A stretch of 14,225 nucleotides of DNA. It comes from a virus. Taxonomy: Duplodnaviria; Heunggongvirae; Uroviricota; Caudoviricetes. The notes under the pieces were generated by a model. It was not told the origin of the DNA and searched no databases. It worked only from the letters and a program-made list of their open reading frames with translations. How positions within the stretch are numbered: position 1 is the stretch's first letter; every line of letters starts with the position of its first letter. The translations under genes were made by a program, and so were the position numbers. The stretch lies in the IMG/VR virus record IMGVR_UViG_2778261499_000007; one strand, given 5' to 3'. This document shows positions 1-14,225 of this stretch, one piece after another.

Positions 1-77
1 CCCCTCAGAGTGGATAGCTGCCAGTGTGGCGTAATTCAGGCCGCTATAGTGCTTTCCGTCATCCCAGCCAACCGCTA
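1..77. repeat. Terminal direct repeat, left copy (identical to 14149-14225)
   Basis: Base-by-base comparison: position 1 aligns with 14149 and position 77 with 14225; position 78 onward is unique. Confidence 0.9.
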
Positions 78-156
78 CACCTTCCATCTGTGAGAGCTCT
101 TTGTGCAGCTTATCCATCATGCGCTTGTCTATGGTGCAATGGACTTTCGGACTCAT
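1..156 (-). CDS. Hypothetical protein, N-terminal part (MSPKVHCTIDKRMMDKLHKELSQMEGVAVGWDDGKHYSGLNYATLAAIHSEG...); continues at 14148->13846 if the unit is circular
   Basis: ATG at 156-154 overlaps the TGA stop of the upstream gene (ATGA, 153-156), suggesting translational coupling. The frame stays open to position 1, and the residues encoded by 1-77 are the same as those encoded by 14149-14225. Confidence 0.5.
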   Translation of the reverse strand, partial: MSPKVHCTIDKRMMDKLHKELSQMEGVAVGWDDGKHYSGLNYATLAAIHSEG

Positions 157-956
157 TTGTTGATCTCCGTGATGTCATCGAGCAACATGTTGGCCTTATC
201 GATCATCGTTTCGTGGAACTCATTCGACACAACAGACTTATCACCTGCGGCAATCTTTCCAGCAGCCTCTCCCTGTGCATATTCCCCGCGATGCTTAGCC
301 CTGGTGGATTTCGTAGCAGCGTTGCCAGCGTTGCTACCCTCTTTAGCACTGTTAACAGCACCCTTTTGCTGTGTTTTGTTCACCTTCTTACTGTTAGTGA
401 AAACTCCGGCATTTTCGACCATCTTCACCTTGAAGGTGCGGAATTCTTCAAAAGTGCAATCAATAGTGATGCAGTCGCCAGAGGAAGAGCTACGCTTAAC
501 TTCACATTTCGTCATGATGAAGTTCTCAAGAAGTCCGGCATCTTCACTAACCAGGCTAACCAGCTGGCGCTTGTCTCTCATTTCCATAAGTGCCTGAACA
601 GCGGCAGCAGGGCGCATAGATTCACGGGGATTATCTGGATCAGTGTTCCGGTCGATGTAGTTCTCTTTCCGGATGATATGAGGGGAAGAGGTGATAATAC
701 CCGTAAAGCTGACAGATTTATCTTTAATGACGGCATGGTCTGACATGGTGGTGCCATCCTCGACCGCATAGCTCGATTTCTCGACAGGGAACGAATAGCT
801 GACATCAGAGATTGAGTCAAAGAAGATAGCCACGTTATCGGTATAGTTGAAGCCATCCATTATATTTTTGTTTTGTGAATATCCCCCACACATAACAGTG
901 AATGCAGGAGATCTCGACTCAGCTTGTTTTGCAGCTGTCAGAGCATCACTAGCCAT
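153..956 (-). CDS. Hypothetical protein, about 267 aa, Lys/Ala/Gly/Ser/Asn-rich C-terminal half; possibly virion-associated (function unknown)
   Basis: ORF-track ORF 153..1010 begins at a TTG; an internal ATG at 956-954 is preceded by GGAGG with about 10-nt spacing, so 956 is the likelier start. Protein-like composition; same strand as the capsid genes. Confidence 0.5.
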   Translation of the reverse strand: MASDALTAAKQAESRSPAFTVMCGGYSQNKNIMDGFNYTDNVAIFFDSISDVSYSFPVEKSSYAVEDGTTMSDHAVIKDKSVSFTGIITSSPHIIRKENYIDRNTDPDNPRESMRPAAAVQALMEMRDKRQLVSLVSEDAGLLENFIMTKCEVKRSSSSGDCITIDCTFEEFRTFKVKMVENAGVFTNSKKVNKTQQKGAVNSAKEGSNAGNAATKSTRAKHRGEYAQGEAAGKIAAGDKSVVSNEFHETMIDKANMLLDDITEINK

Positions 957-1150
957 ATTAAACATGCCTCCAAATTGGTCCACTTCATGGATTTGGCTAA
1001 ACTCGTGCAAGTAGCACTCATCCCGAGGGTGTTAAAGCCAAACCTGCAAAAGATGCAGGCAAAATAGAACTTATCGTTGCCCTGCTTAAAATCTGCAGAA
1101 AATACAGGGCAGTTATTCGTTAGAATCGCTTATAGCTCTTCCCGAGAGCG

Positions 1151-1402
1151 TTATTTTGCAAAACGATTATGGGCATTCAGGGCTTTTTTGCGGTCCTGGG
1201 CTTGTTTGCGTGCAATAAAATGTTCGAAAGTCTCGGCCCAGGTGCATTTATTATATTCACGGTATTTATGCATAGCCTGGCGGCTAACGTCATAGCAGGC
1301 GGCAAATGTGGAGATACGCAGGAATTCCGGCAGATCCTCGTCATCGATATGGATAATATCAAAAGGCACGTCATCACGGTCGCCGTATAAAACAATTTTC
1401 AT
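1151..1402 (-). CDS. Small DNA-binding protein (helix-turn-helix-like segment ISTFAACYDVSRQAMHKY), about 83 aa
   Basis: ORF-track ORF 1151..1411 begins at GTG; the ATG at 1402-1400 is preceded by GAGGTG with 6-nt spacing. The overlapping plus-strand ORFs look like shadows. Confidence 0.4.
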   Translation of the reverse strand: MKIVLYGDRDDVPFDIIHIDDEDLPEFLRISTFAACYDVSRQAMHKYREYNKCTWAETFEHFIARKQAQDRKKALNAHNRFAK

Positions 1403-1436
1403 AAAAGACACCTCAAAAACTTAAGACGGGGATTAT

Positions 1437-1476
1437 GAGTCCTTCCAGGACCTTAGCTAAAGCTAAGCCCTTTGGG
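1437..1476. repeat. Left arm of a 40-bp inverted repeat (partner 4297-4336); itself contains the palindrome CTTAGCT..AGCTAAG
   Basis: The reverse complement of 1437-1476 matches 4297-4336 at about 36 of 40 positions by eye. Confidence 0.7.
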
Positions 1477-1478
1477 TC

Positions 1479-1487
1479 TGTGGATAA
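1479..1487. promoter_or_regulatory. Perfect DnaA-box 9-mer (TGTGGATAA, reverse complement TTATCCACA)
   Basis: Exact match to the TTATCCACA consensus; a second perfect copy lies at 3256-3264. Significance uncertain for an isolated 9-mer. Confidence 0.25.
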
Positions 1488-1537
1488 TAAAAAAGGGAAG
1501 AGGGAAAGACCTATCCCCGATCTCTCACCTCTTCCCT
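1487..1537 (-). terminator. Putative intrinsic terminator downstream of the major capsid gene
   Basis: On the minus strand, GGGAAGAGG/CCTCTTCCC stem halves (1495-1503 and 1528-1536) are followed by a T-run (complement of the A-run at 1488-1494), directly after the capsid stop at 1544-1546. Confidence 0.45.
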
Positions 1538-1543
1538 TTGCTT

Positions 1544-2578
1544 TTATTTAGCCTTGGCAGCGGCGGCGGTGTTTTTAACACTCACTTTAACCACAACTTC
1601 AGGCATCATGTTCATGAAAGCATAAGAGGATTCAACGAAGATTTCGCGTTTGCCTCTGGACTCTTCCATATACATGAAAGCTTCACGTGCAGCGCCGTTT
1701 GCCAGCTTCAGGTTGCGAGCGCAAGGGCCGAAAAATTGAGTATAAACGCCCACCATATCGCCTAACGCATGCGGCTGGAACTGTGGGACTAGATAAGCAG
1801 TATTCTCTGGCAGACTATCCATTTGCACCACACGCAGGGCTAAGCCCGGAATGCGGAAGGTCGGGAAGCCCGGCAGAATATCCTCAGGGAACATCAGACC
1901 TTTATCGGTAATATTCTGATTGCCGAACAACAGCACTTTACGGAGCAGTTCATCAGTCTGAATTGCAGCAAAGAGCTCAGCACGGCAGAACAGGGTGAAA
2001 CCACGCAGAGCGCGAACGACACCACGCTGTTTAACCTTGCTCAGTGCAACCAGGTCCTGCAGCTGTTTAAGGATATCTTGAGCTAGATCCACTTCTGAAG
2101 TGGTTTGCTGTGCGCCCAGCAGTTCGCACACATTCAGTTCTTTACCCTTGGTGAGGATAATTTTGTTCTCAAAGAGAGCAAGCTGGCGTGCTTCTTCATG
2201 GGTCTGGCGTAAGCCTTCGCCCAGTTGAATAACACGACGAGCGGTTACAGACTCTAAATTCTCTTCGGAATCTTTGCCAGGAACGCGGATACCCTGCCAG
2301 TCAGAAGGATAAATAGCACTTGATGCGGCAGTGAACGCCATATCACCCGTGCCCGTTTCACGCTCATCTGCGGTAATGGTCGCCATCTGTTCACCGTAGC
2401 GCGGATACTGACCGAAAGCGGTTTGTTTCACCTGCCGAACTTTGTCATATTCAAATTTGAAGGTATTGCACAGAGCAGTAGTGTTGAAGATATCCATTGC
2501 TGAAATAATCTGATTATCCAGCGGGATGTCTTTAATCAGACCACACAGATCGCGAACTTCGAATTCTTTCTTAGCCAT
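1544..2578 (-). CDS. Major capsid protein, lambda gpE-like family (HK97-fold), about 344 aa
   Basis: Size and position match lambda E (341 aa), immediately downstream of a 111-aa D-like gene. C-terminal segment KREIFVESSYAFMNMMPEVVVKVSV resembles the lambda gpE C-terminus as recalled. ATG at 2578 is preceded by AGGAGG with 6-nt spacing; the track start at 2584 is a TTG. Confidence 0.65.
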   Translation of the reverse strand: MAKKEFEVRDLCGLIKDIPLDNQIISAMDIFNTTALCNTFKFEYDKVRQVKQTAFGQYPRYGEQMATITADERETGTGDMAFTAASSAIYPSDWQGIRVPGKDSEENLESVTARRVIQLGEGLRQTHEEARQLALFENKIILTKGKELNVCELLGAQQTTSEVDLAQDILKQLQDLVALSKVKQRGVVRALRGFTLFCRAELFAAIQTDELLRKVLLFGNQNITDKGLMFPEDILPGFPTFRIPGLALRVVQMDSLPENTAYLVPQFQPHALGDMVGVYTQFFGPCARNLKLANGAAREAFMYMEESRGKREIFVESSYAFMNMMPEVVVKVSVKNTAAAAKAK

Positions 2579-2589
2579 TTCCAACCTCC

Positions 2590-2925
2590 TTATTGTGCAA
2601 CACGCAAATCGCCATTGCTGGCAGCAATAACAGCGGCTAAGCCGTCTTTATCCACGTAGGCCGGATTGATATAACAGCCTTTGTTGGCAACAACGATAAA
2701 AGCATCACCAACCTCAGCACGTTCTACAACCAGCAGCGGAGTTTTATCGGTGTGCGTTTCTTTAACGAAGGTCTCAACCTCGCCAGCCTCAGTCACCACA
2801 ACAACAGTGCCAGCCGGAATCTCAGCTTTAACTTTGTTTTTAATTTCAACGTCGCGAATACTAAATTGCTCATCTGCGGCGTATGAAATGATGTGTCCGC
2901 GTGTGCGGATAGTCATATCTCTCAT
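2590..2925 (-). CDS. Head decoration protein (lambda gpD-like / DUF2190-like), 111 aa
   Basis: 111 aa, beta-rich with Val/Ala/Gly runs, directly upstream of the E-like capsid gene (stop at 2590-2592, capsid RBS 6 nt later). AGGTGA RBS before the ATG at 2925. Confidence 0.55.
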   Translation of the reverse strand: MRDMTIRTRGHIISYAADEQFSIRDVEIKNKVKAEIPAGTVVVVTEAGEVETFVKETHTDKTPLLVVERAEVGDAFIVVANKGCYINPAYVDKDGLAAVIAASNGDLRVAQ

Positions 2926-3255
2926 TTGATCACCTGCGATTTAAATTAACTCCCCTCAAAGAGTTCCGGTATAACCTCTCAAACCGCGACAGGCTCGGGC
3001 CGAAAAGTTATGCCGGAAATCTAAAGGGGGATTGATATAAGGAGAGGGAGATAGCCCCGCACCGTAGCCAAGCGGGGGCTATTCCACATGGGGAAACCGA
3101 CAACAGTCGGATGATAGTTCACAGTATGGGTTACGGTTACTAGAGAGCACTATCACGAAAGGCACTCCCCCGAATCAGTTCAGGCTGCGGTCACATCAGC
3201 GGGGAAATACCTTTCGGGATAGCTACCCACACAGAAAACCCGCAAAAGAAAACTG

Positions 3256-3264
3256 TGTGGATAA
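3256..3264. promoter_or_regulatory. Perfect DnaA-box 9-mer (TGTGGATAA)
   Basis: Exact consensus match within the 870-bp ORF-free leader upstream of the capsid operon. Confidence 0.25.
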
Positions 3265-3408
3265 CTAGCCCAATAGGAGAATTAATCGACCACTCAACGA
3301 TGATCAGGGTAGTGTTATTTATAGGGCGGCACCGCTACCTGGTCGCCTTTACTTTGGAGGAAAATATGGCAAATCAAGATCTTCTCAAATGATATTGATT
3401 CCATACTA

Positions 3409-3428
3409 TACTGTATATTATATCAGTA
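3409..3428. promoter_or_regulatory. LexA/SOS-box-like site (taCTGTatattataTCAGta)
   Basis: CTGT-N8-TCAG with an AT-only spacer; matches the E. coli SOS-box consensus CTGT-(AT)4-ACAG except the first base of the right half-site. Confidence 0.35.
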
Positions 3429-3775
3429 TTTACTCACATTGTCAACACCTTGATTATATAAATTCTAATAATTAGCGTAGTAACGGTATTTTCAGACCTC
3501 TATCAATCCCATCAATACGTCACCCCCACCCTTTAGATGCATACATCCGACCTACTTTGTAGGCTTGGCGTACTGCCAAGGTCGCAGCTATGCGACTCCT
3601 ATCTATCACCACTTTATAAAGCTTGATAGATATCTTTTGATCAATATCAATGTTTTCCGGGTATTTACCCGGCTATAGTTCGAATCAAGGAAGGGGAGCA
3701 TTGATAGAGACACCCAAAGGGGTGACTGAAAGTCACCTGGCATAGCCAGTGAAAGCACCCAACCGAACAAACAAA

Positions 3776-3790
3776 TCAACTTCTCGCAAA
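3776..3790 (+). promoter_or_regulatory. Conserved 15-nt motif TCAACTTCTCGCAAA, copy 1, immediately upstream of the RBS of the 3802 peptide
   Basis: Identical 15-mer at 4367-4381 and a near-identical copy (TCAACCTCTCGCGAG) at 13473-13487. Copies 1 and 2 sit at the same distance from an SD and ATG. Confidence 0.5.
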
Positions 3791-3801
3791 AGGTGATAGT
3801 T

Positions 3802-3924
3802 ATGGGTATCAAGAACAGTGCCAGCGCATGGCAAAAGGCCAGGTTTCATCACCCACACATTGTTAAGGCAATTGAGGTGGTTGGAGTTTTAGCCCTGATG
3901 TTAGCTCTGTGTGTGGAGGTGTGA
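3802..3924 (+). CDS. Small peptide, 40 aa, with hydrophobic C-terminal segment (MGIKNSASAWQKARFHHPHIVKAIEVVGVLALMLALCVEV)
   Basis: Below the ORF-track size cutoff; translated by hand. AGGTGA RBS with 5-nt spacing; predicted C-terminal transmembrane segment. Confidence 0.3.
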   Translation: MGIKNSASAWQKARFHHPHIVKAIEVVGVLALMLALCVEV

Positions 3925-3925
3925 G

Positions 3926-4006
3926 ATGGGCAAAGGAGGCAAAGCATTTTTAATAGGTCTGGCTATCCTGGATGTTCTACTAATCATGATTAAGCGGAGT
4001 TTATGA
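3926..4006 (+). CDS. Small hydrophobic peptide, 26 aa (MGKGGKAFLIGLAILDVLLIMIKRSL)
   Basis: Translated by hand. GGAGG at 3915-3919 with 6-nt spacing; ATG begins 1 nt after the preceding TGA; single predicted transmembrane helix. Confidence 0.25.
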   Translation: MGKGGKAFLIGLAILDVLLIMIKRSL

Positions 4007-4025
4007 ACAGCATTGAGAGGAGTTT

Positions 4026-4286
4026 ATGACGGGGGCTAAAGATATCAGGAGACTGAGGGAAGAGCTGATAGCTGAAATTAAAGCTAAGGCAAAGCAAATG
4101 GAGATAGCCGCACAAATGGATGTAGCGGAACAGATGTACAAGATGGTTGAGGAGGGAACGCCACGACAGGTTATCGCTAAAACCTTCGGTGTGGGGATCG
4201 CCACCGTGCACAGAAGGCTGAAAGCCTATGCCGACTACCACAATATCGAGAGAAAGGAGGATGGGAGATTTAAGAAGAATAAATAG
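4026..4286 (+). CDS. Small HTH DNA-binding protein (coiled-coil N-terminus, C-terminal HTH GTPRQVIAKTFGVGIATVHRRLK), 86 aa
   Basis: ORF track; GAGGAG RBS; clear helix-turn-helix pattern; the overlapping minus-strand ORFs are low-complexity shadows. Confidence 0.55.
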   Translation: MTGAKDIRRLREELIAEIKAKAKQMEIAAQMDVAEQMYKMVEEGTPRQVIAKTFGVGIATVHRRLKAYADYHNIERKEDGRFKKNK

Positions 4287-4296
4287 TAGGAACAGG

Positions 4297-4336
4297 CCCG
4301 AAGGGCTTAGCTTTAGCTAAGGTCCTATCAGGACTC
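4297..4336. repeat. Right arm of the 40-bp inverted repeat (partner 1437-1476); hairpin-forming
   Basis: CCCGAAGGGCTTAGCTTTAGCTAAGGTCCT... is the reverse complement of 1437-1476 with about 4 mismatches; lies between the HTH gene stop and the next gene. Confidence 0.7.
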
Positions 4337-4366
4337 CCACACAGTCCAACAGGTTATTAACTAAAT

Positions 4367-4381
4367 TCAACTTCTCGCAAA
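4367..4381 (+). promoter_or_regulatory. Conserved 15-nt motif TCAACTTCTCGCAAA, copy 2, immediately upstream of the RBS of the 4393 gene
   Basis: Exact repeat of 3776-3790, at the same spacing to SD and ATG. Confidence 0.5.
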
Positions 4382-4392
4382 GGGGTACCACT

Positions 4393-5103
4393 ATGTTTAA
4401 AGGTCTTGTTGTTACGCTATTGGCTTGCATTGTATTTGGTCCATGGGTGTTAGTAATTGCTTTACCTATATTGCTGATCATGAGCTTAGGGAATGATATT
4501 AAAAAGCTGCATGCACAATATAAGGAGCATCCTGGAGCAGTCATAACAAGTCTGGTTATAGTCGCGGGGCTTATTGGCTGGGTCTACTTCTCTCTTCCCA
4601 CAGGAAATACAACTGCAAATGTAGAAGAGGCGAACGCACAGCATGAAGAAGTGGTTAACGTCGCCGACCTTACATGGGAGGACAGGGTAAAAGCATATAA
4701 ATATATTTATGGTGTGCTAGATTGCGATCTCTCTAAAGATATAGGATGCACAGATAAATACCAGATTCACGCCTGGCTGTGGAATCATGCAGAAAAAGGT
4801 GCTTGCAACCAGATTAAAGTGGCGGTTAACAGTGGGGCACCTACTGGGAAAAATAAAGATGTTCTGACGGTATGGTGCAAGGATGTAAAAGGCAATGATC
4901 GTTGGCTACAGATGCGCCACATGGACGGTGTAAGCATAGAAACTACACGAACGGCTCGATGGTATAACGGTGAACTCGTTCACGAAGCATGGCAGAATAA
5001 CGCCTGGATCACTGAGGGAACACTCCTGAATGTTGATATGGAAGCATTGAAGATGCTTAATGAGATGTACGGTGAAGCCGTAGAAACCTCTCCGATGAAA
5101 TAA
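4393..5103 (+). CDS. Membrane protein, 236 aa: N-terminal transmembrane helices and a Cys-containing C-terminal domain; function unknown
   Basis: ORF track; two long hydrophobic segments in the first 70 aa; several Cys in the C-terminal domain; followed by a strong terminator. Confidence 0.55.
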   Translation: MFKGLVVTLLACIVFGPWVLVIALPILLIMSLGNDIKKLHAQYKEHPGAVITSLVIVAGLIGWVYFSLPTGNTTANVEEANAQHEEVVNVADLTWEDRVKAYKYIYGVLDCDLSKDIGCTDKYQIHAWLWNHAEKGACNQIKVAVNSGAPTGKNKDVLTVWCKDVKGNDRWLQMRHMDGVSIETTRTARWYNGELVHEAWQNNAWITEGTLLNVDMEALKMLNEMYGEAVETSPMK

Positions 5104-5113
5104 CCACACCTAC

Positions 5114-5143
5114 CAGGGGCCATCACGGCCCCTTTTTATTTAT
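5114..5143 (+). terminator. Rho-independent terminator (AGGGGCC-atcac-GGCCCCT followed by TTTTATTTAT)
   Basis: Perfect 7-bp GC-rich stem, 5-nt loop and T-rich tail starting 11 nt after the stop of the 4393..5103 gene. Confidence 0.7.
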
Positions 5144-5200
5144 CCCCTATTTACACTCCTTTCAGTCCTGATCATCACTCCCTACCCCCTGATCAATTAA

Positions 5201-5250
5201 CCCCTATTTAAGGGGTATTTAATGGGTATTTAATGCCTATTTATTGATTT
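5201..5250. repeat. Phased tandem repeats of TATTTAA at about 11-bp period (4 to 5 copies), plus a second CCCCTATTTA copy at 5144-5153
   Basis: cccctatttaa / ggggtatttaat / gggtatttaat / gcctatttatt / gatttaat; periodicity of about one helical turn. Confidence 0.6.
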
Positions 5251-6486
5251 AATCCGTTTTATGCCACAACCGCCCGGTTGACAGAGTAAGAGAGAGGGTG
5301 TAACCCTTTTTCGTAATACTAATAAAATCAATAGCTTAGCTCAATTGGCCTTTTCTCTGTTTTTGTCAAATTTAACATACCCTAAAAAACTGCAAAATCT
5401 GGCTGCAAGATTATCTGCAGCTGGATTTCTTACACCTCAATTTGTGGTATCACCCTGACTAGTTTGTGCATAAAATGAACAGTTTTTAACATTTCCTCTT
5501 CACCTGGTAACCACACAAAAAGCTAAAAACGAGGCACAGATAATCTTAGAGGCCTGTTTTCTTGTTATCACTCTGGAAACGTCGTAGAAGTGATTTTGAT
5601 GAAAGATGACCTACCCTATTACACCCCCATTTTTTGTTATCACAATTGCATCCTGTGCGGTGTATGGCTGTGTGCTGAAAGCGGTCTTGGGTGTGGGTGT
5701 CAGAAATATCCATTAGCGGTATTAATACCCGTCAGATGTTCGTCTGAGGTGCCAGGCAGGCGCTCCCCCACCTCCCTTTTTTCTTCTAACAATTCTCAAA
5801 TATCACACCACTGCCGACCACGTTACTACTCTGTTAATTCTTAAGCTTTGCTGTATGTTGTGCACATTATTTATTCAGGTGCGTGTACGTAAATTCTGGG
5901 CCTCCTTATCATGATTTTTAAATCAGATTTTGTAGTTCGGTTTCTTAGTGTAGATAAGATCTATTATGTTAAATGCAATTTTCCCAACCCTTCAAATCAA
6001 TGACTTACATGTAAGCATGCACTAACACCCCACACAGCACATTAGACGTATAGATGGCTATATCCCACATTTTTGATTGTTTTGTAGTCATTCCCCTGAT
6101 CATTTAACCAGTATAGTTTGTTCTTTGCAGACCACAAAATCGGAATTTACATCTGATTAACATAATCTGTTAGCATGATCACTATTACCCACACAACAAT
6201 AACCCCATGCAAGACTCTTCAGGCAATTTATCGGCGTGTTGGTGTGAACAGTCTTTCATGTTCTTTATGTTTTCATTGTCCTGTGTGAGGGAAGGATGGA
6301 CTGCCCCAGGGGCCACACTTATGATGCCCGGTCAACATAGCTATTGATAAAATCAACGGGTGTTGATCTGCATATTTCCCACACATGAGAGGAAATCAGA
6401 GCAAAGAGAGAGGAGAGAGGTTTGCTAGTCAAAATAGGTCAATTGACGGCTAATACAGAGTAAAAAATCAGATGCAATCACTCCCC

Positions 6487-6669
6487 ACCTGTTGGGATTT
6501 CCCGCACCTGTATAAGAATACAGTCATACTTTCCCGTTATACGGTCATACACATGATGGAATAACCTGTTGGAATTTCCTACAGGTTTAACCATACACAG
6601 GAGCTAACCTGTTGGAATTTCCTACTACTACCTGTCGGTATTTCCCACAGGTACCTGTTGGAATTTCCC
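6487..6669. repeat. Iteron array (5 copies of ACCTGTTGGAATTTCCY at 6487, 6564, 6607, 6630, 6653), candidate replication origin
   Basis: Near-identical 17-mers; the last three are spaced 23 bp apart; ACCTGT/ACAGGT inverted half-sites; followed by an AT-rich tract (6670-6710) and, 1.3 kb downstream, Rep-like genes. Confidence 0.7.
6508..6523. promoter_or_regulatory. Canonical SOS-box pattern CTGT-N8-ACAG (CTGTATAAGAATACAG) inside the iteron region
   Basis: Exact CTGT and ACAG half-sites with an 8-nt A/T-rich spacer. May partly reflect the iteron ACCTGT/ACAGGT half-sites. Confidence 0.35.
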
Positions 6670-6797
6670 ACACTAATAGATAAAGAGAATAGATCAATAA
6701 AAAGAACTCCCCCTATAATCCCCCAACAAGGGGGGATGGGGAGGGATCAGAGAGTGGGGAAGGTTTTCTAAGGGAAAAGCTTAACCCACAAATGAAA

Positions 6798-6826
6798 GCC
6801 TAAAGAGCATTAGCGACTCTTTAGGC
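6798..6826. other. Perfect 10-bp stem hairpin (GCCTAAAGAG-N9-CTCTTTAGGC), part of a highly structured ORF-free stretch (about 6790-7100)
   Basis: Exact inverted repeat. Nearby are GGTGAC-N21-GTCACC (6840-6872), TTAAGCC-tct-GGCTTAA, GTCCGGA-N20-TCCGGAC and tandem 17-mers at 6826-6843 and 6873-6889. Confidence 0.5.
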
Positions 6827-7231
6827 AATCTGTGTGTGGGGTGACAATGTATTCCATACATGACACGTCACCCAATTGTGTGTGGGGTGCTTACAGCACT
6901 TAAGCCTCTGGCTTAACCCTTCGGGCCTCTGTGTGGGAAGCGTAGTGCGATAGCACGTAGCTTTATAATGTGGAGTCCGGATAAGAGACTTCTGTTTCCA
7001 ATCCGGACCGTTTAAGCGAGGGATTCCGCTCGCCCGTGTATGCACACACGTAATAGGACGCTCAGAAATCGATTTTAAGGCCCAAAACGGGGCCTACAGC
7101 AACCTAAACCATACTCCATAGTGCAATTGCATTGCCTGATGCTTAAATCGCGTTGTAGGGCATCTCATGAGGTTTGAGTTTAACACCCTCCAAAGTTTTA
7201 ACAAAAAGTGCTCTCCCTCCATTGTGGGCCA

Positions 7232-7261
7232 TTGACAATCTTATTGCATAAATGCTATAAG
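7232..7261 (+). promoter_or_regulatory. Sigma70-like promoter (TTGACA-N18-TATAAG)
   Basis: Consensus -35 hexamer with a 5-of-6 match -10 at 18-nt spacing. One of five (A/T)TTGACAAT-type repeats in 7230-7560. Confidence 0.4.
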
Positions 7262-7551
7262 TGATTCTGGTTTTGACACGGTAGGGGCCATTAATAATGT
7301 TTACCCCTTTGCTGTGGACTTGCTTGCACCTATAGCACACCTAAATGATAATAATTCTCATTGACAATTGGTTGACAATATGATAAGATTATAAATAGGG
7401 GGAGAAACAGATCCGGAGGTCAATGTGGAAATTACTGATGCAATAGCGATCATCAACCTGGCTGTACTGTGGTGCGGTGTTGCCTACATAGCCGGAGTAA
7501 CTGCAATCGACAATCTCGAAGAAAAAATGATAGATAAATACAAAAAGATTG

Positions 7552-7580
7552 TTGACAATTTGACGAATGTCTGATAAAAT
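7552..7580 (+). promoter_or_regulatory. Sigma70-like promoter (TTGACA-N17-TAAAAT) about 125 nt upstream of the 7706 gene
   Basis: Consensus -35 and near-consensus -10 at optimal spacing, oriented toward the replication gene block. Confidence 0.45.
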
Positions 7581-7705
7581 ATAAAGCATAGGGTAATTCT
7601 CATCATAGTGAATTTCCTTAAACAAAAATGCGGGGGCTTGTCTTAAGTTCCCGTTTCTTTTTAACCGTATATCGCACAGGCGGTGAGCTGACAGGAGATT
7701 GAATC

Positions 7706-7915
7706 ATGGCTAAAACCGGACCGATAAGCCAGCTGGTAAACTGGACTACTGACGAAATCGTCGAGAACGTGCTTAAAGGTAACTTTCGAAAAACTTCCGT
7801 TTATGCATTTATTCGTAAACACAAAGGGGAATACCCACATATTGAAGCGGCAATAGAAAAACTTAACTTTATCCGCATTGAGCGTGAGCTGGAAAGATAT
7901 AAACATCTACTTTGA
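7706..7915 (+). CDS. Small hypothetical protein, 69 aa (possible regulator)
   Basis: ORF track; AGGAGA RBS with 7-nt spacing; first gene of the plus-strand block that continues into the Rep-like genes. Confidence 0.45.
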   Translation: MAKTGPISQLVNWTTDEIVENVLKGNFRKTSVYAFIRKHKGEYPHIEAAIEKLNFIRIERELERYKHLL

Positions 7916-7939
7916 TAAATAATCTTGGAGGATCATATT

Positions 7940-8326
7940 ATGGCAAATAACGATGAAAATTTTACTCCCTTTTTTAAACGTTTCATCAAATACACTTTTA
8001 AAAATCCGATTGCAAAAACTGCAACCAATAAAGAAAGATTTCACTTAAATGTGTTGGAGGTAACAATTTATGGTGAAATGGTAAGTTATTCTTTTAAGGA
8101 GGGTGAAGAAATAATTATCTCAGAGCTCTCGACGCAGACATTAGCAGACGATTATGATGTTACAGAGAAAACAGTAAGGTCGGCTATCAAAACATTAGAG
8201 GCTGCAGGTCTGATAAACGTTAAACGAGAACAGGGCAAATCGAATATCTACGAATTGCTAATTACCCCTGATCAGCTTGGCAAGATGTGCGATGAGCAGG
8301 GTATTAGAGAATATTTTATATATTAA
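7940..8326 (+). CDS. Rep-like winged-helix protein, short paralog (about 128 aa); replication-initiator-type HTH
   Basis: Segment ISELSTQTLADDYDVTEKTVRSAIKTLEAAGLINVKREQGKSNIYELL fits the winged-helix pattern of phage/plasmid replication initiators. GGAGG RBS before the ATG at 7940 (track start 7925 is a TTG). Paralogous to the next gene. Confidence 0.5.
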   Translation: MANNDENFTPFFKRFIKYTFKNPIAKTATNKERFHLNVLEVTIYGEMVSYSFKEGEEIIISELSTQTLADDYDVTEKTVRSAIKTLEAAGLINVKREQGKSNIYELLITPDQLGKMCDEQGIREYFIY

Positions 8327-8337
8327 TGGGGGGAACT

Positions 8338-9258
8338 ATGGCAGGAAATAAACTGGGGGCACCTTTTACCCCCTCTTTCGATTTCTTTATTCAGTATGAT
8401 TTTGATAAACCAGTAGCAACAACAATTTCTAATAAAAAGACTGGAACAGTTAAAGAGCGCTTCTATTTAACAGACTTTGAAATGTTGATTTATGGAAAAA
8501 TGGTGGGATTTCATTTTAACGGTGAGGGAATTTATATTTCAGAGCAAAAACTGGCAACTCAACTCAGAAAGGATCGCGGGAAAATAGTAAGCGCTATTAA
8601 ATCTCTGGAAAATGCCGGGCTTATTTCTAAAGATAGCCGGAAAGGCATGTCTAATAATTACAAATTGCTGAAAACCCCTGATCAATTGTTGGATATGTGC
8701 ATTGAGAAGGGCGTAAATATTCCAGAAGGCATCTTAGAGACTTTCGGAAAGACTGCCGCTAAAGTAGAACAGCCTCAGGAAGCCCCAAAACAAGCCACAC
8801 AGCAAGCTAAAAAGGCTAAAGTAGTGCAATTGCCTACCCAAGACACTAAAGCGCCTCAAATTAACGCTGTTAGTGACAAGCCACGCCGGGGCCGTCCTGT
8901 GAAAGATGTCACCGATGGAGGCTGGATCGTCCTGGGTGAGAGTGAGGCTAAAGGCATAATGCGATCACTGTGGGAAAGCAAATACAAAGATTTAAACAAA
9001 CGTCGCCCGATCCTTTTGTCAAAGATTCAGGAGGATTTTTACACCGCAGAAGAGGTAAGCCAACATAAAGGGAAAAGAGAGGGTGAAATCTGGAAACCGG
9101 AAGAATACTGGCATTTAACCAGACCTGTGTTTATTTTTGCAAATAAGCTTATTGGGATGGGATTTGAAATATTGTTGGATAAAACCTGCGGAGATTATCC
9201 CGAAATATTGTGGAGAAATGTTAGAAAAAATAAAAAAGGCATTTTAGAGTTTAAATAA
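8338..9258 (+). CDS. Rep-like replication initiator, long paralog (about 306 aa) with a C-terminal extension
   Basis: N-terminal 120 aa parallels the preceding gene (MA.N...FTP.F...; ...SAIKSLENAGLISKDSRKGMSNNYKLL). The previous stop overlaps an upstream ATG at 8326 (TAATG); 8338 is preceded by a G-rich SD. Iterons lie upstream. Confidence 0.5.
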   Translation: MAGNKLGAPFTPSFDFFIQYDFDKPVATTISNKKTGTVKERFYLTDFEMLIYGKMVGFHFNGEGIYISEQKLATQLRKDRGKIVSAIKSLENAGLISKDSRKGMSNNYKLLKTPDQLLDMCIEKGVNIPEGILETFGKTAAKVEQPQEAPKQATQQAKKAKVVQLPTQDTKAPQINAVSDKPRRGRPVKDVTDGGWIVLGESEAKGIMRSLWESKYKDLNKRRPILLSKIQEDFYTAEEVSQHKGKREGEIWKPEEYWHLTRPVFIFANKLIGMGFEILLDKTCGDYPEILWRNVRKNKKGILEFK

Positions 9259-9275
9259 AAACACTGATAATCTTA

Positions 9276-9289
9276 TTTTTTTTTTTTTT
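9276..9289. repeat. Homopolymeric T tract (14 T)
   Basis: Seen directly in the sequence between the Rep gene stop and the 9307 ORF. Confidence 0.8.
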
Positions 9290-9306
9290 GTTTAAGGAAA
9301 TTTAAA

Positions 9307-9453
9307 ATGTATGGCGATTTTGATTATTACCTGGAAAAGGAAAAATATTTTGAAGATGAACTATCACAACATTTTTCATATTGGGAAGAATATTGTGGTT
9401 GGTTAGCTGAAGATCCAGCAGATGAAGAAAATGATTCTGACATCCCTTATTAA
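9307..9453 (+). CDS. Small, strongly acidic, aromatic-rich protein, 48 aa (MYGDFDYYLEKEKYFEDELSQHFSYWEEYCGWLAEDPADEENDSDIPY)
   Basis: Below the ORF-track cutoff; translated by hand. AAGGAAA RBS about 7 nt upstream; composition dominated by Asp/Glu/Tyr/Trp. Confidence 0.35.
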   Translation: MYGDFDYYLEKEKYFEDELSQHFSYWEEYCGWLAEDPADEENDSDIPY

Positions 9454-9551
9454 TTAATATCCCCTGTTATCCCCAAACAAACTAAATAAATAAACTAAGC
9501 ACTAGAACTAGATTGATTGCCCTGATCTTTTAAACGTTCGGAGAATTAATC

Positions 9552-10040
9552 ATGTTCAAATCTGATCTTTCTGATTCCCAATTTGAAAAACTGGTAGCAC
9601 TGCAGAAATATCTCCCCAGTGATGATCAACCAACACGACAGGCTAAACACTTATTAGTCGAGGGCTTTACCCCTGAATTCGTGGCGGAATATACAGGCGT
9701 TAAACTTGAGAAAGTCCAAAAACTATATAATGAGTCCTGGAATCCACGGTGTCGAGTTCCCCTCAGTGTCTACAACGAAATAGATAGAGATAGAAATGTC
9801 TTCGAAGATCGCCGCCGCAAATCTCTTTTAATGTGGAATTGTGGGATGAATATTGAAGAGATAGCAAAAGAATTAAAAGTAACCTGCTTTCATATCTGGG
9901 GCTTGTTGAGTGAAATCCTACCACGTAAGGAGCTTAATCAACGTTTGCCTAAGCCCGGTAGTCGTGCTTATCGCGAATTTATATTCATCTACCGCCGCCA
10001 TAGCAATAAAGTCCGGAAAGCAATGGCCCAGAAAGCCTAA
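9552..10040 (+). CDS. Hypothetical protein, 162 aa, with two HTH-like segments (possible DNA-binding or regulatory protein)
   Basis: ORF track; GGAGA RBS; basic C-terminus; HTH-like stretches FTPEFVAEYTGVKLEKVQKLY and MNIEEIAKELKVTCFHIWGLL. Confidence 0.45.
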   Translation: MFKSDLSDSQFEKLVALQKYLPSDDQPTRQAKHLLVEGFTPEFVAEYTGVKLEKVQKLYNESWNPRCRVPLSVYNEIDRDRNVFEDRRRKSLLMWNCGMNIEEIAKELKVTCFHIWGLLSEILPRKELNQRLPKPGSRAYREFIFIYRRHSNKVRKAMAQKA

Positions 10041-10113
10041 GTTTTATCTCTTCGATTTATTTATTTTCGACTCACTTTAACCCCTTCCGGGGCTCTAATT
10101 TAAGGAATTCCAA

Positions 10114-10557
10114 ATGTCTCAAATCGCTAAATTACTATCCCAGGTTATCAAAGCTTTCGACGCTGAAGATTCAAAAGTTCGCCAGGATCTTTTAGATGGC
10201 AAGTTTACCAACACCCTGGCATTTACCCGTGACAAAGAGCACTTCTTAAAACACAGACACCACGCTTTTGCTGAATGCAAGTCCGCTAATGGTGATGTTT
10301 TCTATGTCGATTTGGTGGTTATGGCATGTAGATTGTGGATGATTCAGGACCTTATGCGCCAACACGGTGATGATCCTCTTATCAGCATGTGGAACAGCGC
10401 CCAGGATGGCTTTGTGATTGCTGCCTTATCCAAATCAATGATTGAGGCAGAAGGGGCAAGCCTTCAGAACATGGCAGATCTCTTTGAAATAAGCGTAGGA
10501 ATGATGCAGACCATGCTCCAAGCTGTCAAACCTCTCAAACTGGTTAATCTTGATTAA
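10114..10557 (+). CDS. Hypothetical protein, 147 aa
   Basis: ORF track; AAGGAA RBS with 7-nt spacing; no recognisable motif. Confidence 0.45.
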   Translation: MSQIAKLLSQVIKAFDAEDSKVRQDLLDGKFTNTLAFTRDKEHFLKHRHHAFAECKSANGDVFYVDLVVMACRLWMIQDLMRQHGDDPLISMWNSAQDGFVIAALSKSMIEAEGASLQNMADLFEISVGMMQTMLQAVKPLKLVNLD

Positions 10558-10618
10558 GCTATTGATAAATAAGCACTCCCCATTTTTTTGGGGGGTGCAT
10601 CAATGAGAGGATATGCCT

Positions 10619-11002
10619 ATGAATATTGAAGAAATGATAGTTGAATTCGAAGATGGTGATTTCCTGGAAGATGGGGAGTTTAAATACTCCCGTTTTAAAC
10701 AGGCGTTATTTAGCAGTGAGGATAAACCACACGTTAGTGATCTTAACGACGATGATTTATGTCGTTGGGTATGCACCCGCTTATATGAGGATGGAAAATA
10801 TACAGGCCAAAACTTTCCAAATCTCTATTTCAAAGCACAAACATTTGAGGAAGGGCAAAGAGTGAAAAACCTGGTAGATAAAATGCTTTCAGCCGGATAT
10901 TTGCATAAAGAATTATTAAATCCTAAAGCTGAAAGCAAGCGCCATTATATTTTTGTGTGGTCTGTGGGGGATAAGTGCCCACTGAAGCGTAAAGGCAAAT
11001 GA
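10619..11002 (+). CDS. Acidic hypothetical protein, about 127 aa; possible tail assembly chaperone by position upstream of the tape-measure gene
   Basis: GAGAGGA RBS is correctly spaced for the ATG at 10619 (track start 10613 is too close to the SD). Acidic composition and tight packing against the next two genes. Confidence 0.4.
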   Translation: MNIEEMIVEFEDGDFLEDGEFKYSRFKQALFSSEDKPHVSDLNDDDLCRWVCTRLYEDGKYTGQNFPNLYFKAQTFEEGQRVKNLVDKMLSAGYLHKELLNPKAESKRHYIFVWSVGDKCPLKRKGK

Positions 11003-11003
11003 T

Positions 11004-11189
11004 ATGAATACCTACGAAAAGATTTATCAAAAATTAAAAAGTGATAACAATGCTCCCGTCATCAAGGGCGGGGCTTCTTCCTCTGGTGACCTCTCAATCG
11101 AAGAGCTTGCGGAGAAATATAATATTGATAAAGAGGCCCTGAAAAGGGCTATTTCATTATCAAAATCTTTAAGACAAGGCGAGGTATAA
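11004..11189 (+). CDS. Small hypothetical protein, 61 aa, immediately upstream of the tape-measure gene
   Basis: ORF track; ATG 1 nt after the previous stop; its stop lies 1 nt before the tape-measure ATG. Confidence 0.35.
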   Translation: MNTYEKIYQKLKSDNNAPVIKGGASSSGDLSIEELAEKYNIDKEALKRAISLSKSLRQGEV

Positions 11190-11190
11190 A

Positions 11191-13293
11191 ATGGCAATGA
11201 AGGAAGTAGCCAAGCTAACAAACGTTATTTACTGGGATTCTGATAAATCCAGCTGGCGAAAAGAAGTTAAACGGCTTGAGGATTATAAAAAATCCTGGAA
11301 GAAAGCTACCGACGATATAGCTAAAGCGGATTTTAAATCTAATCAGGCTGTGCTCAGAACACAAAGAACACGCGCTAAGGTGGAAGAGCAGATCGCCAGA
11401 GCACAGAAGAAACAACGTGCTCAGGCTGTCAGCCGTCTGACCGGGGGCAATAATCCGGAGCTCTCCTCTATGCGCAAGTTCTATCAGCAGCAAGCCAGAG
11501 AGGCCGCCAGACAACAAAAACTGTTAGATCGTAGTGTTGGAGATGTTCAGCACAGAAAAGCACGTGTAGGGGCCAACAGTGCACGAATCAGCAGCATGTT
11601 TGATGGCTCCCTGGTTGCTCAGTTCCAATCCAGAATTCAGAGAGTTAATGCTGATTATGCTAAAGGGGCTATTAACCTGCAGACCTATAATCAGAAAATG
11701 GCCCGACTCAGATCTGAAATGAAGATGGCAACAGCAGAGGCCGGAAAATTTCAGAGCAGACTAGACAAAGCTGCGGTAGCAGGATCAAAGCTGCATGACA
11801 ACCTGGGCAAACTCAACTCCACACTAGGCAAGATAGCTATTGGCCTTACTGCCGCTGGCTGGGGTGTTCAGCGTGCTGTTAGTGGTGCTATGGGTAGCCT
11901 TGCAGATCGCAACAGTGCGTATTTCAGCTTAATGGCCCAGAACAAGGATGATAAAGAAAAAACTGATCAGCAGATGGCCTACGTCAAAAGAATCTCTTAT
12001 GACTACGGGATGGATCAGCGTGAGACTGAAGGCGGCTTTATGCGCTTTGCTGCAGCCACACCAAGCATAAAAGAGAAAGATAAGCAGGATCTCTTTGAGG
12101 CTATGGCGATTAAAGGCCGATCAGTGGGTGCTACCGCAGACCAACAGAACAGGGCTATCGTTGCACTAGGACAAATATATAGCAAGGGCGGTCGAGTGTA
12201 TGCGGAAGAGCTTAAGGGCCAACTTTCTGAAGCCCTGGCAGGTTCTCAGGTAGATTTCACTAAGGCCGCTATCGATGCCGGAGTCATCAAGAAAGAGGAA
12301 GAATTTAATAAAGCCCTTGAAGATGGCAAGATCACCATGGACAAGCTTCTTCCTTCTCTGGTGAAAATCTGGGGTGCTGCAAAAGAAACTAAAGCTTTTG
12401 CTGAATCCATGAAACAGCCAGAAGTAGCAATGCAGCGCATGAAAAACAGCTTTAACGAGCTGGCGATTCAGTTTATGGGTGTTGTGGATCCTGCAGATGG
12501 CGTTATTAGCTTATCTGAATCTCTAATCTCCATCTTCGAAGACCTCACCACTGATATGGACGGCAGCGGGAGCGCGGCAAAACAGTTCGGTGAGGCAGTC
12601 GGGGCTGCCATGCGGGAGATCATGTATTGGGTAGGCTTCGCTAAGGGATATATCGAGATTAAGGCTAAAGAGTTCGGCATGACCAGTGAGGAAGTCGGAG
12701 GATGGATCGGCAAGCTGGTTGTTGCAATCGCAGGTCTGAAGATCATCGGCACACTTCTTTCTCCGTTTACCGGACTGATTTCACTTGTCACACAGCTGAT
12801 AGCCTTGTTAGGTAAAATCCCTGGTATGAGCAAGCTTCTGGCTTCTGCCTCAGGTGGAACGGCAACAGGAGCAGCGGTCATCAGTGCAGGATCTAACGCT
12901 GAAAGAAGTTTCATTGATGGCAAGACGCAGGAAATGAGTAAGGAGAACTCAAAACAGGGTGCTTTGTTTGAGCTGGGAAGATTTGTTAGCAATGCTGGCG
13001 CACTATTCACACCTGGCGGTGATACTGGTCCTTTGTTCGATCAGGTCAGAGGCTGGTTTAATAAAGGGCCAACATTGACAGTAGACACTGGCATCAGACC
13101 AACACCAACGGGTGGCATAGCTATCCAGAATGGTGGATATCAACCAGTCCAAGTAAATGTAGCCCCACAAGGTGAGATTTCCGGCAAATGGGAGATAACC
13201 ATCGATGAGGGGGGAATTGCCAGGGTAATTCAGAAGGAAGTCAGCGATCAGTTGGATTGGAAAGCCACGCAGGAATCTAACCAGCTTTTCTAA
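11191..13293 (+). CDS. Tail tape measure protein-like, 700 aa
   Basis: Long coiled-coil N-terminal region; segment ADQQNRAIVALGQIYSKGGRVYAEELKGQLSEALAGSQVDF matches the conserved tape-measure domain pattern (SKG...EEL..QL.E.L.G); long hydrophobic helices at about residues 505-560; Gly-rich C-terminus. Confidence 0.7.
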   Translation: MAMKEVAKLTNVIYWDSDKSSWRKEVKRLEDYKKSWKKATDDIAKADFKSNQAVLRTQRTRAKVEEQIARAQKKQRAQAVSRLTGGNNPELSSMRKFYQQQAREAARQQKLLDRSVGDVQHRKARVGANSARISSMFDGSLVAQFQSRIQRVNADYAKGAINLQTYNQKMARLRSEMKMATAEAGKFQSRLDKAAVAGSKLHDNLGKLNSTLGKIAIGLTAAGWGVQRAVSGAMGSLADRNSAYFSLMAQNKDDKEKTDQQMAYVKRISYDYGMDQRETEGGFMRFAAATPSIKEKDKQDLFEAMAIKGRSVGATADQQNRAIVALGQIYSKGGRVYAEELKGQLSEALAGSQVDFTKAAIDAGVIKKEEEFNKALEDGKITMDKLLPSLVKIWGAAKETKAFAESMKQPEVAMQRMKNSFNELAIQFMGVVDPADGVISLSESLISIFEDLTTDMDGSGSAAKQFGEAVGAAMREIMYWVGFAKGYIEIKAKEFGMTSEEVGGWIGKLVVAIAGLKIIGTLLSPFTGLISLVTQLIALLGKIPGMSKLLASASGGTATGAAVISAGSNAERSFIDGKTQEMSKENSKQGALFELGRFVSNAGALFTPGGDTGPLFDQVRGWFNKGPTLTVDTGIRPTPTGGIAIQNGGYQPVQVNVAPQGEISGKWEITIDEGGIARVIQKEVSDQLDWKATQESNQLF

Positions 13294-13395
13294 TGTCCAC
13301 TCTGTGGATTTGAGTTCTACTCAAACCTGCATAGCAGGCACTGATATTGTGATCAAAATCAATAAGTTAGCCTGACCGGACAAACTCCAGGCAAG

Positions 13396-13426
13396 AAAAA
13401 AGCCCCTAAGTGTTAACAAAGGGGCT
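13396..13426 (-). terminator. Rho-independent terminator for minus-strand transcription (AGCCCCT-N12-AGGGGCT followed by six T on the minus strand)
   Basis: Perfect 7-bp stem at 13401-13407 and 13420-13426; the A-run at 13396-13401 on the plus strand gives the U-tail on the minus strand. Confidence 0.55.
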
Positions 13427-13472
13427 CTTCTCCGGTATCCTTTTGATGCGGGGCAAAACCTGCTAACAAAAA

Positions 13473-13487
13473 TCAACCTCTCGCGAG
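13473..13487 (+). promoter_or_regulatory. Conserved motif copy 3 (TCAACCTCTCGCGAG), in the loop of an 11-bp inverted repeat (13458-13468 and 13493-13503)
   Basis: 13 of 15 identical to the motif at 3776 and 4367; not followed by a credible ORF, which argues for function at the DNA or RNA level. Confidence 0.4.
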
Positions 13488-13845
13488 ACTAATGTTAGCA
13501 GGTTGCCGGAAGGTAAGTCAACTCCGGTCTATAAACCTTAAAGCGACTATAAAATCGCCCCGCCAATTGTGATGATCCGACCTTTGAGGCGGGTCCGGTG
13601 CCCAGGGGGTGCAGTGATGCACAAACCAGGCAACGATAAACAGGCTAACAGTGATAGCGGCGCTCAATCAGCGCACTAAATCCTAACCAGTCCGGGAAAG
13701 AGGCTGGCTCTATCGACCGCTCATGCACGGGACAATGCATACCTGATAAAGGATTCTCACAAGGGACCAATCGCGAGAAAGAAGTGGAAAGGGGCTGATT
13801 TGTGGTGTATCACTACGGCCTCAAAAGACATCCTATTGTCTTTTT

Positions 13846-14225
13846 TCAGCCTCTACCTACATTTGACCAATACTTGATTGCACCGATCAAATCATCATAG
13901 TGGCGCATTGCATCATTGAAGCCTTTATAGCTTGCCCATTGTGGTGAAACCTTGTTATTGCTGAATTGCCCACTAATCAGGATAGTCTCCAAAATGTCGG
14001 CATATCGCTTACCAATACGCTTTCTGACGGCCTCAGAGCTCCCACCCTTTACGATTGCATTAATCAGGGCTTTTGTGTGTCTCAGGCTCTCATAGAGCAT
14101 TGCAGCGTGGGCAGATTCCATAAAGGAGCGCTTAGGCAGATCACCCCACCCCTCAGAGTGGATAGCTGCCAGTGTGGCGTAATTCAGGCCGCTATAGTGC
14201 TTTCCGTCATCCCAGCCAACCGCTA
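13846..14225 (-). CDS. Hypothetical protein, C-terminal part (...MESAHAAMLYESLRHTKALINAIVKGGSSEAVRKRIGKRYADILETILISGQFSNNKVSPQWASYKGFNDAMRHYDDLIGAIKYWSNVGRG); same gene as 1-156 if circular (about 152 aa total)
   Basis: The frame is open from the window end down to the TGA at 13846-13848; the upstream portion is supplied in frame by 156->1 through the 77-bp junction. Confidence 0.5.
   Translation of the reverse strand, partial: AVGWDDGKHYSGLNYATLAAIHSEGWGDLPKRSFMESAHAAMLYESLRHTKALINAIVKGGSSEAVRKRIGKRYADILETILISGQFSNNKVSPQWASYKGFNDAMRHYDDLIGAIKYWSNVGRG
14149..14225. repeat. Terminal direct repeat, right copy (identical to 1-77)
   Basis: Same 77-mer as the window start; consistent with a circular contig written with overlap, or a direct terminal repeat. 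Confidence 0.9.

Follow-up and report, generated by a model that had tools for sequence, protein, structure and literature searches.

The window analyzed here is the whole 14,225-nucleotide stretch of the viral record IMGVR_UViG_2778261499_000007. Its first 77 bases are identical to bases 14149-14225 by sequence self-comparison; 77 is a common assembler k-mer size, and the identical ends indicate a circle of 14,148 bp closed by assembly overlap. The circle carries two convergent operons, each starting at a near-identical consensus sigma-70 promoter. The structural genes and the regions around them are the following.

1..77, no strand: terminal overlap, identical to 14149-14225, marking closure of the 14,148-bp circle
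13846..14225, minus strand: C-terminal and middle part of a neck/tail-completion-type protein of 152 aa (phrog_222, 2.3e-28)
1..156, minus strand: N-terminal part of the neck/tail-completion ORF, start codon 156-154 (ORF call on the circularised sequence)
153..1010, minus strand: tail tube initiator, a Dit-like "baseplate" protein (PF21821, 2.5e-25; phrog_5197, 4.8e-108)
1151..1411, minus strand: conserved 83-86-aa protein between the capsid and tube initiator genes, with an HTH-like stretch by eye
1544..2584, minus strand: major capsid protein, 346 aa, lambda-E/HK97 type (phrog_29, 5.5e-21)
2590..2925, minus strand: head decoration protein, 111 aa, gpD/SHP fold predicted (AlphaFold model and Foldseek), adjoining the capsid gene
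2926..3410, minus strand: long structured 5' leader of the capsid/tail operon (RNA fold z-score -5.85)
3417..3445, minus strand: promoter P1, directed at the capsid operon; exact match to the sigma-70 consensus (TTGACA-17-TATAAT, extended -10 TG)
11191..13293, plus strand: tape measure protein, 700 aa (phrog_5255, 2.3e-153)
13294..13845, no strand: conserved convergent intergenic region (89-100% four-way identity)

The element is a complete, self-replicating 14.1-kb circular E. coli plasmid and not a piece of a larger phage. Among 5,426 complete E. coli genomes, seven carry a collinear element, each time as a circular plasmid of 13.3-13.7 kb, with three copies of it in one 39.6-kb record; chromosomal copies numbered zero. 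These complete assemblies rule out a fragment of a larger phage, identify the host as E. coli and the state as plasmid, and, together with the 77-bp closure and an iteron/Rep replicon, bear out the original prediction of a small self-replicating unit. The 77-bp overlap taken alone could come from a repeat, as would be the case for an assembly artefact or a wrongly circularised phage fragment. That explanation has a negligible probability given independent complete circular plasmids that share its gene order and over 400 recorded member sequences, whose contigs, among the matches listed, are mostly ~13.4-14.3 kb. No conjugation or mobilisation genes were found in the element, and the five copies of the plasmid in PLSDB are all typed non-mobilizable; yet the isolates come from human, bovine, pig and chicken sources in five countries, so a transfer route is needed.

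The head genes had been read as a lambda-type pair, D-like decoration plus E-like major capsid, and profile and structure searches upheld both calls. Besides the phrog_29 match of the capsid protein itself, its homologues in sister elements (29% and 51% identical) match Pfam PF03864 Phage_cap_E. The decoration protein had no sequence-family match. Its AlphaFold (AF2) model (pLDDT 81.5, pTM 0.74) found phage 21 SHP (1td0) and lambda gpD as best PDB matches in Foldseek (E 6e-4, TM 0.57-0.61), and entries named "head decoration protein" rank top in BFVD. Its gene lies directly upstream of the capsid gene, the arrangement found in lambda and rV5. Modelled fold and gene adjacency thus identify a gpD/SHP-type decoration protein, whose trimerization and capsid binding are predicted.

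The original gene inventory was right about capsid, decoration and tape measure, and missed two further tail genes, those for the tube initiator and the neck/tail-completion protein. The tape measure call is supported by the phrog_5255 match and by PF20155 in homologues; the protein is 25% identical to Vequintavirus tape measures over 77% of its length (tblastn against phage Alma, 5e-18). The tube initiator ORF encodes 285 aa, of which the likely start leaves 267 aa (153-956). It matches the "tube initiator" of PDB 9cuy_K (E 1.4e-34) and is 50-52% identical to proteins of E. coli Vequintavirus phages (tblastn against Alma, 1e-61). The neck/tail-completion ORF spans the circular junction; its RefSeq homologue, WP_001682506.1, is encoded by 459 nt, and the protein is 44.7% identical to Alma gp054 (tblastn 8e-35) and 99% conserved in seven plasmids. 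With homology to rV5-like gp060, gp062 and gp054, these three genes constitute a tail core of Vequintavirinae type.

Vequintavirus comprises rV5-like lytic myoviruses of ~137 kb. It provides the nearest phage relatives of four structural proteins of the plasmid (tube initiator, neck, capsid and tape measure), whose best phage matches were always rV5-like; for the tube initiator and neck protein, the nearest are specifically phages that infect E. coli. The corresponding phage proteins are capsid gp050, neck gp054, tape measure gp060 and tube initiator gp062, and the capsid protein is 25% identical to its Vequintavirus counterparts over 97% of its length. The same decoration fold adjoins the capsid gene on its upstream side in Vequintavirus and in the related PhiTE (PDB 9cul/9cuy/9mjn), and GC content is 44% in both element and phage. 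Unlike the phage module, the element has its genes reshuffled into two convergent operons within an iteron plasmid; identities are just 25-52%, and ~200 further phage genes are missing. All five structural genes are under purifying selection (dN/dS 0.01-0.28 overall; capsid 0.04-0.11, tape measure 0.10-0.28, tube initiator 0.11-0.21, neck 0.01-0.08), which argues that they are functional.

Sequence comparison suggests that the plasmid family is old and coherent. Two sister elements, L013 and L019, have only 40-58% protein identity to the element and keep its gene order on contigs of 14.2-14.9 kb. When we searched with the tube initiator, the longest contig measured 13-15.2 kb in 16 of 56 protein clusters and 18-20.5 kb in 7 of 56; the other clusters consisted of shorter fragmentary contigs or longer phage-like contigs. 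The elements' tape measures form their own group (28-40% identity versus 22-27% to phage versions), as do their capsid proteins (29-82% versus ~25%), and a sister family of 19-20-kb elements has the replicon and tail genes in common.

These relationships could also be expected if the plasmid were the satellite or partner of an unsequenced helper, perhaps a distant relative of the rV5-like phages that is temperate or a phage-plasmid and whose capsid and tape measure are much closer to those of the plasmid. The separate grouping, the mere 25% identity of capsid and tape measure to any known phage, and the 19-20-kb family would agree with such a helper. Nevertheless, we consider it improbable: searches of 50,697 phage records and of a collection of 5.8 billion proteins yielded no closer phage capsid, none of the 5,426 complete E. 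coli genomes contains terminase or portal DNA of Vequintavirus type, and the tube initiator and neck protein point to Vequintavirus phages of E. coli itself.

The replicon and the rightward operon contain the following features.

6485..6671, plus strand: iterons, five copies of ~21 nt, ACCTGTTGGAATTTCCCAC (repeat analysis)
7361-7389 and 7552-7580, plus strand: two sigma-70 promoters ahead of the rightward operon
7425-7574, plus strand: hydrophobic ORF of 49 aa, ahead of the rightward operon
7630-7654, plus strand: terminator-like hairpin, ahead of the rightward operon
7706..7915, plus strand: conserved 69-aa protein, gene 1 of the rightward operon (dN/dS 0-0.33)
7925..8326, plus strand: extra winged-helix domain, 133 aa (PF13730/GntR-type wHTH, phrog_270; repeat D3)
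8326..9258, plus strand: Rep replication initiator, 310 aa, winged-helix, lambda-O-like (phrog_270, phrog_678; wHTH families)
9307..9453, plus strand: acidic 48-aa peptide ending DSDIPY (WP_001682500.1)
9552..11189, plus strand: four ORFs of 162, 147, 129 and 61 aa, conserved and specific to the family, immediately 5' of the tape measure gene

The tandem iterons and the winged-helix Rep, whose allele co-varies with the iteron sequence, characterize an iteron-type theta replicon; an iteron/Rep replicon had been proposed. Rep is hypervariable, 38-92% identical or replaced among sister plasmids, and the iteron sequence changes together with it (L005 and L009 differ in both). The 133-aa winged-helix domain shares 79% identity with the N-terminal part of Rep in L005, and its block is gapped in the sister plasmids; this comparison marks it as a partial second Rep allele carried only by IMGVR_UViG_2778261499_000007. 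The DSDIPY end of the 48-aa peptide, which is annotated in six sister plasmids (L001, L004, L005, L007, L008 and L021), resembles the C-terminal tail of SSB, and the L009 Rep ends in DSAIPY. Conservation of the four ORFs ahead of the tape measure gene is 93-100%, apart from orf61, for which three sister records show 59-62% identity; dN/dS values of the four are 0-0.66, mostly at most 0.26, and the top values rest on a handful of substitutions. The orf162 protein contains two HTH modules, with weak HTH matches, and has homologues confined to this plasmid family; its structure model had no significant fold match.

Between promoter P1 and the iterons lie four further features.

3706..3753, no strand: 48-bp hairpin cassette matching an intergenic site in Vequintavirus genomes
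4026..4286, plus strand: resolvase-type HTH protein (HTH_7), 86 aa, lacking a catalytic domain, candidate regulator (PF02796, 3.4e-6)
4393..5103, plus strand: variable cargo slot, here a 236-aa protein with no family match; replaced in most sister plasmids
5226..6224, no strand: 1-kb block with CCCACAC motifs and no convincing ORF (90-98% four-way identity)

The cassette is 88-90% identical over 52 bp (3704-3755) to sites in 53 Vequintavirus/rV5-like records, is contained in 0 E. coli chromosomes, and is the only phage DNA match to the element. A non-coding cassette common only to these plasmids and Vequintavirus genomes points to past DNA contact with the phage. It is precisely missing in L007 and L012 and lies in frame within the Rep linker of L009; because about half of the plasmids lack it, it cannot be an essential packaging site.

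Other non-coding sequence is also well preserved. The operon leader at 2926..3410 is 93-99% identical in close plasmids, P1 and the plus-strand promoter at 7552-7580 have 42 nt in common (inverted repeat I2), and the block at 5226..6224, which has no Rfam match, is at least as well conserved as most coding genes. The region at 13294..13845 is the site at which variant L010 has acquired resistance genes, strAB and genes of a Tn10-type tetracycline-resistance region (tetR). The small protein encoded at 1151..1411 has no family match in Pfam or PHROGs; its conservation among the plasmids is 93-99%, and the L012 and L019 versions share 51% and 38% identity with it, respectively. An incomplete virion gene set, with ~34% of the element outside the ORF set used, could mean that the element is what remains of a decaying ancestral phage or phage-plasmid, a cryptic plasmid with idle structural genes. 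This degree of conservation of non-coding blocks, the strong purifying selection on all structural genes, and the retention of gene order and contig size by ~50%-diverged lineages make a remnant very improbable.

The cargo slot bears on the main rival explanation, in which the element is a defence plasmid acting by assembly interference: its diverged virion proteins would co-assemble with or titrate rV5-like parts and poison virions, and the plasmid itself would remain unpackaged. The 236-aa protein has a hydrophobic N-terminal stretch and, by sequence inspection, is putatively membrane-spanning; on the same side of the element, L019 instead encodes a T5orf172/DUF723 nuclease-like protein. In favor of interference, the phage proteins of which the plasmid encodes strongly diverged homologues are precisely the ones that build multi-subunit assemblies, the plasmid genes are under purifying selection, and mobile elements are known to defend by interfering with tail assembly (PMC11364771). 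However, five structural genes including a matched decoration-capsid pair exceed what a decoy needs, and interference alone leaves the ~14-kb contigs across ~50%-diverged lineages and the spread of a non-mobilizable plasmid unexplained. PADLOC returned no significant match for 10 ORFs, and satellites also interfere with their helpers, so the two readings are not exclusive. We regard interference without packaging as unlikely.

The element had also been predicted to lack packaging and integration genes, and none of its ORFs matched a terminase, portal, protease/scaffold or integrase when scanned with Pfam, PHROGs and PADLOC. Only five ORFs are at least 200 aa long (tape measure 700, capsid 346, Rep 310, tube initiator 285 and membrane protein 236), the last being the largest that is unassigned. 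The sole recombinase-like match is the 86-aa HTH_7 protein, which lacks the catalytic domain; at the equivalent position L015 has a full 188-aa resolvase. Neither sheath, tube, baseplate wedge, fibre nor lysis genes were found with Pfam and PHROGs, and we identified no packaging signal, small terminase, helper-sensing gene or induction circuit in the element, where ordinary sigma-70 promoters precede the structural genes.

Consistent with the earlier claim, this gene set fits none of the P4-like, PICI, cf-PICI or PLE definitions, whose defining features were absent in Pfam, PHROGs and genome searches. All four types integrate, and the element has no integrase domain and no chromosomal copy in 5,426 genomes. 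Like cf-PICIs, it is a small element of compact, uniform size encoding its own major capsid protein, and tail dependence on a helper is expected. However, cf-PICIs are chromosomal with an integrase, encode portal, protease, adaptors, small terminase and HNH but no tail genes, and use temperate helpers, whereas this plasmid has capsid and decoration genes, no portal, protease or terminase detectable with Pfam or PHROGs, three tail-core genes, and homologies to a lytic myovirus. The PLE of Vibrio cholerae resembles it in size (~18 kb versus ~14 kb), in having its own Rep and origin, and in its tie to a large lytic myovirus (ICP1, ~126 kb, versus rV5-like phages, ~137 kb), with capsid down-sizing expected. 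PLE differs in integrating by a serine recombinase, in having no capsid gene of its own but taking the ICP1 coat protein, which TcaP remodels, and in lacking a tape measure, a tube initiator and any sequence similarity to the element; the large serine recombinase, RepA-type initiator and TcaP families were not detected in the element, and its host is E. coli. P4, the satellite of P2, can likewise persist as a plasmid, has its own decoration protein (Psu) and needs helper packaging and tail genes, but it has an integrase, an alpha primase-helicase, Sid and the P2 cos site and no capsid protein or tail genes; no PHROG or Pfam family match to the alpha primase-helicase or to Sid/Psu/Delta was found in the element.

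The original suggestion of a phage-plasmid does not hold. Phage-plasmids of the P1, N15 and SSU5 types also unite a plasmid replicon and phage structural genes in a single extrachromosomal molecule, but their gene sets for virion, packaging and lysis are complete and their genomes several times larger than 14 kb, whereas this element has five structural genes only and lacks most of the virion set and the lysis and packaging modules. To our knowledge, tailed-phage satellites so far are chromosomal islands (P4 also a plasmid), nearly all of which exploit temperate phages. A 2025 review names pDolos, an inovirus satellite, as the only phage satellite for which plasmid status has been demonstrated (PMC12282955). 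pDolos is an autonomously replicating plasmid, as is the E. coli element with its inferred satellite status, but it replicates by rolling circle, is packaged by a filamentous phage and is without tailed-phage structural genes.

Taken together, we propose, with a probability of about 0.5, that the element belongs to an E. coli plasmid family, of which our literature search found no description, whose members act as plasmid-resident satellites of rV5-like (Vequintavirinae) myoviruses. The homologies make rV5-like lytic phages a concrete candidate helper, a link absent from the original prediction, and we infer that the plasmid is packaged into particles and transferred. Speaking against packaging, a scan of 2.9 million viral contigs in IMG/VR did not turn up the capsid gene. 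In an uninfected cell the plasmid would replicate from its iterons, with the two convergent operons probably held down, the structured leader on one side and the terminator-like hairpin on the other. Upon rV5-like infection, plasmid capsid and decoration proteins would use the helper portal and scaffold/protease to form a shell with room for ~14 kb; with 25% identity to the helper capsid, the fit with portal and scaffold is uncertain. The helper headful terminase would fill this small shell from plasmid concatemers. Vequintaviruses package by headful and have circularly permuted genomes, a mode that suits plasmid multimers. The plasmid's tail-lumen core of tape measure, tube initiator and tail-completion protein would be built into the helper sheath, tube and baseplate; we know of no satellite that carries a tape measure, which leaves this step without precedent. 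The particles would carry the plasmid into new cells, probably cutting helper yield. In known satellites, a capsid-volume limit yields a constant genome size across deep divergence (PMC12772148), and the constant size across ~50%-diverged lineages is what such a limit would lead us to expect here.

We tentatively speculate, at somewhat less than even odds, that these plasmids represent a new satellite class, extrachromosomal and never integrating, which parasitises strictly lytic rV5-like myoviruses. Such satellites would build their own small shell from a private capsid/decoration pair on the helper portal, place their own tape measure, tube initiator and tail-completion protein in the helper tail, and move a non-mobilizable plasmid, sometimes with resistance genes, in chimeric virions. 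If this is true, a plasmid with both capsid and tail-core genes would be a new satellite architecture, and a satellite-encoded tape measure a new form of virion hijacking. The system would be an experimentally convenient E. coli counterpart to Vibrio PLE/ICP1. It would also supply a transfer route for one of many E. coli plasmid families that have no known route, including the strAB/tetR variant. Vequintavirus phages have been proposed and tested as biocontrol and therapeutic agents; phage therapy would then be affected, since resident plasmids could blunt these phages or be spread by them.

The terminal 77 bases of the window were identical at its two ends in a repeat search, so that on closing it forms a 14,148-bp circle; the GC content was 44%, and one additional ORF was seen only after circularization. 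Megablast of the whole unit matched no phage record. It matched five PLSDB plasmids, all typed as non-mobilizable by PLSDB, and 7 of 5,426 complete E. coli genomes carried the family, each time on a plasmid and never on the chromosome. The plasmids of these seven genomes were 91–95% identical to the window and collinear with it, and six of the seven measured 13.3–13.7 kb. Hosts of the carrier isolates were humans, cattle, one feral pig and one chicken; the countries of isolation were Chile, the USA, Japan, South Africa and China. The element is a real plasmid, and the possibility that the unit was created during assembly is excluded. The seventh of these records, L021 (NZ_CP043822.1; 39,610 bp, “complete plasmid”), consists of three head-to-tail 13.5-kb units that are 66–71 small indels apart, and may be either a true multimer or an artefact of long-read assembly. 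A 30-kb draft contig (L010, NTNY01000053.1) has the same backbone with an insert at 13452-21041, placed in the intergenic region where the neck and tape measure genes converge and carrying aminoglycoside phosphotransferases of the strA/strB type along with an IS-type transposase and genes of the tetR region. The cluster of the capsid protein has over 440 members, with listed contigs mostly of ~13.4–14.3 kb; an IMG/VR scan with the capsid protein found no relative.

The genes lie in a leftward and a rightward operon, and the region between the operons also holds long stretches without a convincing ORF. The ORF set used spans ~66% of the element, a low share for DNA of phage origin. A tRNA scan of the window found no tRNA gene, and an Rfam scan at E<=1 gave two chance-level matches and no credible family.

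Gene and feature content of the circular element
Leftward operon, gene 1: 111-aa protein (D-like)
Leftward operon, gene 2: 346-aa major capsid protein (phrog_29, 5.5e-21)
Leftward operon, gene 3: 86-aa protein
Leftward operon, gene 4: 285-aa Dit-like protein (PF21821, 2.5e-25; phrog_5197, 4.8e-108)
Leftward operon, gene 5: 152-aa neck/tail-completion-type protein, spanning the circular junction (phrog_222, 2.3e-28)
Inter-operon region: 86-aa resolvase-type HTH protein
Inter-operon region: 236-aa putative membrane protein
Inter-operon region, 6485-6671: iterons, 5 x 21 nt
Rightward operon: 69-aa protein
Rightward operon: additional 133-aa winged-helix domain
Rightward operon: 310-aa lambda-O-like Rep
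Rightward operon, 9307-9453: 48-aa acidic peptide
Rightward operon: four conserved ORFs of 162, 147, 129 and 61 aa
Rightward operon: 700-aa tape measure protein (phrog_5255, 2.3e-153)

The original prediction, of a self-replicating element that encodes its own capsid, had named an iteron/Rep replicon and a tape measure, and both are borne out by the iterons, the Rep and the PHROGs match listed. It had also proposed a lambda-type head pair. For the D-like 111-aa protein, sequence-family support was not found, and an exhaustive HMMER search returned only five representative clusters, indicating a narrow family. A structure model built from a seven-sequence alignment (pLDDT 81.5, pTM 0.74) had as its best PDB matches in Foldseek phage 21 SHP and lambda gpD (E 6e-4, TM 0.57–0.61), followed by decoration proteins from PhiTE, Bas63 and YSD1, and its top BFVD matches were “head decoration protein” entries, which supports the decoration call. 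The E-like label of the capsid protein, itself a phrog_29 match, is supported indirectly, because homologues in sister elements that are 29% and 51% identical to it match PF03864 (Phage_cap_E). To these genes our analysis adds two tail genes that had escaped the prediction, encoding the Dit-like protein (tube initiator) and the neck/tail-completion protein.

Searches of Pfam, PHROGs and PADLOC matched no ORF to a terminase, portal, protease/scaffold or integrase, as predicted, and none of the PADLOC models was significant against the window ORFs. All unassigned ORFs are 236 aa or shorter. The conserved 162-aa ORF gave no sign of being a hidden small terminase: its AF2 model reached a pTM of 0.48 and had no significant Foldseek match, only a weak sigma-region-4/GerE-like HTH resemblance. 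Taken as a set, the genes do not provide the defining features of P4-like, PICI, cf-PICI or PLE satellites, in agreement with the misfit first claimed; nor do they provide those of phage-plasmids, and that label is not retained.

The structural proteins point to a particular group of phages. In tblastn searches of 50,697 phage records, the best matches of the capsid and tape measure proteins had ~25% identity over 97% and 77% of the query, respectively, and the top-ranked ones were Vequintavirus records (rV5-like large lytic myoviruses of ~137 kb), including rV5-like genomes under Campylobacter names. Of the proteins of phage vB_Eco_Alma, gp054 shared 44.7% identity with the neck protein (8e-35) and gp062 50.2% with the Dit-like protein (1e-61). 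Identity of the Dit-like protein was 50–52% to E. coli-infecting Vequintavirus and 35–47% to Klebsiella, Salmonella, Cronobacter and Erwinia relatives; among solved structures it matched the PhiTE “tube initiator” (9cuy, 1.4e-34) and Phi92 gp135. A profile search of PDB sequences with the neck protein gave no match. The best-supported reading is that the element is a plasmid-resident satellite of rV5-like lytic myoviruses, for which we infer encapsidation, the identity of the helper and induction. Vequintavirus terminase and portal DNA was absent from all complete E. coli genomes in a search for a resident helper, which fits a helper that is strictly lytic and non-resident. Vequintaviruses have been reported to use headful packaging and to have circularly permuted genomes (PMC8407724, PMC13211470). 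That the actual helper is a phage not yet sequenced is a possibility.

A DNA link to the same phages came from a sensitive blastn search of the non-coding DNA, which gave a single match. In 53 Vequintavirus/rV5-like records, an intergenic site within a 2.5-kb CDS-free gap flanked by convergent gene blocks matched window 3704-3755 at 88–90% identity. The 48-bp cassette (window 3706-3753; 4001-4052 in L006, an 8-kb Vequintavirus locus; 2752-2801 in the sister plasmid L009) has two small hairpins, one of which differs compensatorily between the plasmid and phage copies. It was common only to the plasmid family and Vequintavirus genomes, and none was found on E. coli chromosomes. Because it is precisely missing in sister elements L007 and L012 and lies in frame within the Rep linker of L009, it appears to be mobile or exchangeable rather than an essential site. 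The cassette shows that Vequintavirus and the plasmids exchanged DNA in the past; it could itself be a mobile mini-element, or else a site where a protein binds. The heptamer CCCACAC (usual form CCCACACA) was found 13 times in the window versus 1.0 expected, mostly within 3226-6937, and 6 times versus 0.8 expected in the L006 phage locus (4339-5561), where four of the six copies fall in the 2.5-kb non-coding gap that holds the cassette site. The heptamer partly overlaps the iteron 3' end.

The family extends well beyond the close plasmids. A tube-initiator search gave 56 protein clusters at 41–99% identity, several labelled E. coli; the longest contig measured 13–15.2 kb in 16 of the 56 and 18–20.5 kb in 7, the remaining clusters having shorter fragmentary contigs or longer phage-like ones. 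Two diverged elements, L019 (14,201 bp) and L013 (14,910 bp), keep the gene order of the window at just 40–58% protein identity, and a third, L015 (15,187 bp, E. coli), carries the tube initiator and the tape measure together with a D-like gene, a capsid gene of the Phage_cap_E family and a full-length resolvase. A 19–20-kb type (L016 and L017, E. coli, 19 kb; L020, CAAFXS010000077.1, 20 kb) has the tube initiator and tape measure in common; L016 and L017 also encode a neck-protein homologue, HNH and Lambda_Kil genes, and L020 a related Rep. A capsid homologue was not detected in these three. The only match to the tube-initiator profile among GTDB species representatives was a 20-kb contig of this type binned into a “Clostridia” gut MAG, which is probably misbinned, since its DNA is 67–87% identical to the E. 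coli 19-kb element. Element tape measures are 28–40% identical to one another and 22–27% to phage, and element capsid proteins 29–82% and ~25%, each forming a separate group; for tube initiators and neck proteins, the distance between elements and phages is about that between element lineages. Judged by these distances, the plasmid family is old.

Across seven plasmids, conservation was 91–100% for the structural genes and for the four ORFs of unknown function, with two exceptions: the tape measure is 67% identical in one plasmid, and orf61 59–62% in three records. Pairwise dN/dS of the five virion genes (capsid, decoration, tape measure, tube initiator and neck) was 0.01–0.28. We take the structural genes to be functional, and decay of phage-derived genes is disfavoured as an explanation of the element. 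Two stretches without a convincing ORF, 5226-6224 (90–98%) and 13294-13845 (89–100%, both four-way identity), were conserved at least as well as most protein-coding genes, and had no Rfam match. Among the seven plasmids, Rep and the content of the slot for the membrane protein are exchanged or replaced, the iteron sequence switches together with the Rep allele, and Rep alleles and iteron types recombine between plasmids. Only the window has an extra truncated Rep N-terminal domain (7925-8326) upstream of the full-length Rep (8326-9258); it belongs to a different allele, 79% identical to that of sister plasmid L005, and accounts for ~400 bp of the window's extra length.

A perfect sigma-70 promoter, P1 (3445-3417, minus strand), points towards the capsid operon. 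The 485-nt leader from P1 to the decoration and capsid genes (2926-3410, minus strand) had an RNA fold z of -5.85 versus shuffled sequences; it is 93–99% identical to the window in close plasmids and unalignable in diverged lineages, and a covariation test found 1 compensatory pair versus 7 broken pairs. The rightward operon is headed by a 42-nt near-copy of P1 (7552-7580) and a second related promoter (7361-7389), with a terminator-like hairpin downstream (7630-7654). Vequintavirus structural genes have ordinary extended -10 sigma-70 promoters of the same type, so that promoter type does not discriminate and no phage-specific switch was identified.

Several smaller features were also noted. 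Between the two rightward promoters lies a conserved 49-aa hydrophobic peptide (7425-7574; WP_157794903.1 in sister plasmids), which could be a small membrane toxin or addiction module. The 48-aa peptide at 9307-9453, represented by one protein accession in six sister plasmids, is very acidic and ends in DSDIPY, and the alternative Rep of L009 (2183-3094) ends in DSAIPY. The C-terminal tail of E. coli SSB is DDDIPF, and this likeness suggests recruitment of SSB-binding replication proteins. Twenty-five nucleotides of the rightward-operon leader (7604-7628) are 88% complementary to 9285-9309, at the RBS and start of the acidic-peptide gene, and could exert long-range or antisense translational control. 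A ~45-nt palindromic element after the capsid gene (1437-1481) and after the HTH_7 gene (4292-4336), with a partial copy in non-coding DNA at 6911-6928, looks like a bidirectional terminator or REP-like element. An invertible segment between the two full copies was rejected: the arms are self-palindromic, the element occurs a third time in part, and every plasmid is collinear with the others.

We found no such element described in the literature searched on rV5/Vequintavirinae satellites and on plasmid satellites with capsid or tape-measure genes. A 2025 review recognizes a single plasmid as a demonstrated phage satellite, its helper being an inovirus, and notes that for many plasmids of E. 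coli no route of transfer is known (PMC12282955). The main rival explanation is that the structural proteins serve defence by interfering with phage assembly, which is compatible with the satellite reading. As a plasmid-resident satellite, the element would make the capsid shell from its own proteins and contribute the core of the tail lumen, made up of the tape measure and the proteins presumed to sit at its two ends; portal, scaffold/protease, terminase, sheath, tube, baseplate and fibres would be taken from the helper. Its ~14-kb size, kept across deep divergence, is as expected from the capsid-volume limit on genome size noted for known satellites (PMC12772148).

Follow-up and report, generated by a model that had tools for sequence, protein, structure and literature searches.

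P4 (genome of 11.6 kb, small capsid) needs a myovirus as its helper and can be maintained as a plasmid; it carries the capsid-size and decoration factors Sid/Psu, a primase-helicase and an integrase and uses the capsid protein of its helper. The cf-PICIs are integrated islands of ~14 kb with a gene for their own major capsid protein (MCP), and a helper supplies the remaining functions; according to PMC12772148 this helper is a temperate phage of ~40 kb and the islands are without tail genes. The PLE of Vibrio cholerae (~18 kb) is tied to a large virulent myovirus, ICP1 (~126 kb), and, according to PMC10945586, is integrated, remodels the helper's own coat protein and encodes no capsid protein. 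Among plasmids, only pDolos has until now been shown to act as a phage satellite; it is autonomous and is packaged by its helper phage (PMC12282955). It is a rolling-circle plasmid with a filamentous inovirus as helper and has no capsid or tail genes.

The window, by which we mean the whole 14,225-nt stretch of DNA that was analysed, resembles each of these elements in part. It appears to represent an iteron-replicating, non-mobilizable Escherichia coli plasmid, and from sequence comparisons we lean towards regarding this plasmid as a satellite of rV5-like (Vequintavirus) lytic myoviruses. Like the cf-PICIs, it is an element of ~14 kb that has its own MCP gene and would depend on a helper for the remaining functions. 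In contrast to these islands, it is a plasmid with Rep genes and iterons, it includes tail genes (tape measure and tube initiator), and its presumed helper is a virulent myovirus of ~137 kb. No integrase was detected among its ORFs, all nine places of the family in complete E. coli genomes are plasmid-borne, and of the full cf-PICI capsid module (MCP, portal, protease/scaffold, connectors and small terminase) only the MCP is found, together with a possible decoration protein and one neck protein. With PLE it has in common the pairing of a small element and a large virulent myovirus, and PLE shows no sequence relationship with the plasmid family. Packaging by a helper phage, known for pDolos, is for the present family a proposal, and the two differ in that the present family is an iteron plasmid linked to a tailed lytic phage. 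Neither Sid/Psu nor the primase-helicase or integrase of P4 was found in the plasmid. A full phage genome, as a phage-plasmid would have, is likewise absent, as the 14 kb hold only four to five morphogenesis genes. The resemblance to cf-PICIs, phage-plasmids and P4 is one of proposed way of working and not of family membership.

The first and last 77 nucleotides of the window (1-77 and 14149-14225) are identical at 77/77 positions, as the initial annotation had reported, and the identity ends exactly there, with different bases beyond it (CACCTTCC... versus ...ATCACCCCA). An exact match of this length placed precisely at both termini is not due to chance (4^-77). Removal of one copy leaves a unit of 14,148 bp, in which 1-77 is real sequence present once per molecule and 14149-14225 is the redundant second copy to be trimmed. 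A minus-strand ORF had also been said to cross the junction in frame; it does so, running from 156 to 1 and then from 14148 to 13846, and all coordinates of that annotation were correct on re-check.

Related assemblies show how the ends belong together. A 1,048-nt probe spanning the junction gave an unbroken alignment in 15 of them, and each of four closed circular E. coli plasmids of 13.3-13.7 kb (L001-L004) has a single copy of the 77-mer per unit. In other assemblies of the family the circle had been opened at at least six different positions. For instance, a SPAdes-style NODE contig (L021) has an overlap of its own, 55 nt long and inside the tape-measure gene, two Logan contigs (L013 and L015) have 30-nt overlaps at their ends, and in four further assemblies (L014, L016, L017 and L022) the ends abut with no overlap. 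SPAdes-type assemblers commonly finish with a k-mer size of 77. Given the contiguous junction, the single-copy 77-mer, an intact interior coding sequence in relatives and permuted breaks with other overlaps, we interpret the 77 nt as an assembler overlap on a circle. The window thus almost certainly corresponds to a complete 14,148-bp circle written linearly with a 77-nt overlap, and the ORFs at its two edges to one 152-aa tail-completion/neck gene. It does not differ from other circular de Bruijn contigs with a k-mer overlap, being a complete circle with exact end identity over a common k (77). The terminal identity is the ordinary case of a k-mer overlap together with a gene split by linearisation.

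Of the two alternatives offered initially, a circle with overlap is upheld by the contiguity of the junction in relatives, while the other, a direct terminal repeat (DTR), is disfavored by the single-copy 77-mer and the permuted breaks. Exact end repeats in a contig do look like a DTR, and CheckV-type tools flag such k-mer overlaps in complete circular genomes as 'DTR'. In addition, the presumed helper group uses DTRs of 459 bp (PMC7471380). A genuine repeat would call for fixed ends, whereas break points vary among the assemblies and the closed records carry no duplication. Moreover, the 77 nt sit within a strongly constrained gene, and a phage-like terminus motif is found ~5.7 kb away, at 5750-5804. 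We therefore consider it extremely improbable that the 77 nt form a DTR at both ends of a linear virion genome.

The same very low probability is assigned to a tandem or chromosomal duplication, in which case the window would have been cut out of a longer array or of a chromosome. Three head-to-tail copies of a family member do make up one record, NZ_CP043822.1 (39.6 kb). Its first copy has broken genes, which we read as a long-read assembly error; whether the record is a real multimer or an artefact, the junction is identical. A head-to-tail multimer would have the same junction in any case, and the edge ORFs would still belong to a single gene. The nine places in 5,426 complete E. coli genomes all lie outside the chromosome, and the other members are all single units of 13.2-14.1 kb. 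In practical terms the terminal identity concerns only the record, which should be shortened to 14,148 bp and marked as circular, with the edge fragments annotated as one gene.

This junction gene lies on the minus strand, with codons 1-52 at 1-156 and codons 53-152 plus the stop (100 codons and the stop) at 13846-14148, in frame across the junction. In the linear window it is visible only as a 91-aa fragment at 13846-14121. The start codon (ATG, 156-154) and the TGA stop of the Dit-like ORF upstream (153-1010) share bases in an ATGA, and an equal 4-nt overlap is annotated in closed plasmids, for example between 9689-10492 and 9234-9692 in NZ_AP045055.1. Homologues are single intact coding sequences of 459 nt (152 aa) in the interior of closed plasmid records, which bears out the earlier proposal that the two edge fragments are one gene; in NZ_CP074841.1 the homologue lies across the origin of the record. 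Family members have the gene intact in 12 of 12 cases, and its dN/dS (0.04) is lower than that of any other gene. It is a real, constrained gene.

With E=2e-28, the encoded protein matches PHROG 222 ('tail completion or Neck1 protein'), and Vequintavirinae and their relatives have a protein of ~153 aa to which it is 45-49% identical. In phage contigs the homologue belongs to the neck module, where it either follows a PhiTE-type adaptor and precedes the genes for head closure and the tail terminator, or comes directly after a gene of the E217_gp27 type; the record of phage CB7 labels it 'structural protein'. An AlphaFold model, made on P0001 (99% identical to the junction protein) with 46 homologues, is confident (pLDDT 90.6). 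It had no match among solved structures and reached TM values of up to 0.83 among the BFVD predicted viral proteins, including a 'putative neck protein' and a 'virion morphogenesis protein'. Sequence, predicted-fold similarity and neck-module position in phages all place the protein in the tail completion/neck family (PHROG 222).

By megablast, the relatives of the window include E. coli plasmids recorded as closed circles of 13.2-13.7 kb, with identities of 91-95%. The family was found in seven of 5,426 complete E. coli genomes, at nine places that are all on plasmids, and its members are typed as non-mobilizable in PLSDB. They come from human, bovine, pig and chicken isolates of several countries. 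Unit size is narrow, at 13.2-14.1 kb in more than 20 members, and draft and metagenome contigs of the family measure 13.4-14.3 kb; a single 30-kb variant carries an inserted resistance transposon (strA/strB). A divergent metagenomic relative (L009), with an MCP only 51% identical, keeps the gene set and order, namely a 110-aa ORF, the MCP, a 78-aa ORF, the Dit-like and Neck1-like genes and a convergent tape measure. An MCP-based scan of GTDB representative genomes gave no matches.

The molecule has a GC content of 44%, and its genes form blocks on both strands. The minus strand encodes, in order of transcription, a 111-aa ORF, the MCP, an 86-aa ORF, the Dit-like protein and the junction gene. 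On the plus strand are an HTH_7 protein, a variable membrane protein, two small ORFs with strong promoters, two Rep-like genes, four other ORFs and the tape measure. The 346-aa MCP (1544-2584, minus strand) was recognised through phrog_29 (E=5.5e-21; dN/dS 0.11), and its homologue in the divergent relative matches Pfam Phage_cap_E. The 111-aa ORF directly upstream (2590-2925, minus strand) occupies by synteny the position of the phage decoration gene; BLASTP against the phage decoration protein was not significant, and a single-sequence structure model was unusable (pLDDT 36), so that the label of a possible decoration protein is given by position alone. Downstream of the MCP, the 86-aa ORF (1151-1411, minus strand) is conserved in the divergent relative at 36%. 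The Dit-like gene (153-1010, minus strand), a tail tube initiator homologue, matches Pfam Dit_like (PF21821) at E=2.5e-25 and has a dN/dS of 0.09; its product has 285 aa as the longest ORF and 267 aa in annotated records. The 700-aa tail tape measure protein (TMP; 11191-13293, plus strand) matches phrog_5255 (E=2e-153) and TIGR02675 and is convergent with the junction gene. It is preceded by four conserved ORFs of 162, 147, 129 and 61 aa (9552-11189, plus strand), the last two of which occupy the positions of phage tape-measure chaperones.

Replication functions are predicted for the plus strand. Two winged-helix Rep-like genes of 133 and 310 aa (7925-9258, plus strand) make up a putative replication initiator module, with HTH_36 and replication-initiator PHROG matches for 7925-8326 and 8326-9258. 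Five iterons of 21-23 nt with the core ACCTGTTGGAATTTCC, at 6485-6671, are the presumed origin of plasmid replication. A predicted winged-helix Rep and an array of direct repeats are what defines an iteron-type theta plasmid, and on this sequence basis the circle is assigned to that type. No other part of the family varies as much as the Rep/iteron region, which would be expected from an exchange of replicon modules. The plus strand also encodes an 86-aa DNA-binding protein with an HTH_7 (resolvase-type) helix-turn-helix and no catalytic domain (4026-4286), and a predicted membrane protein of 236 aa that varies across the family (4393-5103).

Among the ORFs we detected no terminase, portal, protease, sheath, tube or baseplate (hub) gene, and no relaxase or known defence protein. 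Five ORFs are without assignment, also in PADLOC and NCBIfam. The molecule contains no tRNAs, and Rfam scans of the window and of the ORF-free region of the phages gave nothing above noise. The ORF-free gaps are the same in the PGAP annotation of the closed records. An alternative genetic code was considered for these stretches, which are accounted for by iterons, promoters, the leader and the terminus mimic described below.

One of these stretches, 485 nt long (2926-3410, minus strand), is a putative leader RNA of the capsid operon, conserved and strongly structured. It ends at the operon of the 111-aa ORF and the MCP, and a sigma-70 promoter-like site with perfect consensus (12/12, with TG) points into it (3417-3445, minus strand). 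The leader is conserved at 95-99%, where synonymous sites differ by 0.1-0.3, and its 80 nt at 3174-3253 form the longest run without variation anywhere in the family. It folds much more stably than shuffled sequences (z=-5.85). The divergent relative has a matching layout with a leader of ~700 nt (z=-9.29). No match to the leader was found in Rfam, and among 138 predicted pairs there was one compensatory pair, in a covariation comparison with power of almost nil.

All four recognisable morphogenesis proteins (Neck1-like, Dit-like, MCP and TMP) have their closest phage relatives in the Vequintavirinae. In comparison with phage MaxTheCat, the identities are 51% for the tail tube initiator, 45% for the neck-module protein bas57_0011, 24% for the MCP and 25% for the tape measure; the values for rV5-like phages are similar, at ~24% for MCPs and ~25% for TMPs. 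The plasmid thus shares with the morphogenesis module of Vequintavirinae (rV5, phi92 and PhiTE-like) homologues of the MCP, the tape measure, the tail tube initiator and the 153-aa neck-module protein, and the local order is partly kept, as (decoration)-MCP and (chaperone-like ORFs)-TMP. In contrast to the phages, it holds a small subset of the module, at 24-51% identity, and in two converging instead of co-linear blocks. With protein identities to known Vequintavirinae of only 24-51%, the true helper may be an unsampled phage.

A fragmentary morphogenesis set in an unusual convergent arrangement, along with long ORF-free stretches, is also what a decaying remnant of a larger phage or phage-plasmid could leave, its phage genes and motifs having no present function. 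Against such decay, the phage-like genes in the family are all intact, with dN/dS of 0.04-0.2, and their set and order persist in the lineage whose MCP is only 51% identical. Furthermore, conservation in the non-coding leader and in the terminus mimic exceeds that at synonymous sites. We consider a remnant quite unlikely. Purifying selection and the order kept in the divergent lineage show that the morphogenesis genes are a maintained set and not debris.

A further link to the same phages lies in non-coding DNA. Three short motifs (m1, m2 and m3) are common to the plasmid and to one ORF-free region of Vequintavirus genomes, and were found in no other phage group. Motif m1 (52 nt, 3704-3755, plus strand) contains a hairpin and occurs in unannotated intergenic DNA of 63 rV5-like records at 88-90%; only about half of the plasmid family has it. 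Motif m2 is a triple hairpin that forms an arm of a 45-nt inverted repeat (1437-1481 and 4292-4336) and is also present beside the phage terminus. An invertible segment between these arms was considered and rejected, as the orientation is the same in all members examined and the sole recombinase-like feature nearby, the 86-aa HTH_7 protein, has no catalytic domain. Motif m3 (24 nt, 5781-5804) has significant matches only in ~110 rV5-like records, in a single copy each and at 95-96%, a match better than that of all 200 shuffles, and it is 100% identical in 14 of the 15 family members checked.

The position of m3 in the phages suggests what it may do. The physical left terminus of Vequintavirus Gotham has been defined experimentally (PMC7471380); the Gotham record marks the terminal repeat at 1-459, and m3 maps to 27-50. 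The phage terminus reads ...GGAGTGCTGCCA|GGCGGACGGAATGGGAATACTTCTCA-TTCTTATAATAATTCTCAAATATC and its plasmid counterpart ...CTGAGGTGCCA|GGCAGGCGCTCCCCCACCTCCCTTTT-TTCTTCTAACAATTCTCAAATATC, and the spacer between cut and m3 is 26 nt in both Gotham and the plasmid. In the plasmid, the site consists of TGCCA|GGC (5750-5757), the 26-nt spacer counted from the cut (5755-5780) and m3. We write the composite site as TGCCAGGC N23 TTCTTNTAANAATTCTCAAATATC, with 23 nt after the octamer since the 26-nt spacer starts at the cut inside it. The octamer TGCCAGGC occurs a single time in the plasmid; by our own calculation the chance of finding it at one fixed spacing is ~1.5e-5, a value to be read with the fact that the octamer was noticed afterwards. 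The matched site is short, at 24 nt plus 8 nt. A stretch of ~65 nt (about 5740-5804) shows no variation among 15 family members, with both flanks variable. For the right-hand boundary of the phage terminal repeat, no counterpart was found in the plasmid. We propose 5740-5804 (plus strand) as a candidate mimic of the phage packaging start, which, if a helper packages the DNA, predicts an end at about 5754/5755 and not at 14148/1.

The protein and motif links make it likely that the plasmid interacts in some specific way with rV5-like phages, be it as a satellite or as a means of defence. The main rival to the satellite reading is a plasmid that serves for decoy or interference and does not itself enter particles; its divergent capsid, tape-measure, tube-initiator and neck proteins would poison helper assembly, and its mimic would titrate or misdirect the terminase of rV5-like phages. 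The links to phages are identical for both readings, and interference with tail assembly is a defence strategy documented in PMC11364771. Defence would also fit the absence of family members from the IMG/VR viral contigs, where an MCP-based scan, an exact leader probe and a scan for m3 found none; the only IMG/VR contig with m3 (L030, 14.8 kb) was rejected as a satellite, being a fragment of an rV5-like phage. However, no known defence family was matched, and a defence role leaves the spread of a non-mobilizable plasmid and its uniform unit size without explanation. Known satellites interfere with their helpers too, which makes interference compatible with the satellite reading. Overall, a purely defensive plasmid appears unlikely, less so than a remnant.

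Under the satellite reading, the plasmid would replicate itself through its Rep proteins and iterons. Upon infection by a helper, the phage terminase would recognise the plasmid copy of the packaging-start site (~5750-5804), and plasmid DNA would be packaged from ~5755. Capsids sized for 14 kb might be built from the plasmid's own MCP, and the plasmid's neck, tape-measure and tube-initiator proteins would join the portal, sheath, tube and baseplate of the helper to complete the particles. The yield of the helper would probably fall. Two general features of satellites are present, an incomplete set of virion and packaging genes and a narrow, conserved genome size. To our knowledge, a capsid protein with no portal, protease or scaffold of its own has no precedent among characterised capsid-forming satellites. 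A satellite lifestyle would explain the spread of a non-mobilizable plasmid among hosts and countries, the uniform unit size and the conservation of phage-like genes.

Sequences of the family are already public as unnamed plasmids with generically annotated genes. In open-access papers and bioRxiv we found no description of this plasmid family or of any Vequintavirus satellite, and a description elsewhere is possible. We regard the circle as a good candidate for a phage satellite of an undescribed kind. Chances seem even that the family represents the first case of a plasmid acting as satellite to a tailed, strictly lytic phage group, as a hybrid that forms both capsid and tail parts, with its capsid operon under a class of structured leaders of ~480-700 nt that is absent from Rfam. 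If true, it would provide a concrete and testable example of a plasmid satellite for tailed lytic phages, with closed plasmids from human and livestock isolates, public candidate helpers (the rV5-like phages of the BASEL collection) and a 65-nt site to mutate. Phage therapy and biocontrol of E. coli make use of rV5-like phages. A plasmid that resides in the bacteria, exploits or blocks these phages and is able to gain resistance genes, as in the strA/strB variant, would therefore matter in practice.

A 65-nt stretch at 5740-5804, invariant across the family of related plasmids, is a candidate mimic of the packaging start of Vequintavirus genomes. It contains TGCCA|GGC, a 26-nt spacer and a 24-nt motif, in the same order as at the physical left terminus of phage Gotham. 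In the rV5-like phages APECc02 and naam (L026 / L027 2154-3830) the genome terminus lies in an ORF-free region of 1.7-2.5 kb. This region, unannotated in most records, probably controls packaging and/or replication. Short direct-repeat arrays were found within it, for example TATGCGTAAAC(A/T)GT and ATGCAAACGAATGGCATGGC. The "Campylobacter phage" records MG0656xx (~135-143 kb) agree with rV5-like phages of E. coli in every gene and motif compared, as if they were Vequintavirus genomes that had been mislabelled or had entered as contaminants.

The longest invariant run of the family, 80 nt at 3174-3253, falls inside the leader of the capsid operon. This ORF-free leader of 485 nt (within 2926-3445, minus strand) separates the operon from a sigma-70 promoter of perfect consensus at 3445-3417 on the same strand. 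The leader has a folding z-score of -5.85 and no match in Rfam, and a comparable leader of ~700 nt in the divergent metagenomic relative L009 reaches -9.29. The capsid-operon leader may act as a large, structured RNA regulator. Strong promoter-like sites occur at three places, are related to one another and share the pattern TTGACAAT ... TGATAAnAT, one of them (3406-3447) upstream of the capsid leader and the other two (7361-7389 and 7552-7591) upstream of the block of small ORFs and Rep. That related sites precede both blocks suggests that a single repressor or operator controls them jointly.

A 52-nt motif at 3704-3755, which includes a GGTGACT-GAA-AGTCACC hairpin, matches unannotated intergenic DNA of 63 rV5-like phages at 88-90%, with a compensatory difference in the hairpin stem between plasmid and phage. 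Only about half of the plasmid family carries this motif, and Gotham lacks it. A 45-nt triple-hairpin motif borders the capsid block as two inverted copies (1437-1481 and 4292-4336), with a partial third copy at 6911-6928, and a related copy lies immediately outside the genome terminus of APECc02. The motif might serve as a terminator or be bound by a protein; no sign of inversion between the copies was seen among family members. The motif CCCACACA and its complement have many raw occurrences in non-coding regions throughout the window, for example at 3236-3244, 3851-3858, 4336-4343, 6030-6037, 6190-6197 and 6379-6386.

Variability within the family is highest in the Rep/iteron region. Two adjacent Rep-like genes at 7925-9258 are paralogues, sharing a 68-nt stretch with 71% identity (8234-8301 versus 8644-8711). 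The 133-aa copy is absent from many family members, and its patchy occurrence and the variability of the region are consistent with exchange of replicon modules. The 39,610-bp "plasmid" L005 (NZ_CP043822.1) comprises three head-to-tail family-member units, one of which has frameshifted genes. It may be a genuine multimer or concatemer, or else an artefact of long-read assembly. Family member L010 (NTNY01000053.1; 30,105 bp) carries an insertion at 13450-21041, downstream of the junction gene, that encodes two strA/strB-like aminoglycoside phosphotransferases as well as an IS transposase and regulators of the TetR type. This insertion indicates that the family is able to acquire resistance cargo, and such a gain would also break the size constraint of the family.

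What the first reader, a model, noticed from the sequence alone, without database searches (positions are those of the whole stretch)
1437..4336. 40-bp inverted repeats bracketing the capsid module, its leader and the small-peptide/HTH operon
The two arms (1437-1476 and 4297-4336, about 36 of 40 matching) are each internally palindromic and flank about 2.8 kb containing the capsid genes in one orientation and the peptide/HTH operon in the other. This could be an invertible switch, a pair of recombinase sites, or paired hairpins. Each arm sits at the 3' side of a transcription unit.
Basis: seen in the sequence. Interest (0 to 1): 0.5.

Follow-up and report, generated by a model that had tools for sequence, protein, structure and literature searches.

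The report
Two copies of a mobile triple-hairpin repeat
The two "inverted repeat arms" are real, but they are independently inserted copies of a roughly 50-base, REP-like palindromic mini-element that comes and goes in a family of phage-related E. coli plasmids and in rV5-like phages, so they are not the ends of an invertible switch.

Summary
The inverted repeat is confirmed: 1437-1481 versus 4292-4336, 40 of 45 matching, well above shuffled controls. It is not a functional pair.

- **Each arm is an insertion.** The arms are 49-52 nt insertions with clean empty sites in near-identical relatives.
- **The arms occur independently.** Among 24 relatives every combination is found (both, either one, neither). 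The same module also sits at a third site, in frame inside a gene.
- **No inversion and no recombinase.** All 24 relatives are collinear with the window, and no plasmid protein has a recombinase or transposase domain.
- **The module is three abutting perfect hairpins.** About ten diverged variants keep this layout through compensatory Watson-Crick changes with no G·U pairs (10 of 12 pairs in helices 2 and 3; 0 of 500 shuffles reach the observed values). That points to DNA-level hairpins.
- **It looks REP-like.** Read on the other strand, it carries a GT[A/G]G tag at a hairpin foot, as REP elements do. No RayT homologue is present on the plasmids or the phage, copy number is low, and the stems are perfect.
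- **rV5-like phages share it.** They carry the module as a presence/absence polymorphism too, and the plasmid's structural genes are related to theirs.

Verdict: a new small palindromic insertion module. How it moves is unresolved.

The parts
1430..1481 (-). Arm 1: type A (V1) triple-hairpin module. It is a 52-nt insertion (core 1437-1481) between the capsid terminator T-tract and the RBS of the next gene (p83, ATG at 1402). The junction repeat is ATCC/GGAT.
   Evidence: filled in the window; empty in L001-L006; CM 67.2 bits
4292..4340 (+). Arm 2: type A (V1) triple-hairpin module. It is a 49-nt insertion 5 nt after the HTH ORF stop codon and 52 nt before the ATG at 4393. The junction repeat is ACAG. 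Its 3' end CCCAC reads as a GTGG tag on the other strand.
   Evidence: filled in the window and L001; empty in L002-L006; 67.2 bits
6882..6930 (-). Diverged module (variant V3) with the same three-hairpin layout but compensatory stems (TTAAGCC/GGCTTAA; GTGCT/AGCAC). It sits in an array of palindromic cassettes.
   Evidence: (60.5 bits)
3708..3753 (+). Type B module (CCC-AAA-GGG / GTGAC-TGAAA-GTCAC / CTGGC-ATA-GCCAG), upstream of the small-peptide/HTH operon. Related copies lie in frame inside CDSs of L006, L001, L004 and L010, and a decayed copy lies in a phage CDS.
   Evidence: (12.9 bits, weak)
6830..6990 (-). Cassette array: short palindromic units delimited by CCCACACA(G). The content and order of units differ between plasmids.
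   Evidence: (CCCACAC 13 times versus about 1 expected)
1484..1547 (-). Intrinsic terminator of the capsid operon, immediately upstream of arm 1 in the transcription sense. This is the real terminator; the arm is not.
   Evidence: (-33 kcal/mol, z = -5.18)
1544..2925 (-). Context between the arms: major capsid protein (1544-2584) and a 111-aa protein (2590-2925).
   Evidence: (phrog_29 major head protein)
4026..4286 (+). Context between the arms: an 86-aa protein consisting only of an HTH_7 domain. It has no recombinase catalytic domain.

Best explanation
**What is shown.** The two arms are independently acquired copies of a roughly 45-nt core (49-52 nt as inserted) triple-hairpin palindromic module. 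The module belongs to a small family of short interspersed palindromic repeats. The family lives in a group of Vequintavirus-related, roughly 13-14 kb E. coli plasmids and in rV5-like phages.
- The module is gained and lost at many permissive sites: intergenic DNA just past stop codons or terminators, 5' leaders, a noncoding cassette array, and in-frame positions inside genes.
- The two copies in this window happen to lie in opposite orientation on either side of the capsid/HTH region. That creates an inverted repeat with no function as a pair.

**What is inferred.**
- The selected feature is hairpin formation at the DNA level (single-stranded DNA or cruciform), because stems evolve only through Watson-Crick to Watson-Crick double changes.
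- Spread is copy-and-paste next to short junction repeats that usually contain ACAG (CTGT on the other strand).
- Two mechanisms fit. One is a hairpin-recognising single-strand nuclease/transposase supplied in trans (REP/RAYT-like, from host or phage). The other is microhomology-guided template switching or recombination during phage or plasmid replication.
- Loss would occur by slipped-strand deletion between the junction repeats.
- Any effect on neighbouring genes, such as hairpins added to mRNA 3' ends or 17 extra residues in a protein, is secondary and probably near neutral.
For: **Insertion polymorphism with clean empty sites**
- Site 2 (arm 2) is filled in the window and L001 and empty in L002-L006.
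- Site 1 (arm 1) is filled in the window and empty in L001-L006.
- Site 3 is filled in L006, L009 and L026 and empty elsewhere. There it adds 51 nt in frame, or 17 aa.
- Site 4 is filled only in L017.
- The phage site is filled in rV5_ev147, APECc02 and EduardKellenberger. It is empty in the V5 type phage and A51.2, and naswa and V18 carry another filler there.

**Independence of the arms.** All four combinations occur among 24 relatives. L003 and L005 have no copy at all.

**No inversion.** Every relative is collinear with the window.

**Structure under selection**
- In 15 distinct sequences, helices 2 and 3 are 100% paired and 10 of their 12 pairs show double compensatory changes.
- There are no one-sided or G·U changes, and 0 of 500 shuffles reach the observed values.
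- Among the near-identical V1 copies, 0 of 30 stem positions vary against 7 of 15 non-stem positions (Fisher p = 1.4e-4).
- DNA-parameter folds give the three-hairpin structure with z = -2 to -5.4.

**Orientation is not tied to transcription.** Site 3, V6 and V7 are reversed.

**Junction repeats.** They are ACAG (site 2), ACAGGC (site 4), CTACAGG (phage) and CCCACACAG (array), but ATCC (site 1) and 1 nt (site 3).

**REP-like tag.** C[C/T]AC lies 0-2 nt from the foot of hairpin 3 in variants V2-V9 and in V1 at site 2. The features of GTAG-tagged REPs are taken from PMC3733652 and PMC3333891.

**Link between plasmid and phage.** The Dit-like protein is 50% identical to a Vequintavirus protein, another protein 44%, and the capsid and TMP about 25%.
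Against: - No mobilising enzyme was identified. No plasmid protein has a transposase, HUH or recombinase domain. No RayT homologue is found in the plasmids or in the one rV5-like genome searched.
- Junction repeats vary from 1 to 10 nt, which does not fit a single transposase-type target duplication.
- Both flank haplotypes at site 2 occur in filled and empty states. Part of the polymorphism could therefore be recurrent precise deletion or inter-plasmid recombination, not new insertion.
- Perfect palindromes can also be maintained without selection, through quasi-palindrome correction by template switching. The covariation therefore does not strictly prove a function for the hairpins.
- Three of the window's four copies are in sense orientation at or near the 3' ends of transcripts, so an RNA-level role is not excluded.
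- Only two relatives carry both arms (the window and L031). The absence of inversion therefore rests on assemblies of few informative plasmids.
Confidence: 0.72

Rival explanations
1. Invertible switch or paired recombinase sites. A site-specific recombinase flips the 2.8-kb capsid/HTH segment between the arms and so swaps which downstream genes each promoter reads into.
For: A 45-nt inverted repeat does flank the segment. The ORF next to arm 2 has a resolvase-type HTH_7 domain and a weak match to the C-terminus of DNA invertases. The longest perfect stretch shared by the arms is 26 bp, so rare RecA-dependent inversion is physically possible.
Against: - The HTH protein has 86 aa and lacks any catalytic domain, and no other recombinase is present.
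- The arms are independent insertions, present in all four combinations.
- All 24 relatives are collinear with the window.
- The same module occurs as single copies at unrelated sites and in phages.
Confidence: 0.03
2. RNA-level regulatory cassette. The hairpins act in the transcript as a 3' stabiliser, a processing site or an intercistronic attenuator, as REP sequences can, and are kept by selection on the plasmid or phage.
For: - Arm 1, arm 2 and the array copy lie in sense orientation at or just past the 3' ends of transcription units.
- REPs are mostly downstream of coding regions, and many are thought to act as RNA (PMC3733652).
- The structure is conserved by covariation.
Against: - There is not one G·U pair or one-sided change in 225 pair cells.
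- RNA folds of the arms are unremarkable (z = -0.65 to -1.4), and there is no U-tract.
- Orientation is reversed at site 3, V6 and V7.
- Arm 1 lies downstream of an efficient-looking terminator, so it is probably little transcribed.
- The modules are dispensable: L003 and L005 have none.
Confidence: 0.15
3. Not mobile. The modules are old resident sequences, and the polymorphism is only recurrent precise deletion by replication slippage across hairpins between short direct repeats, plus recombination among plasmids.
For: - All indels are flanked by short direct repeats.
- The same filled and empty states occur on different flank haplotypes.
- Deletion of palindromes between direct repeats is an established mutational route (general knowledge).
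Against: - V1 copies at three unrelated sites are nearly identical, with 0 of 30 stem differences, while the plasmids differ by 5-8% and other variants have different stems. At least two duplicative gains are therefore required.
- Site 3 and site 4 are filled in only 3 and 1-2 of 24 relatives.
- Cassettes change neighbours within the array.
Confidence: 0.1
4. Cis-acting signal borrowed from the helper phage, for example a hairpin-type priming or replication signal, a packaging signal, or an operator bound by a phage or plasmid HTH protein. The plasmid would use it to exploit rV5-like phages.
For: - The module is shared with rV5-like phages. There it lies in a 2.5-kb unannotated zone between convergent gene blocks.
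- The plasmid's structural genes are Vequintavirus-like.
- One plasmid copy lies next to the iterons.
- Watson-Crick-only palindromes fit DNA-level recognition.
Against: - The module is dispensable in both partners. Some plasmids have none, and the V5 type phage lacks it at the shared site.
- Position and orientation vary, and some copies lie inside coding regions.
- Stem sequences differ between copies in one plasmid, which argues against one sequence-specific binding protein.
Confidence: 0.08

Closest known systems
GTAG-tagged REP elements and BIME clusters, mobilised by RAYT / TnpA-REP (PMC3333891, PMC3733652, PMC3116915)
   Same: - Short palindromic stem-loops.
- An unpaired terminal GT[A/G]G tag at the hairpin foot, sometimes with two extra 'GW' bases. 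Here the tag is GTGG or GTAG, with GA where a 2-nt spacer occurs.
- Mostly just downstream of genes, with some intragenic copies.
- Clustered in mosaic arrays.
- Sub-families differ by complementary stem changes.
- Presence varies between strains.
- A CT dinucleotide sits next to the tag. The phage boundaries GACC|TACA fit the published type II cleavage consensus.
   Different: - Three abutting perfect hairpins of 3, 5-7 and 5 bp, where E. coli REPs have a single 30-40 nt imperfect palindrome.
- The stem mismatch that E. coli TnpA-REP needs in vitro is absent.
- No G·T pairs.
- Only 0-4 copies per plasmid and 2-3 per phage, with none found on E. coli chromosomes.
- Array units lie head-to-tail, whereas BIMEs pair REP with inverted REP.
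- No RAYT gene on the plasmids or the phage.
PeSL cassettes of T4-type phages (PMC2839356, PMC4122927)
   Same: Small repeated stem-loop cassettes in hyperplastic regions of a virulent myovirus. They are associated with insertion, deletion and replacement differences between close relatives and with reshuffling of neighbouring modules.
   Different: PeSLs combine a strong sigma-70 promoter with a terminator stem-loop, and they act as homology for recombination between genes. The present modules have no promoter-like site and no U-tract, and it is the modules themselves that are inserted.
MITEs and palindromic elements that insert in frame into genes (Rickettsia RPE from general knowledge; Coxiella MITEs, PMC5896051; reviews PMC3184786, PMC10969869)
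   Same: Non-autonomous and structure-rich. They are tolerated in frame within protein-coding genes (17-aa and 16-aa additions here) as well as in intergenic DNA.
   Different: No terminal inverted repeats, no constant target-site duplication, and much smaller (about 50 nt compared with about 100-400 nt).
Invertible DNA switches (Hin/Gin/Cin, fim type; general knowledge)
   Same: A segment that carries promoters is flanked by short inverted repeats.
   Different: No recombinase is present, the arms are not co-inherited, and no inverted isoform is seen.
IS200/IS605-type single-strand transposition and derived palindrome-associated elements (PMC6006769)
   Same: Hairpin-defined ends, DNA-level (single-strand) recognition, insertion next to a short specific sequence without a true target duplication. 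This is compatible with the recurrent ACAG/CTGT junctions.
   Different: No TnpA is present. Two of the six sites lack the ACAG target. The element is only a hairpin cluster with no cargo.

Membership tests
Invertible DNA switch | Inverted repeats flank the segment | tested here: met
   45 nt, 89% complementary
Invertible DNA switch | A cognate site-specific recombinase is encoded in or beside the element | tested here: not met
   Only an 86-aa protein that is an HTH_7 domain alone was found. No resolvase, invertase or integrase catalytic domain appears in any plasmid protein.
Invertible DNA switch | Both orientations occur, and the two arms are conserved together | tested here: not met
   all 24 relatives are collinear; the arms occur in all four combinations. 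Caveat: only the window and L031 carry both arms, and no read-level data were available.
GTAG-tagged REP (RAYT-mobilised) | A short stem-loop (stem 5-13 bp, loop 2-20 nt) with an unpaired terminal GT[A/G]G tag | tested here: met
   C[C/T]AC lies 0-2 nt from the hairpin 3 foot (5-bp stem, 3-nt loop) in V2-V9 and in V1 at site 2. The tag is missing from V1 at sites 1 and 3 and from type B. The criteria come from PMC3733652.
GTAG-tagged REP (RAYT-mobilised) | An imperfect palindrome, with the stem mismatch required by E. coli TnpA-REP; G·T pairs are common | tested here: not met
   helices 2 and 3 are 100% Watson-Crick paired with no G·U. The requirement is taken from PMC3333891.
GTAG-tagged REP (RAYT-mobilised) | Many copies dispersed over the host chromosome | tested here: not met
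   V1-like sequence is found on 3 plasmid records and 0 chromosomes among 5,426 E. coli genomes; 0-4 copies per plasmid and 2-3 per phage. Diverged variants were not searched chromosome-wide.
GTAG-tagged REP (RAYT-mobilised) | An associated RAYT (Y1 transposase) gene, forming a REPtron | tested here: not met
   tblastn of E. coli RayT against all plasmid loci and one rV5-like genome returned only noise (E = 6.5). Action of the host's chromosomal RayT in trans could not be tested.
GTAG-tagged REP (RAYT-mobilised) | Clusters (BIMEs) of REP and inverted REP with linkers | tested here: inconclusive
   Mosaic arrays of palindromic units exist and vary between plasmids, but the units are mostly head-to-tail and separated by CCCACACAG.
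MITE | Terminal inverted repeats and a constant-length target-site duplication | tested here: not met
   The ends ACAG... and ...CCCAC are not inverted repeats of each other (sequence). Junction repeats are 1, 4, 4, 6 and 7-10 nt.
Intrinsic terminator | A G+C-rich hairpin followed by a U-tract | tested here: not met
   One search lists no terminator-like site at either arm. The real terminator is 1484-1547.
PeSL regulatory cassette | A sigma-70-type promoter joined to a terminator stem-loop | tested here: not met
   One search finds no promoter-like site within 1430-1481 or 4292-4340. The definition comes from PMC2839356.
IS200/IS605-type single-strand element | Insertion 3' of a fixed tetra- or pentanucleotide without duplication; TnpA-dependent | tested here: inconclusive
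   ACAG/CTGT lies at the junction in 4 of 6 sites but not at sites 1 and 3. No TnpA was found.

The most novel reading that the evidence does not exclude
The triple-hairpin modules are substrates of a single-strand, hairpin-recognising cut-and-paste activity. That activity could be host RayT acting on a non-canonical GTGG/GTAG-tagged perfect hairpin, or an unrecognised enzyme of rV5-like phages. It would cleave at C|TGT and move the modules between a virulent phage and its plasmid-borne relative or satellite. This would be the first REP-like mobile repeat family resident in a phage/satellite pair, and a molecular trace of DNA exchange between them.
Probability: 0.2. Interest if true: 0.7.

Novelty: new variant of a known kind. 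Interest (0 to 1): 0.45.

Why it matters
The result removes a tempting but wrong reading, a capsid-module inversion switch.

It replaces that reading with a well-defined, testable object. The object is a roughly 50-nt repeat whose three hairpins are maintained only through Watson-Crick compensatory changes, which inserts both between genes and in frame within them, and which is shared between rV5-like virulent phages and a common family of small E. coli plasmids with Vequintavirus-like capsid and tail genes.

Three things would follow if the module proves to be mobilised by a REP/RAYT-like or new single-strand activity:
- REP-type biology would extend from chromosomes to phages and their satellites.
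- The module would serve as a marker for phage-plasmid exchange.
- A compact substrate would be available for studying hairpin-directed DNA insertion.

If it spreads only through microhomology and slippage, it is an ordinary though neat example of palindrome-driven indel mutagenesis.

Tried and rejected
- **Rfam scan of the whole window**. It gave only two sub-threshold chance hits, and neither is at the arms.
- **RNA folding of the arms**. The z-scores were weak, so a strong RNA element is not indicated.
- **Promoter and terminator scan**. The arms are neither.
- **Public-collection pattern scans.**
  - Viral contigs with two structure-aware patterns gave one chance hit lacking the central hairpin, then zero hits.
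  - Genome contigs with the 20-nt core gave two hits, in Thermococcus and Psychrobacillus, which I take to be chance matches and did not inspect.
  - The module therefore appears confined to this plasmid family and rV5-like phages. These scans need exact pattern matches, so diverged copies would be missed.
- **Megablast of the whole plasmid against phages** found no match. The relationship is visible only at the protein level.
- **The search for related loci in viral contigs** found no relatives.
- **Literature searches** for this plasmid family, for an rV5 satellite and for rV5 intergenic repeats found nothing relevant.
- **The CCCACAC delimiter as a phage promoter motif.** It is only about 2.5-fold enriched in the phage, so I did not pursue it.
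- **G4-type priming signal, N4-type hairpin promoter, integron attC and lambda nut/put pairs** were considered from memory as analogies. I set them aside because the modules are dispensable, vary in orientation and sometimes lie inside genes.
- **A defence-system role for neighbouring genes.** The PADLOC scan gave only weak HTH-level hits.
- **One call failed** on a wrong reading frame and was repeated without that ORF.

Full report
**1. The observation**

The window is a circular contig. Bases 1-77 repeat at 14149-14225, giving a 14,148-bp circle.

The reported inverted repeat is real:
- It is the longest in the window: 1437-1481 versus 4292-4336, 45 nt, 89% complementary.
- Its ungapped score is 27, against 12-20 in 30 shuffles.

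Each arm is a run of three abutting small hairpins: CCC-nnn-GGG, CTTAGC(T)-TT(TA)-(A)GCTAAG and GTCCT-nnn-AGGAC. All five differences between the arms lie in loops or outside the stems.

**2. Local context**

- *Arm 1.* On the minus strand a consensus promoter-like site (3445-3417, 12/12 matches) faces a 111-aa gene and the major capsid gene (1544-2584; phrog_29). A strong intrinsic terminator follows at 1484-1547 (-33 kcal/mol, z = -5.2). Arm 1 begins about 4 nt after its T-tract and ends 35 nt before the ATG of the next gene.
- *Arm 2.* On the plus strand arm 2 begins 5 nt after the stop codon of an 86-aa ORF consisting only of an HTH_7 domain (4026-4286). It ends 52 nt before the next ATG (4393).

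Read in the direction of their own transcription units, both arms have the same orientation. Neither arm has a U-tract or a promoter-like site. As RNA they fold no better than shuffled sequence (z = -0.65 to -1.4).

**3. The arms are separate insertions**

The window belongs to a family of roughly 13-14 kb E. coli plasmids that are 92-95% identical to it. I collected 24 relatives from complete genomes, PLSDB, metagenomes and assemblies.

Alignments of the two junctions show clean empty sites:
- Site 2...AATAGTRKGA|ACAGTCC... is empty in L002-L006. In the window and L001 it carries a 49-nt insertion.
- Site 1...AAGACGG|GGATAAT... is empty in L001-L006. In the window it carries a 52-nt insertion.

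Across the 24 relatives every combination occurs:
- both arms: the window and L031
- site 1 only: L010, L023, L027, L030
- site 2 only: L001, L025, L029
- neither: L003, L004, L005, L019, L032 and others

A nearly identical copy sits at a third, unrelated site in L006, L009 and L026. It is a 51-nt in-frame insertion that adds HGSPSRTLAKAKPVGSM near the C-terminus of a 129-aa protein.

All 24 relatives are collinear with the window for probes inside and outside the arms. No plasmid protein has a recombinase, integrase, transposase or HUH domain. The invertible-switch and paired-recombinase-site readings are therefore not supported.

One caveat applies. Only two plasmids carry both arms, and I had no read-level data.

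**4. A family of triple-hairpin modules**

Searching with a covariance model built from nine copies found further copies:
- In the window: a diverged copy at 6882-6930 (minus strand, 60.5 bits) and a weak 'type B' copy at 3708-3753 (plus strand, 12.9 bits).
- In relatives: about ten sequence variants at eight or more sites.
- In L003 and L005: no copy at all, so the module is dispensable.

The variants keep the same geometry with different stem sequences. The geometry is a 3-bp stem with a 3-nt loop, then a 5-7-bp stem with a 2-5-nt loop, then a 5-bp stem with a 3-nt loop. One variant class replaces the first hairpin with a 5-bp one in a shifted register.

Pair counts on the seed alignment:
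- 97.8% of cells are paired.
- 8 of 15 pairs show double changes.

Pair counts on 15 distinct model-aligned sequences:
- Helices 2 and 3 are 100% paired.
- 10 of their 12 pairs show compensatory double changes.
- No pair shows a one-sided or G·U change.
- 0 of 500 shuffles reach the observed paired fraction, number of compensatory pairs or covariation score.
- Slid controls collapse to 19-57% paired.
- This alignment was fitted to the model, so these counts lean towards the structure.

Among the near-identical V1 copies, 0 of 30 stem positions vary against 7 of 15 non-stem positions (Fisher p = 1.4e-4). With DNA parameters the modules fold into the three hairpins with z = -2 to -5.4.

I infer that pairing is needed on both strands or at the DNA level, that is, in single-stranded DNA hairpins or a cruciform. 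Two facts point this way: G·U pairs are completely absent, and orientation relative to genes is not fixed (site 3, V6 and V7 are reversed). An alternative that needs no selection is quasi-palindrome correction by template switching.

**5. How the module moves or is lost**

In the noncoding region next to the iterons (6485-6671) the modules lie in an array of short palindromic units. The units are delimited by CCCACACA(G).
- CCCACAC occurs 13 times in the window against about 1 expected.
- Unit content and order differ between plasmids. The same unit (V2) has different neighbours in different plasmids.

Junction repeats at the insertion sites are:
- ACAG at site 2
- ACAGGC at site 4, in the capsid leader of L017
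- CTACAGG at the phage site
- ATCC at site 1
- 1 nt at site 3

Other hairpin-bearing indels in the family also have 4-5-nt junction repeats. One is a 24-nt indel at the 3' end of the capsid gene. Another is a 33-nt hairpin nested inside the arm-1 copy of L010.

Two mechanisms fit these data:
- short-homology-guided copying in and slippage out
- a hairpin-specific single-strand enzyme that cuts next to CTGT

I cannot distinguish them with the available data.

**6. Link to rV5-like phages**

- The arm sequence matches (81-83% over about 41 nt) unannotated DNA in 27 phage records. They are rV5-like E. coli phages (Vequintavirinae), plus 135-141 kb records deposited as 'Campylobacter phage'.
- In phage EduardKellenberger the copy lies in a 2.5-kb gene-free zone between convergent gene blocks. 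The model finds only 2-3 copies in the 131-kb genome.
- The module is an indel there too. The V5 type phage and A51.2 have the empty site ...GACCTGAC|CTACAGGAG.... rV5_ev147, APECc02 and EduardKellenberger carry the module. naswa and V18 carry a different filler.
- The plasmid is related to these phages at the protein level. Its Dit-like protein is 50% identical to the phage 'tail tube initiator', another protein is 44% identical, and the capsid and tape measure are about 24-26% identical. rV5-like capsids are the best phage matches of the plasmid capsid.
- V1-like sequence was found only on plasmids of this family among 5,426 E. coli genomes. Pattern scans of viral and genome collections gave nothing convincing.

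**7. Comparison with known elements**

Read on the complementary strand the module is 5'-GT[A/G]G, then 0-2 nt (GA where the spacer is 2 nt), then hairpin 3, hairpin 2, hairpin 1, then CTGT-3'.

This resembles the GTAG-tagged REP superfamily (PMC3733652), which has:
- stems of 5-13 bp
- tags that can degenerate to GTRG or GTGG
- 'GW' extra bases between tag and stem in some families
- frequent clusters
- intragenic copies

E. coli TnpA-REP acts only on single strands. It cleaves at C|T, including a type II site [G/T][G/T/A]CC|TAC[A/C/G] (PMC3333891). Both boundaries of the phage copy read GACC|TACA.

Membership nevertheless fails on several defining points:
- The stems are perfect, whereas E. 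coli TnpA-REP needs a stem mismatch.
- There are no G·T pairs.
- Copy number is very low, and no chromosomal copies were found.
- Array units are mostly head-to-tail.
- RayT has no homologue in the plasmids or the phage.

Other comparisons also fail on defining features:
- PeSL cassettes of T4-type phages (PMC2839356) are a functional analogy for reshuffling, but they contain promoters and terminators.
- MITEs need terminal inverted repeats and a constant target duplication, and both are absent here.

I therefore file the module as a new variant of the broad class of short interspersed palindromic repeats. It is REP-like in architecture, and its mechanism of movement is unresolved.

**8. Verdict**

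The arms are two independent copies of a dispensable, DNA-level triple-hairpin insertion module shared with rV5-like phages.
- Confidence that the arms are independent copies of a polymorphic repeat is about 0.9.
- Confidence in the whole statement, including DNA-level selection and copy-paste spread, is about 0.7.
- A REP/RAYT-like enzymatic mechanism has a probability of about 0.2.

Noticed in passing
window 1-14225 (whole): The contig is circular (1-77 = 14149-14225; 14,148 bp). It belongs to a common family of roughly 13-14 kb, non-mobilizable E. coli plasmids: the exact HTH protein occurs in 655 collection blocks, mostly on 10-20 kb contigs. The plasmids carry capsid, tape-measure and Dit-like genes. 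The Dit-like protein is 50% identical to the Vequintavirus 'tail tube initiator', p91 is 44% identical to bas59_0011, and the capsid and TMP are about 25% identical to their phage counterparts. This looks like a plasmid-borne satellite or relative of rV5-like phages. Three literature searches found no paper on it.
   Followed up: partly
window 6485-6671: Five 21-23-bp iterons (consensus TAACCTGTTGGAATTTCCTAC), probably the replication origin. They lie next to the palindromic cassette array and upstream of Rep-like winged-helix genes (7925-9258).
   Followed up: no
window 3226, 3852, 4336, 6029, 6188, 6378, 6667 (+); 4189, 5691, 6834, 6880, 6931 (-): CCCACAC occurs 13 times against about 1 expected, mostly in noncoding DNA, where it delimits the palindromic cassettes. 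It is only about 2.5-fold enriched in the rV5-like phage. Its role is unknown.
   Followed up: partly
window 3406-3447 and 7550-7591: A 42-nt inverted similarity (79%) covers the two best sigma-70-like promoters of the window: 3445-3417 on the minus strand (12/12 matches) and 7552-7580 on the plus strand (11/12). This suggests co-regulated promoters that share an extended operator-like sequence.
   Followed up: no
window 3773-3793, 4364-4384, 13470-13490: A conserved 21-nt motif, AAWTCAACTTCTCGCAAARGG, lies just upstream of the Shine-Dalgarno sequence and ATG of at least two genes. It may be a shared translation or transcription leader.
   Followed up: no
window 2926-3412 (-): The roughly 485-nt 5' leader of the capsid operon is strongly structured as RNA (MFE -172.6 kcal/mol, z = -4.5). 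It includes a long hairpin built from CCCACACAG / CTGTGTGGG (about 3226-3262). In L017 a module (V7) is inserted into this leader.
   Followed up: partly
window 3701-3745 (+); L006 2758-2803; L001 10460-10696; L008 1525-1574: The type B module is translated in one frame wherever it lies in a CDS (EDTPEGVT[V/I]GHL...). The phage CDS copy is decayed. In the window it overlaps a possible 14-codon ORF (TTG at 3701, preceded by a GGAAGGGGAG Shine-Dalgarno-like sequence) upstream of the peptide/HTH operon.
   Followed up: partly
L023 1-5200 and 18700-20261; L024 1-5100 and 18600-20261: In two assemblies the plasmid backbone is fused to other DNA: the microcin B17-type mcb operon, beta-lactamase, aminoglycoside phosphotransferases and a Tn3-type transposase. 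The tape-measure gene is truncated.
   Followed up: no
NZ_CP043822.1 (L010 is one unit): A 39.6-kb 'plasmid' record holds three places that match the 14-kb window. This is probably a trimer or an assembly concatemer of the element.
   Followed up: no
window about 1540-1560 versus L002-L006 (alignment A2); L010 9970-10049: There are other small hairpin-bearing indels with 4-5-nt junction repeats. One is a 24-nt CCTTC-GAA-GAAGG hairpin at the 3' end of the capsid gene (ATTT repeat). Another is a 33-nt hairpin nested inside the arm-1 module of L010 (TTAGC repeat).
   Followed up: partly
phage records MG0656xx ('Campylobacter phage', 135-141 kb): Records deposited as Campylobacter jejuni phages match the rV5-like E. 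coli phages, both at the module locus (up to 98.5% identity over 481 nt) and, by tblastn with the plasmid capsid, at the capsid gene. The host assignment looks doubtful.
   Followed up: no
MZ501061.1 89968-92520 (L015 39968-42520); L007 2048-3116: rV5-like phages have a roughly 2.5-kb gene-free zone between convergent gene blocks. It holds the module, a second two-hairpin module (L007 2044-2089), alternative cassettes and a 24-nt patch that is 96% identical to window 5781-5804. It is a hyperplastic noncoding region of unknown function.
   Followed up: partly
window 8234-8301 and 8644-8711: A 68-nt direct repeat (71%) links the adjacent 133-aa and 310-aa winged-helix genes, which indicates a partial duplication of the DNA-binding domain.
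   Followed up: no

Follow-up and report, generated by a model that had tools for sequence, protein, structure and literature searches.

A capsid gene and its small partner on a 14.1-kb Escherichia coli plasmid, a probable satellite of rV5-like phages

PLE of Vibrio cholerae and the marine PICMIs are among the satellites known to depend on strictly virulent phages. The Ccm protein of SaPIbov5 is a satellite-borne, HK97-fold homolog of the helper's capsid protein that is thought to change capsid size; SaPIbov5 has no portal of its own, and Ccm acts jointly with the capsid protein of a temperate siphovirus helper. In P4, a constitutive promoter is combined with premature termination in the RNA leader. 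Among phage head proteins, lambda gpE is the founding member of the Pfam family Phage_cap_E, and gpD is a beta-tulip decoration protein, like that of phiTE. The phiTE decoration protein is trimeric and sits on a T=13 HK97 shell (PMC11972413). PLE parasitises a virulent phage (PMC10945586), and a 2025 review names a single plasmid, an inovirus satellite, as a demonstrated phage satellite.

The window, i.e., the whole stretch of 14,225 nucleotides that was analysed, is a closed circle of 14,148 bp with a 77-nt terminal overlap, in which bases 14149-14225 repeat bases 1-77. Its minus strand carries a 111-aa ORF at 2925..2590 followed, after a spacing of 11 nt, by a 344-aa ORF at 2578..1544, as the initial annotation had described, and the size match pointed out there, with lambda D at 110 aa and E at 341 aa, is numerically correct. 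The count of 344 residues runs from the ATG at 2578; the program-made ORF list begins the same gene at a TTG at 2584. The Shine-Dalgarno sequence of the capsid gene, TAAGGAGG, lies at 2592..2585 and overlaps the stop codon of the 111-aa gene. In comparison with a 90%-identical relative (L006), the dN/dS values of the 111-aa and 344-aa genes were 0.075 and 0.072, respectively, indicating strong purifying selection on both, and the order of the pair is unchanged in four lineages that share just 41-65% protein identity for the 111-aa protein and 40-81% for the capsid protein. The pair is a real capsid-shell gene with a small partner gene.

The 344-aa protein (1544..2578, minus strand) is a major capsid protein with the HK97 fold, placed in the lambda-E Pfam family (Phage_cap_E) by way of its orthologs and distant from all known phages, as judged from its dN/dS and from searches of capsid families and fold prediction. 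It matched PHROG 29 at 1.7e-20, is 24-25% identical to the capsid proteins of rV5-like phages (Vequintavirinae) across 97% of its length, and matched the phiTE capsid protein 9cul_G at 2e-4 with phmmer. An AF2 model of low confidence (pLDDT 55) contains a long spine helix and an E-loop-like hairpin, and HK97 capsids head its Foldseek matches: all eleven PDB matches with E<=1e-3 were phage capsid entries, the best of them phiTE (3e-13, TM 0.43-0.45). The leading matches were the capsids of phiTE, ICP1, Bas63, Sf14 and lambda, the last of these being weak (E=5e-3). The window protein itself gave nothing against PF03864 at E<=0.1; its orthologs in lineages B, C and D, which are 81%, 51% and 40% identical to it, do match this family (best 1.7e-14), and PF03864 is present in 41/41 of the distant homologs found with the capsid profile. 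The description of the pair as lambda-style is misleading, as the closest phage relatives are rV5-like myophages, and hhalign of the capsid protein against an approximate gpE sequence was not significant (P=0.22).

The 111-aa protein (2590..2925, minus strand) is a probable divergent head decoration or cementing protein, a reading that draws on its position and a weak profile match. In rV5-like phages a beta-tulip decoration gene lies directly upstream of the capsid gene, the same slot as that of the 111-aa gene, and hhalign of the 111-aa family against a 10-member alignment of the Vequintavirinae decoration protein (DEC) gave a colinear, weak match (P=0.013), with 2/300 column shuffles scoring equally high. 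The earlier call of a decoration protein thus has the position and this one match behind it, and no significant likeness to lambda gpD was found (hhalign P=0.65 against an approximate gpD sequence). Pfam and PHROG scans of the protein, whether singly or via its family, returned nothing usable, and BLAST against the rV5-like decoration protein was not significant. Homologs are restricted to the plasmid family described below, each of them encoded directly upstream of a capsid gene, and a HMMER search of 1.8 billion representatives returned family members only, besides one NHL-type repeat protein that was judged spurious. The AF2 model, with 6 close homologs in the alignment, had a pLDDT of 41 and was unusable. 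Searching the PDB with the 111-aa profile gave a marginal Alba-like match at residues 3-49 (E=0.015); an Alba reading was set aside because the match spans half an Alba fold only, and it is retained as a caveat. Less likely, though worth serious consideration, is the alternative that the protein has no decoration role and is instead a capsid-size determinant or external scaffold, akin to Sid or TcaP, or a nucleic-acid binder. The unmatched Pfam and PHROG decoration families, the lack of similarity to gpD, the Alba-like match and the unusable model all count for that alternative, whereas the gene occupies the exact slot of the decoration gene in the proposed helper family, its profile match to the DEC family is colinear, and the protein is predicted, at low confidence, to be beta-rich where internal scaffolds are helical.

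Upstream of the pair, a consensus sigma-70 promoter for the capsid operon (TTGACA-17-TGnTATAAT; 3417..3445, minus strand) has 12/12 consensus matches, the best score in the window, and its counterparts score 11-12/12 in all four lineages, lying 478-740 nt upstream of the 111-aa gene. Between promoter and pair lies a predicted untranslated, structured leader RNA of 485 nt (2926..3410, minus strand), with a minimum folding energy of -172.6 kcal/mol compared to -137.4 +/- 6.0 kcal/mol for shuffles (z = -5.85). This agrees with the initial description of the upstream side as an ORF-free stretch of about 870 bp: the region from 2926 to ~3792 contains only ORFs of <=68 aa, none of them with shown conservation, and no conserved ORF was found in the leader. 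A 29-aa leader peptide beginning right after the predicted transcription start (3404..3315) was considered and rejected, as it is lost in a close relative and not conserved.

Within the leader, an H-type pseudoknot (3308..3347, minus strand) is formed by helix H1, pairing 3347-3342 with 3330-3325, and helix H2, pairing 3339-3335 with 3312-3308. With 95.5% of cells paired and compensatory changes at 8/11 pairs, the observed values were reached by 0/500 shuffles, and the slid controls collapsed. The same motif, with other helix sequences, also occurs in unrelated IMG/VR contigs, and phages may use it as a regulatory RNA motif of a new kind. An Rfam scan of the leader and the pseudoknot matched no family, and no tRNA genes were found. 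A T4-like late promoter suggested by TATAAATA in the leader was also rejected; the rV5-like phage does not have this motif before its structural genes, and TATAAATA is loop 3 of the pseudoknot. Further downstream, a GC-rich, terminator-like hairpin (3051..3083, minus strand; -18 to -21 kcal/mol) lies about 326 nt past the predicted start, with 109 nt separating it from the 111-aa gene. An equivalent hairpin is found 280-330 nt past the start in 4/4 lineages, and in three of these a T6-T7 run comes next; the window's lineage has no such U-run, and termination in the leader is therefore less certain there. The terminator that the initial annotation placed after the pair was recovered as an intrinsic terminator at 1486..1548 (minus strand), where a hairpin of -33.9 kcal/mol (z = -3.76 against shuffles) is followed by a U6 run within UUUUUUAUUAU.

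The pair had also been described as an isolated head module, and here the earlier picture has to be revised, as it heads a conserved five-gene block made up of the 111-aa gene, the capsid gene, a gene of about 80 aa, a tube initiator gene and a neck protein gene, with a tape measure gene on the same 14-kb circle. The third gene of the block (1151..1411, minus strand; 83-86 aa) is present between the capsid and tube initiator genes in all lineages and matched no family. It is followed by a Dit-like tail tube initiator of the rV5 type (153..1010, minus strand), which matched Pfam Dit_like at 2.5e-25 and the phiTE tube initiator 9cuy_K at 1.4e-34 and is 50-52% identical to proteins annotated as tail tube initiator in rV5-like phages. 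The 152-aa neck or tail completion-like gene spans the circle junction on the minus strand and was reconstructed as a circular ORF (5' part at 1..156, 3' part at 13846..14225); its product matched PHROG 222 at 2.3e-28 and is 44% identical to bas49_0011 of an rV5-like phage. On the plus strand, a 700-aa tape measure protein of the rV5 type (11191..13293) matched PHROG 5255 at 2.3e-153 and the phiTE tape measure protein 9cuy_W at 2.7e-21, with 25-26% identity to rV5-like tape measure proteins. Across the structural genes tested, dN/dS was 0.07-0.25, indicating purifying selection, and these genes are syntenic in the four lineages.

In the remainder of the circle, two winged-helix replication initiator genes of 133 and 310 aa (7925..9258, plus strand) matched PHROG replication initiation/O-like families and Pfam HTH_36, and five 21-nt iterons (6485..6671; repeat family D2) form the presumed plasmid origin. 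An 86-aa HTH_7 protein (4026..4286, plus strand; Pfam HTH_7 at 3.4e-6), encoded divergently from the capsid operon and kept in lineages A, B and C, is a candidate regulator. Two 45-nt inverted repeats, at 1437-1481 and 4292-4336, flank the module; they were considered as invertase sites and rejected, as each copy faces the same way relative to the gene downstream of it and the orientation of the module is constant in relatives. Apart from the 344-aa capsid and 700-aa tape measure genes, the 14,148-bp circle has no ORF of more than 310 aa, and thus none of the size of a portal or large terminase. The absence of portal, protease and scaffold genes beside the pair, which had been reported, extends with terminase to the whole replicon: a family scan of every ORF gave no portal, terminase, protease, scaffold, sheath, tube, baseplate, fibre or lysis match. 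Likewise, the circle yielded neither a pac or cos site nor a small terminase or Rpp-like redirector, the sole hint being a weak HTH match, and PADLOC assigned no defence family. A conserved non-coding stretch of 550 nt (13294-13845) is a candidate location for a pac or cos site.

The element is one of a family of non-mobilizable E. coli plasmids, 13.2-14.3 kb in size, that includes p7_14_47A-2 and pMB4926_4. Near-identical DNA was found only in circular, non-mobilizable E. coli plasmids of 13.2-13.7 kb and in one head-to-tail trimer, and in the complete E. coli genomes that carry the element (n=7), 11/11 matching places were on plasmids and 0 on the chromosome. The circle, the Rep initiator, the iterons and the status as a separate replicon in complete genomes are all as expected of a plasmid with an iteron-type theta replicon. 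Many sequencing runs contain contigs of 13.3-14.3 kb, with intact elements in hundreds of runs, and the size of the replicon is confined to 13.2-14.3 kb despite exchange of Rep and cargo modules. A megablast search against 50,697 phage records gave no match, and the profiles of the 111-aa and capsid proteins picked up no family member in IMG/VR or in GTDB representative genomes.

All four virion proteins, namely the tube initiator, neck, tape measure and capsid proteins, are closest to rV5-like phages, and no phage group among the 50,697 phage records is closer. As essential virion and packaging genes are absent, the element would form no particles alone, and the rV5-type homologs that it does encode have helper-interface functions. 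Since it combines rV5-related virion genes with a lack of DNA-packaging genes, it is most likely an undescribed kind of phage satellite, and the capsid subunits' suggested exploitation of a helper agrees well with this genomic context. On the strength of the sequence comparisons, we consider it probable that the pair serves as the head module of a plasmid-type satellite of E. coli, 14.1 kb in size and autonomously replicating, with a virulent rV5-like myophage as its probable helper. Counting against this reading, a search of RefSeq complete E. coli genomes for rV5-like DNA that might co-occur with the element found none, the IMG/VR scan gave no family member, and neither a packaging site nor a terminase redirector was identified. 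In the literature searched we found no description of satellites of rV5 or Vequintavirus.

Three other explanations of the element were weighed against a satellite of rV5-like phages. One is that the plasmid is a defence element whose divergent virion proteins act as decoys, poisoning the assembly of rV5-like phages while the plasmid itself goes unpackaged. All four virion proteins are homologous to parts that have to fit helper assemblies, the search for a packaging signal or terminase partner was negative, and interference of mobile-element proteins with tail assembly is documented (PMC11364771). We nevertheless regard a pure decoy as unlikely, as it would not need a complete, strongly conserved capsid gene and partner with a very strong ribosome-binding site, it leaves the narrow size of 13.2-14.3 kb through module exchange unexplained, and no PADLOC defence family was matched. 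Because known satellites both interfere and transfer, this explanation is a partial rather than an exclusive alternative.

The proposed helper could also be misassigned, in that the true one would be an unsampled and distant relative of rV5, possibly a temperate phage or a phage-plasmid. No sequenced phage gives best identities above the range of 24-52%, and reviews allow that satellites of phage-plasmids may exist (PMC12282955). Set against this, the four structural homologs indicate one phage group, with none scoring higher among the phage records searched. Low identity to helper genes is, moreover, usual for satellites with their own structural genes, such as the capsid-forming PICIs, and a helper outside the Vequintavirinae therefore appears quite improbable. 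Decay is the explanation with the least to recommend it: a remnant of a small phage-plasmid or prophage, in which the capsid pair is a functionless leftover, would fit the incomplete set of virion genes and the large ORF-poor regions at 2926-3792 and 5104-7705, but it is hard to reconcile with the dN/dS values of all structural genes tested, with a gene order common to four lineages down to 40% protein identity, or with intact elements in hundreds of runs and a non-coding leader with conserved, covarying structure. It is disfavoured, and we hold it to be very improbable.

Returning to a satellite of rV5-like phages, a fuller model can be put forward tentatively, as a possibility rather than a settled scheme. 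According to this model, the family would be an unrecognised class of satellites, in which 13-14-kb iteron plasmids of E. coli exploit virulent, ~137-kb rV5-like myophages. They would put their own capsid protein and decoration-like partner in place of the helper's shell, and their own tape measure, tube initiator and neck proteins in place of the inner tail axis; portal, terminase, sheath, tube and baseplate would be borrowed, and expression would be gated by the new pseudoknot leader RNA. In uninfected cells the consensus promoter would be active and most transcripts would stop in the leader, at the hairpin ~330 nt downstream. Infection by the helper would lead to read-through of the leader and to production of the capsid protein and its 111-aa partner; the agent of read-through may be the conserved pseudoknot, the element's HTH or Mor/sigma-r4-like protein, or a helper factor. 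Once the terminator after the capsid gene is passed, the tube initiator and neck protein would be expressed as well. The capsid protein of the satellite would assemble on the helper portal with the helper's scaffold and protease, a co-operation that is an assumption, as the capsid protein is only 24% identical to that of the proposed helper. The resulting shell would be small, about T=4 and sized for ~14 kb, compared to a T=13 helper shell for ~137 kb, and the 111-aa protein would cement or shape it. Plasmid DNA would be packaged by the helper terminase, and the satellite's tape measure, tube initiator and neck proteins would adapt tails that are otherwise made by the helper.

If true, this would add an E. 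coli example to the satellites that depend on virulent phages and would introduce a new division of labour, in which the satellite supplies the shell and the proteins of the tail axis and neither portal nor terminase. It would also provide a test case of a capsid protein, 24% identical to its helper's, that uses a foreign portal, scaffold and protease. Phages of the rV5 type have been used against E. coli O157:H7, and a resident plasmid that diverts their assembly could therefore cut their efficacy and move DNA between strains.

Among the known systems, the head module of the Vequintavirinae (rV5, phiTE) likewise has an E-family capsid gene of ~335-345 aa with a small gene immediately before it. 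In these phages, terminase, portal, protease and scaffold genes come ahead of the pair, whereas in this element a promoter and an RNA leader do; the capsid proteins share 24% identity, and BLAST detects no similarity between the small proteins. Lambda gpD and gpE have the same sizes and gene order as the pair, with no significant direct similarity to it when approximate lambda sequences are compared. P4 (Sid/Psu) and PLE (TcaP) are, like this element, small (11-18 kb); they exploit a larger myophage and make small T=4 heads, as is proposed here, and P4 can persist as a plasmid. They remodel the helper's own capsid protein through external scaffolds, with no gene for a capsid protein, tape measure or tube initiator, and no sequence similarity between this element and P4 or PLE was found. 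In contrast to Ccm of SaPIbov5, the protein described here is a full-length E-family capsid protein, 24% identical to that of the putative helper, with a small partner gene of its own.

The capsid-forming PICIs (cf-PICIs) of Enterobacteria resemble this element in their size of ~12-15 kb and in encoding their own HK97 major capsid protein, and they make small capsids for their own genome while taking other virion parts from the helper, as is proposed here. They are chromosomally integrated and induced by temperate helpers, whereas the circle described here has the Rep genes and iterons of a plasmid, and no integrase was found on it. Finally, cf-PICIs lack tail genes and carry a full set of head and packaging genes (portal, protease, adaptors and small terminase), whereas this element, which encodes no portal, protease or terminase, carries a tape measure, a tube initiator and a neck protein and has its relatives among virulent myophages.

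The gene pair lies on the minus strand, with a 111-aa ORF at 2925..2590 followed after 11 nt by a 344-aa gene at 2578..1544, counted from the ATG at 2578 (the mechanical ORF list begins at a TTG at 2584). A ribosome-binding site, TAAGGAGG, overlaps the stop codon of the 111-aa gene, and 3' of the 344-aa gene a hairpin of -33.9 kcal/mol, with a better fold than 200 of 200 shuffles, precedes UUUUUUAUUAU. Upstream of the pair, no ORF between 2926 and about 3792 is longer than 68 aa, and none was shown to be conserved. The initial annotation was accurate on all of these points, namely the protein sizes, the spacing, the terminator and an ORF-free upstream stretch of 870 bp. On their pattern of sequence evolution both genes are real, as comparison with a 90%-identical relative gives a low dN/dS (0.075 for the 111-aa gene and 0.072 for the 344-aa gene) and the pair is retained across four diverged lineages, at 41-65% identity for the small protein and 40-81% for the capsid protein.

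The capsid claim for the 344-aa protein holds: it is a major capsid protein of the E family, with an HK97 fold. The PHROG search gave family 29, "major head protein", at 1.7e-20. Alignment with the capsid proteins of rV5-like phages (Vequintavirinae, virulent myophages) spans 97% of the protein at 24-25% identity; no other phage group among 50,697 records matched. An AlphaFold model built from 46 sequences, of low confidence (pLDDT 55), has a long spine helix and an E-loop hairpin, and all 11 Foldseek matches at E<=1e-3 were phage capsid entries with HK97 major capsid proteins on top. These were led by phiTE of the Vequintavirinae (3e-13), then ICP1, Bas63 and Sf14. Lambda came lower, beyond that cutoff, at 5e-3. 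The proposed kinship with lambda E holds at the level of the family: the Pfam Phage_cap_E model, which represents lambda gpE, matches the rV5-like capsid protein at 2e-39, the orthologs in the other three lineages (best 1.7e-14), and all distant capsid homologs recovered by profile search, but it does not directly match the window's own protein, and direct comparison with gpE was not significant. The protein is far nearer to rV5-type phages than to lambda. Several of the distant E-family homologs (P0047, P0051, P0054, P0062 and P0064) sit on contigs of only 15-17 kb, which may be pieces of large phages or additional small elements like this one.

The 111-aa protein is probably a very divergent decoration or cementing protein. 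No relatives were found in Pfam, PHROG or the PDB, and HMMER, run exhaustively against 1.8 billion representatives, returned only proteins of the same size (43-49% identity). The gene for each of them immediately precedes an E-family capsid gene within the same five-gene block. In rV5-like phages this position is occupied by the head decoration protein gene; in phiTE its product forms beta-tulip trimers on a shell of T=13 (PMC11972413). BLAST detected no similarity between the 111-aa protein and the rV5-like decoration protein, but profile-profile comparison of the two families gave a colinear local alignment (P=0.013), with 2 of 300 column-shuffled controls reaching its score. The annotated decoration role is favored by gene position and by the weak rV5-like profile match; comparison with lambda gpD gave no signal. 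The AlphaFold model was unusable (pLDDT 41), and a size-determining or other role is less probable.

The pair had also been described as an isolated head module, and this does not hold, because it heads a conserved block that shares a circle with further rV5-type virion genes. As the first and last 77 bases of the window are identical, the window closes into a circle of 14,148 bp. Past the capsid terminator the minus strand continues with three further genes. The first is conserved and encodes about 83 aa; the second encodes a Dit-like tail tube initiator, which shares 50-52% identity with its rV5-like counterpart and matches phiTE 9cuy_K at 1.4e-34; the third encodes a neck or tail completion-like protein (44% identical to the rV5-like phage protein bas49_0011). 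The 111-aa gene, the capsid gene, the small gene, the tube initiator and the neck gene form the conserved block, and the plus strand encodes a 700-aa tape measure protein that shares 25-26% identity with those of rV5-like phages and matches the phiTE protein at 2.7e-21. Elsewhere the circle encodes two winged-helix Rep proteins, small HTH proteins and a variable membrane protein, and it has five iterons. No ORF on the circle is big enough for a portal or large terminase, and protease, scaffold, sheath, tube, baseplate, fibre and lysis genes were not detected anywhere on it. The rV5-type virion genes on the plasmid are a hand-picked few.

Near-identical DNA was found only in circular, non-mobilizable plasmids of 13.2-13.7 kb, from E. 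coli of humans, cattle, pigs and chickens, and in one 39.6-kb record. This record, NZ_CP043822.1 (L007, 39,610 bp), is a head-to-tail trimer of the ~13.2-kb element with several broken genes, and could be either a genuine multimer or an artefact of long-read assembly. The window's proteins recur on contigs of 13.3-14.3 kb from hundreds of sequencing runs. Between otherwise near-identical elements (compared with L001, L006 and L012-L015), the membrane-protein slot (4393-5103) and the Rep genes (7925-9258) are exchanged; their Rep proteins are between 41% and 98% identical and some elements lack the membrane gene, with total size still 13.2-14.3 kb. A 2.6-kb ORF-poor region at 5104-7705, partly conserved between lineages and containing five 21-nt iterons at 6485-6671, presumably holds the origin. 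A further conserved protein of 153-162 aa (9552-10040; ortholog L015:3561-4022), with weak Sigma70_r4, Mor, KorA and small-terminase HTH matches, could be a transcription activator or packaging redirector.

The window's best sigma-70 promoter, a perfect TTGACA-17-TATAAT with an extended -10 (3445..3417), is conserved: each of the four lineages retains 11-12 of 12 matches. The predicted 485-nt leader contains no conserved ORF and folds much better than its shuffles (z = -5.85). About 60 nt past the predicted start is an H-type pseudoknot (3347..3308, minus strand), the helices of which differ in sequence among lineages yet stay paired in 95.5% of cells, with compensatory changes at 8 of 11 pairs; none of 500 shuffles equalled the observed values and shifted registers collapsed. 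In all four lineages a GC-rich hairpin follows 280-330 nt past the start, with a T6-T7 run after it in three and only a pyrimidine tract in the window's lineage. This architecture suggests read-through control of the structural genes, because structured RNA and a terminator separate them from a constitutive promoter; lambda PR'-tR' and the P4 leader RNA follow a comparable logic.

The pseudoknot also recurs in unrelated IMG/VR viral contigs, with wholly different but complementary helices around the conserved single-stranded bases CAG, (C/A)GGU and AAYAACA. Searching with a pattern from these bases (CCAG-N5-GGTG-N5-10-AAYAACA) gave roughly 110 IMG/VR matches, 14 of which pair at >=9 of 11 positions, where about 0.4 would be expected by an estimate of chance, and six at every one; in helix sequence they bear no relation to the window. 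The loci besides the window (L037, L045, L057, L074, L104, L134, L114, L111, L029, L043, L130 and L144) place it mostly in 5' leaders and once between promoter and terminator. The pattern is absent from the rV5-like genome and Rfam has no family for the pseudoknot, which is possibly a novel regulatory RNA motif of phages. Two other repeats were observed. A 45-nt element with three mini-hairpins, including the perfect palindrome CTTAGCT-NN-AGCTAAG, lies just upstream of the ~83-aa gene (1437-1481, minus) and of the 236-aa membrane gene (4292-4336, plus); it may be an operator or RNA element, and an inversion site was rejected. The 16-nt AACTTCTCGCAAARGG at 3778-3793 and 4369-4384 directly precedes two plus-strand starts, those of a small hydrophobic ORF (3793-3924) and the 236-aa gene (4393), suggesting a shared 5' UTR or translation signal.

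On balance, we consider it likely that the element is a plasmid satellite of an rV5-like phage, with its own small shells and packaging by the helper. It would replicate as an iteron plasmid and, upon rV5-like infection, express its capsid protein and partner, building small shells sized for about 14 kb on helper portals; the helper terminase would then package the plasmid, which would leave on tails that include the element's tape measure, tube initiator and neck proteins. For comparison, the T=4 heads made by P4, SaPI1 and PLE accommodate 11-18 kb. The shell of the proposed helper family is T=13 (PMC11972413). This reading is supported by the narrow replicon size range despite swapped Rep and cargo modules, by purifying selection on the structural genes, and by the absence of packaging genes. 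Counted against it is the identity of only 24% between the capsid proteins of element and proposed helper. In addition, scans of IMG/VR with the 111-aa and capsid profiles gave no family member and no particle evidence, no pac site was identified, and a search of RefSeq complete E. coli genomes for rV5-like DNA showed no co-occurrence with a helper. The tape measure and neck genes run towards each other, and the ~550 nt of non-coding DNA that separates them (13294-13845) is a candidate packaging site. It falls in a block (13120-14148) in which lineages A and B share 84% identity, more than in most coding DNA.

Pure interference with helper assembly, without transfer, is the main rival and is rather unlikely. 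A different, unsampled phage as helper is less probable again: the structural genes resemble those of rV5-like phages. Genetic decay, set beside the selection on the structural genes, is very improbable. A separate observation concerns CP057073.1 (H127), a 137.5-kb rV5-like genome whose database entry is for a plasmid of E. coli cultured from cattle faeces, which suggests that virulent rV5-like phages are able to persist in isolates as carried replicons.

We found no description in the literature searched of rV5 or Vequintavirus satellites, or of plasmid satellites with capsid genes, and a 2025 review lists only one proven plasmid satellite, that of an inovirus. Functionally, the capsid-forming PICIs, which carry a capsid gene of their own and form small heads, would be most alike, but their defining features of integration and of their own portal, protease and terminase are missing here. 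SaPIbov5 likewise carries a capsid-protein homolog, Ccm, on a satellite without a portal. P4 and PLE exploit a larger myophage, as this element would; the helper of PLE is virulent, as are rV5-like phages. Whereas none of the capsid-forming PICIs, SaPIbov5, P4 and PLE is known to encode a tape measure or tube initiator, this element encodes both.

Follow-up and report, generated by a model that had tools for sequence, protein, structure and literature searches.

Predicted LexA operators at the capsid promoter and the iteron origin of a satellite-like plasmid element of Escherichia coli

The window, meaning the whole 14,225-nt stretch of DNA that was analysed, carries at its end (14149-14225) an exact repeat of bases 1-77, which indicates that the contig is a circle of 14,148 bp whose ends overlap in the assembly. 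The window is matched at 91-95% identity by nine small E. coli plasmids, eight of 13.2-13.7 kb and one a 39.6-kb record with three matching places; these come from several continents and were carried by humans, cattle, chickens, and a feral pig. One carrier strain is E275a, with plasmid pE275a_13. No near match was found among deposited phage genomes when the phage collection was searched by megablast. The capsid operon lies on the minus strand (153-2925) and begins with a 111-aa gene (2590-2925), its other members being the genes for an HK97-type major capsid protein (1544-2584), an 86-aa protein (1151-1411), and a Dit-like tail-tube initiator (153-1010). The element also encodes a small resolvase-type helix-turn-helix (HTH) protein (4026-4286), a 236-aa protein (4393-5103), a 700-aa tape measure protein (11191-13293), and a tail-completion-like protein, in addition to two winged-helix replication-initiator-like proteins of 133 and 310 aa on the plus strand (7925-8326 and 8326-9258). 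The capsid and tail-initiator genes were assigned through PHROG and Pfam matches, the RefSeq annotation of the relatives, and tblastn to rV5-like phages, while the initiator-like genes match PHROG replication-initiator families and Pfam HTH_36. PHROG and Pfam searches gave no match to a terminase or portal among the element's genes, and no tRNA genes were found in the window. Approximately 2.6 kb (5100-7700) contains no convincing gene and holds an array of five iterons.

The tail-tube initiator is 51% identical to its homologues in the virulent rV5-like Vequintavirinae (tblastn, E = 6e-57), and the capsid and tape measure proteins share ~25% identity with proteins of the same phages. The capsid family is confined to E. 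coli, its members being at least 94% identical except for one cluster at 82%; a single cluster of sequences for this protein comprises 441 members. Metagenome contigs contributed five loci encoding capsid-protein relatives; none was found in a one-genome-per-species collection or in viral contigs. The carrier looks like an undescribed plasmid-resident satellite, kin to virulent rV5-like myoviruses, that would provide its own capsid, tape measure, and tail initiator and presumably depends on a helper. A literature search of incomplete coverage found no published description of this element family or of a satellite of rV5-like phages.

Two further features of the carrier were observed. A 45-nt inverted repeat (89% complementary), with arms at 1437-1481 and 4292-4336, encloses a 2.8-kb block containing the capsid gene, the 111-aa gene, the leader and promoter of the operon, and the resolvase-type HTH gene. 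None of the nine annotated relatives has this block in inverted orientation, and the two arms may act as shared terminators or as a site of recombination. In addition, one relative (L017; NTNY01000053.1, a 30,105-bp contig) has an insertion at about 13450-21041 in which Pfam hits identify APH-family aminoglycoside phosphotransferase genes, a TetR-family regulator gene, and a DDE transposase gene. The phosphotransferase genes are possibly strA/strB, and the TetR/transposase part may tentatively be read as a tetracycline-resistance module; if these Pfam calls hold, the insertion is antibiotic-resistance cargo on a satellite-like plasmid.

Two sites resembling SOS boxes, to which the host repressor LexA would bind, had been pointed out in an earlier note on this DNA, one upstream of the capsid leader and one inside the origin. 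Site 1 occupies 3409-3428 (TACTGTATATTATATCAGTA) and has the core CTGT-N8-TCAG at 3411-3426, in which CTG and CAG are both intact and only position 15 departs from the half-sites, having T instead of A. Site 2 has an exact CTGT-N8-ACAG core at 6508-6523 (CTGTATAAGAATACAG) within the 20-mer 6506-6525 (ACCTGTATAAGAATACAGTC). The sequences are as the earlier note gave them, including the single deviation of site 1, and the positions that it assigned to them are borne out by the promoter scan and the iteron coordinates described below. Each is a 16-bp palindrome with both CTG and CAG preserved. A first LexA weight matrix, built from 29 E. coli boxes (training sites spanning 12.4-24.7 bits), ranks sites 1 and 2 first and second in the window with 17.4 and 16.2 bits, followed by a third match at 13.6 bits and a fourth at 7.8 bits.

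The final numbers were supplied by a heterology index (HI) matrix, which replaced this first matrix and gives the same ranking. All CTG-N10-CAG sites of E. coli K-12 are listed with their HI values in Table S1 of PMC12527982, and regression on 123 of these sites recovered the matrix with an rmse of 0.001, such that it returns the listed values for recA (4.31), sulA (4.65), and uvrA (6.98). By this measure site 1 has an HI of 8.89 and site 2 an HI of 9.40, and their neighbours in the K-12 table are uvrD (8.80), ruvAB (9.19), and recN (9.38). The LexA-binding class extends to an HI of about 12.6-13.6, the last member of the low-HI cluster being at 13.60, and this cluster correctly classified all 24 experimentally tested K-12 sites (PMC12527982). 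Both sites fall within it. In first-order Markov simulations of the window (n = 4000), sites with HI ≤ 9.4 numbered 0.010 on average and never two, and two sites likewise occurred in none of 3000 simulations of the non-coding composition alone. The 4.64-Mb genome of E. coli K-12 contains only 21 sites at or below this value, or 0.064 per 14 kb, and most of them are real SOS operators. The comparison of matrix scores with background that the earlier note had proposed thus ranks both sites with the validated operators and well clear of background. By score, both sites are good E. coli LexA operators. They resemble the chromosomal SOS boxes of uvrA/ssb, uvrD, ruvAB, and dinI in HI range and in the CTGT-N8-ACAG palindrome; the T at position 15 of site 1 also occurs in the genuine uvrA/ssb box (TACTGTATATTCATTCAGGT), and the ACCTGT with which site 2 starts is common to the dinI box. 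Because such sites with intact CTG and CAG bind LexA in E. coli, it is very likely that both predicted sites would do so in vitro.

Site 1 lies on the promoter of the capsid operon. Read on the minus strand, the region (GGTGTTGACAATGTGAGTAAATACTGATATAATATACAGTATAG) contains TTGACA (3445-3440), a 17-nt spacer, and TGnTATAAT, with the extended -10 TG at 3425-3424 and TATAAT at 3422-3417, and this promoter (3417-3445) is the only 12/12 match to the sigma-70 consensus that a promoter scan found in the window. The box overlaps the -10 hexamer, the extended -10 TG, and the predicted start point: its CTG half-site falls on the TG, its A+T-rich centre is the -10 hexamer and the discriminator, and its promoter-distal CAG half-site is at the predicted start point. 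Lying thus across the -10 and +1 of a predicted promoter, site 1 is in an operator position. Occlusion of RNA polymerase by a LexA dimer at -10/+1 is the arrangement of many chromosomal SOS promoters, and many SOS operators overlap these elements as site 1 does.

The promoter is followed by a 485-nt 5′ leader (2926-3410, minus strand) that separates it from the first gene of the operon. The leader is predicted to be strongly structured, with a minimum free energy of -174 kcal/mol (z = -4.96) that none of 100 shuffled sequences equalled, and Rfam searches at the gathering threshold and at E ≤ 1 gave no credible family match for it. About five haplotypes of its first ~40 nt are found, and the G that completes the box is present in some of them and absent from others; the promoter upstream and the remainder of the leader downstream of this stretch are conserved. 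This variable start might determine specificity, either towards a helper factor or in long-range pairing close to the ribosome-binding site.

The region of site 1 was compared among 29 close relatives and one divergent relative, drawn from complete plasmids, metagenome contigs, and assemblies found via the capsid protein. The box is intact in 16 of 30 sequences (the window and 15 relatives, in which the next base is G), whereas 13 of the 30 lack this G, reading CAT instead of CAG, and have no box. The capsid promoter itself is invariant up to ...TATAATATACA in 27 of 29 close relatives; the other two (L024 and L027) carry TACAAT for TATAAT and keep the box at an HI of 11.29. L015, the most divergent relative (capsid protein 82% identical), retains TTGACAAT...TGATAAAAT and neither half-site. 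Since CAT is found in 13 of 30 sequences and L015 is without half-sites, LexA control at the capsid promoter is dispensable in relatives, and with the box intact in just 16 of the 30, SOS control over late expression would not be a constant trait of the family. Site 1 is, on these comparisons, an optional layer of predicted control.

This distribution also allows site 1 to be read as a by-product of promoter architecture, in which CTG is provided by the extended -10 TG, the centre by TATAAT and the discriminator, and a chance G completes CAG, while the real control is exerted through the structured leader and/or a helper-phage factor and LexA binding is incidental. Indeed, the conserved promoter accounts for 17 of the 20 bases and one extra G completes the box; it is at this G that the close relatives begin to diverge, the boxless sequences (CAT or L015) are many, the TTGACAAT...CTGATAAAAT build recurs in the paralogous promoters at 7361 and 7552, neither of which has a second half-site, and the strong structure of the leader offers another means of control. 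LexA should nevertheless bind whatever the origin of the sequence, given that CTG and CAG are intact and the HI of 8.89 lies in the class that proved correct for 24 of 24 validated K-12 sites (PMC12527982), and binding over -10/+1 must interfere with transcription. The box has moreover been kept in three of five or six leader haplotypes and alongside the TACAAT variant of the promoter. We therefore regard the by-product account as unlikely, and operator function of site 1 as the preferred reading.

The -35 region of the capsid promoter belongs to a repeated motif, as TTGACAAT occurs five times in the window against 0.85 expected, at 3438-3445 on the minus strand and at 7232, 7361, 7372, and 7552 on the plus strand. 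It marks a family of predicted paralogous strong promoters. The promoter at 7552-7580, which precedes a 69-aa gene and the rep genes, is 79% alike to the capsid promoter over 42 nt. It was considered as a third operator and rejected, as its sequence (CTGATAAAATATAAAG) has AAG in place of CAG in all relatives; in L009 and L012 it reads CTG-N13-CAG, a spacing that is wrong for an operator.

Site 2 is found within the replication origin. Five 21-nt iterons span 6485-6671 on the plus strand, and the box lies between the first of them and the other four. The 3′ end of iteron 1 (6485-6505; CCACCTGTTGGGATTTCCCGC, direct-repeat family D2) touches the box, and iterons 2-5 (6562-6671), of the ACCTGTTGGAATTTCC type, are spaced at 43, 23, and 23 nt and followed by an A+T-rich stretch (6672-6710). 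In a comparison of ten elements, iteron type and the Rep N-terminal domain vary together: Rep N-termini that are 91-97% identical are found in the window, L001, and L002, all of which carry ACCTGTTGGAATTTCC iterons, and other Rep groups carry ACCTGTCAAAATATTTTAC, ACTGAAGATTTCTCAC, or GGTAAAAATTACC repeats. A direct-repeat array, co-variation with Rep, and winged-helix Rep genes are the features of an iteron-type theta origin, and by these features the array is judged to be a real iteron origin. No DnaA box stands beside the iterons; matches to TTWTNCACA in the window occur only at 1479, 3256, and 5465.

Several other observations concern the origin and its surroundings. Two of the DnaA boxes are perfect (TTATCCACA), one in the capsid leader (3256-3264, minus strand) and one just downstream of the capsid gene (1479-1487, minus strand), and the number of DnaA boxes in the window is not above chance. 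The Rep proteins of the window and L001-L009 are domain mosaics in which the N-terminal alleles track the iteron type and the C-terminal alleles, which form two classes at ~27% mutual identity, assort independently. The 133-aa gene is a paralogue of the Rep N-terminus, as shown by a 68-nt direct repeat (8234-8301 and 8644-8711). Finally, the heptamer CCCACAC is present in 13 copies between 3226 and 6937 against 1.0 expected, a number reached in none of 200 shuffles. The copies (e.g., 6029, 6188, 6378, 6667, 6834, 6880, and 6931) are nearly all non-coding and cluster around the origin and leader, and the heptamer is a candidate protein-binding motif.

The origin region is highly mosaic among the relatives, and the cassette containing site 2 is nevertheless present in 24 of 28. 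It consists of an iteron-like repeat ending in TTTC(A/C)C, the box directly abutting it, and then usually TCATAC. Five alleles of the box occur: A, that of the window (ACCTGTATAAGAATACAGTC, HI 9.40), B (ACCTGTAAATCCATACAGCA, HI 8.19), C (ACCTGTGTGTTTATACAGTC, HI 7.87), D (TACTGTGTGCTTATACAGTC, HI 7.67), and E (TACTGTGTATTTAAACAGTC, HI 6.25). None of the eight half-site positions (CTGT and ACAG) varies among them, although six of the eight were fixed by the search, the alleles having first been found with the pattern CTG-N10-CAG; positions 6 (T) and 15 (A) are free of this bias and are likewise invariant. By contrast, 11 of the 12 other positions vary (seven of eight central and all four flanking). 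Two further observations are free of the search bias: wherever the cassette flanks are present the box is intact, and in the four elements without a box (L009, L010, L017, and L021) the whole cassette is absent rather than the half-sites mutated. Invariant half-sites amid a variable remainder are the pattern expected if a LexA dimer were the selective agent.

The position of site 2 invites a second explanation, namely that it is bound by a protein of the element, a dimeric Rep or a small winged-helix protein, as an inverted partial iteron of the kind known from F and pPS10. Three of the alleles do begin with ACCTGT, the hexamer with which the iterons open as well, the box always directly follows an iteron-like repeat, and the scan of the window found no promoter beneath it, which is unusual for a LexA site. 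The right arm, however, is ATACAG(T/C) and not the inverted iteron ACAGGT, and alleles D and E have the LexA-consensus TACTGT in place of the iteron-like ACCTGT. Allele B, moreover, accompanies unrelated Reps, those of L003, L005, and L007, whose N-terminal domains are 21-58% identical, so that the iterons co-vary with Rep and the box does not. The rep genes are also 1.4 kb away, and the site is not at their promoter. A Rep-dimer operator in particular was rejected, given the sequence of the arms, the two alleles with TACTGT, and a box that does not co-vary with Rep, and we consider binding by an element protein in general to be quite improbable. A promoter was likewise rejected as a general explanation of site 2; only allele C contains a passable one (TTCACA-18-CATACT), which is absent from A and B.

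That both sites are chance matches in A+T-rich non-coding DNA without a protein partner is very improbable: short palindromes are common and site 1 is polymorphic, but 0.010 sites are expected per window, two sites arose in none of the 4000 whole-window and 3000 non-coding simulations, and all five alleles of site 2 keep its half-sites.

Weaker LexA-like boxes occur elsewhere in the family. In the window, a borderline third box at 6094-6113 (CCCTGATCATTTAACCAGTA) has an HI of 14.15, just outside the binding class, and its counterparts in several relatives have HI values of 11.8-12.8; the conservation of this box is uninformative on function because its flanks are equally conserved. Besides sites 1 and 2, boxes with HI values of 10.8-12.8 are polymorphic at three positions in the family. 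Among them, some relatives have AGCTGAGTTTATGAACAGCA (HI 12.6) 14 nt ahead of the HTH gene (at 3884 in L002 and 4149 in L005), where the window (3993-4012) has CGG, and TCCTGAATGGTTAACCAGTA (HI 10.75) is inside the tape-measure gene at 12672 in L005, with an identical 20-mer in L011, L017, and L018. Of the near-complete relatives, only L010 is without any LexA-like box. Thus, the family is enriched for predicted LexA motifs, with single sites gained and lost.

Taken with the alternatives above, we place a probability of roughly 0.6 on the reading that both sites are operators for host E. coli LexA and control the capsid operon and the origin. A LexA dimer on site 1 would exclude RNA polymerase and keep the operon for the capsid and tail initiator silent, and during the SOS response RecA-stimulated self-cleavage of LexA would free the capsid promoter. 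LexA on site 2 would hinder initiator binding or origin assembly at iteron 1, such that loss of LexA would favour replication from the iteron origin. Because no promoter shared by the alleles is predicted under site 2, the usual repressor mechanism is inapplicable there, and its action would most likely be steric interference with the initiator at the adjoining iteron. In sum, the analysis establishes the quality of the two sequences, their excess over chance, their placement relative to the promoter and iterons, and their patterns of conservation, and from these we infer that LexA would occupy them in the cell, repress the capsid promoter, and influence replication. Repression of the capsid promoter by LexA in the haplotype of the window is fairly probable, and an effect of site 2 on replication, for which conservation and position are the evidence, is proposed more tentatively.

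These sites differ from chromosomal SOS boxes in being located on a mobile, plasmid-like element and, in the case of site 2, inside an iteron origin rather than at a promoter. In its origin the element resembles F, pPS10, and R6K, which likewise have arrays of 19-23-bp direct repeats by winged-helix initiator genes, co-variation of initiator and iterons, and a palindrome beside the iterons. The palindrome of F, pPS10, and R6K is an inverted partial iteron located at the rep promoter and bound by Rep dimers. Here, in contrast, the palindrome matches LexA, ignores Rep specificity, and is far from the rep genes. GIL01, a phage of Bacillus thuringiensis, replicates as a linear plasmid, and like it the present element is an extrachromosomal, phage-type element that has no classical CI repressor and is predicted to use host LexA. 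In GIL01, host LexA at the phage's own lytic promoter serves as the switch between lysogeny and lysis and requires the small co-factor gp7, which stabilizes LexA (PMC4551915). GIL01 is, however, a complete phage, whereas this element has no detected terminase or portal gene and lacks most tail genes.

Another of the closest functional parallels is operon I of the staphylococcal pathogenicity islands (SaPIs), which contains capsid-remodelling and small-terminase genes and is repressed directly by host LexA (PMC3152322, citing Ubeda et al., 2007). The present element is similarly of the satellite type, having capsid, tape-measure, and tail-initiator genes with no terminase or portal match, and has its predicted LexA box at the capsid-operon promoter. 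The SaPIs are, however, integrated islands of a Gram-positive host with the Gram-positive LexA motif, in contrast to the Gram-negative plasmid described here, and a major capsid protein and tape measure of their own, both of which this element encodes, are absent from them. Other differences are that the capsid-promoter box is present in only about half of this element's family and that a second box, conserved more widely, lies in the origin instead of at a promoter. Furthermore, SaPI helpers are temperate, SOS-inducible phages, whereas the closest structural homologues here are virulent rV5-like Vequintavirinae; because the structural genes are kin to these strictly virulent phages, SaPI-style co-induction with a temperate helper may not apply. 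The analogy with temperate phages and satellites that the earlier note had drawn may for the same reason not fit this element.

Direct use of host LexA by mobile elements is already known from colicin plasmids, SaPI operon I, GIL01, and antirepressor-controlled prophages, and a LexA box on the capsid promoter of a satellite is thus no surprise. The natural CAG/CAT polymorphism at this promoter provides a ready isogenic contrast for the contribution of LexA. Given a carrier that is apparently kin to strictly virulent phages, an SOS cue is less obviously useful and needs another rationale, and the identity of the carrier may be a more interesting lead than the boxes themselves. One speculative picture, which we hold to be doubtful, is that of a family of plasmid-resident satellites, 13-14-kb circles, in which host LexA would act as a direct switch of the origin and, in about half of the lineages, of the capsid promoter too, with LexA cleavage sensing the DNA damage of phage infection rather than prophage induction. 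Less ordinary than the capsid-promoter box is a LexA box fused to an iteron in a plasmid origin and kept there despite the reshuffling of the origin modules. Such a box suggests SOS control of replication initiation that would be exerted at the level of the DNA and not through a promoter.

What the first reader, a model, noticed from the sequence alone, without database searches (positions are those of the whole stretch)
3776..5103. Leader-motif-marked module: two small hydrophobic peptides, an HTH protein and a membrane protein
Two hand-found peptides (40 and 26 aa) with good RBSs and predicted transmembrane segments precede an 86-aa HTH protein. After a hairpin comes a 236-aa membrane protein with a Cys-containing non-membrane C-terminal domain. 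The first peptide and the membrane protein are each preceded by the identical 15-mer. The arrangement resembles small-toxin, holin-like, superinfection-exclusion or abortive-infection cassettes.
Basis: inference. Interest (0 to 1): 0.65.

Follow-up and report, generated by a model that had tools for sequence, protein, structure and literature searches.

The report
Shared-leader membrane operon with swappable gene
A small capsid-gene-carrying E. coli plasmid holds a conserved operon of two tiny membrane peptides and a DNA-binding protein, followed by a plug-in slot for alternative cell-envelope proteins; the same short leader marks the first peptide and the slot gene, and a plasmid-encoded small RNA may control both.

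Summary
pep1 (3802-3924, 40 aa), pep2 (3926-4006, 26 aa), an 86-aa Hin-like HTH protein (4026-4286) and a 236-aa membrane protein (4393-5103) are real. TCAACTTCTCGCAAA sits 11-12 nt before the pep1 and 236-aa start codons.

The window is a complete 14,148-bp circular E. coli plasmid. It belongs to an apparently undescribed family carrying capsid, tape-measure and baseplate-like genes.

In 22 close relatives the 13-mer core is invariant at both sites. pep1 is under purifying selection (dN/dS 0.05-0.09). pep2 is missing in one lineage.

The 236-aa gene occupies a cassette slot. Three architectures, all envelope proteins, swap exactly between the leader's ATG and a conserved terminator. The "hairpin" after the HTH gene is a 45-nt insertion, not a terminator.

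No part matches any holin, type I toxin, exclusion or defence family.

New: every complete plasmid examined has a third motif copy with no conserved ORF (13473-13487). On the opposite strand it would start a roughly 60-90-nt RNA ending at a hairpin plus U-run. That RNA would pair 12-15 bp with both leaders. I propose sRNA-gated translation of an envelope module, with an exclusion-type or addiction-type role. Neither function nor RNA is demonstrated.

The parts
3600..3632 (.). Operator-like inverted repeat TATCTATCA-N15-TGATAGATA in the control region upstream of the operon. It is part of a cluster of TGATAG/CTATCA boxes at 3500, 3603, 3624, 3702 and 3794.
   Evidence: The arms are conserved and the spacer varies among relatives. 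Five boxes fall within 320 nt, which 0 of 300 shuffles reach. Sequence verified.
3674..3679 (+). Candidate -10 hexamer TATAGT of the rightward promoter of the operon. The -35 is weak. This is an inference.
   Evidence: CCCGGCTATAGTT is invariant in all relatives, including the divergent L120 and L123. The consensus scan found no full sigma-70 match on the + strand.
3776..3790 (+). Leader motif copy S1 (TCAACTTCTCGCAAA; core CAACTTCTCGC at 3777-3787). It abuts the Shine-Dalgarno sequence of pep1.
3802..3924 (+). pep1, a 40-aa peptide: basic N-terminal part with an HHPH motif and a C-terminal hydrophobic segment (tail-anchored type).
   Evidence: Intact in every relative examined. Codon-position variation is 1/1/8. 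dN/dS is 0.05-0.09 against L120.
3926..4006 (+). pep2, a 26-aa single-TM-like peptide. It is accessory: lost in one lineage and frameshifted in one plasmid.
   Evidence: In the short junction form its stop overlaps the HTH start (ATGA).
3984..4029 (+). 23-nt tandem duplication of the pep2-end/HTH-start junction. It uncouples the ancestral stop/start overlap.
   Evidence: (families D3 and D13).
4026..4286 (+). 86-aa DNA-binding protein: an N-terminal helix plus a Hin/resolvase-type HTH, with no catalytic domain.
   Evidence: Pfam HTH_7 at 3.4e-6. The closest solved sequence is the Hin DNA-binding domain at E 3.5e-4. Homologues occur only in this plasmid family.
4292..4336 (+). 45-nt insertion made of three short hairpins. 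It has no U-tract and is not a terminator.
   Evidence: Absent from most relatives. Fold. The same 45-mer lies inverted at another locus of L147.
4367..4381 (+). Leader motif copy S2. It abuts the Shine-Dalgarno sequence of the cargo gene.
   Evidence: A variant, ACAACCTCTCGCAAAGGAG, occurs in the L141/L145 lineage.
4393..5103 (+). Cargo allele A: a 236-aa inner-membrane protein with hydrophobic segments at about residues 4-31 and 50-68. It carries a periplasmic alpha/beta domain with four Cys (111, 119, 138, 162).
   Evidence: The anchor is replaced by a signal peptide in P0004.
5115..5143 (+). Intrinsic terminator of the operon and right-hand boundary of the cargo cassette.
   Evidence: Fold energy -14.6 kcal/mol, z -3.1. 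Conserved behind all cargo types.
13473..13487 (+). Third motif copy S3 (TCAACCTCTCGCGAG), followed by no conserved ORF. It sits in the loop of an 11-bp hairpin (13458-13503).
   Evidence: (z -3.3).
13396..13485 (-). Candidate small RNA of about 90 nt. Its 5' end, GCGAGAGGUUGAUUU, is complementary to S1 and S2. It ends at a hairpin (13426-13401) followed by U6.
   Evidence: Inferred; expression was not tested.
13492..13521 (-). Candidate promoter of that RNA: TTGACT, 18 nt, TGnTAACAT.
   Evidence: The same -35 hexamer lies at the same distance from the anti-motif in the non-homologous S3 region of L147 and L149.

Best explanation
The region 3776-5103 is one rightward operon of a 14.1-kb capsid-gene-bearing E. 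coli plasmid, probably a plasmid-form phage satellite.

Expression (order shown; co-transcription inferred from the absence of a terminator):
- Transcription from the control region around 3600-3680 reads pep1, pep2 and the HTH gene. These are translationally coupled or close-packed.
- With no terminator in between, it continues into a cargo gene and stops at the hairpin at 5115-5133.

Cargo slot (shown):
- The cargo position is a cassette slot. Alternative envelope proteins are exchanged exactly between the leader's ATG and the terminator.
- The window's allele is a two-span inner-membrane anchor carrying a periplasmic, probably disulfide-bonded alpha/beta domain (topology inferred).

Leader element:
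- The 15-mer is the core of a regulatory element placed directly 5' of the two Shine-Dalgarno sequences (placement and conservation shown; regulatory role inferred).
- Most likely mechanism (inferred): the third motif copy at 13473-13487 is read from the opposite strand as a small RNA. Its 5' end pairs 12-15 bp with both leaders, so one RNA gates translation of the peptide/HTH unit and of the cargo together.

Role (inferred, least certain): the cargo acts at the envelope as an exclusion- or defence-type accessory protein. The Hin-like HTH protein may bind the TGATAG boxes around its own promoter.
For: Gene reality and order.

One operon:
- There is no U-tract hairpin between the HTH gene and the cargo.
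- The gap is only 34 nt in lineage L141.
- No sigma-70 match precedes the cargo.
- A strong terminator follows it.

Cassette slot:
- Cargo types A (236, 225 or 186 aa), B (173 or 179 aa) and C (195 aa) occur behind an identical leader and before an identical terminator.
- A and C share a 60-column core (hhalign probability 88.9%, E 2.4e-6). Any A-B similarity is confined to the first TM and is weak.
- Between the window and L002, dS is 0.77 in the periplasmic part against 0.10 in the anchor. The alleles are therefore mosaics.

Periplasmic exposure:
- The anchor is replaced by a signal peptide in P0004, and type C also has a signal peptide.
- C138 and C162 are invariant.

Leader under selection:
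- The 13-mer is identical in 44 of 44 sites.
- The core is retained in a lineage whose HTH gene has diverged to about 68% nucleotide identity.

Candidate sRNA:
- All ten complete or near-complete plasmids scanned carry exactly three core copies, all on one strand.
- S3 has no conserved ORF. In the 26-codon ORF, the two changes seen in L148 are both non-synonymous.
- Two non-homologous S3 contexts (type I in the window; type II in L147 and L149) share only three things: the anti-motif, a TTGACT about 30 nt upstream, and a hairpin with a U-run downstream in the minus sense. This places the anti-motif at +1/+2 of the predicted transcript.
- The 5' 22 nt pair with S1 at -26.2 and with S2 at -23.9 kcal/mol. 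Every other start region on the plasmid scores -14.6 or weaker.
- The seed G faces U or C in its targets, and the type II seed A faces only U.
- In eight type I copies the seven variable columns avoid the -35, the -10, the seed and the terminator stems.
- The S3 island 13391-13829 is 93-100% identical to L145, whose genes are 67-88% identical.
Against: - No expression data of any kind are available.
- The type II -10 (CACACT) is weak and failed the promoter scan.
- S3 lies between convergent operons, where terminators are expected anyway.
- A query-shuffle test of the pairing energy alone was not significant: -21.1 against -18.7 +/- 2.4 kcal/mol.
- The conserved 11-bp hairpin around S3 is not needed by the short-transcript model.
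- S3 could equally be a third sense-strand binding site.
- No helper phage was identified. The motif is not enriched in an rV5-like genome, and in IMG/VR it occurs only as scattered single copies in no leader context.
Confidence: 0.4

Rival explanations
1. The motif works on the sense strand as a protein-binding site. It would be either a DNA operator or roadblock for the module's own Hin-like HTH protein (or another plasmid regulator), or an RNA translational operator. S3 would then be a third or decoy site rather than an RNA gene.
For: - Three copies lie in one orientation.
- The core is invariant while the flanks vary.
- The module encodes a Hin-type HTH. From my own knowledge, such domains bind 12-13-bp non-palindromic half-sites as monomers.
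- In RNA the motif's CUUCU can pair weakly with each Shine-Dalgarno sequence.
Against: - This model gives no reason for the TTGACT at a fixed distance and the minus-sense U-run to persist in two non-homologous S3 contexts.
- The statistically clustered candidate operator in the control region is a different sequence, TGATAG.
- The local hairpins are weak, at -3.4 to -5.5 kcal/mol with non-significant z-scores.
Confidence: 0.25
2. The core is a type I toxin-antitoxin-like addiction system. pep1, with or without pep2, would be a membrane-damaging toxin. The S3 RNA would be the trans-encoded antitoxin, pairing in the 5' UTR as IstR-1 does on tisB or OrzO on zorO. The cargo would merely share the control.
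For: - The peptides are 40 and 26 aa with one hydrophobic segment each.
- pep1 is strictly conserved and under purifying selection.
- A candidate sRNA has 12-15 nt of complementarity just 5' of the Shine-Dalgarno sequence.
- The element is a non-mobilizable plasmid that would benefit from post-segregational killing.
Against: - There is no homology to Hok, Ldr, TisB, Ibs, ShoB or other toxin families.
- pep1's hydrophobic segment is C-terminal and it is followed by close-packed regulatory genes, which is atypical.
- The antitoxin candidate lies 4.5 kb away.
- pep2 is dispensable.
- Toxicity is untested.
Confidence: 0.2
3. The leader identity has no regulatory meaning. It would be a by-product of an old duplication of a ribosome-binding region, kept identical because it serves as the homology arm for cassette exchange.
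For: The cargo boundary falls exactly at the ATG after the leader. A distant cargo homologue carries a related SD-proximal leader in a different context.
Against: - S1 is not a cassette boundary, yet it is as invariant as S2.
- Only the 11-13-nt core survives where both flanks have changed, as at S2 in L123 and L141 and at S3 in L147.
- A third copy is kept in every plasmid.
Confidence: 0.1
4. The module is a lysis cassette. The small peptides would act as holin/antiholin-like proteins and the membrane protein as a lysis accessory, used when particles are released.
For: The products are small membrane proteins, and cargo type B has a highly basic C-terminus.
Against: - No holin family matches.
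- From my own knowledge of holin sizes, the peptides are shorter than typical holins.
- No endolysin or spanin gene is adjacent.
- A secreted soluble protein (type C) substitutes in the same slot.
- The module is divergent from, not part of, the structural operon.
Confidence: 0.05

Closest known systems
Phage morons and satellite hotspots (accessory-gene slots between conserved genes, as described for lambdoid phages and for P4-like satellites; from established knowledge)
   Same: Unrelated or distantly related accessory genes occupy one position between conserved flanks and end at a terminator. The products are small envelope proteins, a typical moron content.
   Different: The slot has no promoter of its own in these plasmids. 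The conserved left flank is a 13-nt leader plus ribosome-binding site, so exchange happens at the start codon. All cargo families are orphans confined to this plasmid family.
Superinfection-exclusion envelope proteins (T4 Imm and Spackle, HK97 gp15, P22 SieA, Cor/Llp; from established knowledge)
   Same: These are small inner-membrane or periplasmic proteins made by a resident element. They are allelically diverse, and some alleles carry a signal peptide while others carry a TM anchor.
Type I toxin-antitoxin systems with trans-pairing RNAs (tisB/istR-1, zorO/orzO, shoB/ohsC; from established knowledge)
   Same: A very small hydrophobic peptide is encoded behind a 5' UTR element that is complementary to a separately encoded small RNA.
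   Different: The candidate RNA lies 4.5 kb away and has two targets, one of them a 173-236-aa cargo gene. The peptide is followed by a coupled regulator gene. There is no toxin-family homology and toxicity is untested.
RNA-based immunity of P1/P7 (c4 RNA on icd-ant) and P4 (CI RNA on seqA/seqC) (from established knowledge)
   Same: A mobile element uses a short RNA that recognises repeated short target sequences in the leader of an operon beginning with a small ORF.
   Different: In P1 and P4 the RNA is processed from the same transcript as its targets. Here the candidate is convergent, has its own putative promoter, and carries a 5'-terminal seed like Hfq-type sRNAs. The Rfam gathering-threshold scan found no family.
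Hin/resolvase C-terminal DNA-binding domain (Pfam HTH_7)
   Same: The HTH segment at residues 30-67 matches HTH_7 above the gathering score and matches the solved Hin DNA-binding domain.
   Different: There is no serine-recombinase catalytic domain. The protein is 86 aa with an N-terminal helix, so it is a stand-alone DNA binder and not a recombinase.

Membership tests
Holins | Sequence membership in a described holin family | tested here: not met
   No Pfam, NCBIfam or PHROGs hit for pep1, pep2 or cargo A, B or C.
Holins | Genomic association with an endolysin or spanins in a lysis cassette | tested here: not met
   The neighbours are an HTH gene and a non-coding region. The only weak 'endolysin' PHROG hit is the baseplate/Dit-like gene at 153-1010 on the other strand, which has far better tail hits.
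Type I toxin-antitoxin (Hok/Sok, TisB/IstR-1, ZorO/OrzO types) | Toxin is a peptide under 60 aa with a transmembrane segment | tested here: met
   pep1 is 40 aa and pep2 26 aa. Kyte-Doolittle maxima are 2.7 and 2.9 over 15-residue windows.
Type I toxin-antitoxin (Hok/Sok, TisB/IstR-1, ZorO/OrzO types) | Homology to a known toxin family | tested here: not met
Type I toxin-antitoxin (Hok/Sok, TisB/IstR-1, ZorO/OrzO types) | A small antisense RNA complementary to the toxin mRNA | tested here: inconclusive
   There is a candidate minus-strand RNA at 13485-13396 with 12-15 bp of complementarity to the pep1 leader. Its expression is unknown.
Type I toxin-antitoxin (Hok/Sok, TisB/IstR-1, ZorO/OrzO types) | Toxicity on overexpression, neutralised by the RNA | not testable with these tools
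   Needs expression experiments.
Superinfection-exclusion proteins | Envelope location of a protein made by the resident element | tested here: met
   Predicted only. TM anchors or signal peptides occur in all cargo types, anchor and signal peptide are interchangeable, and the Cys are conserved.
Superinfection-exclusion proteins | Homology or fold similarity to Imm, Sp, SieA, gp15, Cor or Llp | tested here: not met
Superinfection-exclusion proteins | Blocks adsorption or DNA entry of incoming phage | not testable with these tools
   Needs phage-challenge assays.
Abortive-infection and other defence systems (PADLOC) | Match to a known defence-system protein model | tested here: not met
   No hit for pep1, pep2 or the cargo proteins. 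The HTH protein gives only weak, non-specific hits.
Moron / accessory hotspot | Different genes at one locus between conserved flanks | tested here: met
   Three architectures and at least seven alleles share identical leader and terminator flanks.
Moron / accessory hotspot | Own promoter and terminator (an autonomous transcription unit) | tested here: inconclusive
   The terminator is present. No promoter match precedes the cargo in the window. A distant homologue, P0006, does have its own TTGACA-16-TATAAT promoter.
Pfam HTH_7 (resolvase/Hin DNA-binding domain) | Score above the Pfam gathering threshold | tested here: met
   27.5 bits against 23.8. Hin DNA-binding domain at E 3.5e-4.
Serine recombinases | N-terminal catalytic resolvase domain | tested here: not met
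   The protein is 86 aa and only the HTH segment matches.
Trans-acting sRNA with 5' seed (Hfq type) | Own promoter, single-stranded 5' seed, and a Rho-independent terminator with a U-tail | tested here: inconclusive
   Promoter-like site at 13521-13492, a seed at the predicted +1, and a hairpin with U6. The same layout occurs in a non-homologous context. The type II -10 is weak.
Trans-acting sRNA with 5' seed (Hfq type) | RNA detected, and regulation shown with compensatory mutations | not testable with these tools
   No transcriptome data are available here.

The most novel reading that the evidence does not exclude
An undescribed plasmid-form phage satellite of E. coli uses a single 5'-seed small RNA to gate translation of two units at once through one 11-13-nt leader tag. 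The RNA would be encoded at the 3' end of its leftward capsid/baseplate gene block, either from its own promoter or from that operon's 3' UTR. The two units are a membrane-peptide/HTH operon and a plug-in envelope gene. This would couple the structural (particle-forming) programme to the resident-state envelope programme. It would be a hybrid of type I toxin-antitoxin control, P1/P4-style RNA immunity and a start-codon-precise cassette socket for exclusion genes.
Probability: 0.2. Interest if true: 0.75.

Novelty: new variant of a known kind. Interest (0 to 1): 0.55.

Why it matters
Four reasons:

- If the model holds, the module is a compact, portable "tagged leader plus one sRNA" switch. It would co-regulate otherwise unrelated membrane genes.
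- The slot would be a natural socket where envelope-acting genes are swapped at the start codon. Both are directly testable with reporter fusions and compensatory mutations.
- It points to an orphan family of periplasmic domains that sit where exclusion or defence genes usually sit.
- The carrier is a capsid-encoding, non-mobilizable plasmid family present in hundreds of E. coli and Shigella assemblies. I found no description of it. A 2025 review (PMC12282955) states that only one phage satellite has so far been shown to be a plasmid.

If instead the peptides are toxins, this would be a new type I toxin-antitoxin family with a distal antitoxin.

Tried and rejected
1. Helper-phage promoter idea. 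The motif followed by GGG resembles the layout of single-subunit RNA polymerase promoters.
   - The 15-mer gives 106 scattered single matches in IMG/VR with no leader context, which I read as chance.
   - It is not enriched in an rV5-like genome: 4 sites with up to 3 mismatches against about 3.4 expected.
   - S1 has no promoter-like sequence upstream.
   - Rejected.
2. Sigma-70, sigma-E, sigma-54 or leaderless-promoter readings of the motif. Hand comparison and the scan gave nothing.
3. A trans antisense partner elsewhere on the plasmid found by energy alone. The result was not significant. The S3 idea rests on anatomy, not on that test.
4. Homology searches. pep1, pep2 and cargo A, B and C matched no named family in Pfam, NCBIfam, PHROGs or PADLOC. 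The HTH protein matched only HTH_7 and weak generic hits. tblastn against phages (cargo A, B, C and pep1) and PDB sequence searches (the A and C profiles) found nothing. A profile search of 1.84 billion representatives found only P0005, P0006 and P0008, plus a spurious Ig-repeat protein.
6. More distant relatives. The genome-contig scan found none. The metagenome scan found four loci, all in the same family.
7. The hairpin as a terminator: rejected.
8. The S3 26-codon ORF as a gene: rejected. It is absent from type II S3 regions, and both changes in L148 are non-synonymous.
9. Literature. Three searches found no description of this plasmid family or module.
Full report
**What the window is**

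The first 77 bases repeat at the end, so the window is a complete circular contig of 14,148 bp. Megablast finds no phage match. It does find a small family of circular E. coli plasmids, mostly 13.2-13.7 kb, typed as non-mobilizable.

These plasmids carry several phage-type genes:
- a major capsid protein (1544-2584, minus strand);
- a Dit-like baseplate protein (153-1010, minus strand);
- a 700-aa tape-measure protein (11191-13293);
- Rep-like winged-helix proteins (7925-9258);
- iterons, and more than 2 kb without genes.

The capsid and tape-measure proteins are only about 25% identical to those of rV5-like myoviruses. One HTH variant alone is indexed in 228 blocks of the assembly collection, 194 of them with 10-20-kb contigs. 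Three literature searches found no description of the family. A 2025 review states that only one phage satellite has so far been shown to be a plasmid (PMC12282955).

**Checking the observation**

All four ORFs and both copies of the 15-mer are present:
- pep1 is 3802-3924.
- pep2 is 3926-4006.
- The HTH gene is 4026-4286.
- The 236-aa gene is 4393-5103.
- TCAACTTCTCGCAAA is at 3776-3790 and 4367-4381, ending 11-12 nt before each ATG and abutting each Shine-Dalgarno sequence.

Besides the assembly overlap and the iterons, only two exact 15-mer repeats exist in the plasmid. Shuffles give a mean of 0.13.

**Are the small ORFs genes?**

pep1 is a gene.
- Across ten close plasmids its variable sites fall 1/1/8 by codon position, like the HTH gene at 8/5/31.
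- Against the divergent lineage L120 its dS is 1.1 and its dN 0.06-0.10, giving dN/dS of 0.05-0.09.
- It is intact in every relative, including a lineage whose HTH gene has diverged to about 68% nucleotide identity.

pep2 is real but dispensable.
- It varies mainly at codon position 1, with conservative hydrophobic exchanges, and position 2 is conserved.
- It keeps 26-28 codons across a 23-nt junction duplication and across insertion of an extra 35-aa acidic ORF. In the short forms its stop overlaps the HTH start.
- It is frameshifted in one plasmid and absent in lineage L141/L145.

Both peptides have one hydrophobic segment. Neither matches any family.

**The HTH protein**

It passes the Pfam HTH_7 threshold. 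Its closest solved sequence is the Hin DNA-binding domain. It has no catalytic domain. Homologues exist only in this plasmid family.

The control region upstream carries an inverted repeat, TATCTATCA-N15-TGATAGATA. Its arms are conserved and its spacer varies. TGATAG boxes cluster there, with five in 320 nt, which 0 of 300 shuffles reach. From memory, the Hin half-site contains TGATAA. That makes this protein a candidate binder, but it is a lead and not a test.

**The 236-aa protein occupies a cassette slot**

In relatives the same position holds one of several genes:
- the 236-aa type (A);
- a 173/179-aa multi-span protein with a Gly-rich basic tail (B);
- a 195-aa signal-peptide protein with four Cys (C);
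- a 186-aa signal-peptide version of A, and a 225/228-aa A variant.

Homology breaks exactly at the ATG after the conserved leader. It resumes at the conserved terminator AGGGG(G)CCATCACGGCCCCTTTT.

A and C share a 60-column core (hhalign 88.9%, E 2.4e-6). Any similarity between A and B is limited to the first TM and is weak. Between the window and L002 the anchor has dS 0.10 and the periplasmic part 0.77, so the alleles are mosaics.

The interchangeability of TM anchor and signal peptide places the C-domain in the periplasm, and C138 and C162 are invariant.

The families are tiny and confined to these plasmids. Two distant homologues are known. One sits behind its own strong promoter. The other lies among phage-like small genes.

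**One operon, not two units**

- The hairpin after the HTH gene is a 45-nt insertion of three short stems with no U-tract. It is absent from most relatives and occurs inverted at another locus in L147.
- In L141 the gap between the HTH gene and the cargo is 34 nt.
- No promoter match precedes the cargo.
- The terminator at 5115-5133 is strong.

**The leader motif**

The 13-mer TCAACTTCTCGCA is identical at both sites in 22 of 22 close plasmids, while neighbouring bases vary. Where both flanks have been replaced, the core survives. Examples are S2 in L123 (followed directly by GGAG) and S2 in L141 (ACAACCTCTCGC).

It is not a helper-phage promoter motif as far as could be tested. It has no sigma-70 features. 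In RNA its CUUCU can pair weakly with each Shine-Dalgarno sequence, but the energies are not significant.

**A third copy and a candidate small RNA**

All ten complete or near-complete plasmids scanned have exactly three copies of CAAC[T/C]TCTCGC, all on the + strand. The third copy (13473-13487) is followed by no conserved ORF.

It lies in a 440-nt non-coding island. That island is 93-100% identical to L145, whose genes are 67-88% identical to the window's.

In L147 and L149 this region is replaced by unrelated sequence. Read on the minus strand, three features persist:
- a TTGACT hexamer;
- about 30 nt downstream, the anti-motif GCGAGA(A/G)GTTGA;
- then a GC-rich hairpin followed by a U-run.

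In the window the scan reports TTGACT-18-TAACAT with an upstream TG at 13521-13492. That puts +1 at the first base or two of the anti-motif.

The predicted RNA's 5' end pairs with S1 at -26.2 kcal/mol and with S2 at -23.9. No other start region on the plasmid is better than -14.6. The one variable core position is compatible with pairing in every lineage: G faces U or C, and A faces U. The few substitutions among eight type I copies avoid the -35, the -10, the seed and the stems. Weak sub-threshold Rfam hits to the hairpin are mostly on the minus strand.

The weaknesses are real:
- There are no expression data.
- The type II -10 is poor.
- The locus lies between convergent operons.
- The energy-only shuffle test was not significant.

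**Interpretation**

Shown:
- The genes are real.
- The cargo position is a cassette slot.
- The leader core is conserved, and each complete plasmid examined has three copies.

Inferred:
- The module is transcribed as one operon.
- The cargo faces the periplasm.
- A small RNA from the S3 locus gates translation of both tagged units. I put the probability of this step at about 0.45.
- The cargo has an envelope exclusion or defence role. I put this at about 0.3-0.35, with a type I toxin-antitoxin-like addiction role for pep1 as the main functional rival.

Holin, abortive-infection and recombinase readings fail their membership tests.

**Verdict**

The finding is real and richer than described. 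Its parts are orphans, and its logic is a new variant of known themes: morons and hotspots, RNA immunity, and type I toxin-antitoxin systems. Function is unproven. Interest is moderate to high because the predictions are sharp and cheap to test, and because the carrier plasmid family itself seems undescribed.

Noticed in passing
window 1-77 and 14149-14225: The two ends are identical over 77 nt. The window is therefore a complete circular contig of 14,148 bp with an assembly overlap.
   Followed up: yes
whole window; relatives L001, L008, L126, L127, L145-L149: This is a family of 13.2-15.5-kb circular elements from E. coli and Shigella, non-mobilizable where typed. They carry a major capsid protein, a Dit-like baseplate protein, a tape-measure protein and Rep-like genes, but no recognisable portal or terminase. 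The family is present in hundreds of assemblies, is only about 25% identical to rV5-like phages, and was not found in the literature searched. It looks like an undescribed plasmid-form phage satellite.
   Followed up: partly
window 13391-13829: A 440-nt non-coding island is 93-100% identical to lineage L145, whose coding genes are only 67-88% identical to the window's. It contains the S3 hairpin. Other lineages (L147, L149) have a different sequence in its place.
   Followed up: partly
window 5104-7424: About 2.3 kb has no convincing gene. It holds 11-nt-period repeats TATTTAAGGGG/TATTTAATGGG (5205-5250), five or six iterons CCTGTTGGAATTTCC (about 6487-6668), and a run of short hairpins separated by CTGTGTGGG-like motifs (about 6780-7100).
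   Followed up: no
window 3708-3755, 4292-4336, 13295-13339; L147 6410-6454 and 6525-6569: Three insertions of 45-48 nt are each built of two or three short hairpins and are present in only some relatives. Two of them recur inverted at other loci in L147. They may be a tiny mobile palindromic element.
   Followed up: partly
window 3445-3417 (minus strand): A perfect sigma-70 promoter (TTGACA-17-TATAAT with an upstream TG) points at the capsid gene block. About 490 nt of leader, containing long inverted repeats (3150-3277), separate it from the first gene.
   Followed up: no
window 3112-4325: Nine of the plasmid's 16 TGATAG/CTATCA hexamers lie here. Five of them fall within 320 nt upstream of and inside the pep1 leader, which 0 of 300 shuffles reach.
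   Followed up: partly
L140 (NZ_CP043822.1, 39,610 bp): This record is a head-to-tail trimer of the 13.2-kb unit with the same cargo in each copy. It is either a real concatemer or an assembly artefact.
   Followed up: partly
window about 7425-7574 (+): Another small ORF with a hydrophobic segment (49 aa, GTG start). It is annotated in relatives as WP_157794903.1.
   Followed up: no
window 857-871 and 10942-10956: The only other exact 15-mer repeat on the plasmid is CCATTATATTTTTGT.
   Followed up: no
L120 2492-2599; L123 2111-2218: Some lineages carry an extra 35-aa acidic helical ORF (MSQAEMIIKAEELLERLQKAMDDAWNLIEELHEED) inserted between pep1 and pep2.
   Followed up: partly

Follow-up and report, generated by a model that had tools for sequence, protein, structure and literature searches.

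A short conserved motif beside two ribosome-binding sites of an E. coli plasmid-like element, read as the candidate target of an antisense small RNA

What is the role of a 15-nt sequence that recurs three times in a 14-kb element, twice immediately in front of a gene and once where no gene follows? This question was raised by a sequence-only reading of a viral DNA stretch of 14,225 nt (hereafter the window, i.e. the whole stretch that was analysed). The 15-mer TCAACTTCTCGCAAA was found exactly at positions 3776-3790 (site 1) and 4367-4381 (site 2) of the plus strand, and a version with three mismatches, TCAACCTCTCGCGAG, at 13473-13487 of the same strand (site 3). That the identical copies sit at a fixed distance from a Shine-Dalgarno (SD) sequence and a start codon was confirmed, as each ends 11 nt before an ATG (3802 and 4393). 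Likewise, the third copy was found as described, in the loop of an inverted repeat (between 11-nt arms at 13458-13468 and 13493-13503) with no credible ORF downstream. The additional argument that such a recurrence is unlikely by chance fared less well at the level of the window, where statistics were weak: a repeated exact 15-mer arose in 26 of 300 dinucleotide shuffles, and 0.46 matches to the motif with up to three mismatches are expected per window. It was the comparison across relatives that showed the motif to be real. The window also contains a second repeated 15-mer (at 857 and 10942), which is probably meaningless.

The window corresponds to a closed circle of 14,148 bp, since its bases 1-77 are identical to 14149-14225 (77 nt being the assembly k-mer overlap), and it is a member of a family of 13.2-14.3 kb non-mobilizable E. 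coli "plasmids". Its genes code for a major capsid protein, a 111-aa head protein, a Dit-like tail tube initiator and a 700-aa tape measure, together with two Rep/HTH initiators accompanied by iterons; no terminase or portal match was obtained among the ten largest ORFs. Capsid and tape measure are both about 25% identical to their counterparts in rV5-like myophages (Vequintavirus), the tail tube initiator reaches 51% identity, and local gene order mirrors that of these phages. From these similarities, the element is probably an undescribed extrachromosomal satellite of virulent myophages of the Vequintavirus type (rV5-like). A literature search retrieved no description of the family and none of a satellite of rV5-like phages. 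The element occurred in 7 of 5426 complete E. coli genomes, and its exact HTH protein was indexed in 655 assembly blocks of E. coli assemblies. The comparison set consisted of about 35 related 13-14 kb E. coli plasmid-like elements (relatives L108-L116, L121-L139 and L144-L147). Four lineages with diverged non-coding DNA were distinguished, namely L131, L133/L134, L138 and L117/L144-147, the capsid of the last being 82% identical to that of the window. No wider relatives appeared below 82% identity in capsid searches or below 86% in HTH searches, and scans of IMG/VR, GTDB and JGI metagenomes recovered no further lineages.

Some structural peculiarities of these elements are recorded here. Relative L110 (NZ_CP043822.1, 39.6 kb) is a head-to-tail trimer with one partly rearranged copy, and in L124 the element lies inside a 79-kb contig that could be a cointegrate or a misassembly. 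The two Rep/HTH initiator-like genes (7925-8326 and 8326-9258) are adjacent and paralogous, with a 68-nt segment that is 71% identical between 8234-8301 and 8644-8711; some relatives have only one of them. A 2.3-kb region (5104-7424) has no convincing ORF in any relative, carries five iterons of 21-23 nt (6485-6671), and shares the words CCCACACA and CTCTTCAGG and a 24-nt match (5781-5804) with a 2.5-kb ORF-free region (90051-92584) of the Vequintavirus phage MaxTheCat; it may be an origin or a helper-recognition region. Neither this region nor 13385-13845 displayed phage DNA similarity beyond short words. A perfect LexA-box-like palindrome (TACTG-N10-CAGTA, 3409-3428) overlaps the -10 of a strong minus-strand promoter (3445-3417), and an imperfect LexA-like box (CTG-N10-AAG, 7571-7586) overlaps a strong plus-strand promoter (7552-7580); both promoters share a 42-nt inverted repeat. 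SOS control of the element through these boxes is uncertain, because the first box is degraded in relatives of the L109/L112 type and absent in L144.

All three sites were invariant in nine complete relatives and in ten further contigs. A search for the motif across related elements had been suggested with the original observation, and it gave a clear answer: an 11-12 nt core, (T)CAACYTCTCGC, was retained at three plus-strand sites per element in all four lineages, despite differing flanks. On this comparison, the functional unit is the core and not the 15-mer, because site 2 of L133 has lost the trailing AAA (its core runs directly into AGGAG) and site 3 of L133 and L138 lacks both the inverted repeat and a palindrome described below. 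By the same alignments, site 3 is a true third copy of the core, since an exact 11-mer in an unrelated context is expected about 0.01 times per element by chance. The suspicion that the copies belong to a larger duplicated segment was also addressed, and a larger duplication was rejected as their source: sites 1 and 2 resemble each other over about 21 nt only. Chance, or hitch-hiking in the form of a functionless sequence left behind by the duplication of a ribosome-binding cassette, would agree with the weak window-only statistics. Yet, the core was kept at three sites while neighbouring non-coding DNA is about 55-60% alike or unalignable, and no fewer than six unrelated cargo genes are preceded by it, so that this explanation is given almost no credence. 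As far as comparison goes, the motif is real, conserved and functional-looking.

Sites 1 and 2 displayed similar surroundings. Read as a target, site 1 (AAATCAACTTCTCGC, 3773-3787, plus strand) occupies positions -29 to -15 of the 5' leader relative to ATG 3802, directly abuts the SD AAGGTGAT and was invariant in all relatives compared. It heads a small plus-strand operon whose first gene (3802-3924) codes for a 40-aa peptide with a hydrophobic C-terminal segment, followed by a 26-aa hydrophobic peptide (3926-4006) and by an 86-aa HTH_7 protein (4026-4286), the latter thus encoded between sites 1 and 2. Neither peptide had a Pfam match, and the 40-aa product could be assigned to no known toxin family. 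At site 2, the core TCAACTTCTCGC (4367-4378, plus strand) lies at -26 to -15 from ATG 4393, with the SD AAGGGG downstream; imperfect extra complementarity to the small RNA predicted below reaches back to 4356, giving a target of 4356-4378. The gene behind site 2 (4393-5103, 236 aa in the window) is a variable cargo gene. In relatives, unrelated genes of 173, 176, 179, 195, 225 or 228 aa take its place, again preceded by the motif. At least six unrelated products were counted in this slot, most of them with predicted membrane or signal segments, and Pfam and PADLOC returned no match for the cargo products.

Three further observations concern the neighbourhood of these sites. In L121, an 11-nt tandem duplication (CGCAAAGGGGT, 2829-2865 of that relative) between the core and the cargo ATG doubles the SD and adds 11 nt to the distance between core and start codon. 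Just upstream of site 1, a 52-nt stretch with three small hairpins (3704-3755) is 88% identical to a Vequintavirus non-coding segment (L119 40900-40951, i.e. MaxTheCat 90900-90951) and differs from it in one stem by a compensatory substitution (GGTGACT/AGTCACC versus GGTGACC/GGTCACC). Some members of the family carry this stretch, whereas others lack it cleanly. Finally, a 45-nt inverted repeat (1437-1481 and 4292-4336, 89% complementary, with three small palindromes) has one copy behind the capsid gene and the other behind the HTH gene, the latter copy being found only in elements with certain cargo types.

The position of the motif next to two SDs calls to mind an RNA element acting in cis, either an anti-SD tract (CUUCUC/CCUCUC) that folds onto the SD or an RNase processing site, site 3 being an unrelated or decayed copy. 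The tract resembles the 16S anti-SD, a likeness that was counted in favour of this explanation, and hairpins pairing parts of the motif with downstream sequence were predicted at both sites: at site 1, part of the motif pairs with GGUGA and, at site 2, ACUUCU pairs with AGGGGU or AGGAGU. However, these local folds were weak (-3.4 to -9.8 kcal/mol) and no better than those of shuffled sequences (z from -1.0 to +0.8). Furthermore, an element of this kind leaves unexplained the strict conservation of CAAC and CGC, as well as the exact core at site 3 in the wholly different context of L133 and L138. We consider it quite improbable.

Several known signals were compared with the motif by eye. IHF (WATCAANNNNTTR), sigma-E, sigma-54 and boxA sites, T7-type promoters and the T7 epsilon enhancer displayed partial resemblance only, leaving the invariant CTTCTCGC unexplained, and were rejected.

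A more specific proposal of the sequence-only reading was a promoter for a helper-encoded polymerase or activator. In its fuller form, the three plus-strand copies would be compact promoter or activator sites for helper-modified or helper-encoded transcription machinery, by which the peptide/HTH operon and the cargo gene would be activated and a non-coding RNA transcribed from site 3. In favour of this, the three copies point in the same direction, every block that looks like a transcription unit has the motif in front of it, and a consensus scan (-35/-10, 16-18 nt spacing) found no plus-strand sigma-70 promoter between 3447 and 4393, hence none directly upstream of ATG 3802 or ATG 4393. The layout (A/T-rich, conserved core, then purines), which loosely resembles the promoters of single-subunit RNA polymerases, was counted on the same side. 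The scan equally speaks against the motif being itself a sigma-70 promoter, with which it has no resemblance. Yet, no enrichment of the motif was met where helpers might be expected to carry it. MaxTheCat (135 kb, complete, and the one candidate helper scanned) was searched on both strands with the 15-mer, its 11-nt core and a degenerate pattern of 18 nt, and the matches stayed at chance level throughout. There were four matches with up to three mismatches, while the core had five one-mismatch matches against about 4.4 expected; all of these matches lie inside genes. Similarly, the exact 15-mer had 106 single matches in IMG/VR, with no contig carrying two among the 80 stretches listed, and a 20-nt pattern of site 1 had four matches among GTDB species representatives, in unrelated MAGs and as chance predicts. 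The published late motif of rV5, TggTAaAAtA (PMC3606486), is unrelated to the 15-mer. The annotation of the candidate helper includes no RNA polymerase gene, and the element encodes none. A start at the motif would also leave leaders of only 11-14 nt. Downstream of site 3 on the plus strand, the only block conserved between lineages reads as a minus-strand -35, and, in L133 and L138, the terminator immediately next to site 3 has the orientation of a minus-strand transcript. A helper-type promoter is thus unsupported by these searches and appears unlikely.

The last two points lead to the opposite strand of site 3. In the window, the inverted repeat around it (13458-13503) has 11-bp arms, ACCTGCTAACA (13458-13468) and TGTTAGCAGGT (13493-13503), and as RNA it folds with -22.6 kcal/mol (z -3.6). 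This repeat is found in the main and L144 lineages only; L133 and L138 have neither the repeat nor the perfect palindrome TCTCGCGAGA that site 3 contains in the main lineage. No credible plus-strand ORF exists at site 3 in the window and none is conserved in the L133 lineage; the plus strand is also poorly terminated there. On the minus strand, site 3 reads GCGAGAGGTTGATTTTT. In that direction, a sigma-70 promoter-like site was recognized at 13492-13521, composed of TTGACT (13521-13516), an 18-nt spacer and a TG-extended TAACAT (13497-13492). With the usual 7-nt discriminator, the consensus scan puts the predicted +1 at about G13484, and it is exactly at G13484 that the similarity of site 3 to sites 1 and 2 stops. 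A GC-rich terminator hairpin (stem 13426-13401, minus strand) is followed by T6, i.e. a U-run in the RNA. The predicted transcript is a small RNA of about 90 nt (13395-13484, minus strand) whose 5' end, GCGAGAGGUUGAUUU, corresponds to site 3 read in reverse complement (13470-13484). Its predicted fold has -29.8 kcal/mol (z -2.7), and in the main lineage this fold partly pairs the 5' sequence, hereafter the seed, in a weak G-U-rich hairpin. No other copy of the seed was found elsewhere in the element.

The same arrangement was recovered in the diverged lineages. In L133/L134 and L138, a block GTTGACT-N17-CACACT-N6-GCGAGAAGTTGAG is conserved while the sequence on both sides differs; the -35 TTGACT is kept at equivalent spacing, the -10 (CACACT) is weak, and the seed directly abuts a hairpin and T-run, the hairpin having a different sequence in each. 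An equivalent but shorter RNA unit of about 55 nt would result. Every lineage thus displayed a minus-strand unit made of a promoter-like site, the seed and a terminator. A hairpin with its T-run on the minus strand was found in all three site-3 contexts (window, L133 and L138), with three different hairpin sequences, so that a minus-strand transcript would carry the antisense sequence just before its 3' end. The unit adjoins the end of the minus-strand capsid/tail operon, and read-through or processing could therefore also yield the RNA. Rfam searches of the region gave weak matches only, all of them terminator-like and on the minus strand; for the whole window, no family was matched at the gathering threshold. 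Since the block 13396-13845 is about 98% identical between the window and L144, these two are not independent witnesses for site 3. The contention that the third copy is the same kind of plus-strand site as the two others fits less well than reading it on the minus strand, as the seed of a small RNA.

Two side observations were made in this region. Block 13396-13845, located between the gene of a 152-aa tail protein and the terminator, is ORF-free and rich in small hairpins. Besides the predicted small RNA, it may contain a site for packaging or a longer RNA that is structured. In the main lineage, a degenerate second copy of the core (plus strand GGGGCTCTTCTCCGG, minus strand CCGGAGAAGAGCCCC) lies beside the terminator, at 13420-13434. 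Because it occupies the position of the intact seed in L133 and L138, its location suggests that the main-lineage seed arose via duplication and displacement.

These data also bear on a third explanation, in which the motif would bind a protein, as a DNA operator of the 86-aa HTH_7 protein or as an RNA operator of a translational repressor, with the three sites being co-regulated. Autoregulation is plausible given that the HTH gene belongs to the operon headed by site 1, the palindrome of main-lineage site 3 is framed by an inverted repeat, and the motif abuts ribosome-binding sites in the manner of translational operators. Yet, the conserved core is asymmetric, sites 1 and 2 lack a second half-site, palindrome and inverted repeat are missing in L133 and L138 where only the 12-nt core survives, and neither site 1 nor site 2 is overlapped by a promoter on which a DNA operator could act. 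Binding of a protein accounts neither for the end of similarity at the predicted minus-strand +1 nor for the target variation described below, which is restricted to C/U opposite a G of the small RNA. We regard a protein-binding site as improbable. The translational operator suggested by the sequence-only reading nevertheless came near the best explanation, insofar as the exact copies do abut ribosome-binding sites.

The predicted 5' end of the small RNA was then compared with the two leaders. Against site 1 (AAAUCAACUUCUCGC), it forms 15 contiguous pairs including one G-U and, against site 2 (UCAACUUCUCGC), 12 pairs that can be extended to 22 nt with two mismatches. A 16-nt seed gave -23.6 kcal/mol with site 1 and -20.9 kcal/mol with site 2, the extended duplex at site 2 reaching -25.1 kcal/mol. 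By comparison, the same seed gave -4 to -11.5 kcal/mol with the other 17 translation-initiation regions and a mean of -8.8 kcal/mol (sd 2.65) with all 50-nt windows genome-wide. This short seed was used since 40 nt of the small RNA against 65-nt windows gave no discrimination, due to G-U-rich pairing; counting the longest runs with G-U allowed was noisy as well. In all lineages, 13-26 nt of the 5' part of the RNA gave -21.2 to -26.5 kcal/mol with both targets. Where at least 7 complementary nucleotides within the ribosome-binding region define a seed, 12-15 contiguous pairs were found here, in front of two genes. The predicted duplexes end at -15, i.e. directly 5' of the SD and not over it.

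Sequence variation at the single degenerate position (Y) of the core is in line with pairing. In the main and L144 lineages, the small RNA has a G, faced by U (both sites of the main lineage and site 1 of L144) or C (site 2 of L144). An additional C-to-U change at site 2 of L145 likewise lies opposite a G. In L133 and L138, the small RNA has an A and both targets a U. For site 3 of the L117 lineage, a C was predicted before the sequences were fetched, and a C was found. A pairing mismatch was encountered in none of the elements, all target variation being C/U opposite a G of the small RNA. The family is shallow (four lineages, few informative substitutions), and this pattern, which is the one expected for RNA-RNA pairing, comprises few events and no double compensatory change; it supports such pairing with moderate strength. 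Moreover, to say that the RNA is complementary to its targets amounts to saying that site 3 directly repeats the two other sites. Therefore, core conservation and energetics alone do not separate a small RNA from a same-strand cis element. The discriminating evidence is the promoter/terminator geometry of the minus strand, the similarity boundary at +1, the lack of a plus-strand product and the wobble-compatible variation.

Taken together, we propose that the motif consists of two targets adjacent to ribosome-binding sites and, on the opposite strand, of the 5' seed of a trans-acting antisense small RNA, a reading to which we assign a probability of roughly 55%. Sites 1 and 2 would be target sequences in two plus-strand mRNAs, immediately 5' of their SDs, and the minus strand of site 3 would provide the first 12-15 nt of a small RNA of about 90 nt (about 55 nt in L133 and L138). 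This RNA would stem from a dedicated sigma-70-type promoter or from processing of the capsid/tail operon's 3' UTR, and would end at the Rho-independent terminator. Its seed, GCGAGARGUUGA(UUU), would pair with (AAA)UCAACYUCUCGC at -29/-26 to -15 of both mRNAs. Binding of the 30S subunit would then be blocked and translation most likely repressed, because the pairing lies inside the ribosome-binding region. The products affected would be the 40-aa membrane peptide, the second peptide and the HTH protein on the one hand, and whatever cargo fills the variable slot on the other. Activation through the opening of the weak anti-SD hairpins is possible but less likely, as these hairpins are of low stability. 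From the sequences, their positions and conservation, the complementarity and the promoter and terminator signals, we infer that the minus-strand RNA is produced, that it pairs in vivo and that it represses rather than activates.

Comparison with known systems helps to place this arrangement. In the satellite P4, the CI RNA carries one recognition sequence complementary to two targets, seqA and seqC, and keeps a set of genes silent (PMC4825925). The system predicted here likewise involves a satellite RNA with one seed and two separate targets on the element's own transcripts. P4 CI is, however, processed from the transcript of its targets and causes premature transcription termination, whereas the present RNA would be transcribed several kb from its targets and on the other strand, and these targets abut ribosome-binding sites. 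Searches with C4-type Rfam models found no match either in 13300-13900 (E≤10) or in 3430-4400 (E≤5), so that the predicted RNA differs from P4 CI and P1 c4 in lacking a C4 covariance-model match.

In the immI regions of P1 and P7, the c4 antisense RNA acts on the icd/ant leader, where it blocks translation of a small leader ORF and thereby of the downstream genes. The proposed RNA would similarly be a repressor of plasmid-prophage type that pairs at or near a ribosome-binding site. Yet, c4 arises from the transcript that also carries its target and is matured by RNase P, and the predicted RNA displayed no sequence or Rfam similarity to c4.

Enterobacterial trans-acting small RNAs of the Hfq type with a 5'-terminal seed (RybB, OmrA/B and MicC) and those derived from 3' UTRs (CpxQ and MicL) form another reference group. 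The predicted RNA shares with them its short length, a 5'-terminal seed, a Rho-independent terminator with U tail, a location at the 3' end of an operon and multiple targets near ribosome-binding sites, here of membrane or exported proteins. It differs in being encoded on, and targeting, a mobile element, and in a predicted pairing that lies just upstream of the SD and covers neither the SD nor the AUG.

Type I toxin-antitoxin systems, whose toxins are hydrophobic peptides of fewer than 60 aa, and whose antitoxin RNA may be encoded separately (tisB/istR-1, shoB/ohsC, zor/orz) or which may be located on plasmids (hok/sok), are also similar in that the gene of a 40-aa hydrophobic peptide has a leader complementary to the predicted small RNA. 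As with these systems, a plasmid-like carrier would benefit from post-segregational killing or phage exclusion. Unlike them, the RNA unit (13395-13521) is not adjacent to the putative toxin gene, its distance from 3802 being 9.7 kb, or 4.4 kb when measured across the circle's origin; there is, unusually, a second, unrelated and swappable target gene, and the putative toxin matches no toxin family. The system is best filed as a mobile-element-encoded antisense small RNA with seed-tagged targets, in an apparently undescribed element family.

Speculatively, the motif might be part of a satellite switch, an extension of the proposal that we hold as doubtful. In the carrier state, a short-lived small RNA would silence translation of the membrane-peptide/HTH operon and of the cargo slot until helper infection or SOS shuts it off or out-titrates it. 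The released products would then serve abortive infection, exclusion or lysis, and the 12-nt tag would pass this control on to any gene that enters the slot by recombination.

If the antisense reading is true, the motif would be an address tag for a small RNA: any gene with these 12 nt ahead of its ribosome-binding site would come under the control of the satellite RNA, and this tag has been kept before at least six unrelated cargo genes. The family of elements, uncharacterised although widespread among E. coli assemblies, would thus have a simple regulatory circuit, and the RNA-based control known from P4 and P1 would be extended to a new type of satellite.

Follow-up and report, generated by a model that had tools for sequence, protein, structure and literature searches.

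Positions 5104–7705 of the 14,225-nt stretch of DNA analysed here (the window) raise a simple question: what are these 2.6 kb for? A sequence-only reading had seen a single ORF-free locus, packed with perfect hairpins and tandem 17-mers, and had proposed regulatory, antisense or immunity RNAs or packaging signals. We find that the tract is a mosaic of separate parts rather than a single locus (Table 1). Together these parts probably make up a cis-acting DNA control region that combines a replication origin with helper-related end or packaging signals, hairpin cassettes and expression control, a reading that we hold with somewhat more confidence than doubt.

Table 1. Features of the tract and related hairpin copies elsewhere in the element (positions in the window)
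Feature	Position	Strand	Evidence
Intrinsic terminator of upstream 236-aa gene	5115..5143	+	7-bp GC-rich stem, then T-run
Variable junction	5129..5260	.	Gapped and variable among relatives
Conserved non-coding block, family backbone	5226..6425	.	Diversity, periodicity, folding
Invariant 13-bp inverted repeat (AAATCTGGCTGCA...TGCAGCTGGATTT)	5395..5432	.	RNAalifold prediction
Segment resembling helper's left genome end	5685..5808	+	Alignment with rV5-like phage end
Three CCCACAC(A) copies (TGTGTGGG on − strand)	6029, 6188, 6378 (6029..6384)	-	Motif count
Five 21-bp iterons (core CCTGTTGGAATTTCC), one orientation	6485..6671	+	Repeat search
AT-rich stretch (6674–6706), then C5/G6 tract CCCCC-AACAA-GGGGGG (6720–6735)	6674..6735	.	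Present in all members
Perfect 10-bp palindrome	6798..6826	.	Terminator-like on − strand, TTTCATTTGT follows
Cassette array, A + B	6826..6940	+	19-member comparison
Cassette E and further hairpins	6941..7130	.	Alignment, fold
Promoter-like TTGACA-18-TATAAG with TGn	7232..7261	+	Read by eye; not in promoter scan list
Overlapping divergent promoter-like sites	7351..7389	.	Scan; 95–98% conserved
Gene for 49-aa protein, one hydrophobic helix	7425..7574	+	GGAGG RBS 5 nt upstream; RefSeq-annotated
Second promoter-like TTGACA-17-TAAAAT with TG (7552–7580) and intrinsic terminator (7630–7662)	7552..7662	+	Hairpin and T-run conserved
Dispersed triple-hairpin copy	975-1045	+	Cassette model
Dispersed triple-hairpin copy	1435..1486	+	Cassette model
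Hairpin cassette, 52 nt	3704..3755	-	88–90% identity to one in rV5-like terminal non-coding box; also matched by cassette model
Dispersed triple-hairpin copy	4292-4338	-	Cassette model
Dispersed triple-hairpin copy	13296-13328	+	Cassette model

The window closes into a circle of 14148 bp through a 77-nt overlap of its termini. E. coli plasmids of 13.2–13.7 kb share 91–95% identity with it, and the family is on record as circular plasmids of 13–14 kb; the element is a small, widespread E. coli plasmid of ~14 kb (a 14.1-kb circle). Its capsid and tail genes resemble those of virulent rV5-like phages. Compared with phage naam, the Dit-like protein is 50% identical, the tail-completion protein 44%, the tape measure 25% and the capsid protein 24%. 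The naam annotation also includes a 'transposase-like protein'. No ORF of the element has a Pfam or PHROGs match to a terminase or portal. Judged by these genes, the plasmid looks like a satellite (parasite) of virulent rV5-like (Vequintavirus) phages. We compared 20 members of the family, and 19 for cassette order and for iterons and initiators.

All the features flagged earlier in the tract are present, and the excess of stems goes beyond chance. Between 6790 and 7130 we count eight windows with perfect stems of at least 7 bp, which amount to four hairpins; mononucleotide shuffles give 0.42 and never more than 5. The fold z-scores of 6795–7130 are −5.2 (+ strand) and −3.7 (− strand). The perfect 10-bp stem (GCCTAAAGAG/CTCTTTAGGC) lies at 6798–6826 and GGTGAC-N21-GTCACC at 6840–6872, as proposed; GTCCGGA-N20-TCCGGAC exists as well but occupies 6975–7008, one base off the earlier estimate. 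The 17-mers are real (CAATCTGTGTGTGGGGTG at 6826–6843, CAATTGTGTGTGGGGTG at 6873–6889) but are direct repeats 47 nt apart and not strictly tandem. The abundance of CCCACAC/GTGTGGG was also borne out, with 13 occurrences in the window against 1.06 expected, a count reached by none of 200 shuffles. Structured DNA does not, however, extend throughout the tract: the flagged hairpins sit in its most variable part (diversity 0.27), whereas the larger conserved part (0.052) has no excess of structure. Nor is the tract one unit from which the iterons can be set aside; the hairpins actually belong to the replication-origin module.

Judged by sequence, the five iterons are the binding-site array of that origin. 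The AT-rich stretch and C5/G6 tract are presumed, by analogy, to be its DNA-unwinding part. The palindrome that follows is flanked by inverted CCCACAAAT/ATCTGTGTGTGGG, and one member (L008) retains its stems but has the loop in inverse orientation. The initiator is a 310-aa protein (8326–9258), accompanied by a 133-aa paralogue; both match PHROG 'replication initiation O-like' or replication-initiation families and Pfam HTH_36. Iterons and initiators co-vary: about six iteron types occur among the 19 members, and most track the N-terminal clusters of the initiator. The exceptions are L021/L025, which share an iteron while their initiators are ~70% identical, and L006/L023, in which a second origin module is inserted. 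The order of parts is that of lambda ori (iterons, AT-rich stretch, palindrome), and the likeness extends to the O-like PHROG families of the initiator and to an iteron specificity that tracks initiator type. Lambda ori lies inside gene O; in the plasmid, by contrast, the initiator gene is found 1.6 kb downstream of the iterons, and inverted TGTGTGGG arrays flank the origin. We propose that 6485–6826 is the plasmid's own theta-type origin, in which the downstream lambda-O-like initiator would bind the iterons, the AT-rich stretch would unwind and the palindrome would complete the module. Origin and initiator would be swapped among family members jointly, as one cassette.

Upstream of the origin, the block at 5226–6425 is under constraint without coding or RNA structure. 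Its nucleotide diversity is 0.052; backbone genes reach 0.11–0.12 at their third codon positions. Codon periodicity is strong in the capsid-gene control and absent from the block; each ORF of at least 20 aa in 5226–6453 is broken in some relatives or lacks codon periodicity, and no ORF of the block combines periodicity with an intact frame in every member. The earlier description as ORF-free does not hold for the whole tract, which has a real 49-aa gene at its right end. Alignment-fold z is near 0 for 5426–6090, 5500–6100 is less foldable than shuffles (z = +2.5), and the predicted pairs in the block show zero compensatory changes. A search for more distant relatives found none, so covariation tests on the block have low power. 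The inverted repeat at 5395–5432 is modelled by RNAalifold, which admits G-U pairs; as double-stranded DNA its arms have two mismatches. All its pairs are invariant and thus give no covariation evidence for or against; we regard the repeat as a candidate protein-binding site. The variable junction to the left of the block contains CCCCT...CCCCTATTTA direct repeats (5129–5153 and 5186–5210) and TATTTAAT-like repeats with ~11 bp spacing (5204–5245).

The most invariant part of the block, 5750–5805, matches the left genome end of rV5-like phages. We defined the phage end from HdK5, whose record has an exact 459-bp terminal repeat (PMC6563267) that falls within a box of rV5 labelled simply 'non-coding' (PMC6563267; PMC3606486). 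The plasmid segment contains, in order, GTGTGGG (5691), CAGAAATATCC (5701–5711), TGCCA|GGCAGGC (5750–5761) and the 25-mer TTCTTCTAACAATTCTCAAATATCA (5781–5805); its counterpart at the phage left end is TGCCA|GGCGGAC...TTCTTATAAYAATTCTCAAATATC, which by analogy would place a cut site in the plasmid at 5754|5755. The match is ~55 nt long with a 25-nt core, identical at 23 of 25 bases. An nhmmer comparison of 5750–5805 with the rV5-like left end gives E = 0.003, and the local-alignment score is 21, whereas none of 200 dinucleotide shuffles scores above 18 (p<0.005); control windows gave no match in this alignment test. In the reverse search, of the phage profile against the whole window, the top match reaches only E = 0.14. 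The 25-mer is identical in 20/20 satellites save for the last base in two, and the core is conserved in eight phages except at two variable positions. In IMG/VR, the left-end pattern was found once, in a Vequintavirus fragment.

The match is to the left end only: nothing in the satellite was found to correspond to the right boundary of the helper repeat, and outside the match helper similarity is patchy and not colinear. Shared words of at least 10 nt number 25, against 6.3 in shuffles, and TGTGTGGG is the top k-mer by joint enrichment in the non-coding regions of satellite and phage. One of its copies in the block, at 6188, lies in CCCACACAACAA, which is common to the plasmid and the phage terminal repeat. 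Because the plasmid lacks a terminase and the most invariant part of its block matches a helper-type left genome end, the packaging signals proposed earlier gain support. The block would bear signals taken over from the terminal non-coding box of the helper, with 5750–5805 imitating the left-end sequence. We infer that after infection the helper terminase would recognise, and perhaps cut, plasmid concatemers there, and that capsids made of the plasmid's own capsid protein would then take up the DNA.

Hairpins and 17-mers from 6826 to ~7130 appear to be a family of short DNA cassettes punctuated by TGTGTGGG. Cassette A (GGGGTGAC...GTCACCC, 6838–6873) and cassette B, a triple hairpin (6883–6940), are each closed by (C)TGTGTGGG(G). 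The hairpins that follow in 6941–7130 are AGCGTAGTGC...GCACGTAGCT, GTCCGGA-N20-TCCGGAC, GCGAG...CTCGC and GGCCC...GGGCC; in other members an unrelated cassette F takes the place of cassette E. Cassettes A, B, C, D, E and F vary in presence and order among the 19 members and are gained or lost between plasmids that are 95% identical. In all 137 kb of the phage there are only two cassette copies, both inside the terminal box. TGTGTGGG is also found without hairpins, and in 11 members, those retrieved in the same orientation as the window, it runs '−' then '+' around the origin; this inverted arrangement to the left and right of the origin suggests a function. A CRISPR array was considered and rejected, as the 'spacers' are a small set of recurring hairpin cassettes, the repeat is only 8–10 nt long and there are no cas genes.

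The cassette hairpins covary; the predicted pairs of the conserved block show no compensatory changes. Two modelled hairpins show 99.5–100% Watson-Crick pairing with compensatory changes at 11 of 12 pairs, and not one G-U pair in 188 cells, a count drawn from ~16 related, non-identical copies in the model alignment. Such covariation is equally expected of RNA stems. As it is Watson-Crick only, and as the cassettes occur in both orientations and are scattered between genes, DNA palindromes fit at least as well as RNA. Cassettes may work as DNA: a helper or host factor could recognise or process them, or they could be modules for recombination.

The right end, 7232–7705, would be ordinary expression control: promoters, the 49-aa gene and a leader terminator before the replication genes. 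The promoter-like site at 7232–7261 is missing from about half of the members. At the overlapping divergent sites, P(+) is TTGACA-17-TAAGAT (7361–7389) and P(−) is TTGTCA-16-AATTAT (7378–7351), and a TTGACAAT motif is repeated there. The 49-aa ORF is a real gene for a predicted membrane protein; its diversity by codon position is 0.022/0.029/0.104, the protein has no family match, and the GGAGG in front of it contradicts the claim that the ORFs here lack ribosome-binding sites. The second promoter and terminator are predicted to form a short leader/attenuator, or a ~75-nt RNA, 5′ of the replication operon; the sole Rfam echo at this site is a partial match to the terminator only.

Could the hairpins instead belong to an RNA locus, as first proposed? 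Cassettes and palindrome would then lie within one or more non-coding transcripts that control replication or immunity, or that protect or terminate mRNA 3′ ends, with P4 CI RNA and the antisense copy-number RNAs of plasmids as parallels. The strong folding excess of 6795–7130 on both strands and the compensatory changes fit such transcripts; the − strand offers a candidate, leftward from the promoter-like site at 7378–7351 to the terminator-like hairpin at 6826–6798; and the dispersed copies at 13296, 4292 and 1486 lie directly after stop codons, the usual position of 3′-end hairpins. We nevertheless consider an RNA locus unlikely. A covariance-model scan of the whole window against Rfam, at E up to 1, returned nothing credible: only two weak, terminator-like partial matches and no curated family. 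The lack of G-U pairs argues against it, no U-tracts lie 3′ of the cassettes, and one cassette is sense and three are antisense to local transcription. Gain and loss between 95%-identical plasmids would be odd for an essential regulator, and the phage copies are confined to the terminal box, not placed generally after genes. With nothing credible in Rfam, no compensatory pairs in the block and a block that folds worse than shuffles, regulatory, antisense or immunity RNA is unsupported for most of the tract.

Dispersed intergenic copies, in both orientations and polymorphic in presence, are also what REP/BIME- or MITE-like repeats look like, and the triple-hairpin/TGTGTGGG cassettes might be selfish or recombination repeats with no dedicated role in the plasmid. 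A helper or host hairpin-acting enzyme, or recombination at the short TGTGTGGG, would move them, and they would accumulate in tolerant DNA. Their strictly Watson-Crick palindromy, the coincidence of variable patches in the family alignment with cassette sites and a cassette insertion that only phage JLBYU08 has, ~15 nt away from its genome end, all agree with this, but the element encodes neither a transposase nor a recombinase (RAYT and TnpA included), TGTGTGGG occurs hairpin-free and inverted about the origin, the phage cassettes keep to the terminal box, and only ~15% of the tract would be accounted for; we think it distinctly unlikely. The helper matches, for their part, could serve replication or transcription instead of packaging: the block would imitate the terminal box of the helper as the seat of the phage origin or early promoters, and helper proteins would amplify the plasmid or switch on its genes after infection. 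The same similarities apply here; the phage box has iteron-like repeats of its own (GGCAACTAT, TTTACA) adjoining the terminal repeat, and the cassette at 3704–3755 sits between the plasmid's divergent operons. This, too, seems improbable to us, since the best match is to the physical phage genome end and not to the repeat arrays, the plasmid already owns a complete origin and initiator, and the phage box is no promoter region for its flanking genes, which converge on it.

Satellites of virulent phages are known in Vibrio (PLE, PICMI) and a few other hosts; in the literature searched we found no report of a satellite of a virulent E. coli myovirus. PLE of Vibrio cholerae mimics the pac of its helper ICP1 over 89 bp with 71% identity and a 14-bp identical core (PMC11071384). 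Our element resembles PLE in its dependence on a virulent phage (here deduced from homology), in having a replication initiator of its own but no terminase, and in a short partial mimic of a helper packaging sequence (here ~55 nt, 23/25 in the core) beside its own iteron origin. PLE, however, is chromosomal and excises, whereas the element is a free plasmid; PLE takes the ICP1 coat protein, whereas the element encodes capsid, tape-measure, Dit-like and tail-completion proteins. The rV5-like helper has fixed ends and a 459-bp terminal repeat in place of the headful pac of ICP1, and pac function is experimentally proven in PLE but deduced in the element. P4, the satellite of P2, carries P2's cos and non-coding control DNA and can live as a plasmid. 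The element is likewise a plasmid-capable satellite with apparent helper-type packaging signals and non-coding control DNA, and both are small (11–14 kb). It differs from P4 in that its helper is virulent, we saw neither an integrase nor an alpha primase nor a P4-type ori/crr on it, its non-coding block has no RNA-structure signal and, unlike CI RNA, it matches no curated RNA family.

T7/T3-type phages have a non-coding terminal repeat; the arrays of short repeats and palindromes on its flanks are thought to act in processing the ends. The rV5-like box looks like these concatemer junctions in layout; a relationship in sequence would not be expected. In contrast to T7/T3, its signals are candidates read from sequence, and the box has been called just 'non-coding' (PMC3606486). 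Like REP/BIME and IS200/IS605-type repeats, the cassettes are short and intergenic, form hairpins, differ from strain to strain and have a short conserved motif alongside. Unlike those, they have no RAYT or TnpA on the element, their unit is three hairpins plus a TGTGTGGG tail, and the family also has copies in a virulent phage, all of them inside the terminal box.

The rV5 'non-coding' box has stood on the genome map since 2013 with no function assigned, and the tract offers a way in (PMC3606486). Those short sequences that phage and satellite have in common are obvious candidates for end-recognition and processing signals. Going further, we tentatively suggest, as a possibility rather than an expectation, that these plasmids are an undescribed, very common satellite of virulent rV5-like E. 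coli phages and that the tract reveals the cis-code of the phage box: a genome-end recognition sequence, TGTGTGGG and mobile triple-hairpin DNA cassettes of a new kind for terminal-repeat processing or packaging, traded between helper and satellite. rV5-type phages are used for typing and therapy; if they package the plasmids, these would be a route of gene spread and a factor in phage efficacy. Resistance transposons are carried by some members of the plasmid family. The family is common: the exact sequence of the 49-aa protein is recorded in 1657 sample blocks, on contigs mostly of 10–20 kb.

The termini of the window (1-77 and 14149-14225) are identical over 77 nt, which makes the window a complete element, a circle of 14148 bp. 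Database comparison revealed 91-95% identity to circular, non-mobilizable E. coli plasmids of 13.2-13.7 kb. The plasmid family is common, since 1657 sample blocks contain its exact 49-aa protein; 1292 of these blocks have contigs of 10-20 kb. Among the plasmid's products are a major capsid protein, tape-measure, tail-completion, and Dit-like tail proteins, and a lambda-O-like initiator. Its ORFs, several small ones of which lack an assignment, include no recognisable terminase, portal, sheath, or tube protein. The structural proteins are nearest to those of virulent rV5-like phages (Vequintavirus), with identities to phage naam proteins of 50% (Dit), 44% (tail completion), 25% (tape measure), and 24% (capsid). 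We infer that the element is a plasmid-borne satellite of rV5-like phages, its presumed helpers. No description of this satellite family was found in the literature searched, and the family appears to be undescribed. Scans of viral and genome collections with the capsid protein found no distant relatives. The protein search returned relatives at least 94% identical, one lineage at 82%, and nothing else. The divergent lineage is represented by a 4875-nt Logan contig (SRR3146357), whose capsid protein is 82% identical and which ends short of the tract studied here. Distant blastn searches with the conserved part of this tract returned the same plasmids only, and a metagenome pattern scan was unspecific (120 matches, mostly chance, with 1 satellite and 1 phage among them).

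Our verdict on the gene-poor tract at 5104-7705 is that it is most likely the cis-acting region of a phage satellite. Alignments of 9 and then 20 family members show that it is a mosaic, and all the hairpins noticed in the sequence-only reading lie inside its variable part. That reading had proposed an ORF-free locus for regulatory or immunity RNAs. The hairpins and repeats it described are all present, within 1 base of where they were placed, but the RNA interpretation is mostly unsupported: Rfam covariance models run on the window and on the non-coding box of rV5-like phages found no credible family, and neither region contains a tRNA or tmRNA. The tract also holds one real gene, encoding the 49-aa protein, which has a ribosome-binding site contrary to what had been said of its short ORFs.

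Segments of the tract and features of its right end
Feature	Coordinates	Properties
Left segment	5104-5225	variable
Conserved block	5226-6425	as conserved as structural genes; diversity 0.052
Variable segment	6426-7325	highest variability in the element; diversity 0.27
Right segment	7326-7575	conserved
Promoter-like sites	within 7232-7705	two or three, sharing TTGACAAT
49-aa gene	7425-7574	one hydrophobic helix; GGAGG site; RefSeq annotation
Second promoter		inside the end of the 49-aa gene
Intrinsic terminator	7630-7662	conserved; just upstream of the 69-aa gene and initiator operon

Diversity in the conserved block is less than half that at third codon positions of neighbouring backbone genes (0.11-0.12), indicating that the block is under constraint. 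Hidden coding does not account for this: substitutions in the block show no three-base periodicity, whereas a capsid-gene control is strongly periodic, and no small ORF of the block combines periodicity with an intact frame in every member. A 30-codon ORF at 5911-6003 (+ strand), which is intact in 19/20 members and whose variable sites favour third positions (1/3/7), is a weak exception to the non-coding pattern; it lacks a ribosome-binding site and is probably due to chance. Nor does the block look like a structured RNA. The alignment-fold z is near 0 across 5426-6090, and 5500-6100 folds worse than shuffles (z = +2.5). The few windows at z -3 to -6 contain no compensatory pairs among those predicted, a comparison whose power is limited by the closeness of all relatives.

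The possibility of packaging signals, raised in the same sequence-only reading, is the better lead. The plasmid's other ORF-free gap contains 52 nt (3704-3755) with 88-90% identity to rV5-like phage sequence that carries no annotation, and the phage counterpart lies within a 2.5-kb gene-free region between converging genes. On the rV5 map this region appears between ORFs 163 and 164 as a box marked 'non-coding' (PMC3606486). Korf et al. gave 458 bp as the terminal redundancy of two Vequintaviruses (PMC6563267), and in the record of the rV5-like phage HdK5 both ends bear the same 459-bp sequence, an exact repeat that maps inside the box; the physical ends of the phage thus lie in its non-coding box. 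The satellite sequence at 5750-5805, TGCCA/GGCAGGC...TTCTTCTAACAATTCTCAAATATCA, matches the phage left end, TGCCA/GGCGGAC...TTCTTATAAYAATTCTCAAATATC (nhmmer E = 0.003). A 120-nt phage segment centred on the left end finds the satellite site at a score of 21, with dinucleotide shuffles reaching at most 18 (p<0.005); the same test gave no match for segments placed at the right repeat boundary or in other parts of the box. The end-like site is the most invariant part of the block: a 25-mer is identical in 20/20 satellites except for its last base in two, and is kept in 8/8 phages examined except at two variable positions. The satellite and phage non-coding regions share 25 words of at least 10 nt (6.3 in shuffles), and TGTGTGGG is the k-mer with the highest joint enrichment in both. 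Three same-strand nhmmer hits had pointed to colinear homology between block and box, which we rejected since a phage-profile search and the word analysis show patchy similarity in mixed orientation. The helper match is short and confined to the left boundary. The box itself (2155-4647 of the naam stretch L012, equal to naam 99218-101710, and stretches L028-L033) is 94-100% conserved left of and within the 459-bp repeat. It is hypervariable for ~500 nt just past the repeat end (HdK5 orientation), with arrays of GGCAACTAT and TTTACA repeats and a hairpin cassette.

In the origin at 6485-6826, five 21-bp iterons come first, and an AT-rich stretch, a C/G tract, and a 10-bp palindrome after them; iterons, AT-rich stretch, and palindrome are ordered as in lambda ori. 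About six iteron types occur in the family and, with two exceptions, vary in step with the type of N-terminus in the downstream initiator. Such joint change is the signature of a cognate origin-initiator pair exchanged as a module. In two members, L006 and L023, a second origin with an unrelated initiator has been inserted; the ~400-500 nt insertion follows the G-rich tract (equivalent to window ~6770) and carries different iteron-like repeats, with the old iterons kept. DnaA boxes were dismissed as an origin feature, being mildly enriched in the window and not clustered at the origin. A 133-aa winged-helix paralogue of the initiator N-terminus, encoded at 7925-8326, is missing from most relatives (alignment gap fraction 0.78). 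In the 11 members retrieved in the same orientation as the window, TGTGTGGG occupies the bottom strand to the left of the iterons and the top strand to their right.

From 6826 to ~7130 the element carries an array of hairpins. The excess of GTGTGGG/CCCACAC described earlier is real (13 in the window, 1.06 expected, reached in 0/200 shuffles), as is that of perfect stems of at least 7 bp at 6790-7130 (8 stem windows, 0.42 in shuffles). Cutting the 20 sequences after each TGTGTGGG resolved the array into a handful of types of short cassettes, 37 to ~95 nt long, whose presence and order vary between plasmids otherwise ~95% identical. The 17-mers thought to be tandem are direct repeats 47 nt apart that form array junctions, and the GGTGAC-N21-GTCACC hairpin is cassette A. 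A CRISPR-like array was discounted, the repeat being merely 8-10 nt.

Folding of the stretch 6795-7130 greatly exceeds that of dinucleotide shuffles (+ strand z = -5.2, - strand z = -3.7). The commonest cassette forms three consecutive hairpins; across six variants its two modelled stems are 100% paired, with compensatory double changes in 11/12 pairs and one-sided changes in 0. Sixteen distinct copies, in an alignment fitted to the model, are 99.5% paired with 50 double changes and 0 G-U. The cassette structure is clearly selected. An RNA locus could produce such folding and covariation and is nonetheless unlikely: strict Watson-Crick complementarity, occurrence in both orientations, and rapid turnover suggest hairpins or palindromes of DNA and not a regulatory RNA. 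Further intergenic copies, in both orientations, were recovered at 975-1045, 1435-1486, 4292-4338, and 13296-13328 with a covariance model trained on the array. This dispersal might also suit selfish palindromic repeats, a reading that concerns the cassettes and is the least probable of those considered. Across the entire 137-kb phage genome the model detects just two copies; the terminal box holds both, and the 52-nt element is one of them. In one phage, JLBYU08, an additional cassette sits ~15 nt from the left end. The satellite and its presumed helper share this hairpin-cassette system.

The directly observed anatomy, constraint without coding or RNA structure, origin-initiator coupling, helper end match, and cassette covariation are consistent with a model in which the plasmid would replicate from the iteron origin in uninfected cells. 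Upon rV5-like infection, the helper terminase would recognise the end-like sequence in plasmid multimers, and plasmid DNA would then be loaded into capsids for which the plasmid itself supplies the capsid protein. Cassettes and TGTGTGGG may be DNA-level recognition or processing sites, or recombination modules. As a precedent, PLE carries a partial imitation of the ICP1 pac site, which adjoins the PLE origin (PMC11071384); the satellite's end-like sequence can be likened to this helper packaging-site mimic near its own origin. Sequence shared with the phage box might instead provide helper-responsive replication or transcription signals in place of packaging; beside a match to the phage left end, we regard this as improbable, about as much so as an RNA locus.

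The right end of the tract is ordinary expression control. Diversity of the 49-aa ORF by codon position is 0.022/0.029/0.104, and an attenuator or ~75-nt RNA is predicted here as a possibility.

Adjoining the tract, a gene for a 236-aa predicted membrane protein (4393-5103) occupies a hypervariable slot that in relatives holds unrelated or shortened alleles of 173, 195, or 236 aa (identity ~40-50%, many gaps). The protein matched no family and no defence system, and defence-system models matched none of the genes neighbouring the tract. Among family members, the 30-kb contig L010 carries strA/strB-type and tet genes on a resistance transposon, and the 79-kb contig L034 a Tn3 with beta-lactamase inside the tape-measure gene. 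Both contigs were examined for integration junctions that might mark where the element ends; what they show are transposon insertions or cointegrates, which are uninformative on the tract. Head-to-tail copies, three in NZ_CP043822.1 (39.6 kb) and two in the 26.7-kb contig L035, are true multimers or assembly products.

The second ORF-free gap spans 2926-4025. At 3445-3417 on its - strand lies a perfect sigma-70 promoter (TTGACA-17-TATAAT with TG), so placed that a leader of ~485 nt separates it from the 111-aa/capsid operon. This leader folds strongly (MFE -172.6, z = -4.5; alignment-fold z = -6 at 2926-3045) and may be a structured leader RNA. Within the leader, 3151-3375 is extremely conserved and includes a perfect DnaA box at 3256-3264.

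Follow-up and report, generated by a model that had tools for sequence, protein, structure and literature searches.

An 11-bp-phased array of conserved boxes in Escherichia coli plasmids that carry phage structural genes, and its possible role as a protein-binding site

A tandem array of 7-bp TATTTAA-type boxes, set one helical turn apart, appears from the comparison of its relatives to be under box-specific selection in a family of E. coli plasmids that carry phage structural genes. The array is not an origin of replication, a Rep site or a strong intrinsic bend, and it is not recognisable as a pac or cos site. It is read here tentatively, with well under even confidence, as a one-face cooperative protein-binding array like R1 parC and R388 stbS, for which an 86-aa protein of the same element would be the candidate reader and plasmid maintenance or local DNA architecture the role. 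All coordinates refer to the window, that is the whole stretch of DNA that was analysed (14,225 nt).

The plasmid family and the layout of the array

The termini of the window overlap exactly by 77 bp, and the window therefore represents a complete circle of 14,148 bp, a circular E. coli plasmid with phage structural genes and an iteron Rep on board. Its family is made up of E. coli plasmids that are circular, non-mobilizable and 13.2-13.7 kb long; they were found in 7 of 5,426 complete E. coli genomes and never in the chromosome, and many 13-14-kb contigs of the family are present in public assemblies. The comparison set included 29 sequences, namely nine plasmid or complete-genome records (eight circular plasmids and one trimer) and twenty further contigs. 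The trimer, L009 (NZ_CP043822.1; 39,610 bp), is a head-to-tail repeat of a 13,552-bp unit with slight differences in gene calls among its three copies, and may be either a real multimer or an assembly artefact. The genes to which the text refers are as follows.

1544-2584, minus strand: major capsid protein
4026-4286, plus strand: gene of the 86-aa HTH_7 protein (long helix at the N-terminus, Hin-like HTH)
7925-8326: truncated Rep paralogue of the window plasmid
8326-9258: O-like replication initiator (Rep)
11191-13293: tape measure protein

The family also encodes a 111-aa protein, a Dit-like protein, probable tail chaperones and several small HTH proteins. No terminase, portal or integrase is encoded by the element, and scans of its unannotated proteins against Pfam, PHROG and NCBIfam detected no ParM, ParA, TubZ-type NTPase or ParR, the other genes being phage structural. 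The capsid and tape measure proteins share about 25% identity with their counterparts in rV5-like myoviruses. At the DNA level no relatives outside the plasmid family were found in phage or plasmid collections, and a search of 5.8 billion proteins with the capsid and HTH proteins returned family members only, all at least 82% identical. The plasmid may represent a phage satellite in plasmid form, or else it may carry structural proteins that act as decoys. A literature search found no paper on this plasmid, and extrachromosomal phage satellites were still described as hypothetical in a 2025 review (PMC12282955).

The array reads CAATTAA-CCCC-TATTTAA-GGGG-TATTTAA-TGGG-TATTTAA-TGCC-TATTTAT-TGATTTAAT (5194-5253), each full unit being composed of a 4-nt G/C-rich spacer and a 7-bp TATTTAA/T core. 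Its components and immediate neighbours are listed below.

5115-5137, plus strand: intrinsic terminator of the operon of the HTH and 236-aa genes, from a terminator scan
5137-5154, plus strand: upstream pair TATTTAT-CCCC-TATTTAC (set A)
5155-5193, plus strand: variable insert with two repeats of about 22 bp (ACTCC...TGATCA), present according to the alignments in some family members only
5194-5253, plus strand: main array (set B), with a degenerate unit, four full 11-bp units and a terminal partial unit
5194-5200, plus strand: degenerate unit CAATTAA, in register and preceding the full units
5205-5211, 5216-5222 and 5227-5233, plus strand: TATTTAA cores at exact 11-nt steps
5238-5244, plus strand: TATTTAT core, 11 nt after the previous core
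5245-5253, plus strand: partial unit TGATTTAAT that closes the array

The original prediction of TATTTAA units recurring about 11 bp apart was confirmed, with cores starting at 5205, 5216, 5227 and 5238, as was that of an additional unit upstream: CCCCTATTTA is indeed present at 5144-5153, its core being TATTTAC at 5148-5154. The other half of this upstream pair, TATTTAT at 5137-5143, fuses with the T-tract of the terminator. Set A is out of helical phase with the main array, from which it is separated by a 46-bp insert; in relatives that do not carry this insert, set A is contiguous and in register with the main array. The insert is missing from six relatives (L001, L002, L006, L008, L009 and L132), and is therefore unlikely to be essential.

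The phasing of the array is far beyond chance. Tandem Repeats Finder reported a period of 11 with 3.5 copies and a score of 57, and when the element was simulated 3000 times with a first-order Markov model, two TATTTAW boxes 11 nt apart came up in just 4 runs, while the TATTTAA heptamer by itself is not over-represented in the window (6 observed, 3.5 expected). Repeats of this type are confined to one place in the element. Further copies of the box at 3659-3668 and 7392-7401 (reverse strand) were considered as operators and rejected, as neither is kept in relatives; one forms a hairpin loop and the other sits before a small ORF.

Conservation of the boxes and a candidate binding protein

The conservation of the repeat in related elements was checked, and the array was found in 29 of 29 relatives covering the region, in 21 distinct versions. 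Units were counted in an 11-nt register, upstream from the fixed 3' end, which gave five in-register units in 26 sequences and six in three, and the length of the array varies by whole 11-bp units only. Core positions carry 2.0 bits of information at four sites, 1.5 bits at two and 0.85 bits at the last, and the four spacer positions 0.4-0.7 bits each. Positions A6, T8, T9 and A10 of the array never vary, and the spacers interchange among CCCC, GGGG, TGGG, TGCC and TACC, remaining G/C-rich throughout. Every core is kept in a diverged clade (82-87% identical) whose flanking DNA differs by about 15%. The combination of near-invariant cores, free spacers and whole-unit steps argues for base-specific reading of the heptamer with strict spacing, and not for composition alone. 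The earlier proposal that the helical phasing points to cooperative protein binding gains support from these same alignments, in which an invariant core, free spacers and 11-bp copy steps would be expected marks of such a site and recur in all 29 relatives.

Judging from sequence and predicted structure, the best element-encoded candidate to bind the array is probably the 86-aa protein. Its gene (4026-4286) heads the long genes of the operon whose end lies at the array, with two small ORFs before it on the same strand. The protein matches HTH_7 (E=3.4e-6) and HTH_23 only in Pfam and aligns to the DNA-binding domain of Hin (1HCR) with E=3.5e-4. Its AF2 model (pLDDT 84) begins with a long helix, continues into an HTH of three helices and ends in a basic tail; a Foldseek search with this model retrieved only generic winged-HTH repressors, none at E <= 0.001. 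Residues 47-66 and 68-76 of the HTH, including the recognition helix, are identical in all aligned proteins of the family, A67T in L008 being the sole substitution within residues 47-76, and most other substitutions are N-terminal. Hin-type domains cover about 12-13 bp and make minor-groove contacts in AT-rich DNA, a footprint and a preference that would suit one monomer per 11-bp unit.

Distant homologues of the 86-aa protein were limited in a full HMMER search to two metagenomic singletons with 43-44% identity, both of which keep the recognition-helix core ATVHRR; their contigs (806 and 1210 bp) end before any position at which an array could lie. Scans of viral contigs for further homologues were empty, a metagenome scan yielded one more family member, and a genome scan produced a spurious match.

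The ORF-poor block and the origin

The array opens an ORF-poor block of about 2.3 kb (5104-7400). The following features lie 3' of the array.

5277-5283, plus strand: invariant GTTGACA
5326-5338, plus strand: match to the IHF consensus, AATCAATAGCTTA, a consensus match only, preceded by an A/T-rich stretch and kept in diverged relatives
5364-5377: invariant 14-bp near-palindrome, TGTCAAATTTAACA
5390-5420: hairpin with a compensatory change in the diverged clade
5947-5974: Xer-like core site, AGTGTAGATAA-GATCTA-TTATGTTAAAT
6487-6746, plus strand: replication origin, with iterons followed by an AT-rich and then a GC-rich stretch
6487-6668: five Rep iterons of 21-23 bp
6673-6705: AT-rich stretch of the origin
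6707-6746: GC-rich stretch of the origin
7361-7389 and 7552-7580: strong sigma-70-type promoters upstream of the rep operon (TTGACA-17-TAAGAT and TTGACA-17-TAAAAT, both with TG)

The terminator at the entrance of the block has a GGGGCC-ATCAC-GGCCCC hairpin followed by T5 that is kept in most relatives. On its other side, GTTGACA is located either 30 or 40 bp 3' of the last full unit, and the 10-bp difference between these two spacing alleles gives a hint, from two alleles only, of a face-of-helix relationship with the array. No usable or conserved -10 hexamer was found 15-19 bp after GTTGACA in any relative, and the promoter scan was empty here. The idea that GTTGACA belongs to a sigma-70 promoter activated from the array upstream of it was therefore rejected, and sigma-32 and sigma-54 patterns, compared by eye, did not fit either.

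The array shares the block with the origin and with the Xer-like site, and the block as a whole looks like a cluster of cis-acting maintenance sites. The Xer-like site has a 6-bp centre, a right arm that matches the XerD arm of dif at 11 of 11 positions of E. coli and a left arm that matches the XerC arm at 7 of 11; it is invariant in seven aligned relatives, diverged clade included, save for one position of the left arm. These matches make it a candidate XerC/XerD multimer-resolution core. The outer stem of the hairpin at 5390-5420 changes from CTGCA/TGCAG to TGCC/GGCA in L130 and L132.

Between 5300 and 6450 about 1.1 kb free of ORFs is as conserved as the coding genes, the main clade being 96-100% identical there and the diverged clade 84-86%. 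A large structured RNA within 5290-6450 was considered and rejected, given single-sequence fold z-scores of 0.18 and 0.45. The downstream ORF-free stretch had no Rfam matches, and folding of the alignment gave only two local hairpin regions, with equal strength on both strands. TTGACA is enriched in 5278-7552, which holds six of the seven plus-strand hexamers of the element. Each of the two rep-operon promoters is accompanied by a duplicated TTGACAAT-like box, and a conserved hydrophobic ORF of 49 aa (7425-7574) lies between them.

The original prediction placed the array next to the origin, which is misleading, since the Rep iterons are 1.25 kb away, though in the same ORF-poor block. The iterons occur in at least six sequence versions among relatives that also differ in their Rep allele, which suggests one backbone with several Rep/iteron specificity groups, possibly incompatibility groups. 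The array itself was rejected as a set of Rep-binding iterons, as the true iterons at 6487-6668 change with Rep and the array is constant. Its constancy while the iterons switch implies that the reader is a factor conserved across the family or derived from the host. Compared with the iterons and DUE 13-mers of theta plasmids (RK2, pSC101, P1), the array is similar in being made of AT-rich tandem direct repeats within a non-coding replication and maintenance block, but its unit is 11 bp long and invariant, and it lies 1.25 kb from the 21-23-bp iterons of the element's own origin.

Two further observations concern the genes on either side of the block. The hypervariable gene at 4300-5103, between the HTH gene and the array, has alleles of 173, 179, 195, 225 and 236 aa; its product has N-terminal membrane segments (assigned by eye in the 236-aa translation) and no family match. 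This region has the appearance of a cargo cassette open to exchange, with the HTH gene at one edge and the terminator and array at the other. Directly upstream of the full-length rep gene, 7925-8326 encodes a 133-aa truncated copy of the N-terminal winged-helix domain of Rep; the nine plasmid or complete-genome relatives have one rep gene only, and L130 and L163 carry a 128-aa gene at the position of the paralogue.

Possible roles of the array

If the boxes are read by a protein, the 4-bp G/C-rich spacers would hold five to six 7-bp boxes one helical turn apart on the same face of the duplex, and a small DNA-binding protein could load onto them side by side and cooperatively to form a short nucleoprotein filament or wrap. 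The most likely binder would be the conserved 86-aa protein of the element, whose Hin-like HTH would recognise about 11-13 bp of AT-rich sequence and whose long N-terminal helix could provide protein-protein contacts. Such a complex would most probably serve plasmid maintenance. The array could act in pairing or like a centromere, in the manner of R1 parC or R388 stbS but with no plasmid-encoded NTPase; of the options in the original prediction, a partition centromere would agree best with the anatomy, although the plasmid encodes no partition NTPase. Alternatively, it could be an architectural element that functions together with the nearby IHF-like site and palindrome.

In R1 parC, ParR binds 11-bp iterons that are arranged in two groups of five (PMC2241845). 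R388 stbS also has two groups of five repeats, each 9 bp long and set apart by 2-bp spacers, which gives an 11-bp cycle; its reader, StbA, is a small HTH protein that operates with no NTPase from the plasmid (bioRxiv 10.1101/2022.04.29.490116). The array resembles parC in its tandem direct 11-bp repeats, in their arrangement in sets of five and in its location on an E. coli plasmid, and the cooperative binding of a small protein on one face that is described for parC (PMC2241845) is for the array a proposal. However, parC flanks the parMR promoter and is served by a ribbon-helix-helix reader and an actin-like ATPase, whereas the array is accompanied by neither ParM nor ParR, has no detected promoter inside, follows a terminator and is unrelated in repeat sequence. 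With stbS it shares the 11-bp cycle, the presence of a gene for a small HTH protein and the lack of a plasmid NTPase. In contrast to the array, which occurs at one place only and downstream of the candidate gene, stbS is located in the stbA promoter, and StbA represses other promoters with 2-5 repeats; the candidate of the plasmid is assigned to Hin-like HTH_7 only. With ParM and ParR not found, a candidate binder that Pfam places in HTH_7 and HTH_23, and a position outside any detected promoter, the array probably belongs to neither family, although by analogy it would work most like these centromeres.

The maintenance reading is weakened by the position of the array, 3' of a terminator and not in the promoter of its candidate binder as in parC and stbS, and by the hypervariable cargo gene that lies between the two. 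The lack of a ParM, ParA or TubZ-type NTPase and of informative homologues of the 86-aa protein weakens it further, and the centromere option in particular hinges on copy number, since a high-copy plasmid needs no centromere. In a bolder version, which is decidedly unlikely, the plasmid would be an extrachromosomal phage satellite and the array a dedicated cis site read by the 86-aa protein, for packaging by a helper or for NTPase-free segregation. If this were true, the array and its reader would make up a novel pair of protein and site without relatives beyond this E. coli family. Direct repeats arrayed at 11 bp are a signature of nucleoprotein filaments that move or organise plasmids (parC, stbS), and to these the array would add an unrelated box sequence, a stand-alone Hin-type HTH as the candidate reader and no motor protein, in the setting of a plasmid that has capsid and tail genes and is devoid of packaging genes. 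As a handle for segregation or packaging, it would offer an experimental entry to the maintenance and mobilisation of plasmid-borne satellites; as a host-factor site or an architectural bend only, it would be ordinary plasmid anatomy.

It is very improbable that the array works by DNA mechanics only, be it through intrinsic bending or through easy melting in the service of the origin. Curvature was computed with a wedge model and duplex stability with standard nearest-neighbour energies. The predicted curvature of the array is above average, its maximum of 8.1 degrees per turn lying at the 95th percentile of the element, but this is far under the 13.2 degrees of a phased A6 control, four stronger bends are predicted elsewhere in the same block, and the units are T3A2 with TpA steps and not A-tracts; the intrinsically bent DNA that had been put forward for these repeats is therefore not well supported. 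At 40 bp the array belongs to the least stable 1% of the element (99th percentile, among the ten lowest stretches), and its AT cores and GC spacers alternate with the helical repeat in a manner that could confer anisotropic flexibility. It is not the stability minimum, though, and is unremarkable at 100 bp (88th percentile); its GC spacers would break up melting, and the iterons, with their own AT-rich stretch at 6673-6705, are 1.25 kb away, so that what defines a DNA unwinding element, a stability minimum beside the iterons, was not found here. Bending or unwinding alone, as modelled, would be a weak explanation, and would leave unexplained why A6, T8, T9 and A10 are invariant while composition-equivalent spacers vary. 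It is somewhat less improbable, though still a poor prospect, that the array has no function and is a slippage-prone minisatellite beside a recombination hotspot, the boundary of the cargo cassette, with an apparent conservation that reflects nothing more than the youth of the family. Members are known from E. coli only and their proteins are at least 82% identical, so the family is narrow; the copy number and the neighbouring 22-bp repeats vary, and the array forms the right-hand edge of the hypervariable 4300-5100 segment. Against this, spacers have diverged repeatedly while the cores remained unchanged, the number of in-register units stays at five to six across 21 distinct versions, and even the clade with about 15% different flanks keeps every core.

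A packaging role would follow if the plasmid were a phage satellite and the array a packaging-start site for the small terminase of a helper phage or for the HTH protein of the element as an adaptor, which is improbable on present data. The element encodes a capsid, a tape measure, a Dit-like protein and probable tail chaperones but neither terminase nor portal, so that the plasmid, if transduced, must be recognised by a foreign packaging machine; the roughly 25% identity of its capsid and tape measure to those of rV5-like phages and the 39.6-kb head-to-tail trimer of one record are in line with this reading, and small terminases often bind phased repeats, as in SPP1 pacL and lambda cosB. However, among 50,697 phage records no similar array was found and no Escherichia phage matched, the only weak matches being to Vibrio and Cellulophaga phages, and no such array occurred outside the family in 5,426 complete E. 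coli genomes and their prophages or in related IMG/VR contigs. A scan of IMG/VR with generic array patterns retrieved only unrelated AT-rich arrays. In the 86-aa protein the long helix comes first and the HTH last, the reverse of typical small terminases, and it matched no terminase family; there is also no known helper phage. The pac or cos site suggested in the original prediction thus found no support in phage records, in E. coli genomes outside the family, in related IMG/VR contigs or in a terminase gene. The late-promoter motif of rV5, TGGTAAAATA (PMC3606486), was also compared with the array and rejected, as the window shows no excess of it and the array differs from it by more than 2 mismatches.

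A host protein, such as an OmpR/PhoB-type response regulator, H-NS or IHF, might instead read the array and thereby regulate or insulate the GTTGACA region, a reading that we consider unlikely but that is, ahead of packaging, the chief rival of the maintenance reading. OmpR/PhoB-type regulators bind head-to-tail to hexamers 5 bp apart. The half-sites of PmrA, CTTAAG or XTTAAT, are separated by five base pairs and bound head-to-tail (PMC3973317). The hexamer-plus-5-bp geometry of the array is that of the PmrA box, and the array can also be read as TTTAAG-N5-TTTAAT-N5-TTTAAT; its direct hexamer or heptamer repeats with an 11-bp period thus resemble PmrA, PhoP and pho boxes, TTTAAG/TTTAAT plus 5 bp fitting the PmrA half-site pattern. 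The PhoP box is (T/G)GTTTA-N5-(T/G)GTTTA, and TATTTA-N5-TATTTA is one base per hexamer off this consensus. The invariant GTTGACA at 30 or 40 bp, a 10-bp step that approximately keeps the helical face, points in the same direction, as do unrelated IMG/VR contigs in which a TATTTAT-N4 array lies straight upstream of a TTGACA-N17-TATTTT promoter. On the other hand, short AT-rich consensus matches come cheap. T5 and A6, which rank with the most conserved positions of the array, lie outside the PmrA hexamer, conservation being shifted two bases upstream, and the positions that PmrA requires (the last A, and K) are the variable ones in the array; similarly, the PhoP consensus requires G at an invariant A of the array. 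PmrA, PhoP and pho boxes have two half-sites, of which ArcA sites may contain a larger number, and overlap a promoter or lie beside it, whereas the array has five to six units and in no relative is GTTGACA followed by an acceptable -10.

The unrelated contigs deserve mention in their own right. IMG/VR contig 3300046000_008440 (L145, 2750-2860) and five siblings carry four to five TATTTAT-TTGC units at 11-bp spacing, directly 5' of a good promoter, TTGACA-17-TATTTT, for an L5 gp82-like gene, and this group is an independent case of the layout in which an array is combined with TTGACA.

Follow-up and report, generated by a model that had tools for sequence, protein, structure and literature searches.

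A putative dyad-iteron origin, a lambda-O-like candidate initiator and a short paralog of another predicted specificity in a satellite-like plasmid of E. coli

The origin of phage lambda lies inside the O gene, with the P loader gene downstream, and consists of four dyad iterons of about 19–23 bp and an AT-rich tract, while the O protein is made of an N-terminal DNA-binding domain, a flexible linker and a C-terminal recruitment domain. In the Rep_3 iteron plasmids (F RepE, P1 RepA, R6K pi, or pPS10 RepA) the initiator has two winged helices, the iterons are direct repeats bound by monomers, a DnaA box is found in or beside the origin, and inverted half-iterons are located at the rep promoter. 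Shortened, trans-dominant forms made from the same gene as the full-length protein are known in papillomaviruses (E8^E2, E2-TR) and geminiviruses (truncated Rep), where they block their own or homologous genomes. Lastly, the Vibrio cholerae PLE carries a modular RepA_N and ori, and the nuclease Odn of phage ICP1 mimics the DNA-binding domain of its RepA (PMC8263062).

Here we compare with these systems a window of 14,225 nucleotides (the whole stretch of DNA analyzed), whose first 77 positions are repeated at 14149–14225, giving a whole circle of 14,148 bp. We consider it rather probable that the window is a satellite-like plasmid with its origin at 6487–6706, in which the long protein of a tandem gene pair acts as initiator and the short one would block rival replicons of a different iteron class (type B). 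The same element was found as 13.2–13.7 kb circular E. coli plasmids, within a common family of 13–14 kb E. coli plasmids. The number of public assemblies with this family is well above one thousand, PLSDB gives the MOB-suite result for its plasmids as "non-typeable", and literature searches turned up no account of it. The capsid, tape-measure and Dit genes are related to those of Vequintavirus (rV5-like), with identities to Vequintavirus SophiaRose of 50% (Dit), 25% (TMP), and 24% (MCP), and no terminase or portal match was obtained among the ORFs of the window. As its structural genes are related to those of a helper phage and its own terminase and portal are absent, the element looks like a plasmid satellite of Vequintavirus phages. 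Neither the window nor its 5150–7420 segment gave a DNA match to phage genomes (megablast and blastn), the conserved 162-aa protein found no counterpart in a scan of IMG/VR, and PADLOC reported no defense system. The genes located 3′ of rep code for products of 48, 162, 147, 129, and 61 aa, without matches to loaders or helicases; the exact 48-aa product is listed in 1,762 blocks of a public assembly collection. The features of the replication region are collected in Table 1. GC skew was left unused, being confounded by gene orientation.

Table 1. Coordinates of the features annotated in and around the putative origin and the rep genes (window positions).
Feature	Coordinates	Strand	Remarks
Upstream variant site, ACCTGTTGGGATTTCCCGC	6487–6505	+	77 bp before main array
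Principal array, four type-A sites	6564–6675	+	6564–6586, 6607–6629, 6630–6652, 6653–6675
Conserved AT-rich box, CTAATAGATAAAG-AGAATAGAT...	6672–6706		80% A+T, repeated ATAGAT
C-run/G-run hairpin (TCCCCC..CCCCC-loop-GGGGGG..GGGGAGGG)	6707–6743		Embedded TATAAT; family-conserved
10-bp-stem hairpin, conserved	6798–6826	-	T-run after, minus strand; terminator-like, faces origin
Triple-hairpin module, one copy	6887–6925	+	TGTGTGGG repeats flank at 6833, 6879, 6930
Promoter-like site TTGACA-17-TAAGAT, with TG	7361–7389	+	Upstream of 49-codon ORF 7425–7574
Best promoter-like site TTGACA-17-TAAAAT, with TG	7552–7580	+	11/12; for rep operon
Inverted repeat, 25 nt, left arm	7604–7628		88% complementary; right arm 9285–9309
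69-aa gene, conserved	7706–7915	+	First in rep operon
Short paralog gene, 128 aa	7940–8326	+	Winged-helix DNA-binding domain only; own GGAGG ribosome-binding site
Long Rep gene, 306 aa	8338–9258	+	Candidate initiator
48-aa acidic protein gene	9307–9453	+	Directly 3′ of rep

The sequence ACCTGTYGGNATTTCCYRC is found five times, always on the plus strand (starts at 6487, 6564, 6607, 6630, and 6653), against 0.01 copies expected by chance, and none of 200 shuffles reached five. A previous reading of the letters of this DNA (the sequence-only reading) had described 17-bp iterons with ACCTGT and ACAGGT half-sites. The number of five stands, the repeat unit is really 19–23 bp, and both half-sites are present in only two copies (6564–6586 and 6630–6652), each a full 23-bp dyad; in the remaining three, the left half-site is retained together with the GGAATTTCC core. 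The sites are arranged as 1 + 4, with the main four spaced 43, 23, and 23 bp and placed right before the AT tract, at offsets, counted from the conserved box, of −107, −64, −41, and −18. The type-A site is a (partial) dyad of ~23 bp, ACCTGTnGGAATTTCCnACAGGT, which we propose as a candidate binding site for dimers of the long Rep. An A-like site appears at the position of the upstream variant in most relatives, regardless of their main array type. Scans for half-sites and core returned copies at 6487–6671 plus one at 4344, with no match near 7361–7580 and hence no half-iteron operator at the rep promoter. The adjacent AT-rich tract, already pointed out in the sequence-only reading, proved to be a short one of 35 bp, within the top 0.8% of windows of that length by A+T content (56% element-wide), and is proposed as a candidate DNA-unwinding element. 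The nearest DnaA boxes (TTWTNCACA) are located at 5465, 3256, and 1479, none of them less than 1 kb from the array.

This arrangement resembles ori-lambda in its four dyad-symmetric sites of ~19–23 bp beside an AT-rich tract (two of them full dyads here) and in not relying on nearby DnaA boxes; it differs in lying 1.3 kb upstream of rep (directly downstream in a sister family, see below) and not within the gene, and in the many interchangeable specificity classes of the plasmid family. With the Rep_3 plasmids it has in common that putative binding sites for Rep are repeated next to an AT-rich region, that further iterons lie outside the minimal origin and, as we propose, that incompatibility is iteron-based. 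It differs from those plasmids in that the sites are dyads that dimers probably bind, not direct repeats bound by monomers, and in having neither a DnaA box nor an operator made of inverted half-iterons at the rep promoter.

The array and the long protein are linked by their co-variation across relatives. In 30 of them, four sites are found at fixed offsets from the conserved AT-rich box, and the array sequences fall into classes A, H, B, B′, C, D, and F. In 29 of the 30 elements the class of the array agrees with the recognition helix of the long Rep; these elements are related and hence do not amount to 30 independent trials. The exception (L009), considered as a counter-example, was dropped as such when its own array of three 29-bp repeats was found, a private array that goes together with a private Rep N-terminus. 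The pairing persists though the intervening DNA and the C-terminal domain reassort freely: class A is seen with C-terminal alleles C1, C2, and C3, and the 0.5 kb array-to-rep stretch is 99.1% identical between an A and a D element and 98.5% between A and C, compared to only 58–80% among the A elements compared. In a 19-kb sister family, the same array and, after it, the same AT-rich box (CTAATAGAT) are placed directly 3′ of rep, and the Rep helix TEKTVRTAI is again paired with CCGGTAATTTTTACCG. On account of this co-variation and of the linkage in the sister family, we read 6487–6706 as the putative vegetative origin and the long protein as its likely initiator; theta-type replication appears plausible by analogy. 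Dimers of the long protein would bind the four (plus one) 23-bp dyad sites through the N-terminal winged helix, and we infer that this binding would distort and open the adjoining AT-rich box, from which the origin would fire.

The long Rep comprises an N-terminal winged helix (residues ~11–135, with the type-A helix KDRGKIVSAIKSLENAGLI), a disordered Q/P/K-rich linker (141–187) with an AT-hook-like KPRRGRPVK at nt 8878–8904, and a C-terminal orphan domain (~190–306, allele C1) that an AF2 model depicts as small and helical, with ~115 residues. Like lambda O, it would have a DNA-binding domain, a flexible linker and a putative recruitment domain, and there are weak sequence matches to O-like PHROG families (E 3e-7). 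In detail, both proteins matched replication-initiator and O-like PHROG families at E 1e-7 to 1e-8 (phrog_391 for the short and phrog_678 for the long one, E ~3e-7; phrog_270, 1e-8), with coverage of the N-terminal domain only. The long protein reached 19.7 bits with HTH_36 (PF13730), under the Pfam gathering threshold of 25, and many of its homologs carry a precomputed HTH_36 match. Neither protein matched Rep_3 (PF01051) at E ≤ 1 or, unlike lambda O, Pfam Phage_rep_O; NTPase and helicase families gave no match, NCBIfam and PDB sequence profiles gave weak HTH matches only, and a tblastn of the long Rep against phages gave none. It shares with the Rep_3 initiators a winged-helix reading of DNA, although with one winged helix instead of two and no Rep_3 domain, and unlike the PICI/SaPI-type Rep (an initiator fused to a helicase, with iterons that flank an AT-rich region) it has no helicase or primase domain. 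We read it as a lambda-O-like putative initiator that stands outside every curated Rep family. A profile of the C-terminal domain, also an orphan in comparison with lambda O, retrieved only this plasmid family and the sister family from 1.84 billion representatives. Together with the AT-hook-like linker this domain could recruit the helicase or replisome, either of the host or of the helper phage, and as it has no homologs outside these plasmids, helicase recruitment is suggested purely by analogy; unlike in lambda, a P-like helicase-loader gene is absent here. The array lying 1.3 kb away from rep, the lack of a nearby DnaA box, the sub-threshold HTH_36 score of the long protein and its place outside the curated Rep families count against the reading as origin and initiator. 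The proposal of an iteron origin with Rep-like genes made in the sequence-only reading can be kept for the long protein, by virtue of the co-variation, the sister family, the PHROG matches, and the fact that no other replication gene was found on the circle; it cannot be kept for the short one.

A different explanation would be that the array is a pac site, a centromere or an operator, that the long protein is a small-terminase-like or partition adaptor whose variable C-terminal domain would dock onto a helper-phage partner, and that the plasmid replicates from elsewhere, e.g., from 5223–6422, a 1.2-kb non-coding stretch that is 95–99% conserved and could be the site of a different, host-driven origin. 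The satellite-like nature of an element without terminase and portal genes, the three C-terminal alleles (only ~28% identical to each other and without homologs), the absence of DnaA boxes near the array and the conservation of that nearby stretch all fit such a role, and structure and PDB-sequence searches do not distinguish an initiator from any winged-helix protein. Against it, of the best 25 PHROG matches 20 are to initiators of replication or loaders of the helicase and none is to a terminase, a group of four dyads adjoining an AT-rich tract with ATAGAT repeats is the classic layout of an origin, and no ParA, ParM, or TubZ partner gene is present in the element. Furthermore, a plasmid must replicate and there is no other candidate gene, and the Rfam scan of the whole window gave two sub-threshold chance matches and no family of RNA-primed origins. 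We regard this explanation as decidedly unlikely.

The two rep genes share a winged-helix N-terminal domain, as had been noticed from the letters (48% identity over ~125 residues in a pairwise alignment, E 2e-29; both proteins match winged-helix HTH models, HTH_36 among others), and the C-terminal extension of the second, put at about 180 aa, measures 178 residues. With HTH_36 the short protein scores 27.1 bits, above the 25-bit threshold. It has the same recognition helix (TEKTVRSAIKTLEAAGLI, nt 8162–8215) as type-B Reps and a wing that matches B′, so that from helix identity its specificity is predicted to be type B. No type-B site (CGGTAA-N5-TTACCG) exists in the window, nor are there type-B orphan sites in the carriers of the short gene, which are a minority of the relatives and always have a resident of type A, H, or C, never B. 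A role as cognate autorepressor was rejected on the type-B helix, the lack of type-B sites in the window and the lack of a half-iteron at the rep promoter. For the same reasons, the roles offered in the sequence-only reading, with both proteins initiating replication here or the short one acting as an autorepressor on these iterons, are not supported. A competitor, also suggested there, comes nearest to the evidence, with other replicons as target in place of the resident initiator. Most likely, the short protein blocks rival replicons in trans: expressed from the same operon as the long Rep, it would occupy the iterons of type-B rivals without firing them, as a dominant-negative, incompatibility-like weapon. 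In this it would resemble E8^E2, E2-TR, and truncated geminivirus Rep, DNA-binding-domain-only forms that occupy the sites of the full-length protein and block replication; unlike these, it is encoded by a separate gene and its specificity differs from that of the resident initiator.

The short protein might instead regulate in cis the copy number of its own plasmid, as an autorepressor or anti-initiator acting through an unrecognised operator or through poison heterodimers with the long Rep, formed by way of the N-terminal fold common to both, which we think unlikely. The genes do form one operon, with an in-frame ATG of the long gene at 8326 overlapping the stop of the short one as TAATG, their similarity falls within the presumed dimerisation domain, and variants defined by 12-mers beside the AT box (6684–6698 and 6707–6725) occur only in carriers of the 128-aa gene. 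However, most relatives have only one Rep to replicate with and no gene in this slot (the tandem pair is not fixed in the family), the same short gene is found beside three different long Rep types, its helix belongs to another specificity class, neither type-A nor type-B half-sites are located at the rep promoter, and no promoter-region 12-mers are specific to the carriers. Between short forms, dS is 0.41–0.45 and dN/dS 0.16–0.18, i.e., the gene is under purifying selection, as a cis regulator would also be; part of this conservation could come from recombination with functional full-length genes. The same values speak against a functionless relic, which would be what remained of an older type-B rep after recombination had placed a new rep cassette behind its N-terminal half. 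That both kinds of short ORF stop just past the MCDEQGI domain border, that the sequence before the long gene resembles a standard rep ribosome-binding region, that rep genes are mosaic and that relatives carry single orphan iterons of foreign classes, similar to leftovers, would agree with such an origin. Yet three backgrounds have an unbroken frame of exactly 128 codons, the short forms share a derived insert and an R(E/G)YFIY tail, clusters with 19 and more member sequences exist, type-B orphan sites are missing from the carriers, and phages have selected the same kind of truncation twice (see below), making a relic very unlikely. The preferred role, interference in trans with type-B rivals, is consistent with a second, unrelated family of DNA-binding-domain-only proteins (166–172 aa) that occupies the same slot in other elements and is likewise heterospecific to the resident array.

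Two Vequintavirus contigs have independently captured the 69/71-aa gene together with a C-terminally truncated Rep, which ends just before the C-terminal domain. The junctions share microhomology of only ~5–12 bp (overlap as read from the aligned sequences), less than k = 31, the value assumed for Logan assemblies, and assembly chimeras were rejected on these grounds. One complete Vequintavirus genome contained no iteron-like site of any class. Tentatively, and with less confidence than in the reading of the window itself, we suggest that the rV5-like plasmid-satellites could be engaged in an arms race over origin specificity, in which decoys and orphan iterons would shut down rivals and phages would have stolen truncated initiators at least twice to silence satellites. 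The suggestion takes in seven or more iteron classes, each paired with its initiator helix and exchangeable as a pair, and separate genes, from two unrelated families in one slot, that would encode nothing but the DNA-binding domain of a rival's initiator. As described for PLE (PMC8263062), we would be dealing with a virulent myovirus and its satellite: the satellite has semi-palindromic iterons, its origin and initiator DNA-binding domain co-vary and have been swapped, and the helper phage has gained the DNA-binding specificity of the satellite initiator. Unlike PLE, the element is a plasmid and not a chromosomal island, it has at least seven specificity classes and not two, and the satellites themselves carry DNA-binding-domain-only copies that would be aimed at other satellites; unlike Odn (PMC8263062), the copies carried by phages are truncated Reps in which no nuclease part is recognisable.

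If our reading is right, these plasmids represent an unclassified replicon, with an initiator outside curated families and yet widespread in public assemblies, and seven classes on one scaffold offer a natural helix-to-site code that would be useful for the study and engineering of orthogonal origins. The copies of rival-initiator DNA-binding domains in plasmids and phages point to a possible form of incompatibility and of phage-satellite conflict, which would complement the sole well-studied case, ICP1 Odn versus PLE RepA. Were the arms race true, it would provide a naturally evolved, protein-based and sequence-programmable system of incompatibility or exclusion, and simple plasmid assays in E. 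coli would allow arms races over origin specificity to be tested.

Hairpin modules, two promoters of sigma-70-like type and two small ORFs (49 and 69 codons) lie in the ~1.27 kb between the array and the rep genes. The exact variant of the hairpin next to the AT box (6707–6743) is common only to carriers of the 128-aa gene, and the units of the triple-hairpin module vary from 0 to 3 per relative. A leader hairpin with a T-run (7630–7654) follows the promoter-like site at 7552–7580, and the arms of the long inverted repeat enclose the entire 69-aa, short and long rep cassette.

The first and last 77 bases of the window are an exact repeat of each other, so that it represents a closed circle of 14,148 bp. 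Megablast matches it at 91–95% identity to complete, circular plasmids of E. coli with lengths of 13.2–13.7 kb, and PLSDB labels the related plasmids as non-mobilizable, with the replicon type left blank. NZ_CP043822, a related record of 39.6 kb, is a head-to-tail trimer whose copies differ from one another, and other copies of the element (L025–L027) lie inside larger contigs, beside Tn3-type or IS elements with beta-lactamase genes, or in an IncFII plasmid, which indicates that it forms multimers and cointegrates. The family must be common, since the exact product of the 48-aa gene that directly follows rep was found in 1,762 blocks of a public assembly collection (1,421 of these blocks include contigs of 10–20 kb), and no account of it came up in the literature searched. 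Annotations on the related plasmids include proteins of the major capsid, tape-measure and baseplate (Dit-like) kinds, and neither these plasmids nor the window have a terminase, portal or integrase gene. The Dit-like protein shares 50% identity with its counterpart in a complete Vequintavirus (rV5-like) genome (E 6e-61), the tape-measure protein 25% and the capsid protein 24%. Phage-related structural genes in this company make the element a probable plasmid-borne satellite of Vequintavirinae, the most economical reading of its context from gene content.

A segment of the window that may be a variable cargo or accessory slot encodes an 86-aa protein with a resolvase-type HTH (HTH_7) alone, followed by a protein without family match that differs strongly among relatives in length (173–236 aa) and sequence; PADLOC gave no match for these genes.

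The sequence-only reading had described five 17-bp iterons with palindromic half-sites beside an AT-rich tract. Both the five copies (five matches to the repeat pattern against 0.01 expected, a number that none of 200 shuffles reached) and the tract are real, but the repeats are longer, at 19–23 bp, and the dyad is complete at two copies, not at all five. ATAGAT is repeated within the tract, and there are no DnaA boxes near the array.

Features of the element, with positions in the window
Feature	Position	Remarks
Terminal repeat	1-77, 14149-14225	
Variable segment	4026-5103	
Conserved segment	5223-6422	1.2 kb, without annotated gene
Complete dyads	6564-6586, 6630-6652	ACCTGTnGGAATTTCCnACAGGT
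Tight four-site array		spacing 43, 23, 23 bp; ends at AT tract
Fifth, variant copy		77 bp upstream of the four-site array
AT-rich tract	6672-6706	35 bp, 80% A+T, top 0.8% of windows in the element
C-run/G-run hairpin	6707-6743	conserved; after AT tract
Hairpin with T-run	6798-6826	conserved; T-run on minus strand
TGTGTGGG + triple-hairpin units		after the hairpin with T-run; number varies 0-3
Strong promoter-like site	7552-7580	precedes the rep operon; leader hairpin follows
25-nt inverted repeat	7604-7628 / 9285-9309	88% complementary
Stop/start overlap	8324-8340	TAATG
Long Rep, winged helix		residues 11-135, DNA-binding; AlphaFold2 model
Long Rep, disordered linker		residues 141-187 (47 residues); AlphaFold2 model
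Long Rep, compact C-terminal domain		residues 190-306; AlphaFold2 model
AT-hook-like KPRRGRPVK	8878-8904	residues 181-189, C1-allele linker; seen in sequence
Triple-hairpin copies	1439-1476, 3551-3595, 3713-3749, 4297-4334, 6887-6925, 13296-13338	
45-nt inverted repeat	1437-1481 / 4292-4336	

We compared 30 related elements in register on a conserved box, CTAATAGATAAA, at the start of the AT tract. All 30 have four sites at offsets −107, −64, −41 and −18 from this box, and the site sequences form discrete classes, each with its own recognition helix in the long Rep.

Site classes and the recognition helices of the long Rep
Class	Site	Long-Rep recognition helix	Elements
A (the window's class)	ACCTGTTGGAATTTCC	KDRGKIVSAIK	8/8
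H	ATATGCTGGnATTTCC	KIASAIK, shortened wing	1
B	CCCCGGTAAATATTTCCGG	ATEKTVRSAIK	4
B'	GGTAAAAATTACCG	WTPKTVRTAIH	1
C	CCCCGGAAGATTTCTCCGG	VSDRKIRDSIK	5/5
D	ACCTGTAAAATATTTTAC	(V/F)SRPT(V/I)I	5/5
F	CTGAAGATTTCTCAC	VSDRKIIESIK	5/5

The sole exception is L009 (NZ_CP020521), which combines a full type-B array with an unrelated, MarR-like Rep N-terminus and has no cognate Rep; directly after the box it carries three private 29-bp repeats (TATCAACATATCAAT-n-TGATATACTTAAA) found in none of the other elements. Its Rep has the N-terminus of a 166-aa family and a tail without the usual C-terminal domain. Array and helix thus co-vary in 29 of the 30 elements, which are mutually related and should not be counted as 30 independent trials. 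Linkage by itself does not account for the co-variation, since class A is seen with all three alleles of the long-Rep C-terminal domain (C1, C2 and C3, about 28% identical to each other) and the approximately 0.5 kb from the box to the rep promoter has been reassorted: it shows 99.1% identity in a comparison of an A with a D element and 98.5% in one of an A with a C element, against 58–80% among the A elements compared. Recombination has shuffled the surroundings and the intervening DNA, while array and helix were never separated. The sequence-only proposal of an iteron origin with a Rep-like initiator gains from this co-variation, and we consider it quite likely, being well supported by the comparative evidence, that the array is the origin and the long protein its initiator.

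Independent support for the pairing comes from a sister family of E. coli elements of about 19 kb (L035–L037), with a homologous Rep at about 45% identity and an array (22-bp spacing) plus the same box, CTAATAGATTAAAGAATAGAT, directly downstream of rep. Here a Rep with the helix TEKTVRTAI pairs with CCGGTAATTTTTACCG, a B/B'-like site. The sister family also contains Dit-like, tape-measure and short Phage_integrase-domain genes and a Lambda_Kil homolog. Many relatives (L002, L004–L009, L012, L014–L016, L020 and L022) have single orphan sites of a foreign class (A-like, C, D, E or G) 100–350 bp upstream of the main array, the only extra site of the window being an A-like copy at 6487; such sites may titrate rival initiators as decoys, or be what origin switching left behind.

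The two paralogous genes lie 1.27 kb downstream of the array and form one operon with the conserved 69-aa gene. The claimed paralogy and shared winged-helix domain were borne out by pairwise alignment of the short and long proteins (48% identity, E 2e-29) and by a profile search in which both matched winged-helix models. Both N-terminal domains match replication-initiator, O-like and DnaD-like families in PHROGs (E down to 1e-8), and for the short protein 20 of the 25 top PHROG families fall in the DNA-replication category. The AlphaFold2 model of the long Rep (pLDDT 72) has three parts; in alleles C2 and C3 a basic RRERRRDAGKR stretch takes the place of the AT-hook-like motif. Four dyad sites, an AT-rich tract and a three-part initiator make a layout closest to that of lambda O at ori-lambda. 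By analogy, long-Rep dimers bound to the four sites would bend the DNA and unwind the AT tract, which the AT-hook-like motif of the C1 linker could touch, and the C-terminal domain would recruit a helicase. Membership in a known family is weakened by the lack of Rep_3 or Phage_rep_O profile matches for the proteins, of DnaA boxes nearby, of a helicase-loader gene on the element and of C-terminal domain homologs beyond these plasmids among 1.84 billion representative proteins, and the long Rep would be an unclassified initiator, in no curated family, that works like the O type.

Replication may possibly start outside the array, and the conserved segment without annotated gene is a possible alternative origin. 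Aligned relatives are 95–99% identical to the window there, above the neighbouring coding DNA, which makes it the most conserved part of the region compared; it has no match in phage DNA or Rfam, and could also serve in regulation or packaging, or encode an RNA.

Between the 69/71-aa gene and the long rep lies a slot that is filled in a minority of relatives: one of nine complete database plasmids (pE275a_13, with a different 121-aa protein), two of ten contexts sampled via the 48-aa marker, and three plasmid contigs among ten contexts sampled via the 69-aa gene. The 128-aa form of the window recurs at 87–95% identity beside long Reps of types A, H and C, and all 128-aa forms share a four-residue insert and an R(E/G)YFIY tail that full-length Reps do not have. 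Its gene might be a relic, which would be expected to decay; however, these derived features, together with a dN/dS of 0.16–0.18 between the forms (dS 0.41–0.45), argue that the truncated protein is kept by selection as such, although gene conversion from full-length genes could add to the conservation.

The recognition helix of the short paralog, TEKTVRSAIKTLEAAGLI, is that of type-B Reps, and the wing matches the B' Rep. The link of this helix to CGGTAA-N5-TTACCG is confirmed by the pair in the sister family, and that site was found neither in the window, even with two mismatches allowed, nor in a complete Vequintavirus genome. A second, unrelated family with only a DNA-binding domain (166–172 aa), homologous to the N-terminus of the L009 Rep, fills the same slot in other elements; three of its proteins have the L009 helix, and L009-type repeats are absent from their elements. 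Wherever a slot protein was seen, its specificity differed from that of the resident array (heterospecific). An autorepressor of its own plasmid, as had been suggested for the short gene, would be expected to be homospecific, and there is no half-iteron at the rep promoter. The proposed pair of short and long initiators is better described as a resident initiator accompanied by a heterospecific paralog reduced to the DNA-binding domain. We tentatively prefer to see the slot protein as acting in trans to block rival replicons within the family, a reading that stops somewhat short of being likely.

The blocker reading is made more plausible by the capture of truncated Reps by phages. Two contigs (L023 and L049), otherwise 96–99% identical to Vequintavirus genomes, contain plasmid DNA. 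In L023, 760 bp (9758-10517) with 99.5% identity to plasmid L006 have taken the place of 1.6 kb of phage sequence and comprise the 71-aa gene and a type-D Rep truncated within the linker, at 173 residues. In L049, 1,412 bp (3793-5203) with about 96.5% identity to plasmids L001, L044 and L047 replace roughly 7 kb at a different phage locus, and comprise the rep promoter, the 69-aa gene (with the same product as in the window), a 121-aa short paralog and a type-A Rep of 198 aa cut after residue 197, exactly at the start of the C-terminal domain. The two acquisitions are independent, involve different Rep classes and lie at different sites, and both kept the DNA-binding domain and removed the C-terminal domain, the predicted recruitment domain. 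Assembly chimeras were rejected, the roughly 5–12 bp shared at each aligned junction of both contigs being too short for the k of 31 that we assumed for Logan assemblies. In PLEs, RepA_N and ori are swapped as modules, and the phage ICP1 protein Odn mimics the DNA-binding domain of PLE RepA (PMC8263062); the phage-borne truncated Reps parallel Odn in this copying, but have no recognisable nuclease part. The interest of the finding lies in the origin-specificity arms race that it exposes.

Some further features were also observed. The long gene has an in-frame ATG that overlaps the stop codon of its short neighbour and lies four codons ahead of the start in single-Rep relatives, and the two genes are possibly translationally coupled through this overlap. 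The whole rep cassette, from the leader of the operon to a point just ahead of the 48-aa gene, lies between the arms of a 25-nt inverted repeat, which could base-pair in the mRNA or delimit the exchangeable cassette. The triple-hairpin module, three abutting perfect hairpins of 37–50 nt in total, often flanked by TGTGTGGG...CTGTGTG, occurs six times in the window, always between genes, where shuffles predict 0.03 copies; the copies differ in sequence and keep all stems. It has no Rfam match, is not origin-specific, and recurs in relatives as well as in the 19-kb sister family. Two of its copies make up the 45-nt inverted repeat of the window.
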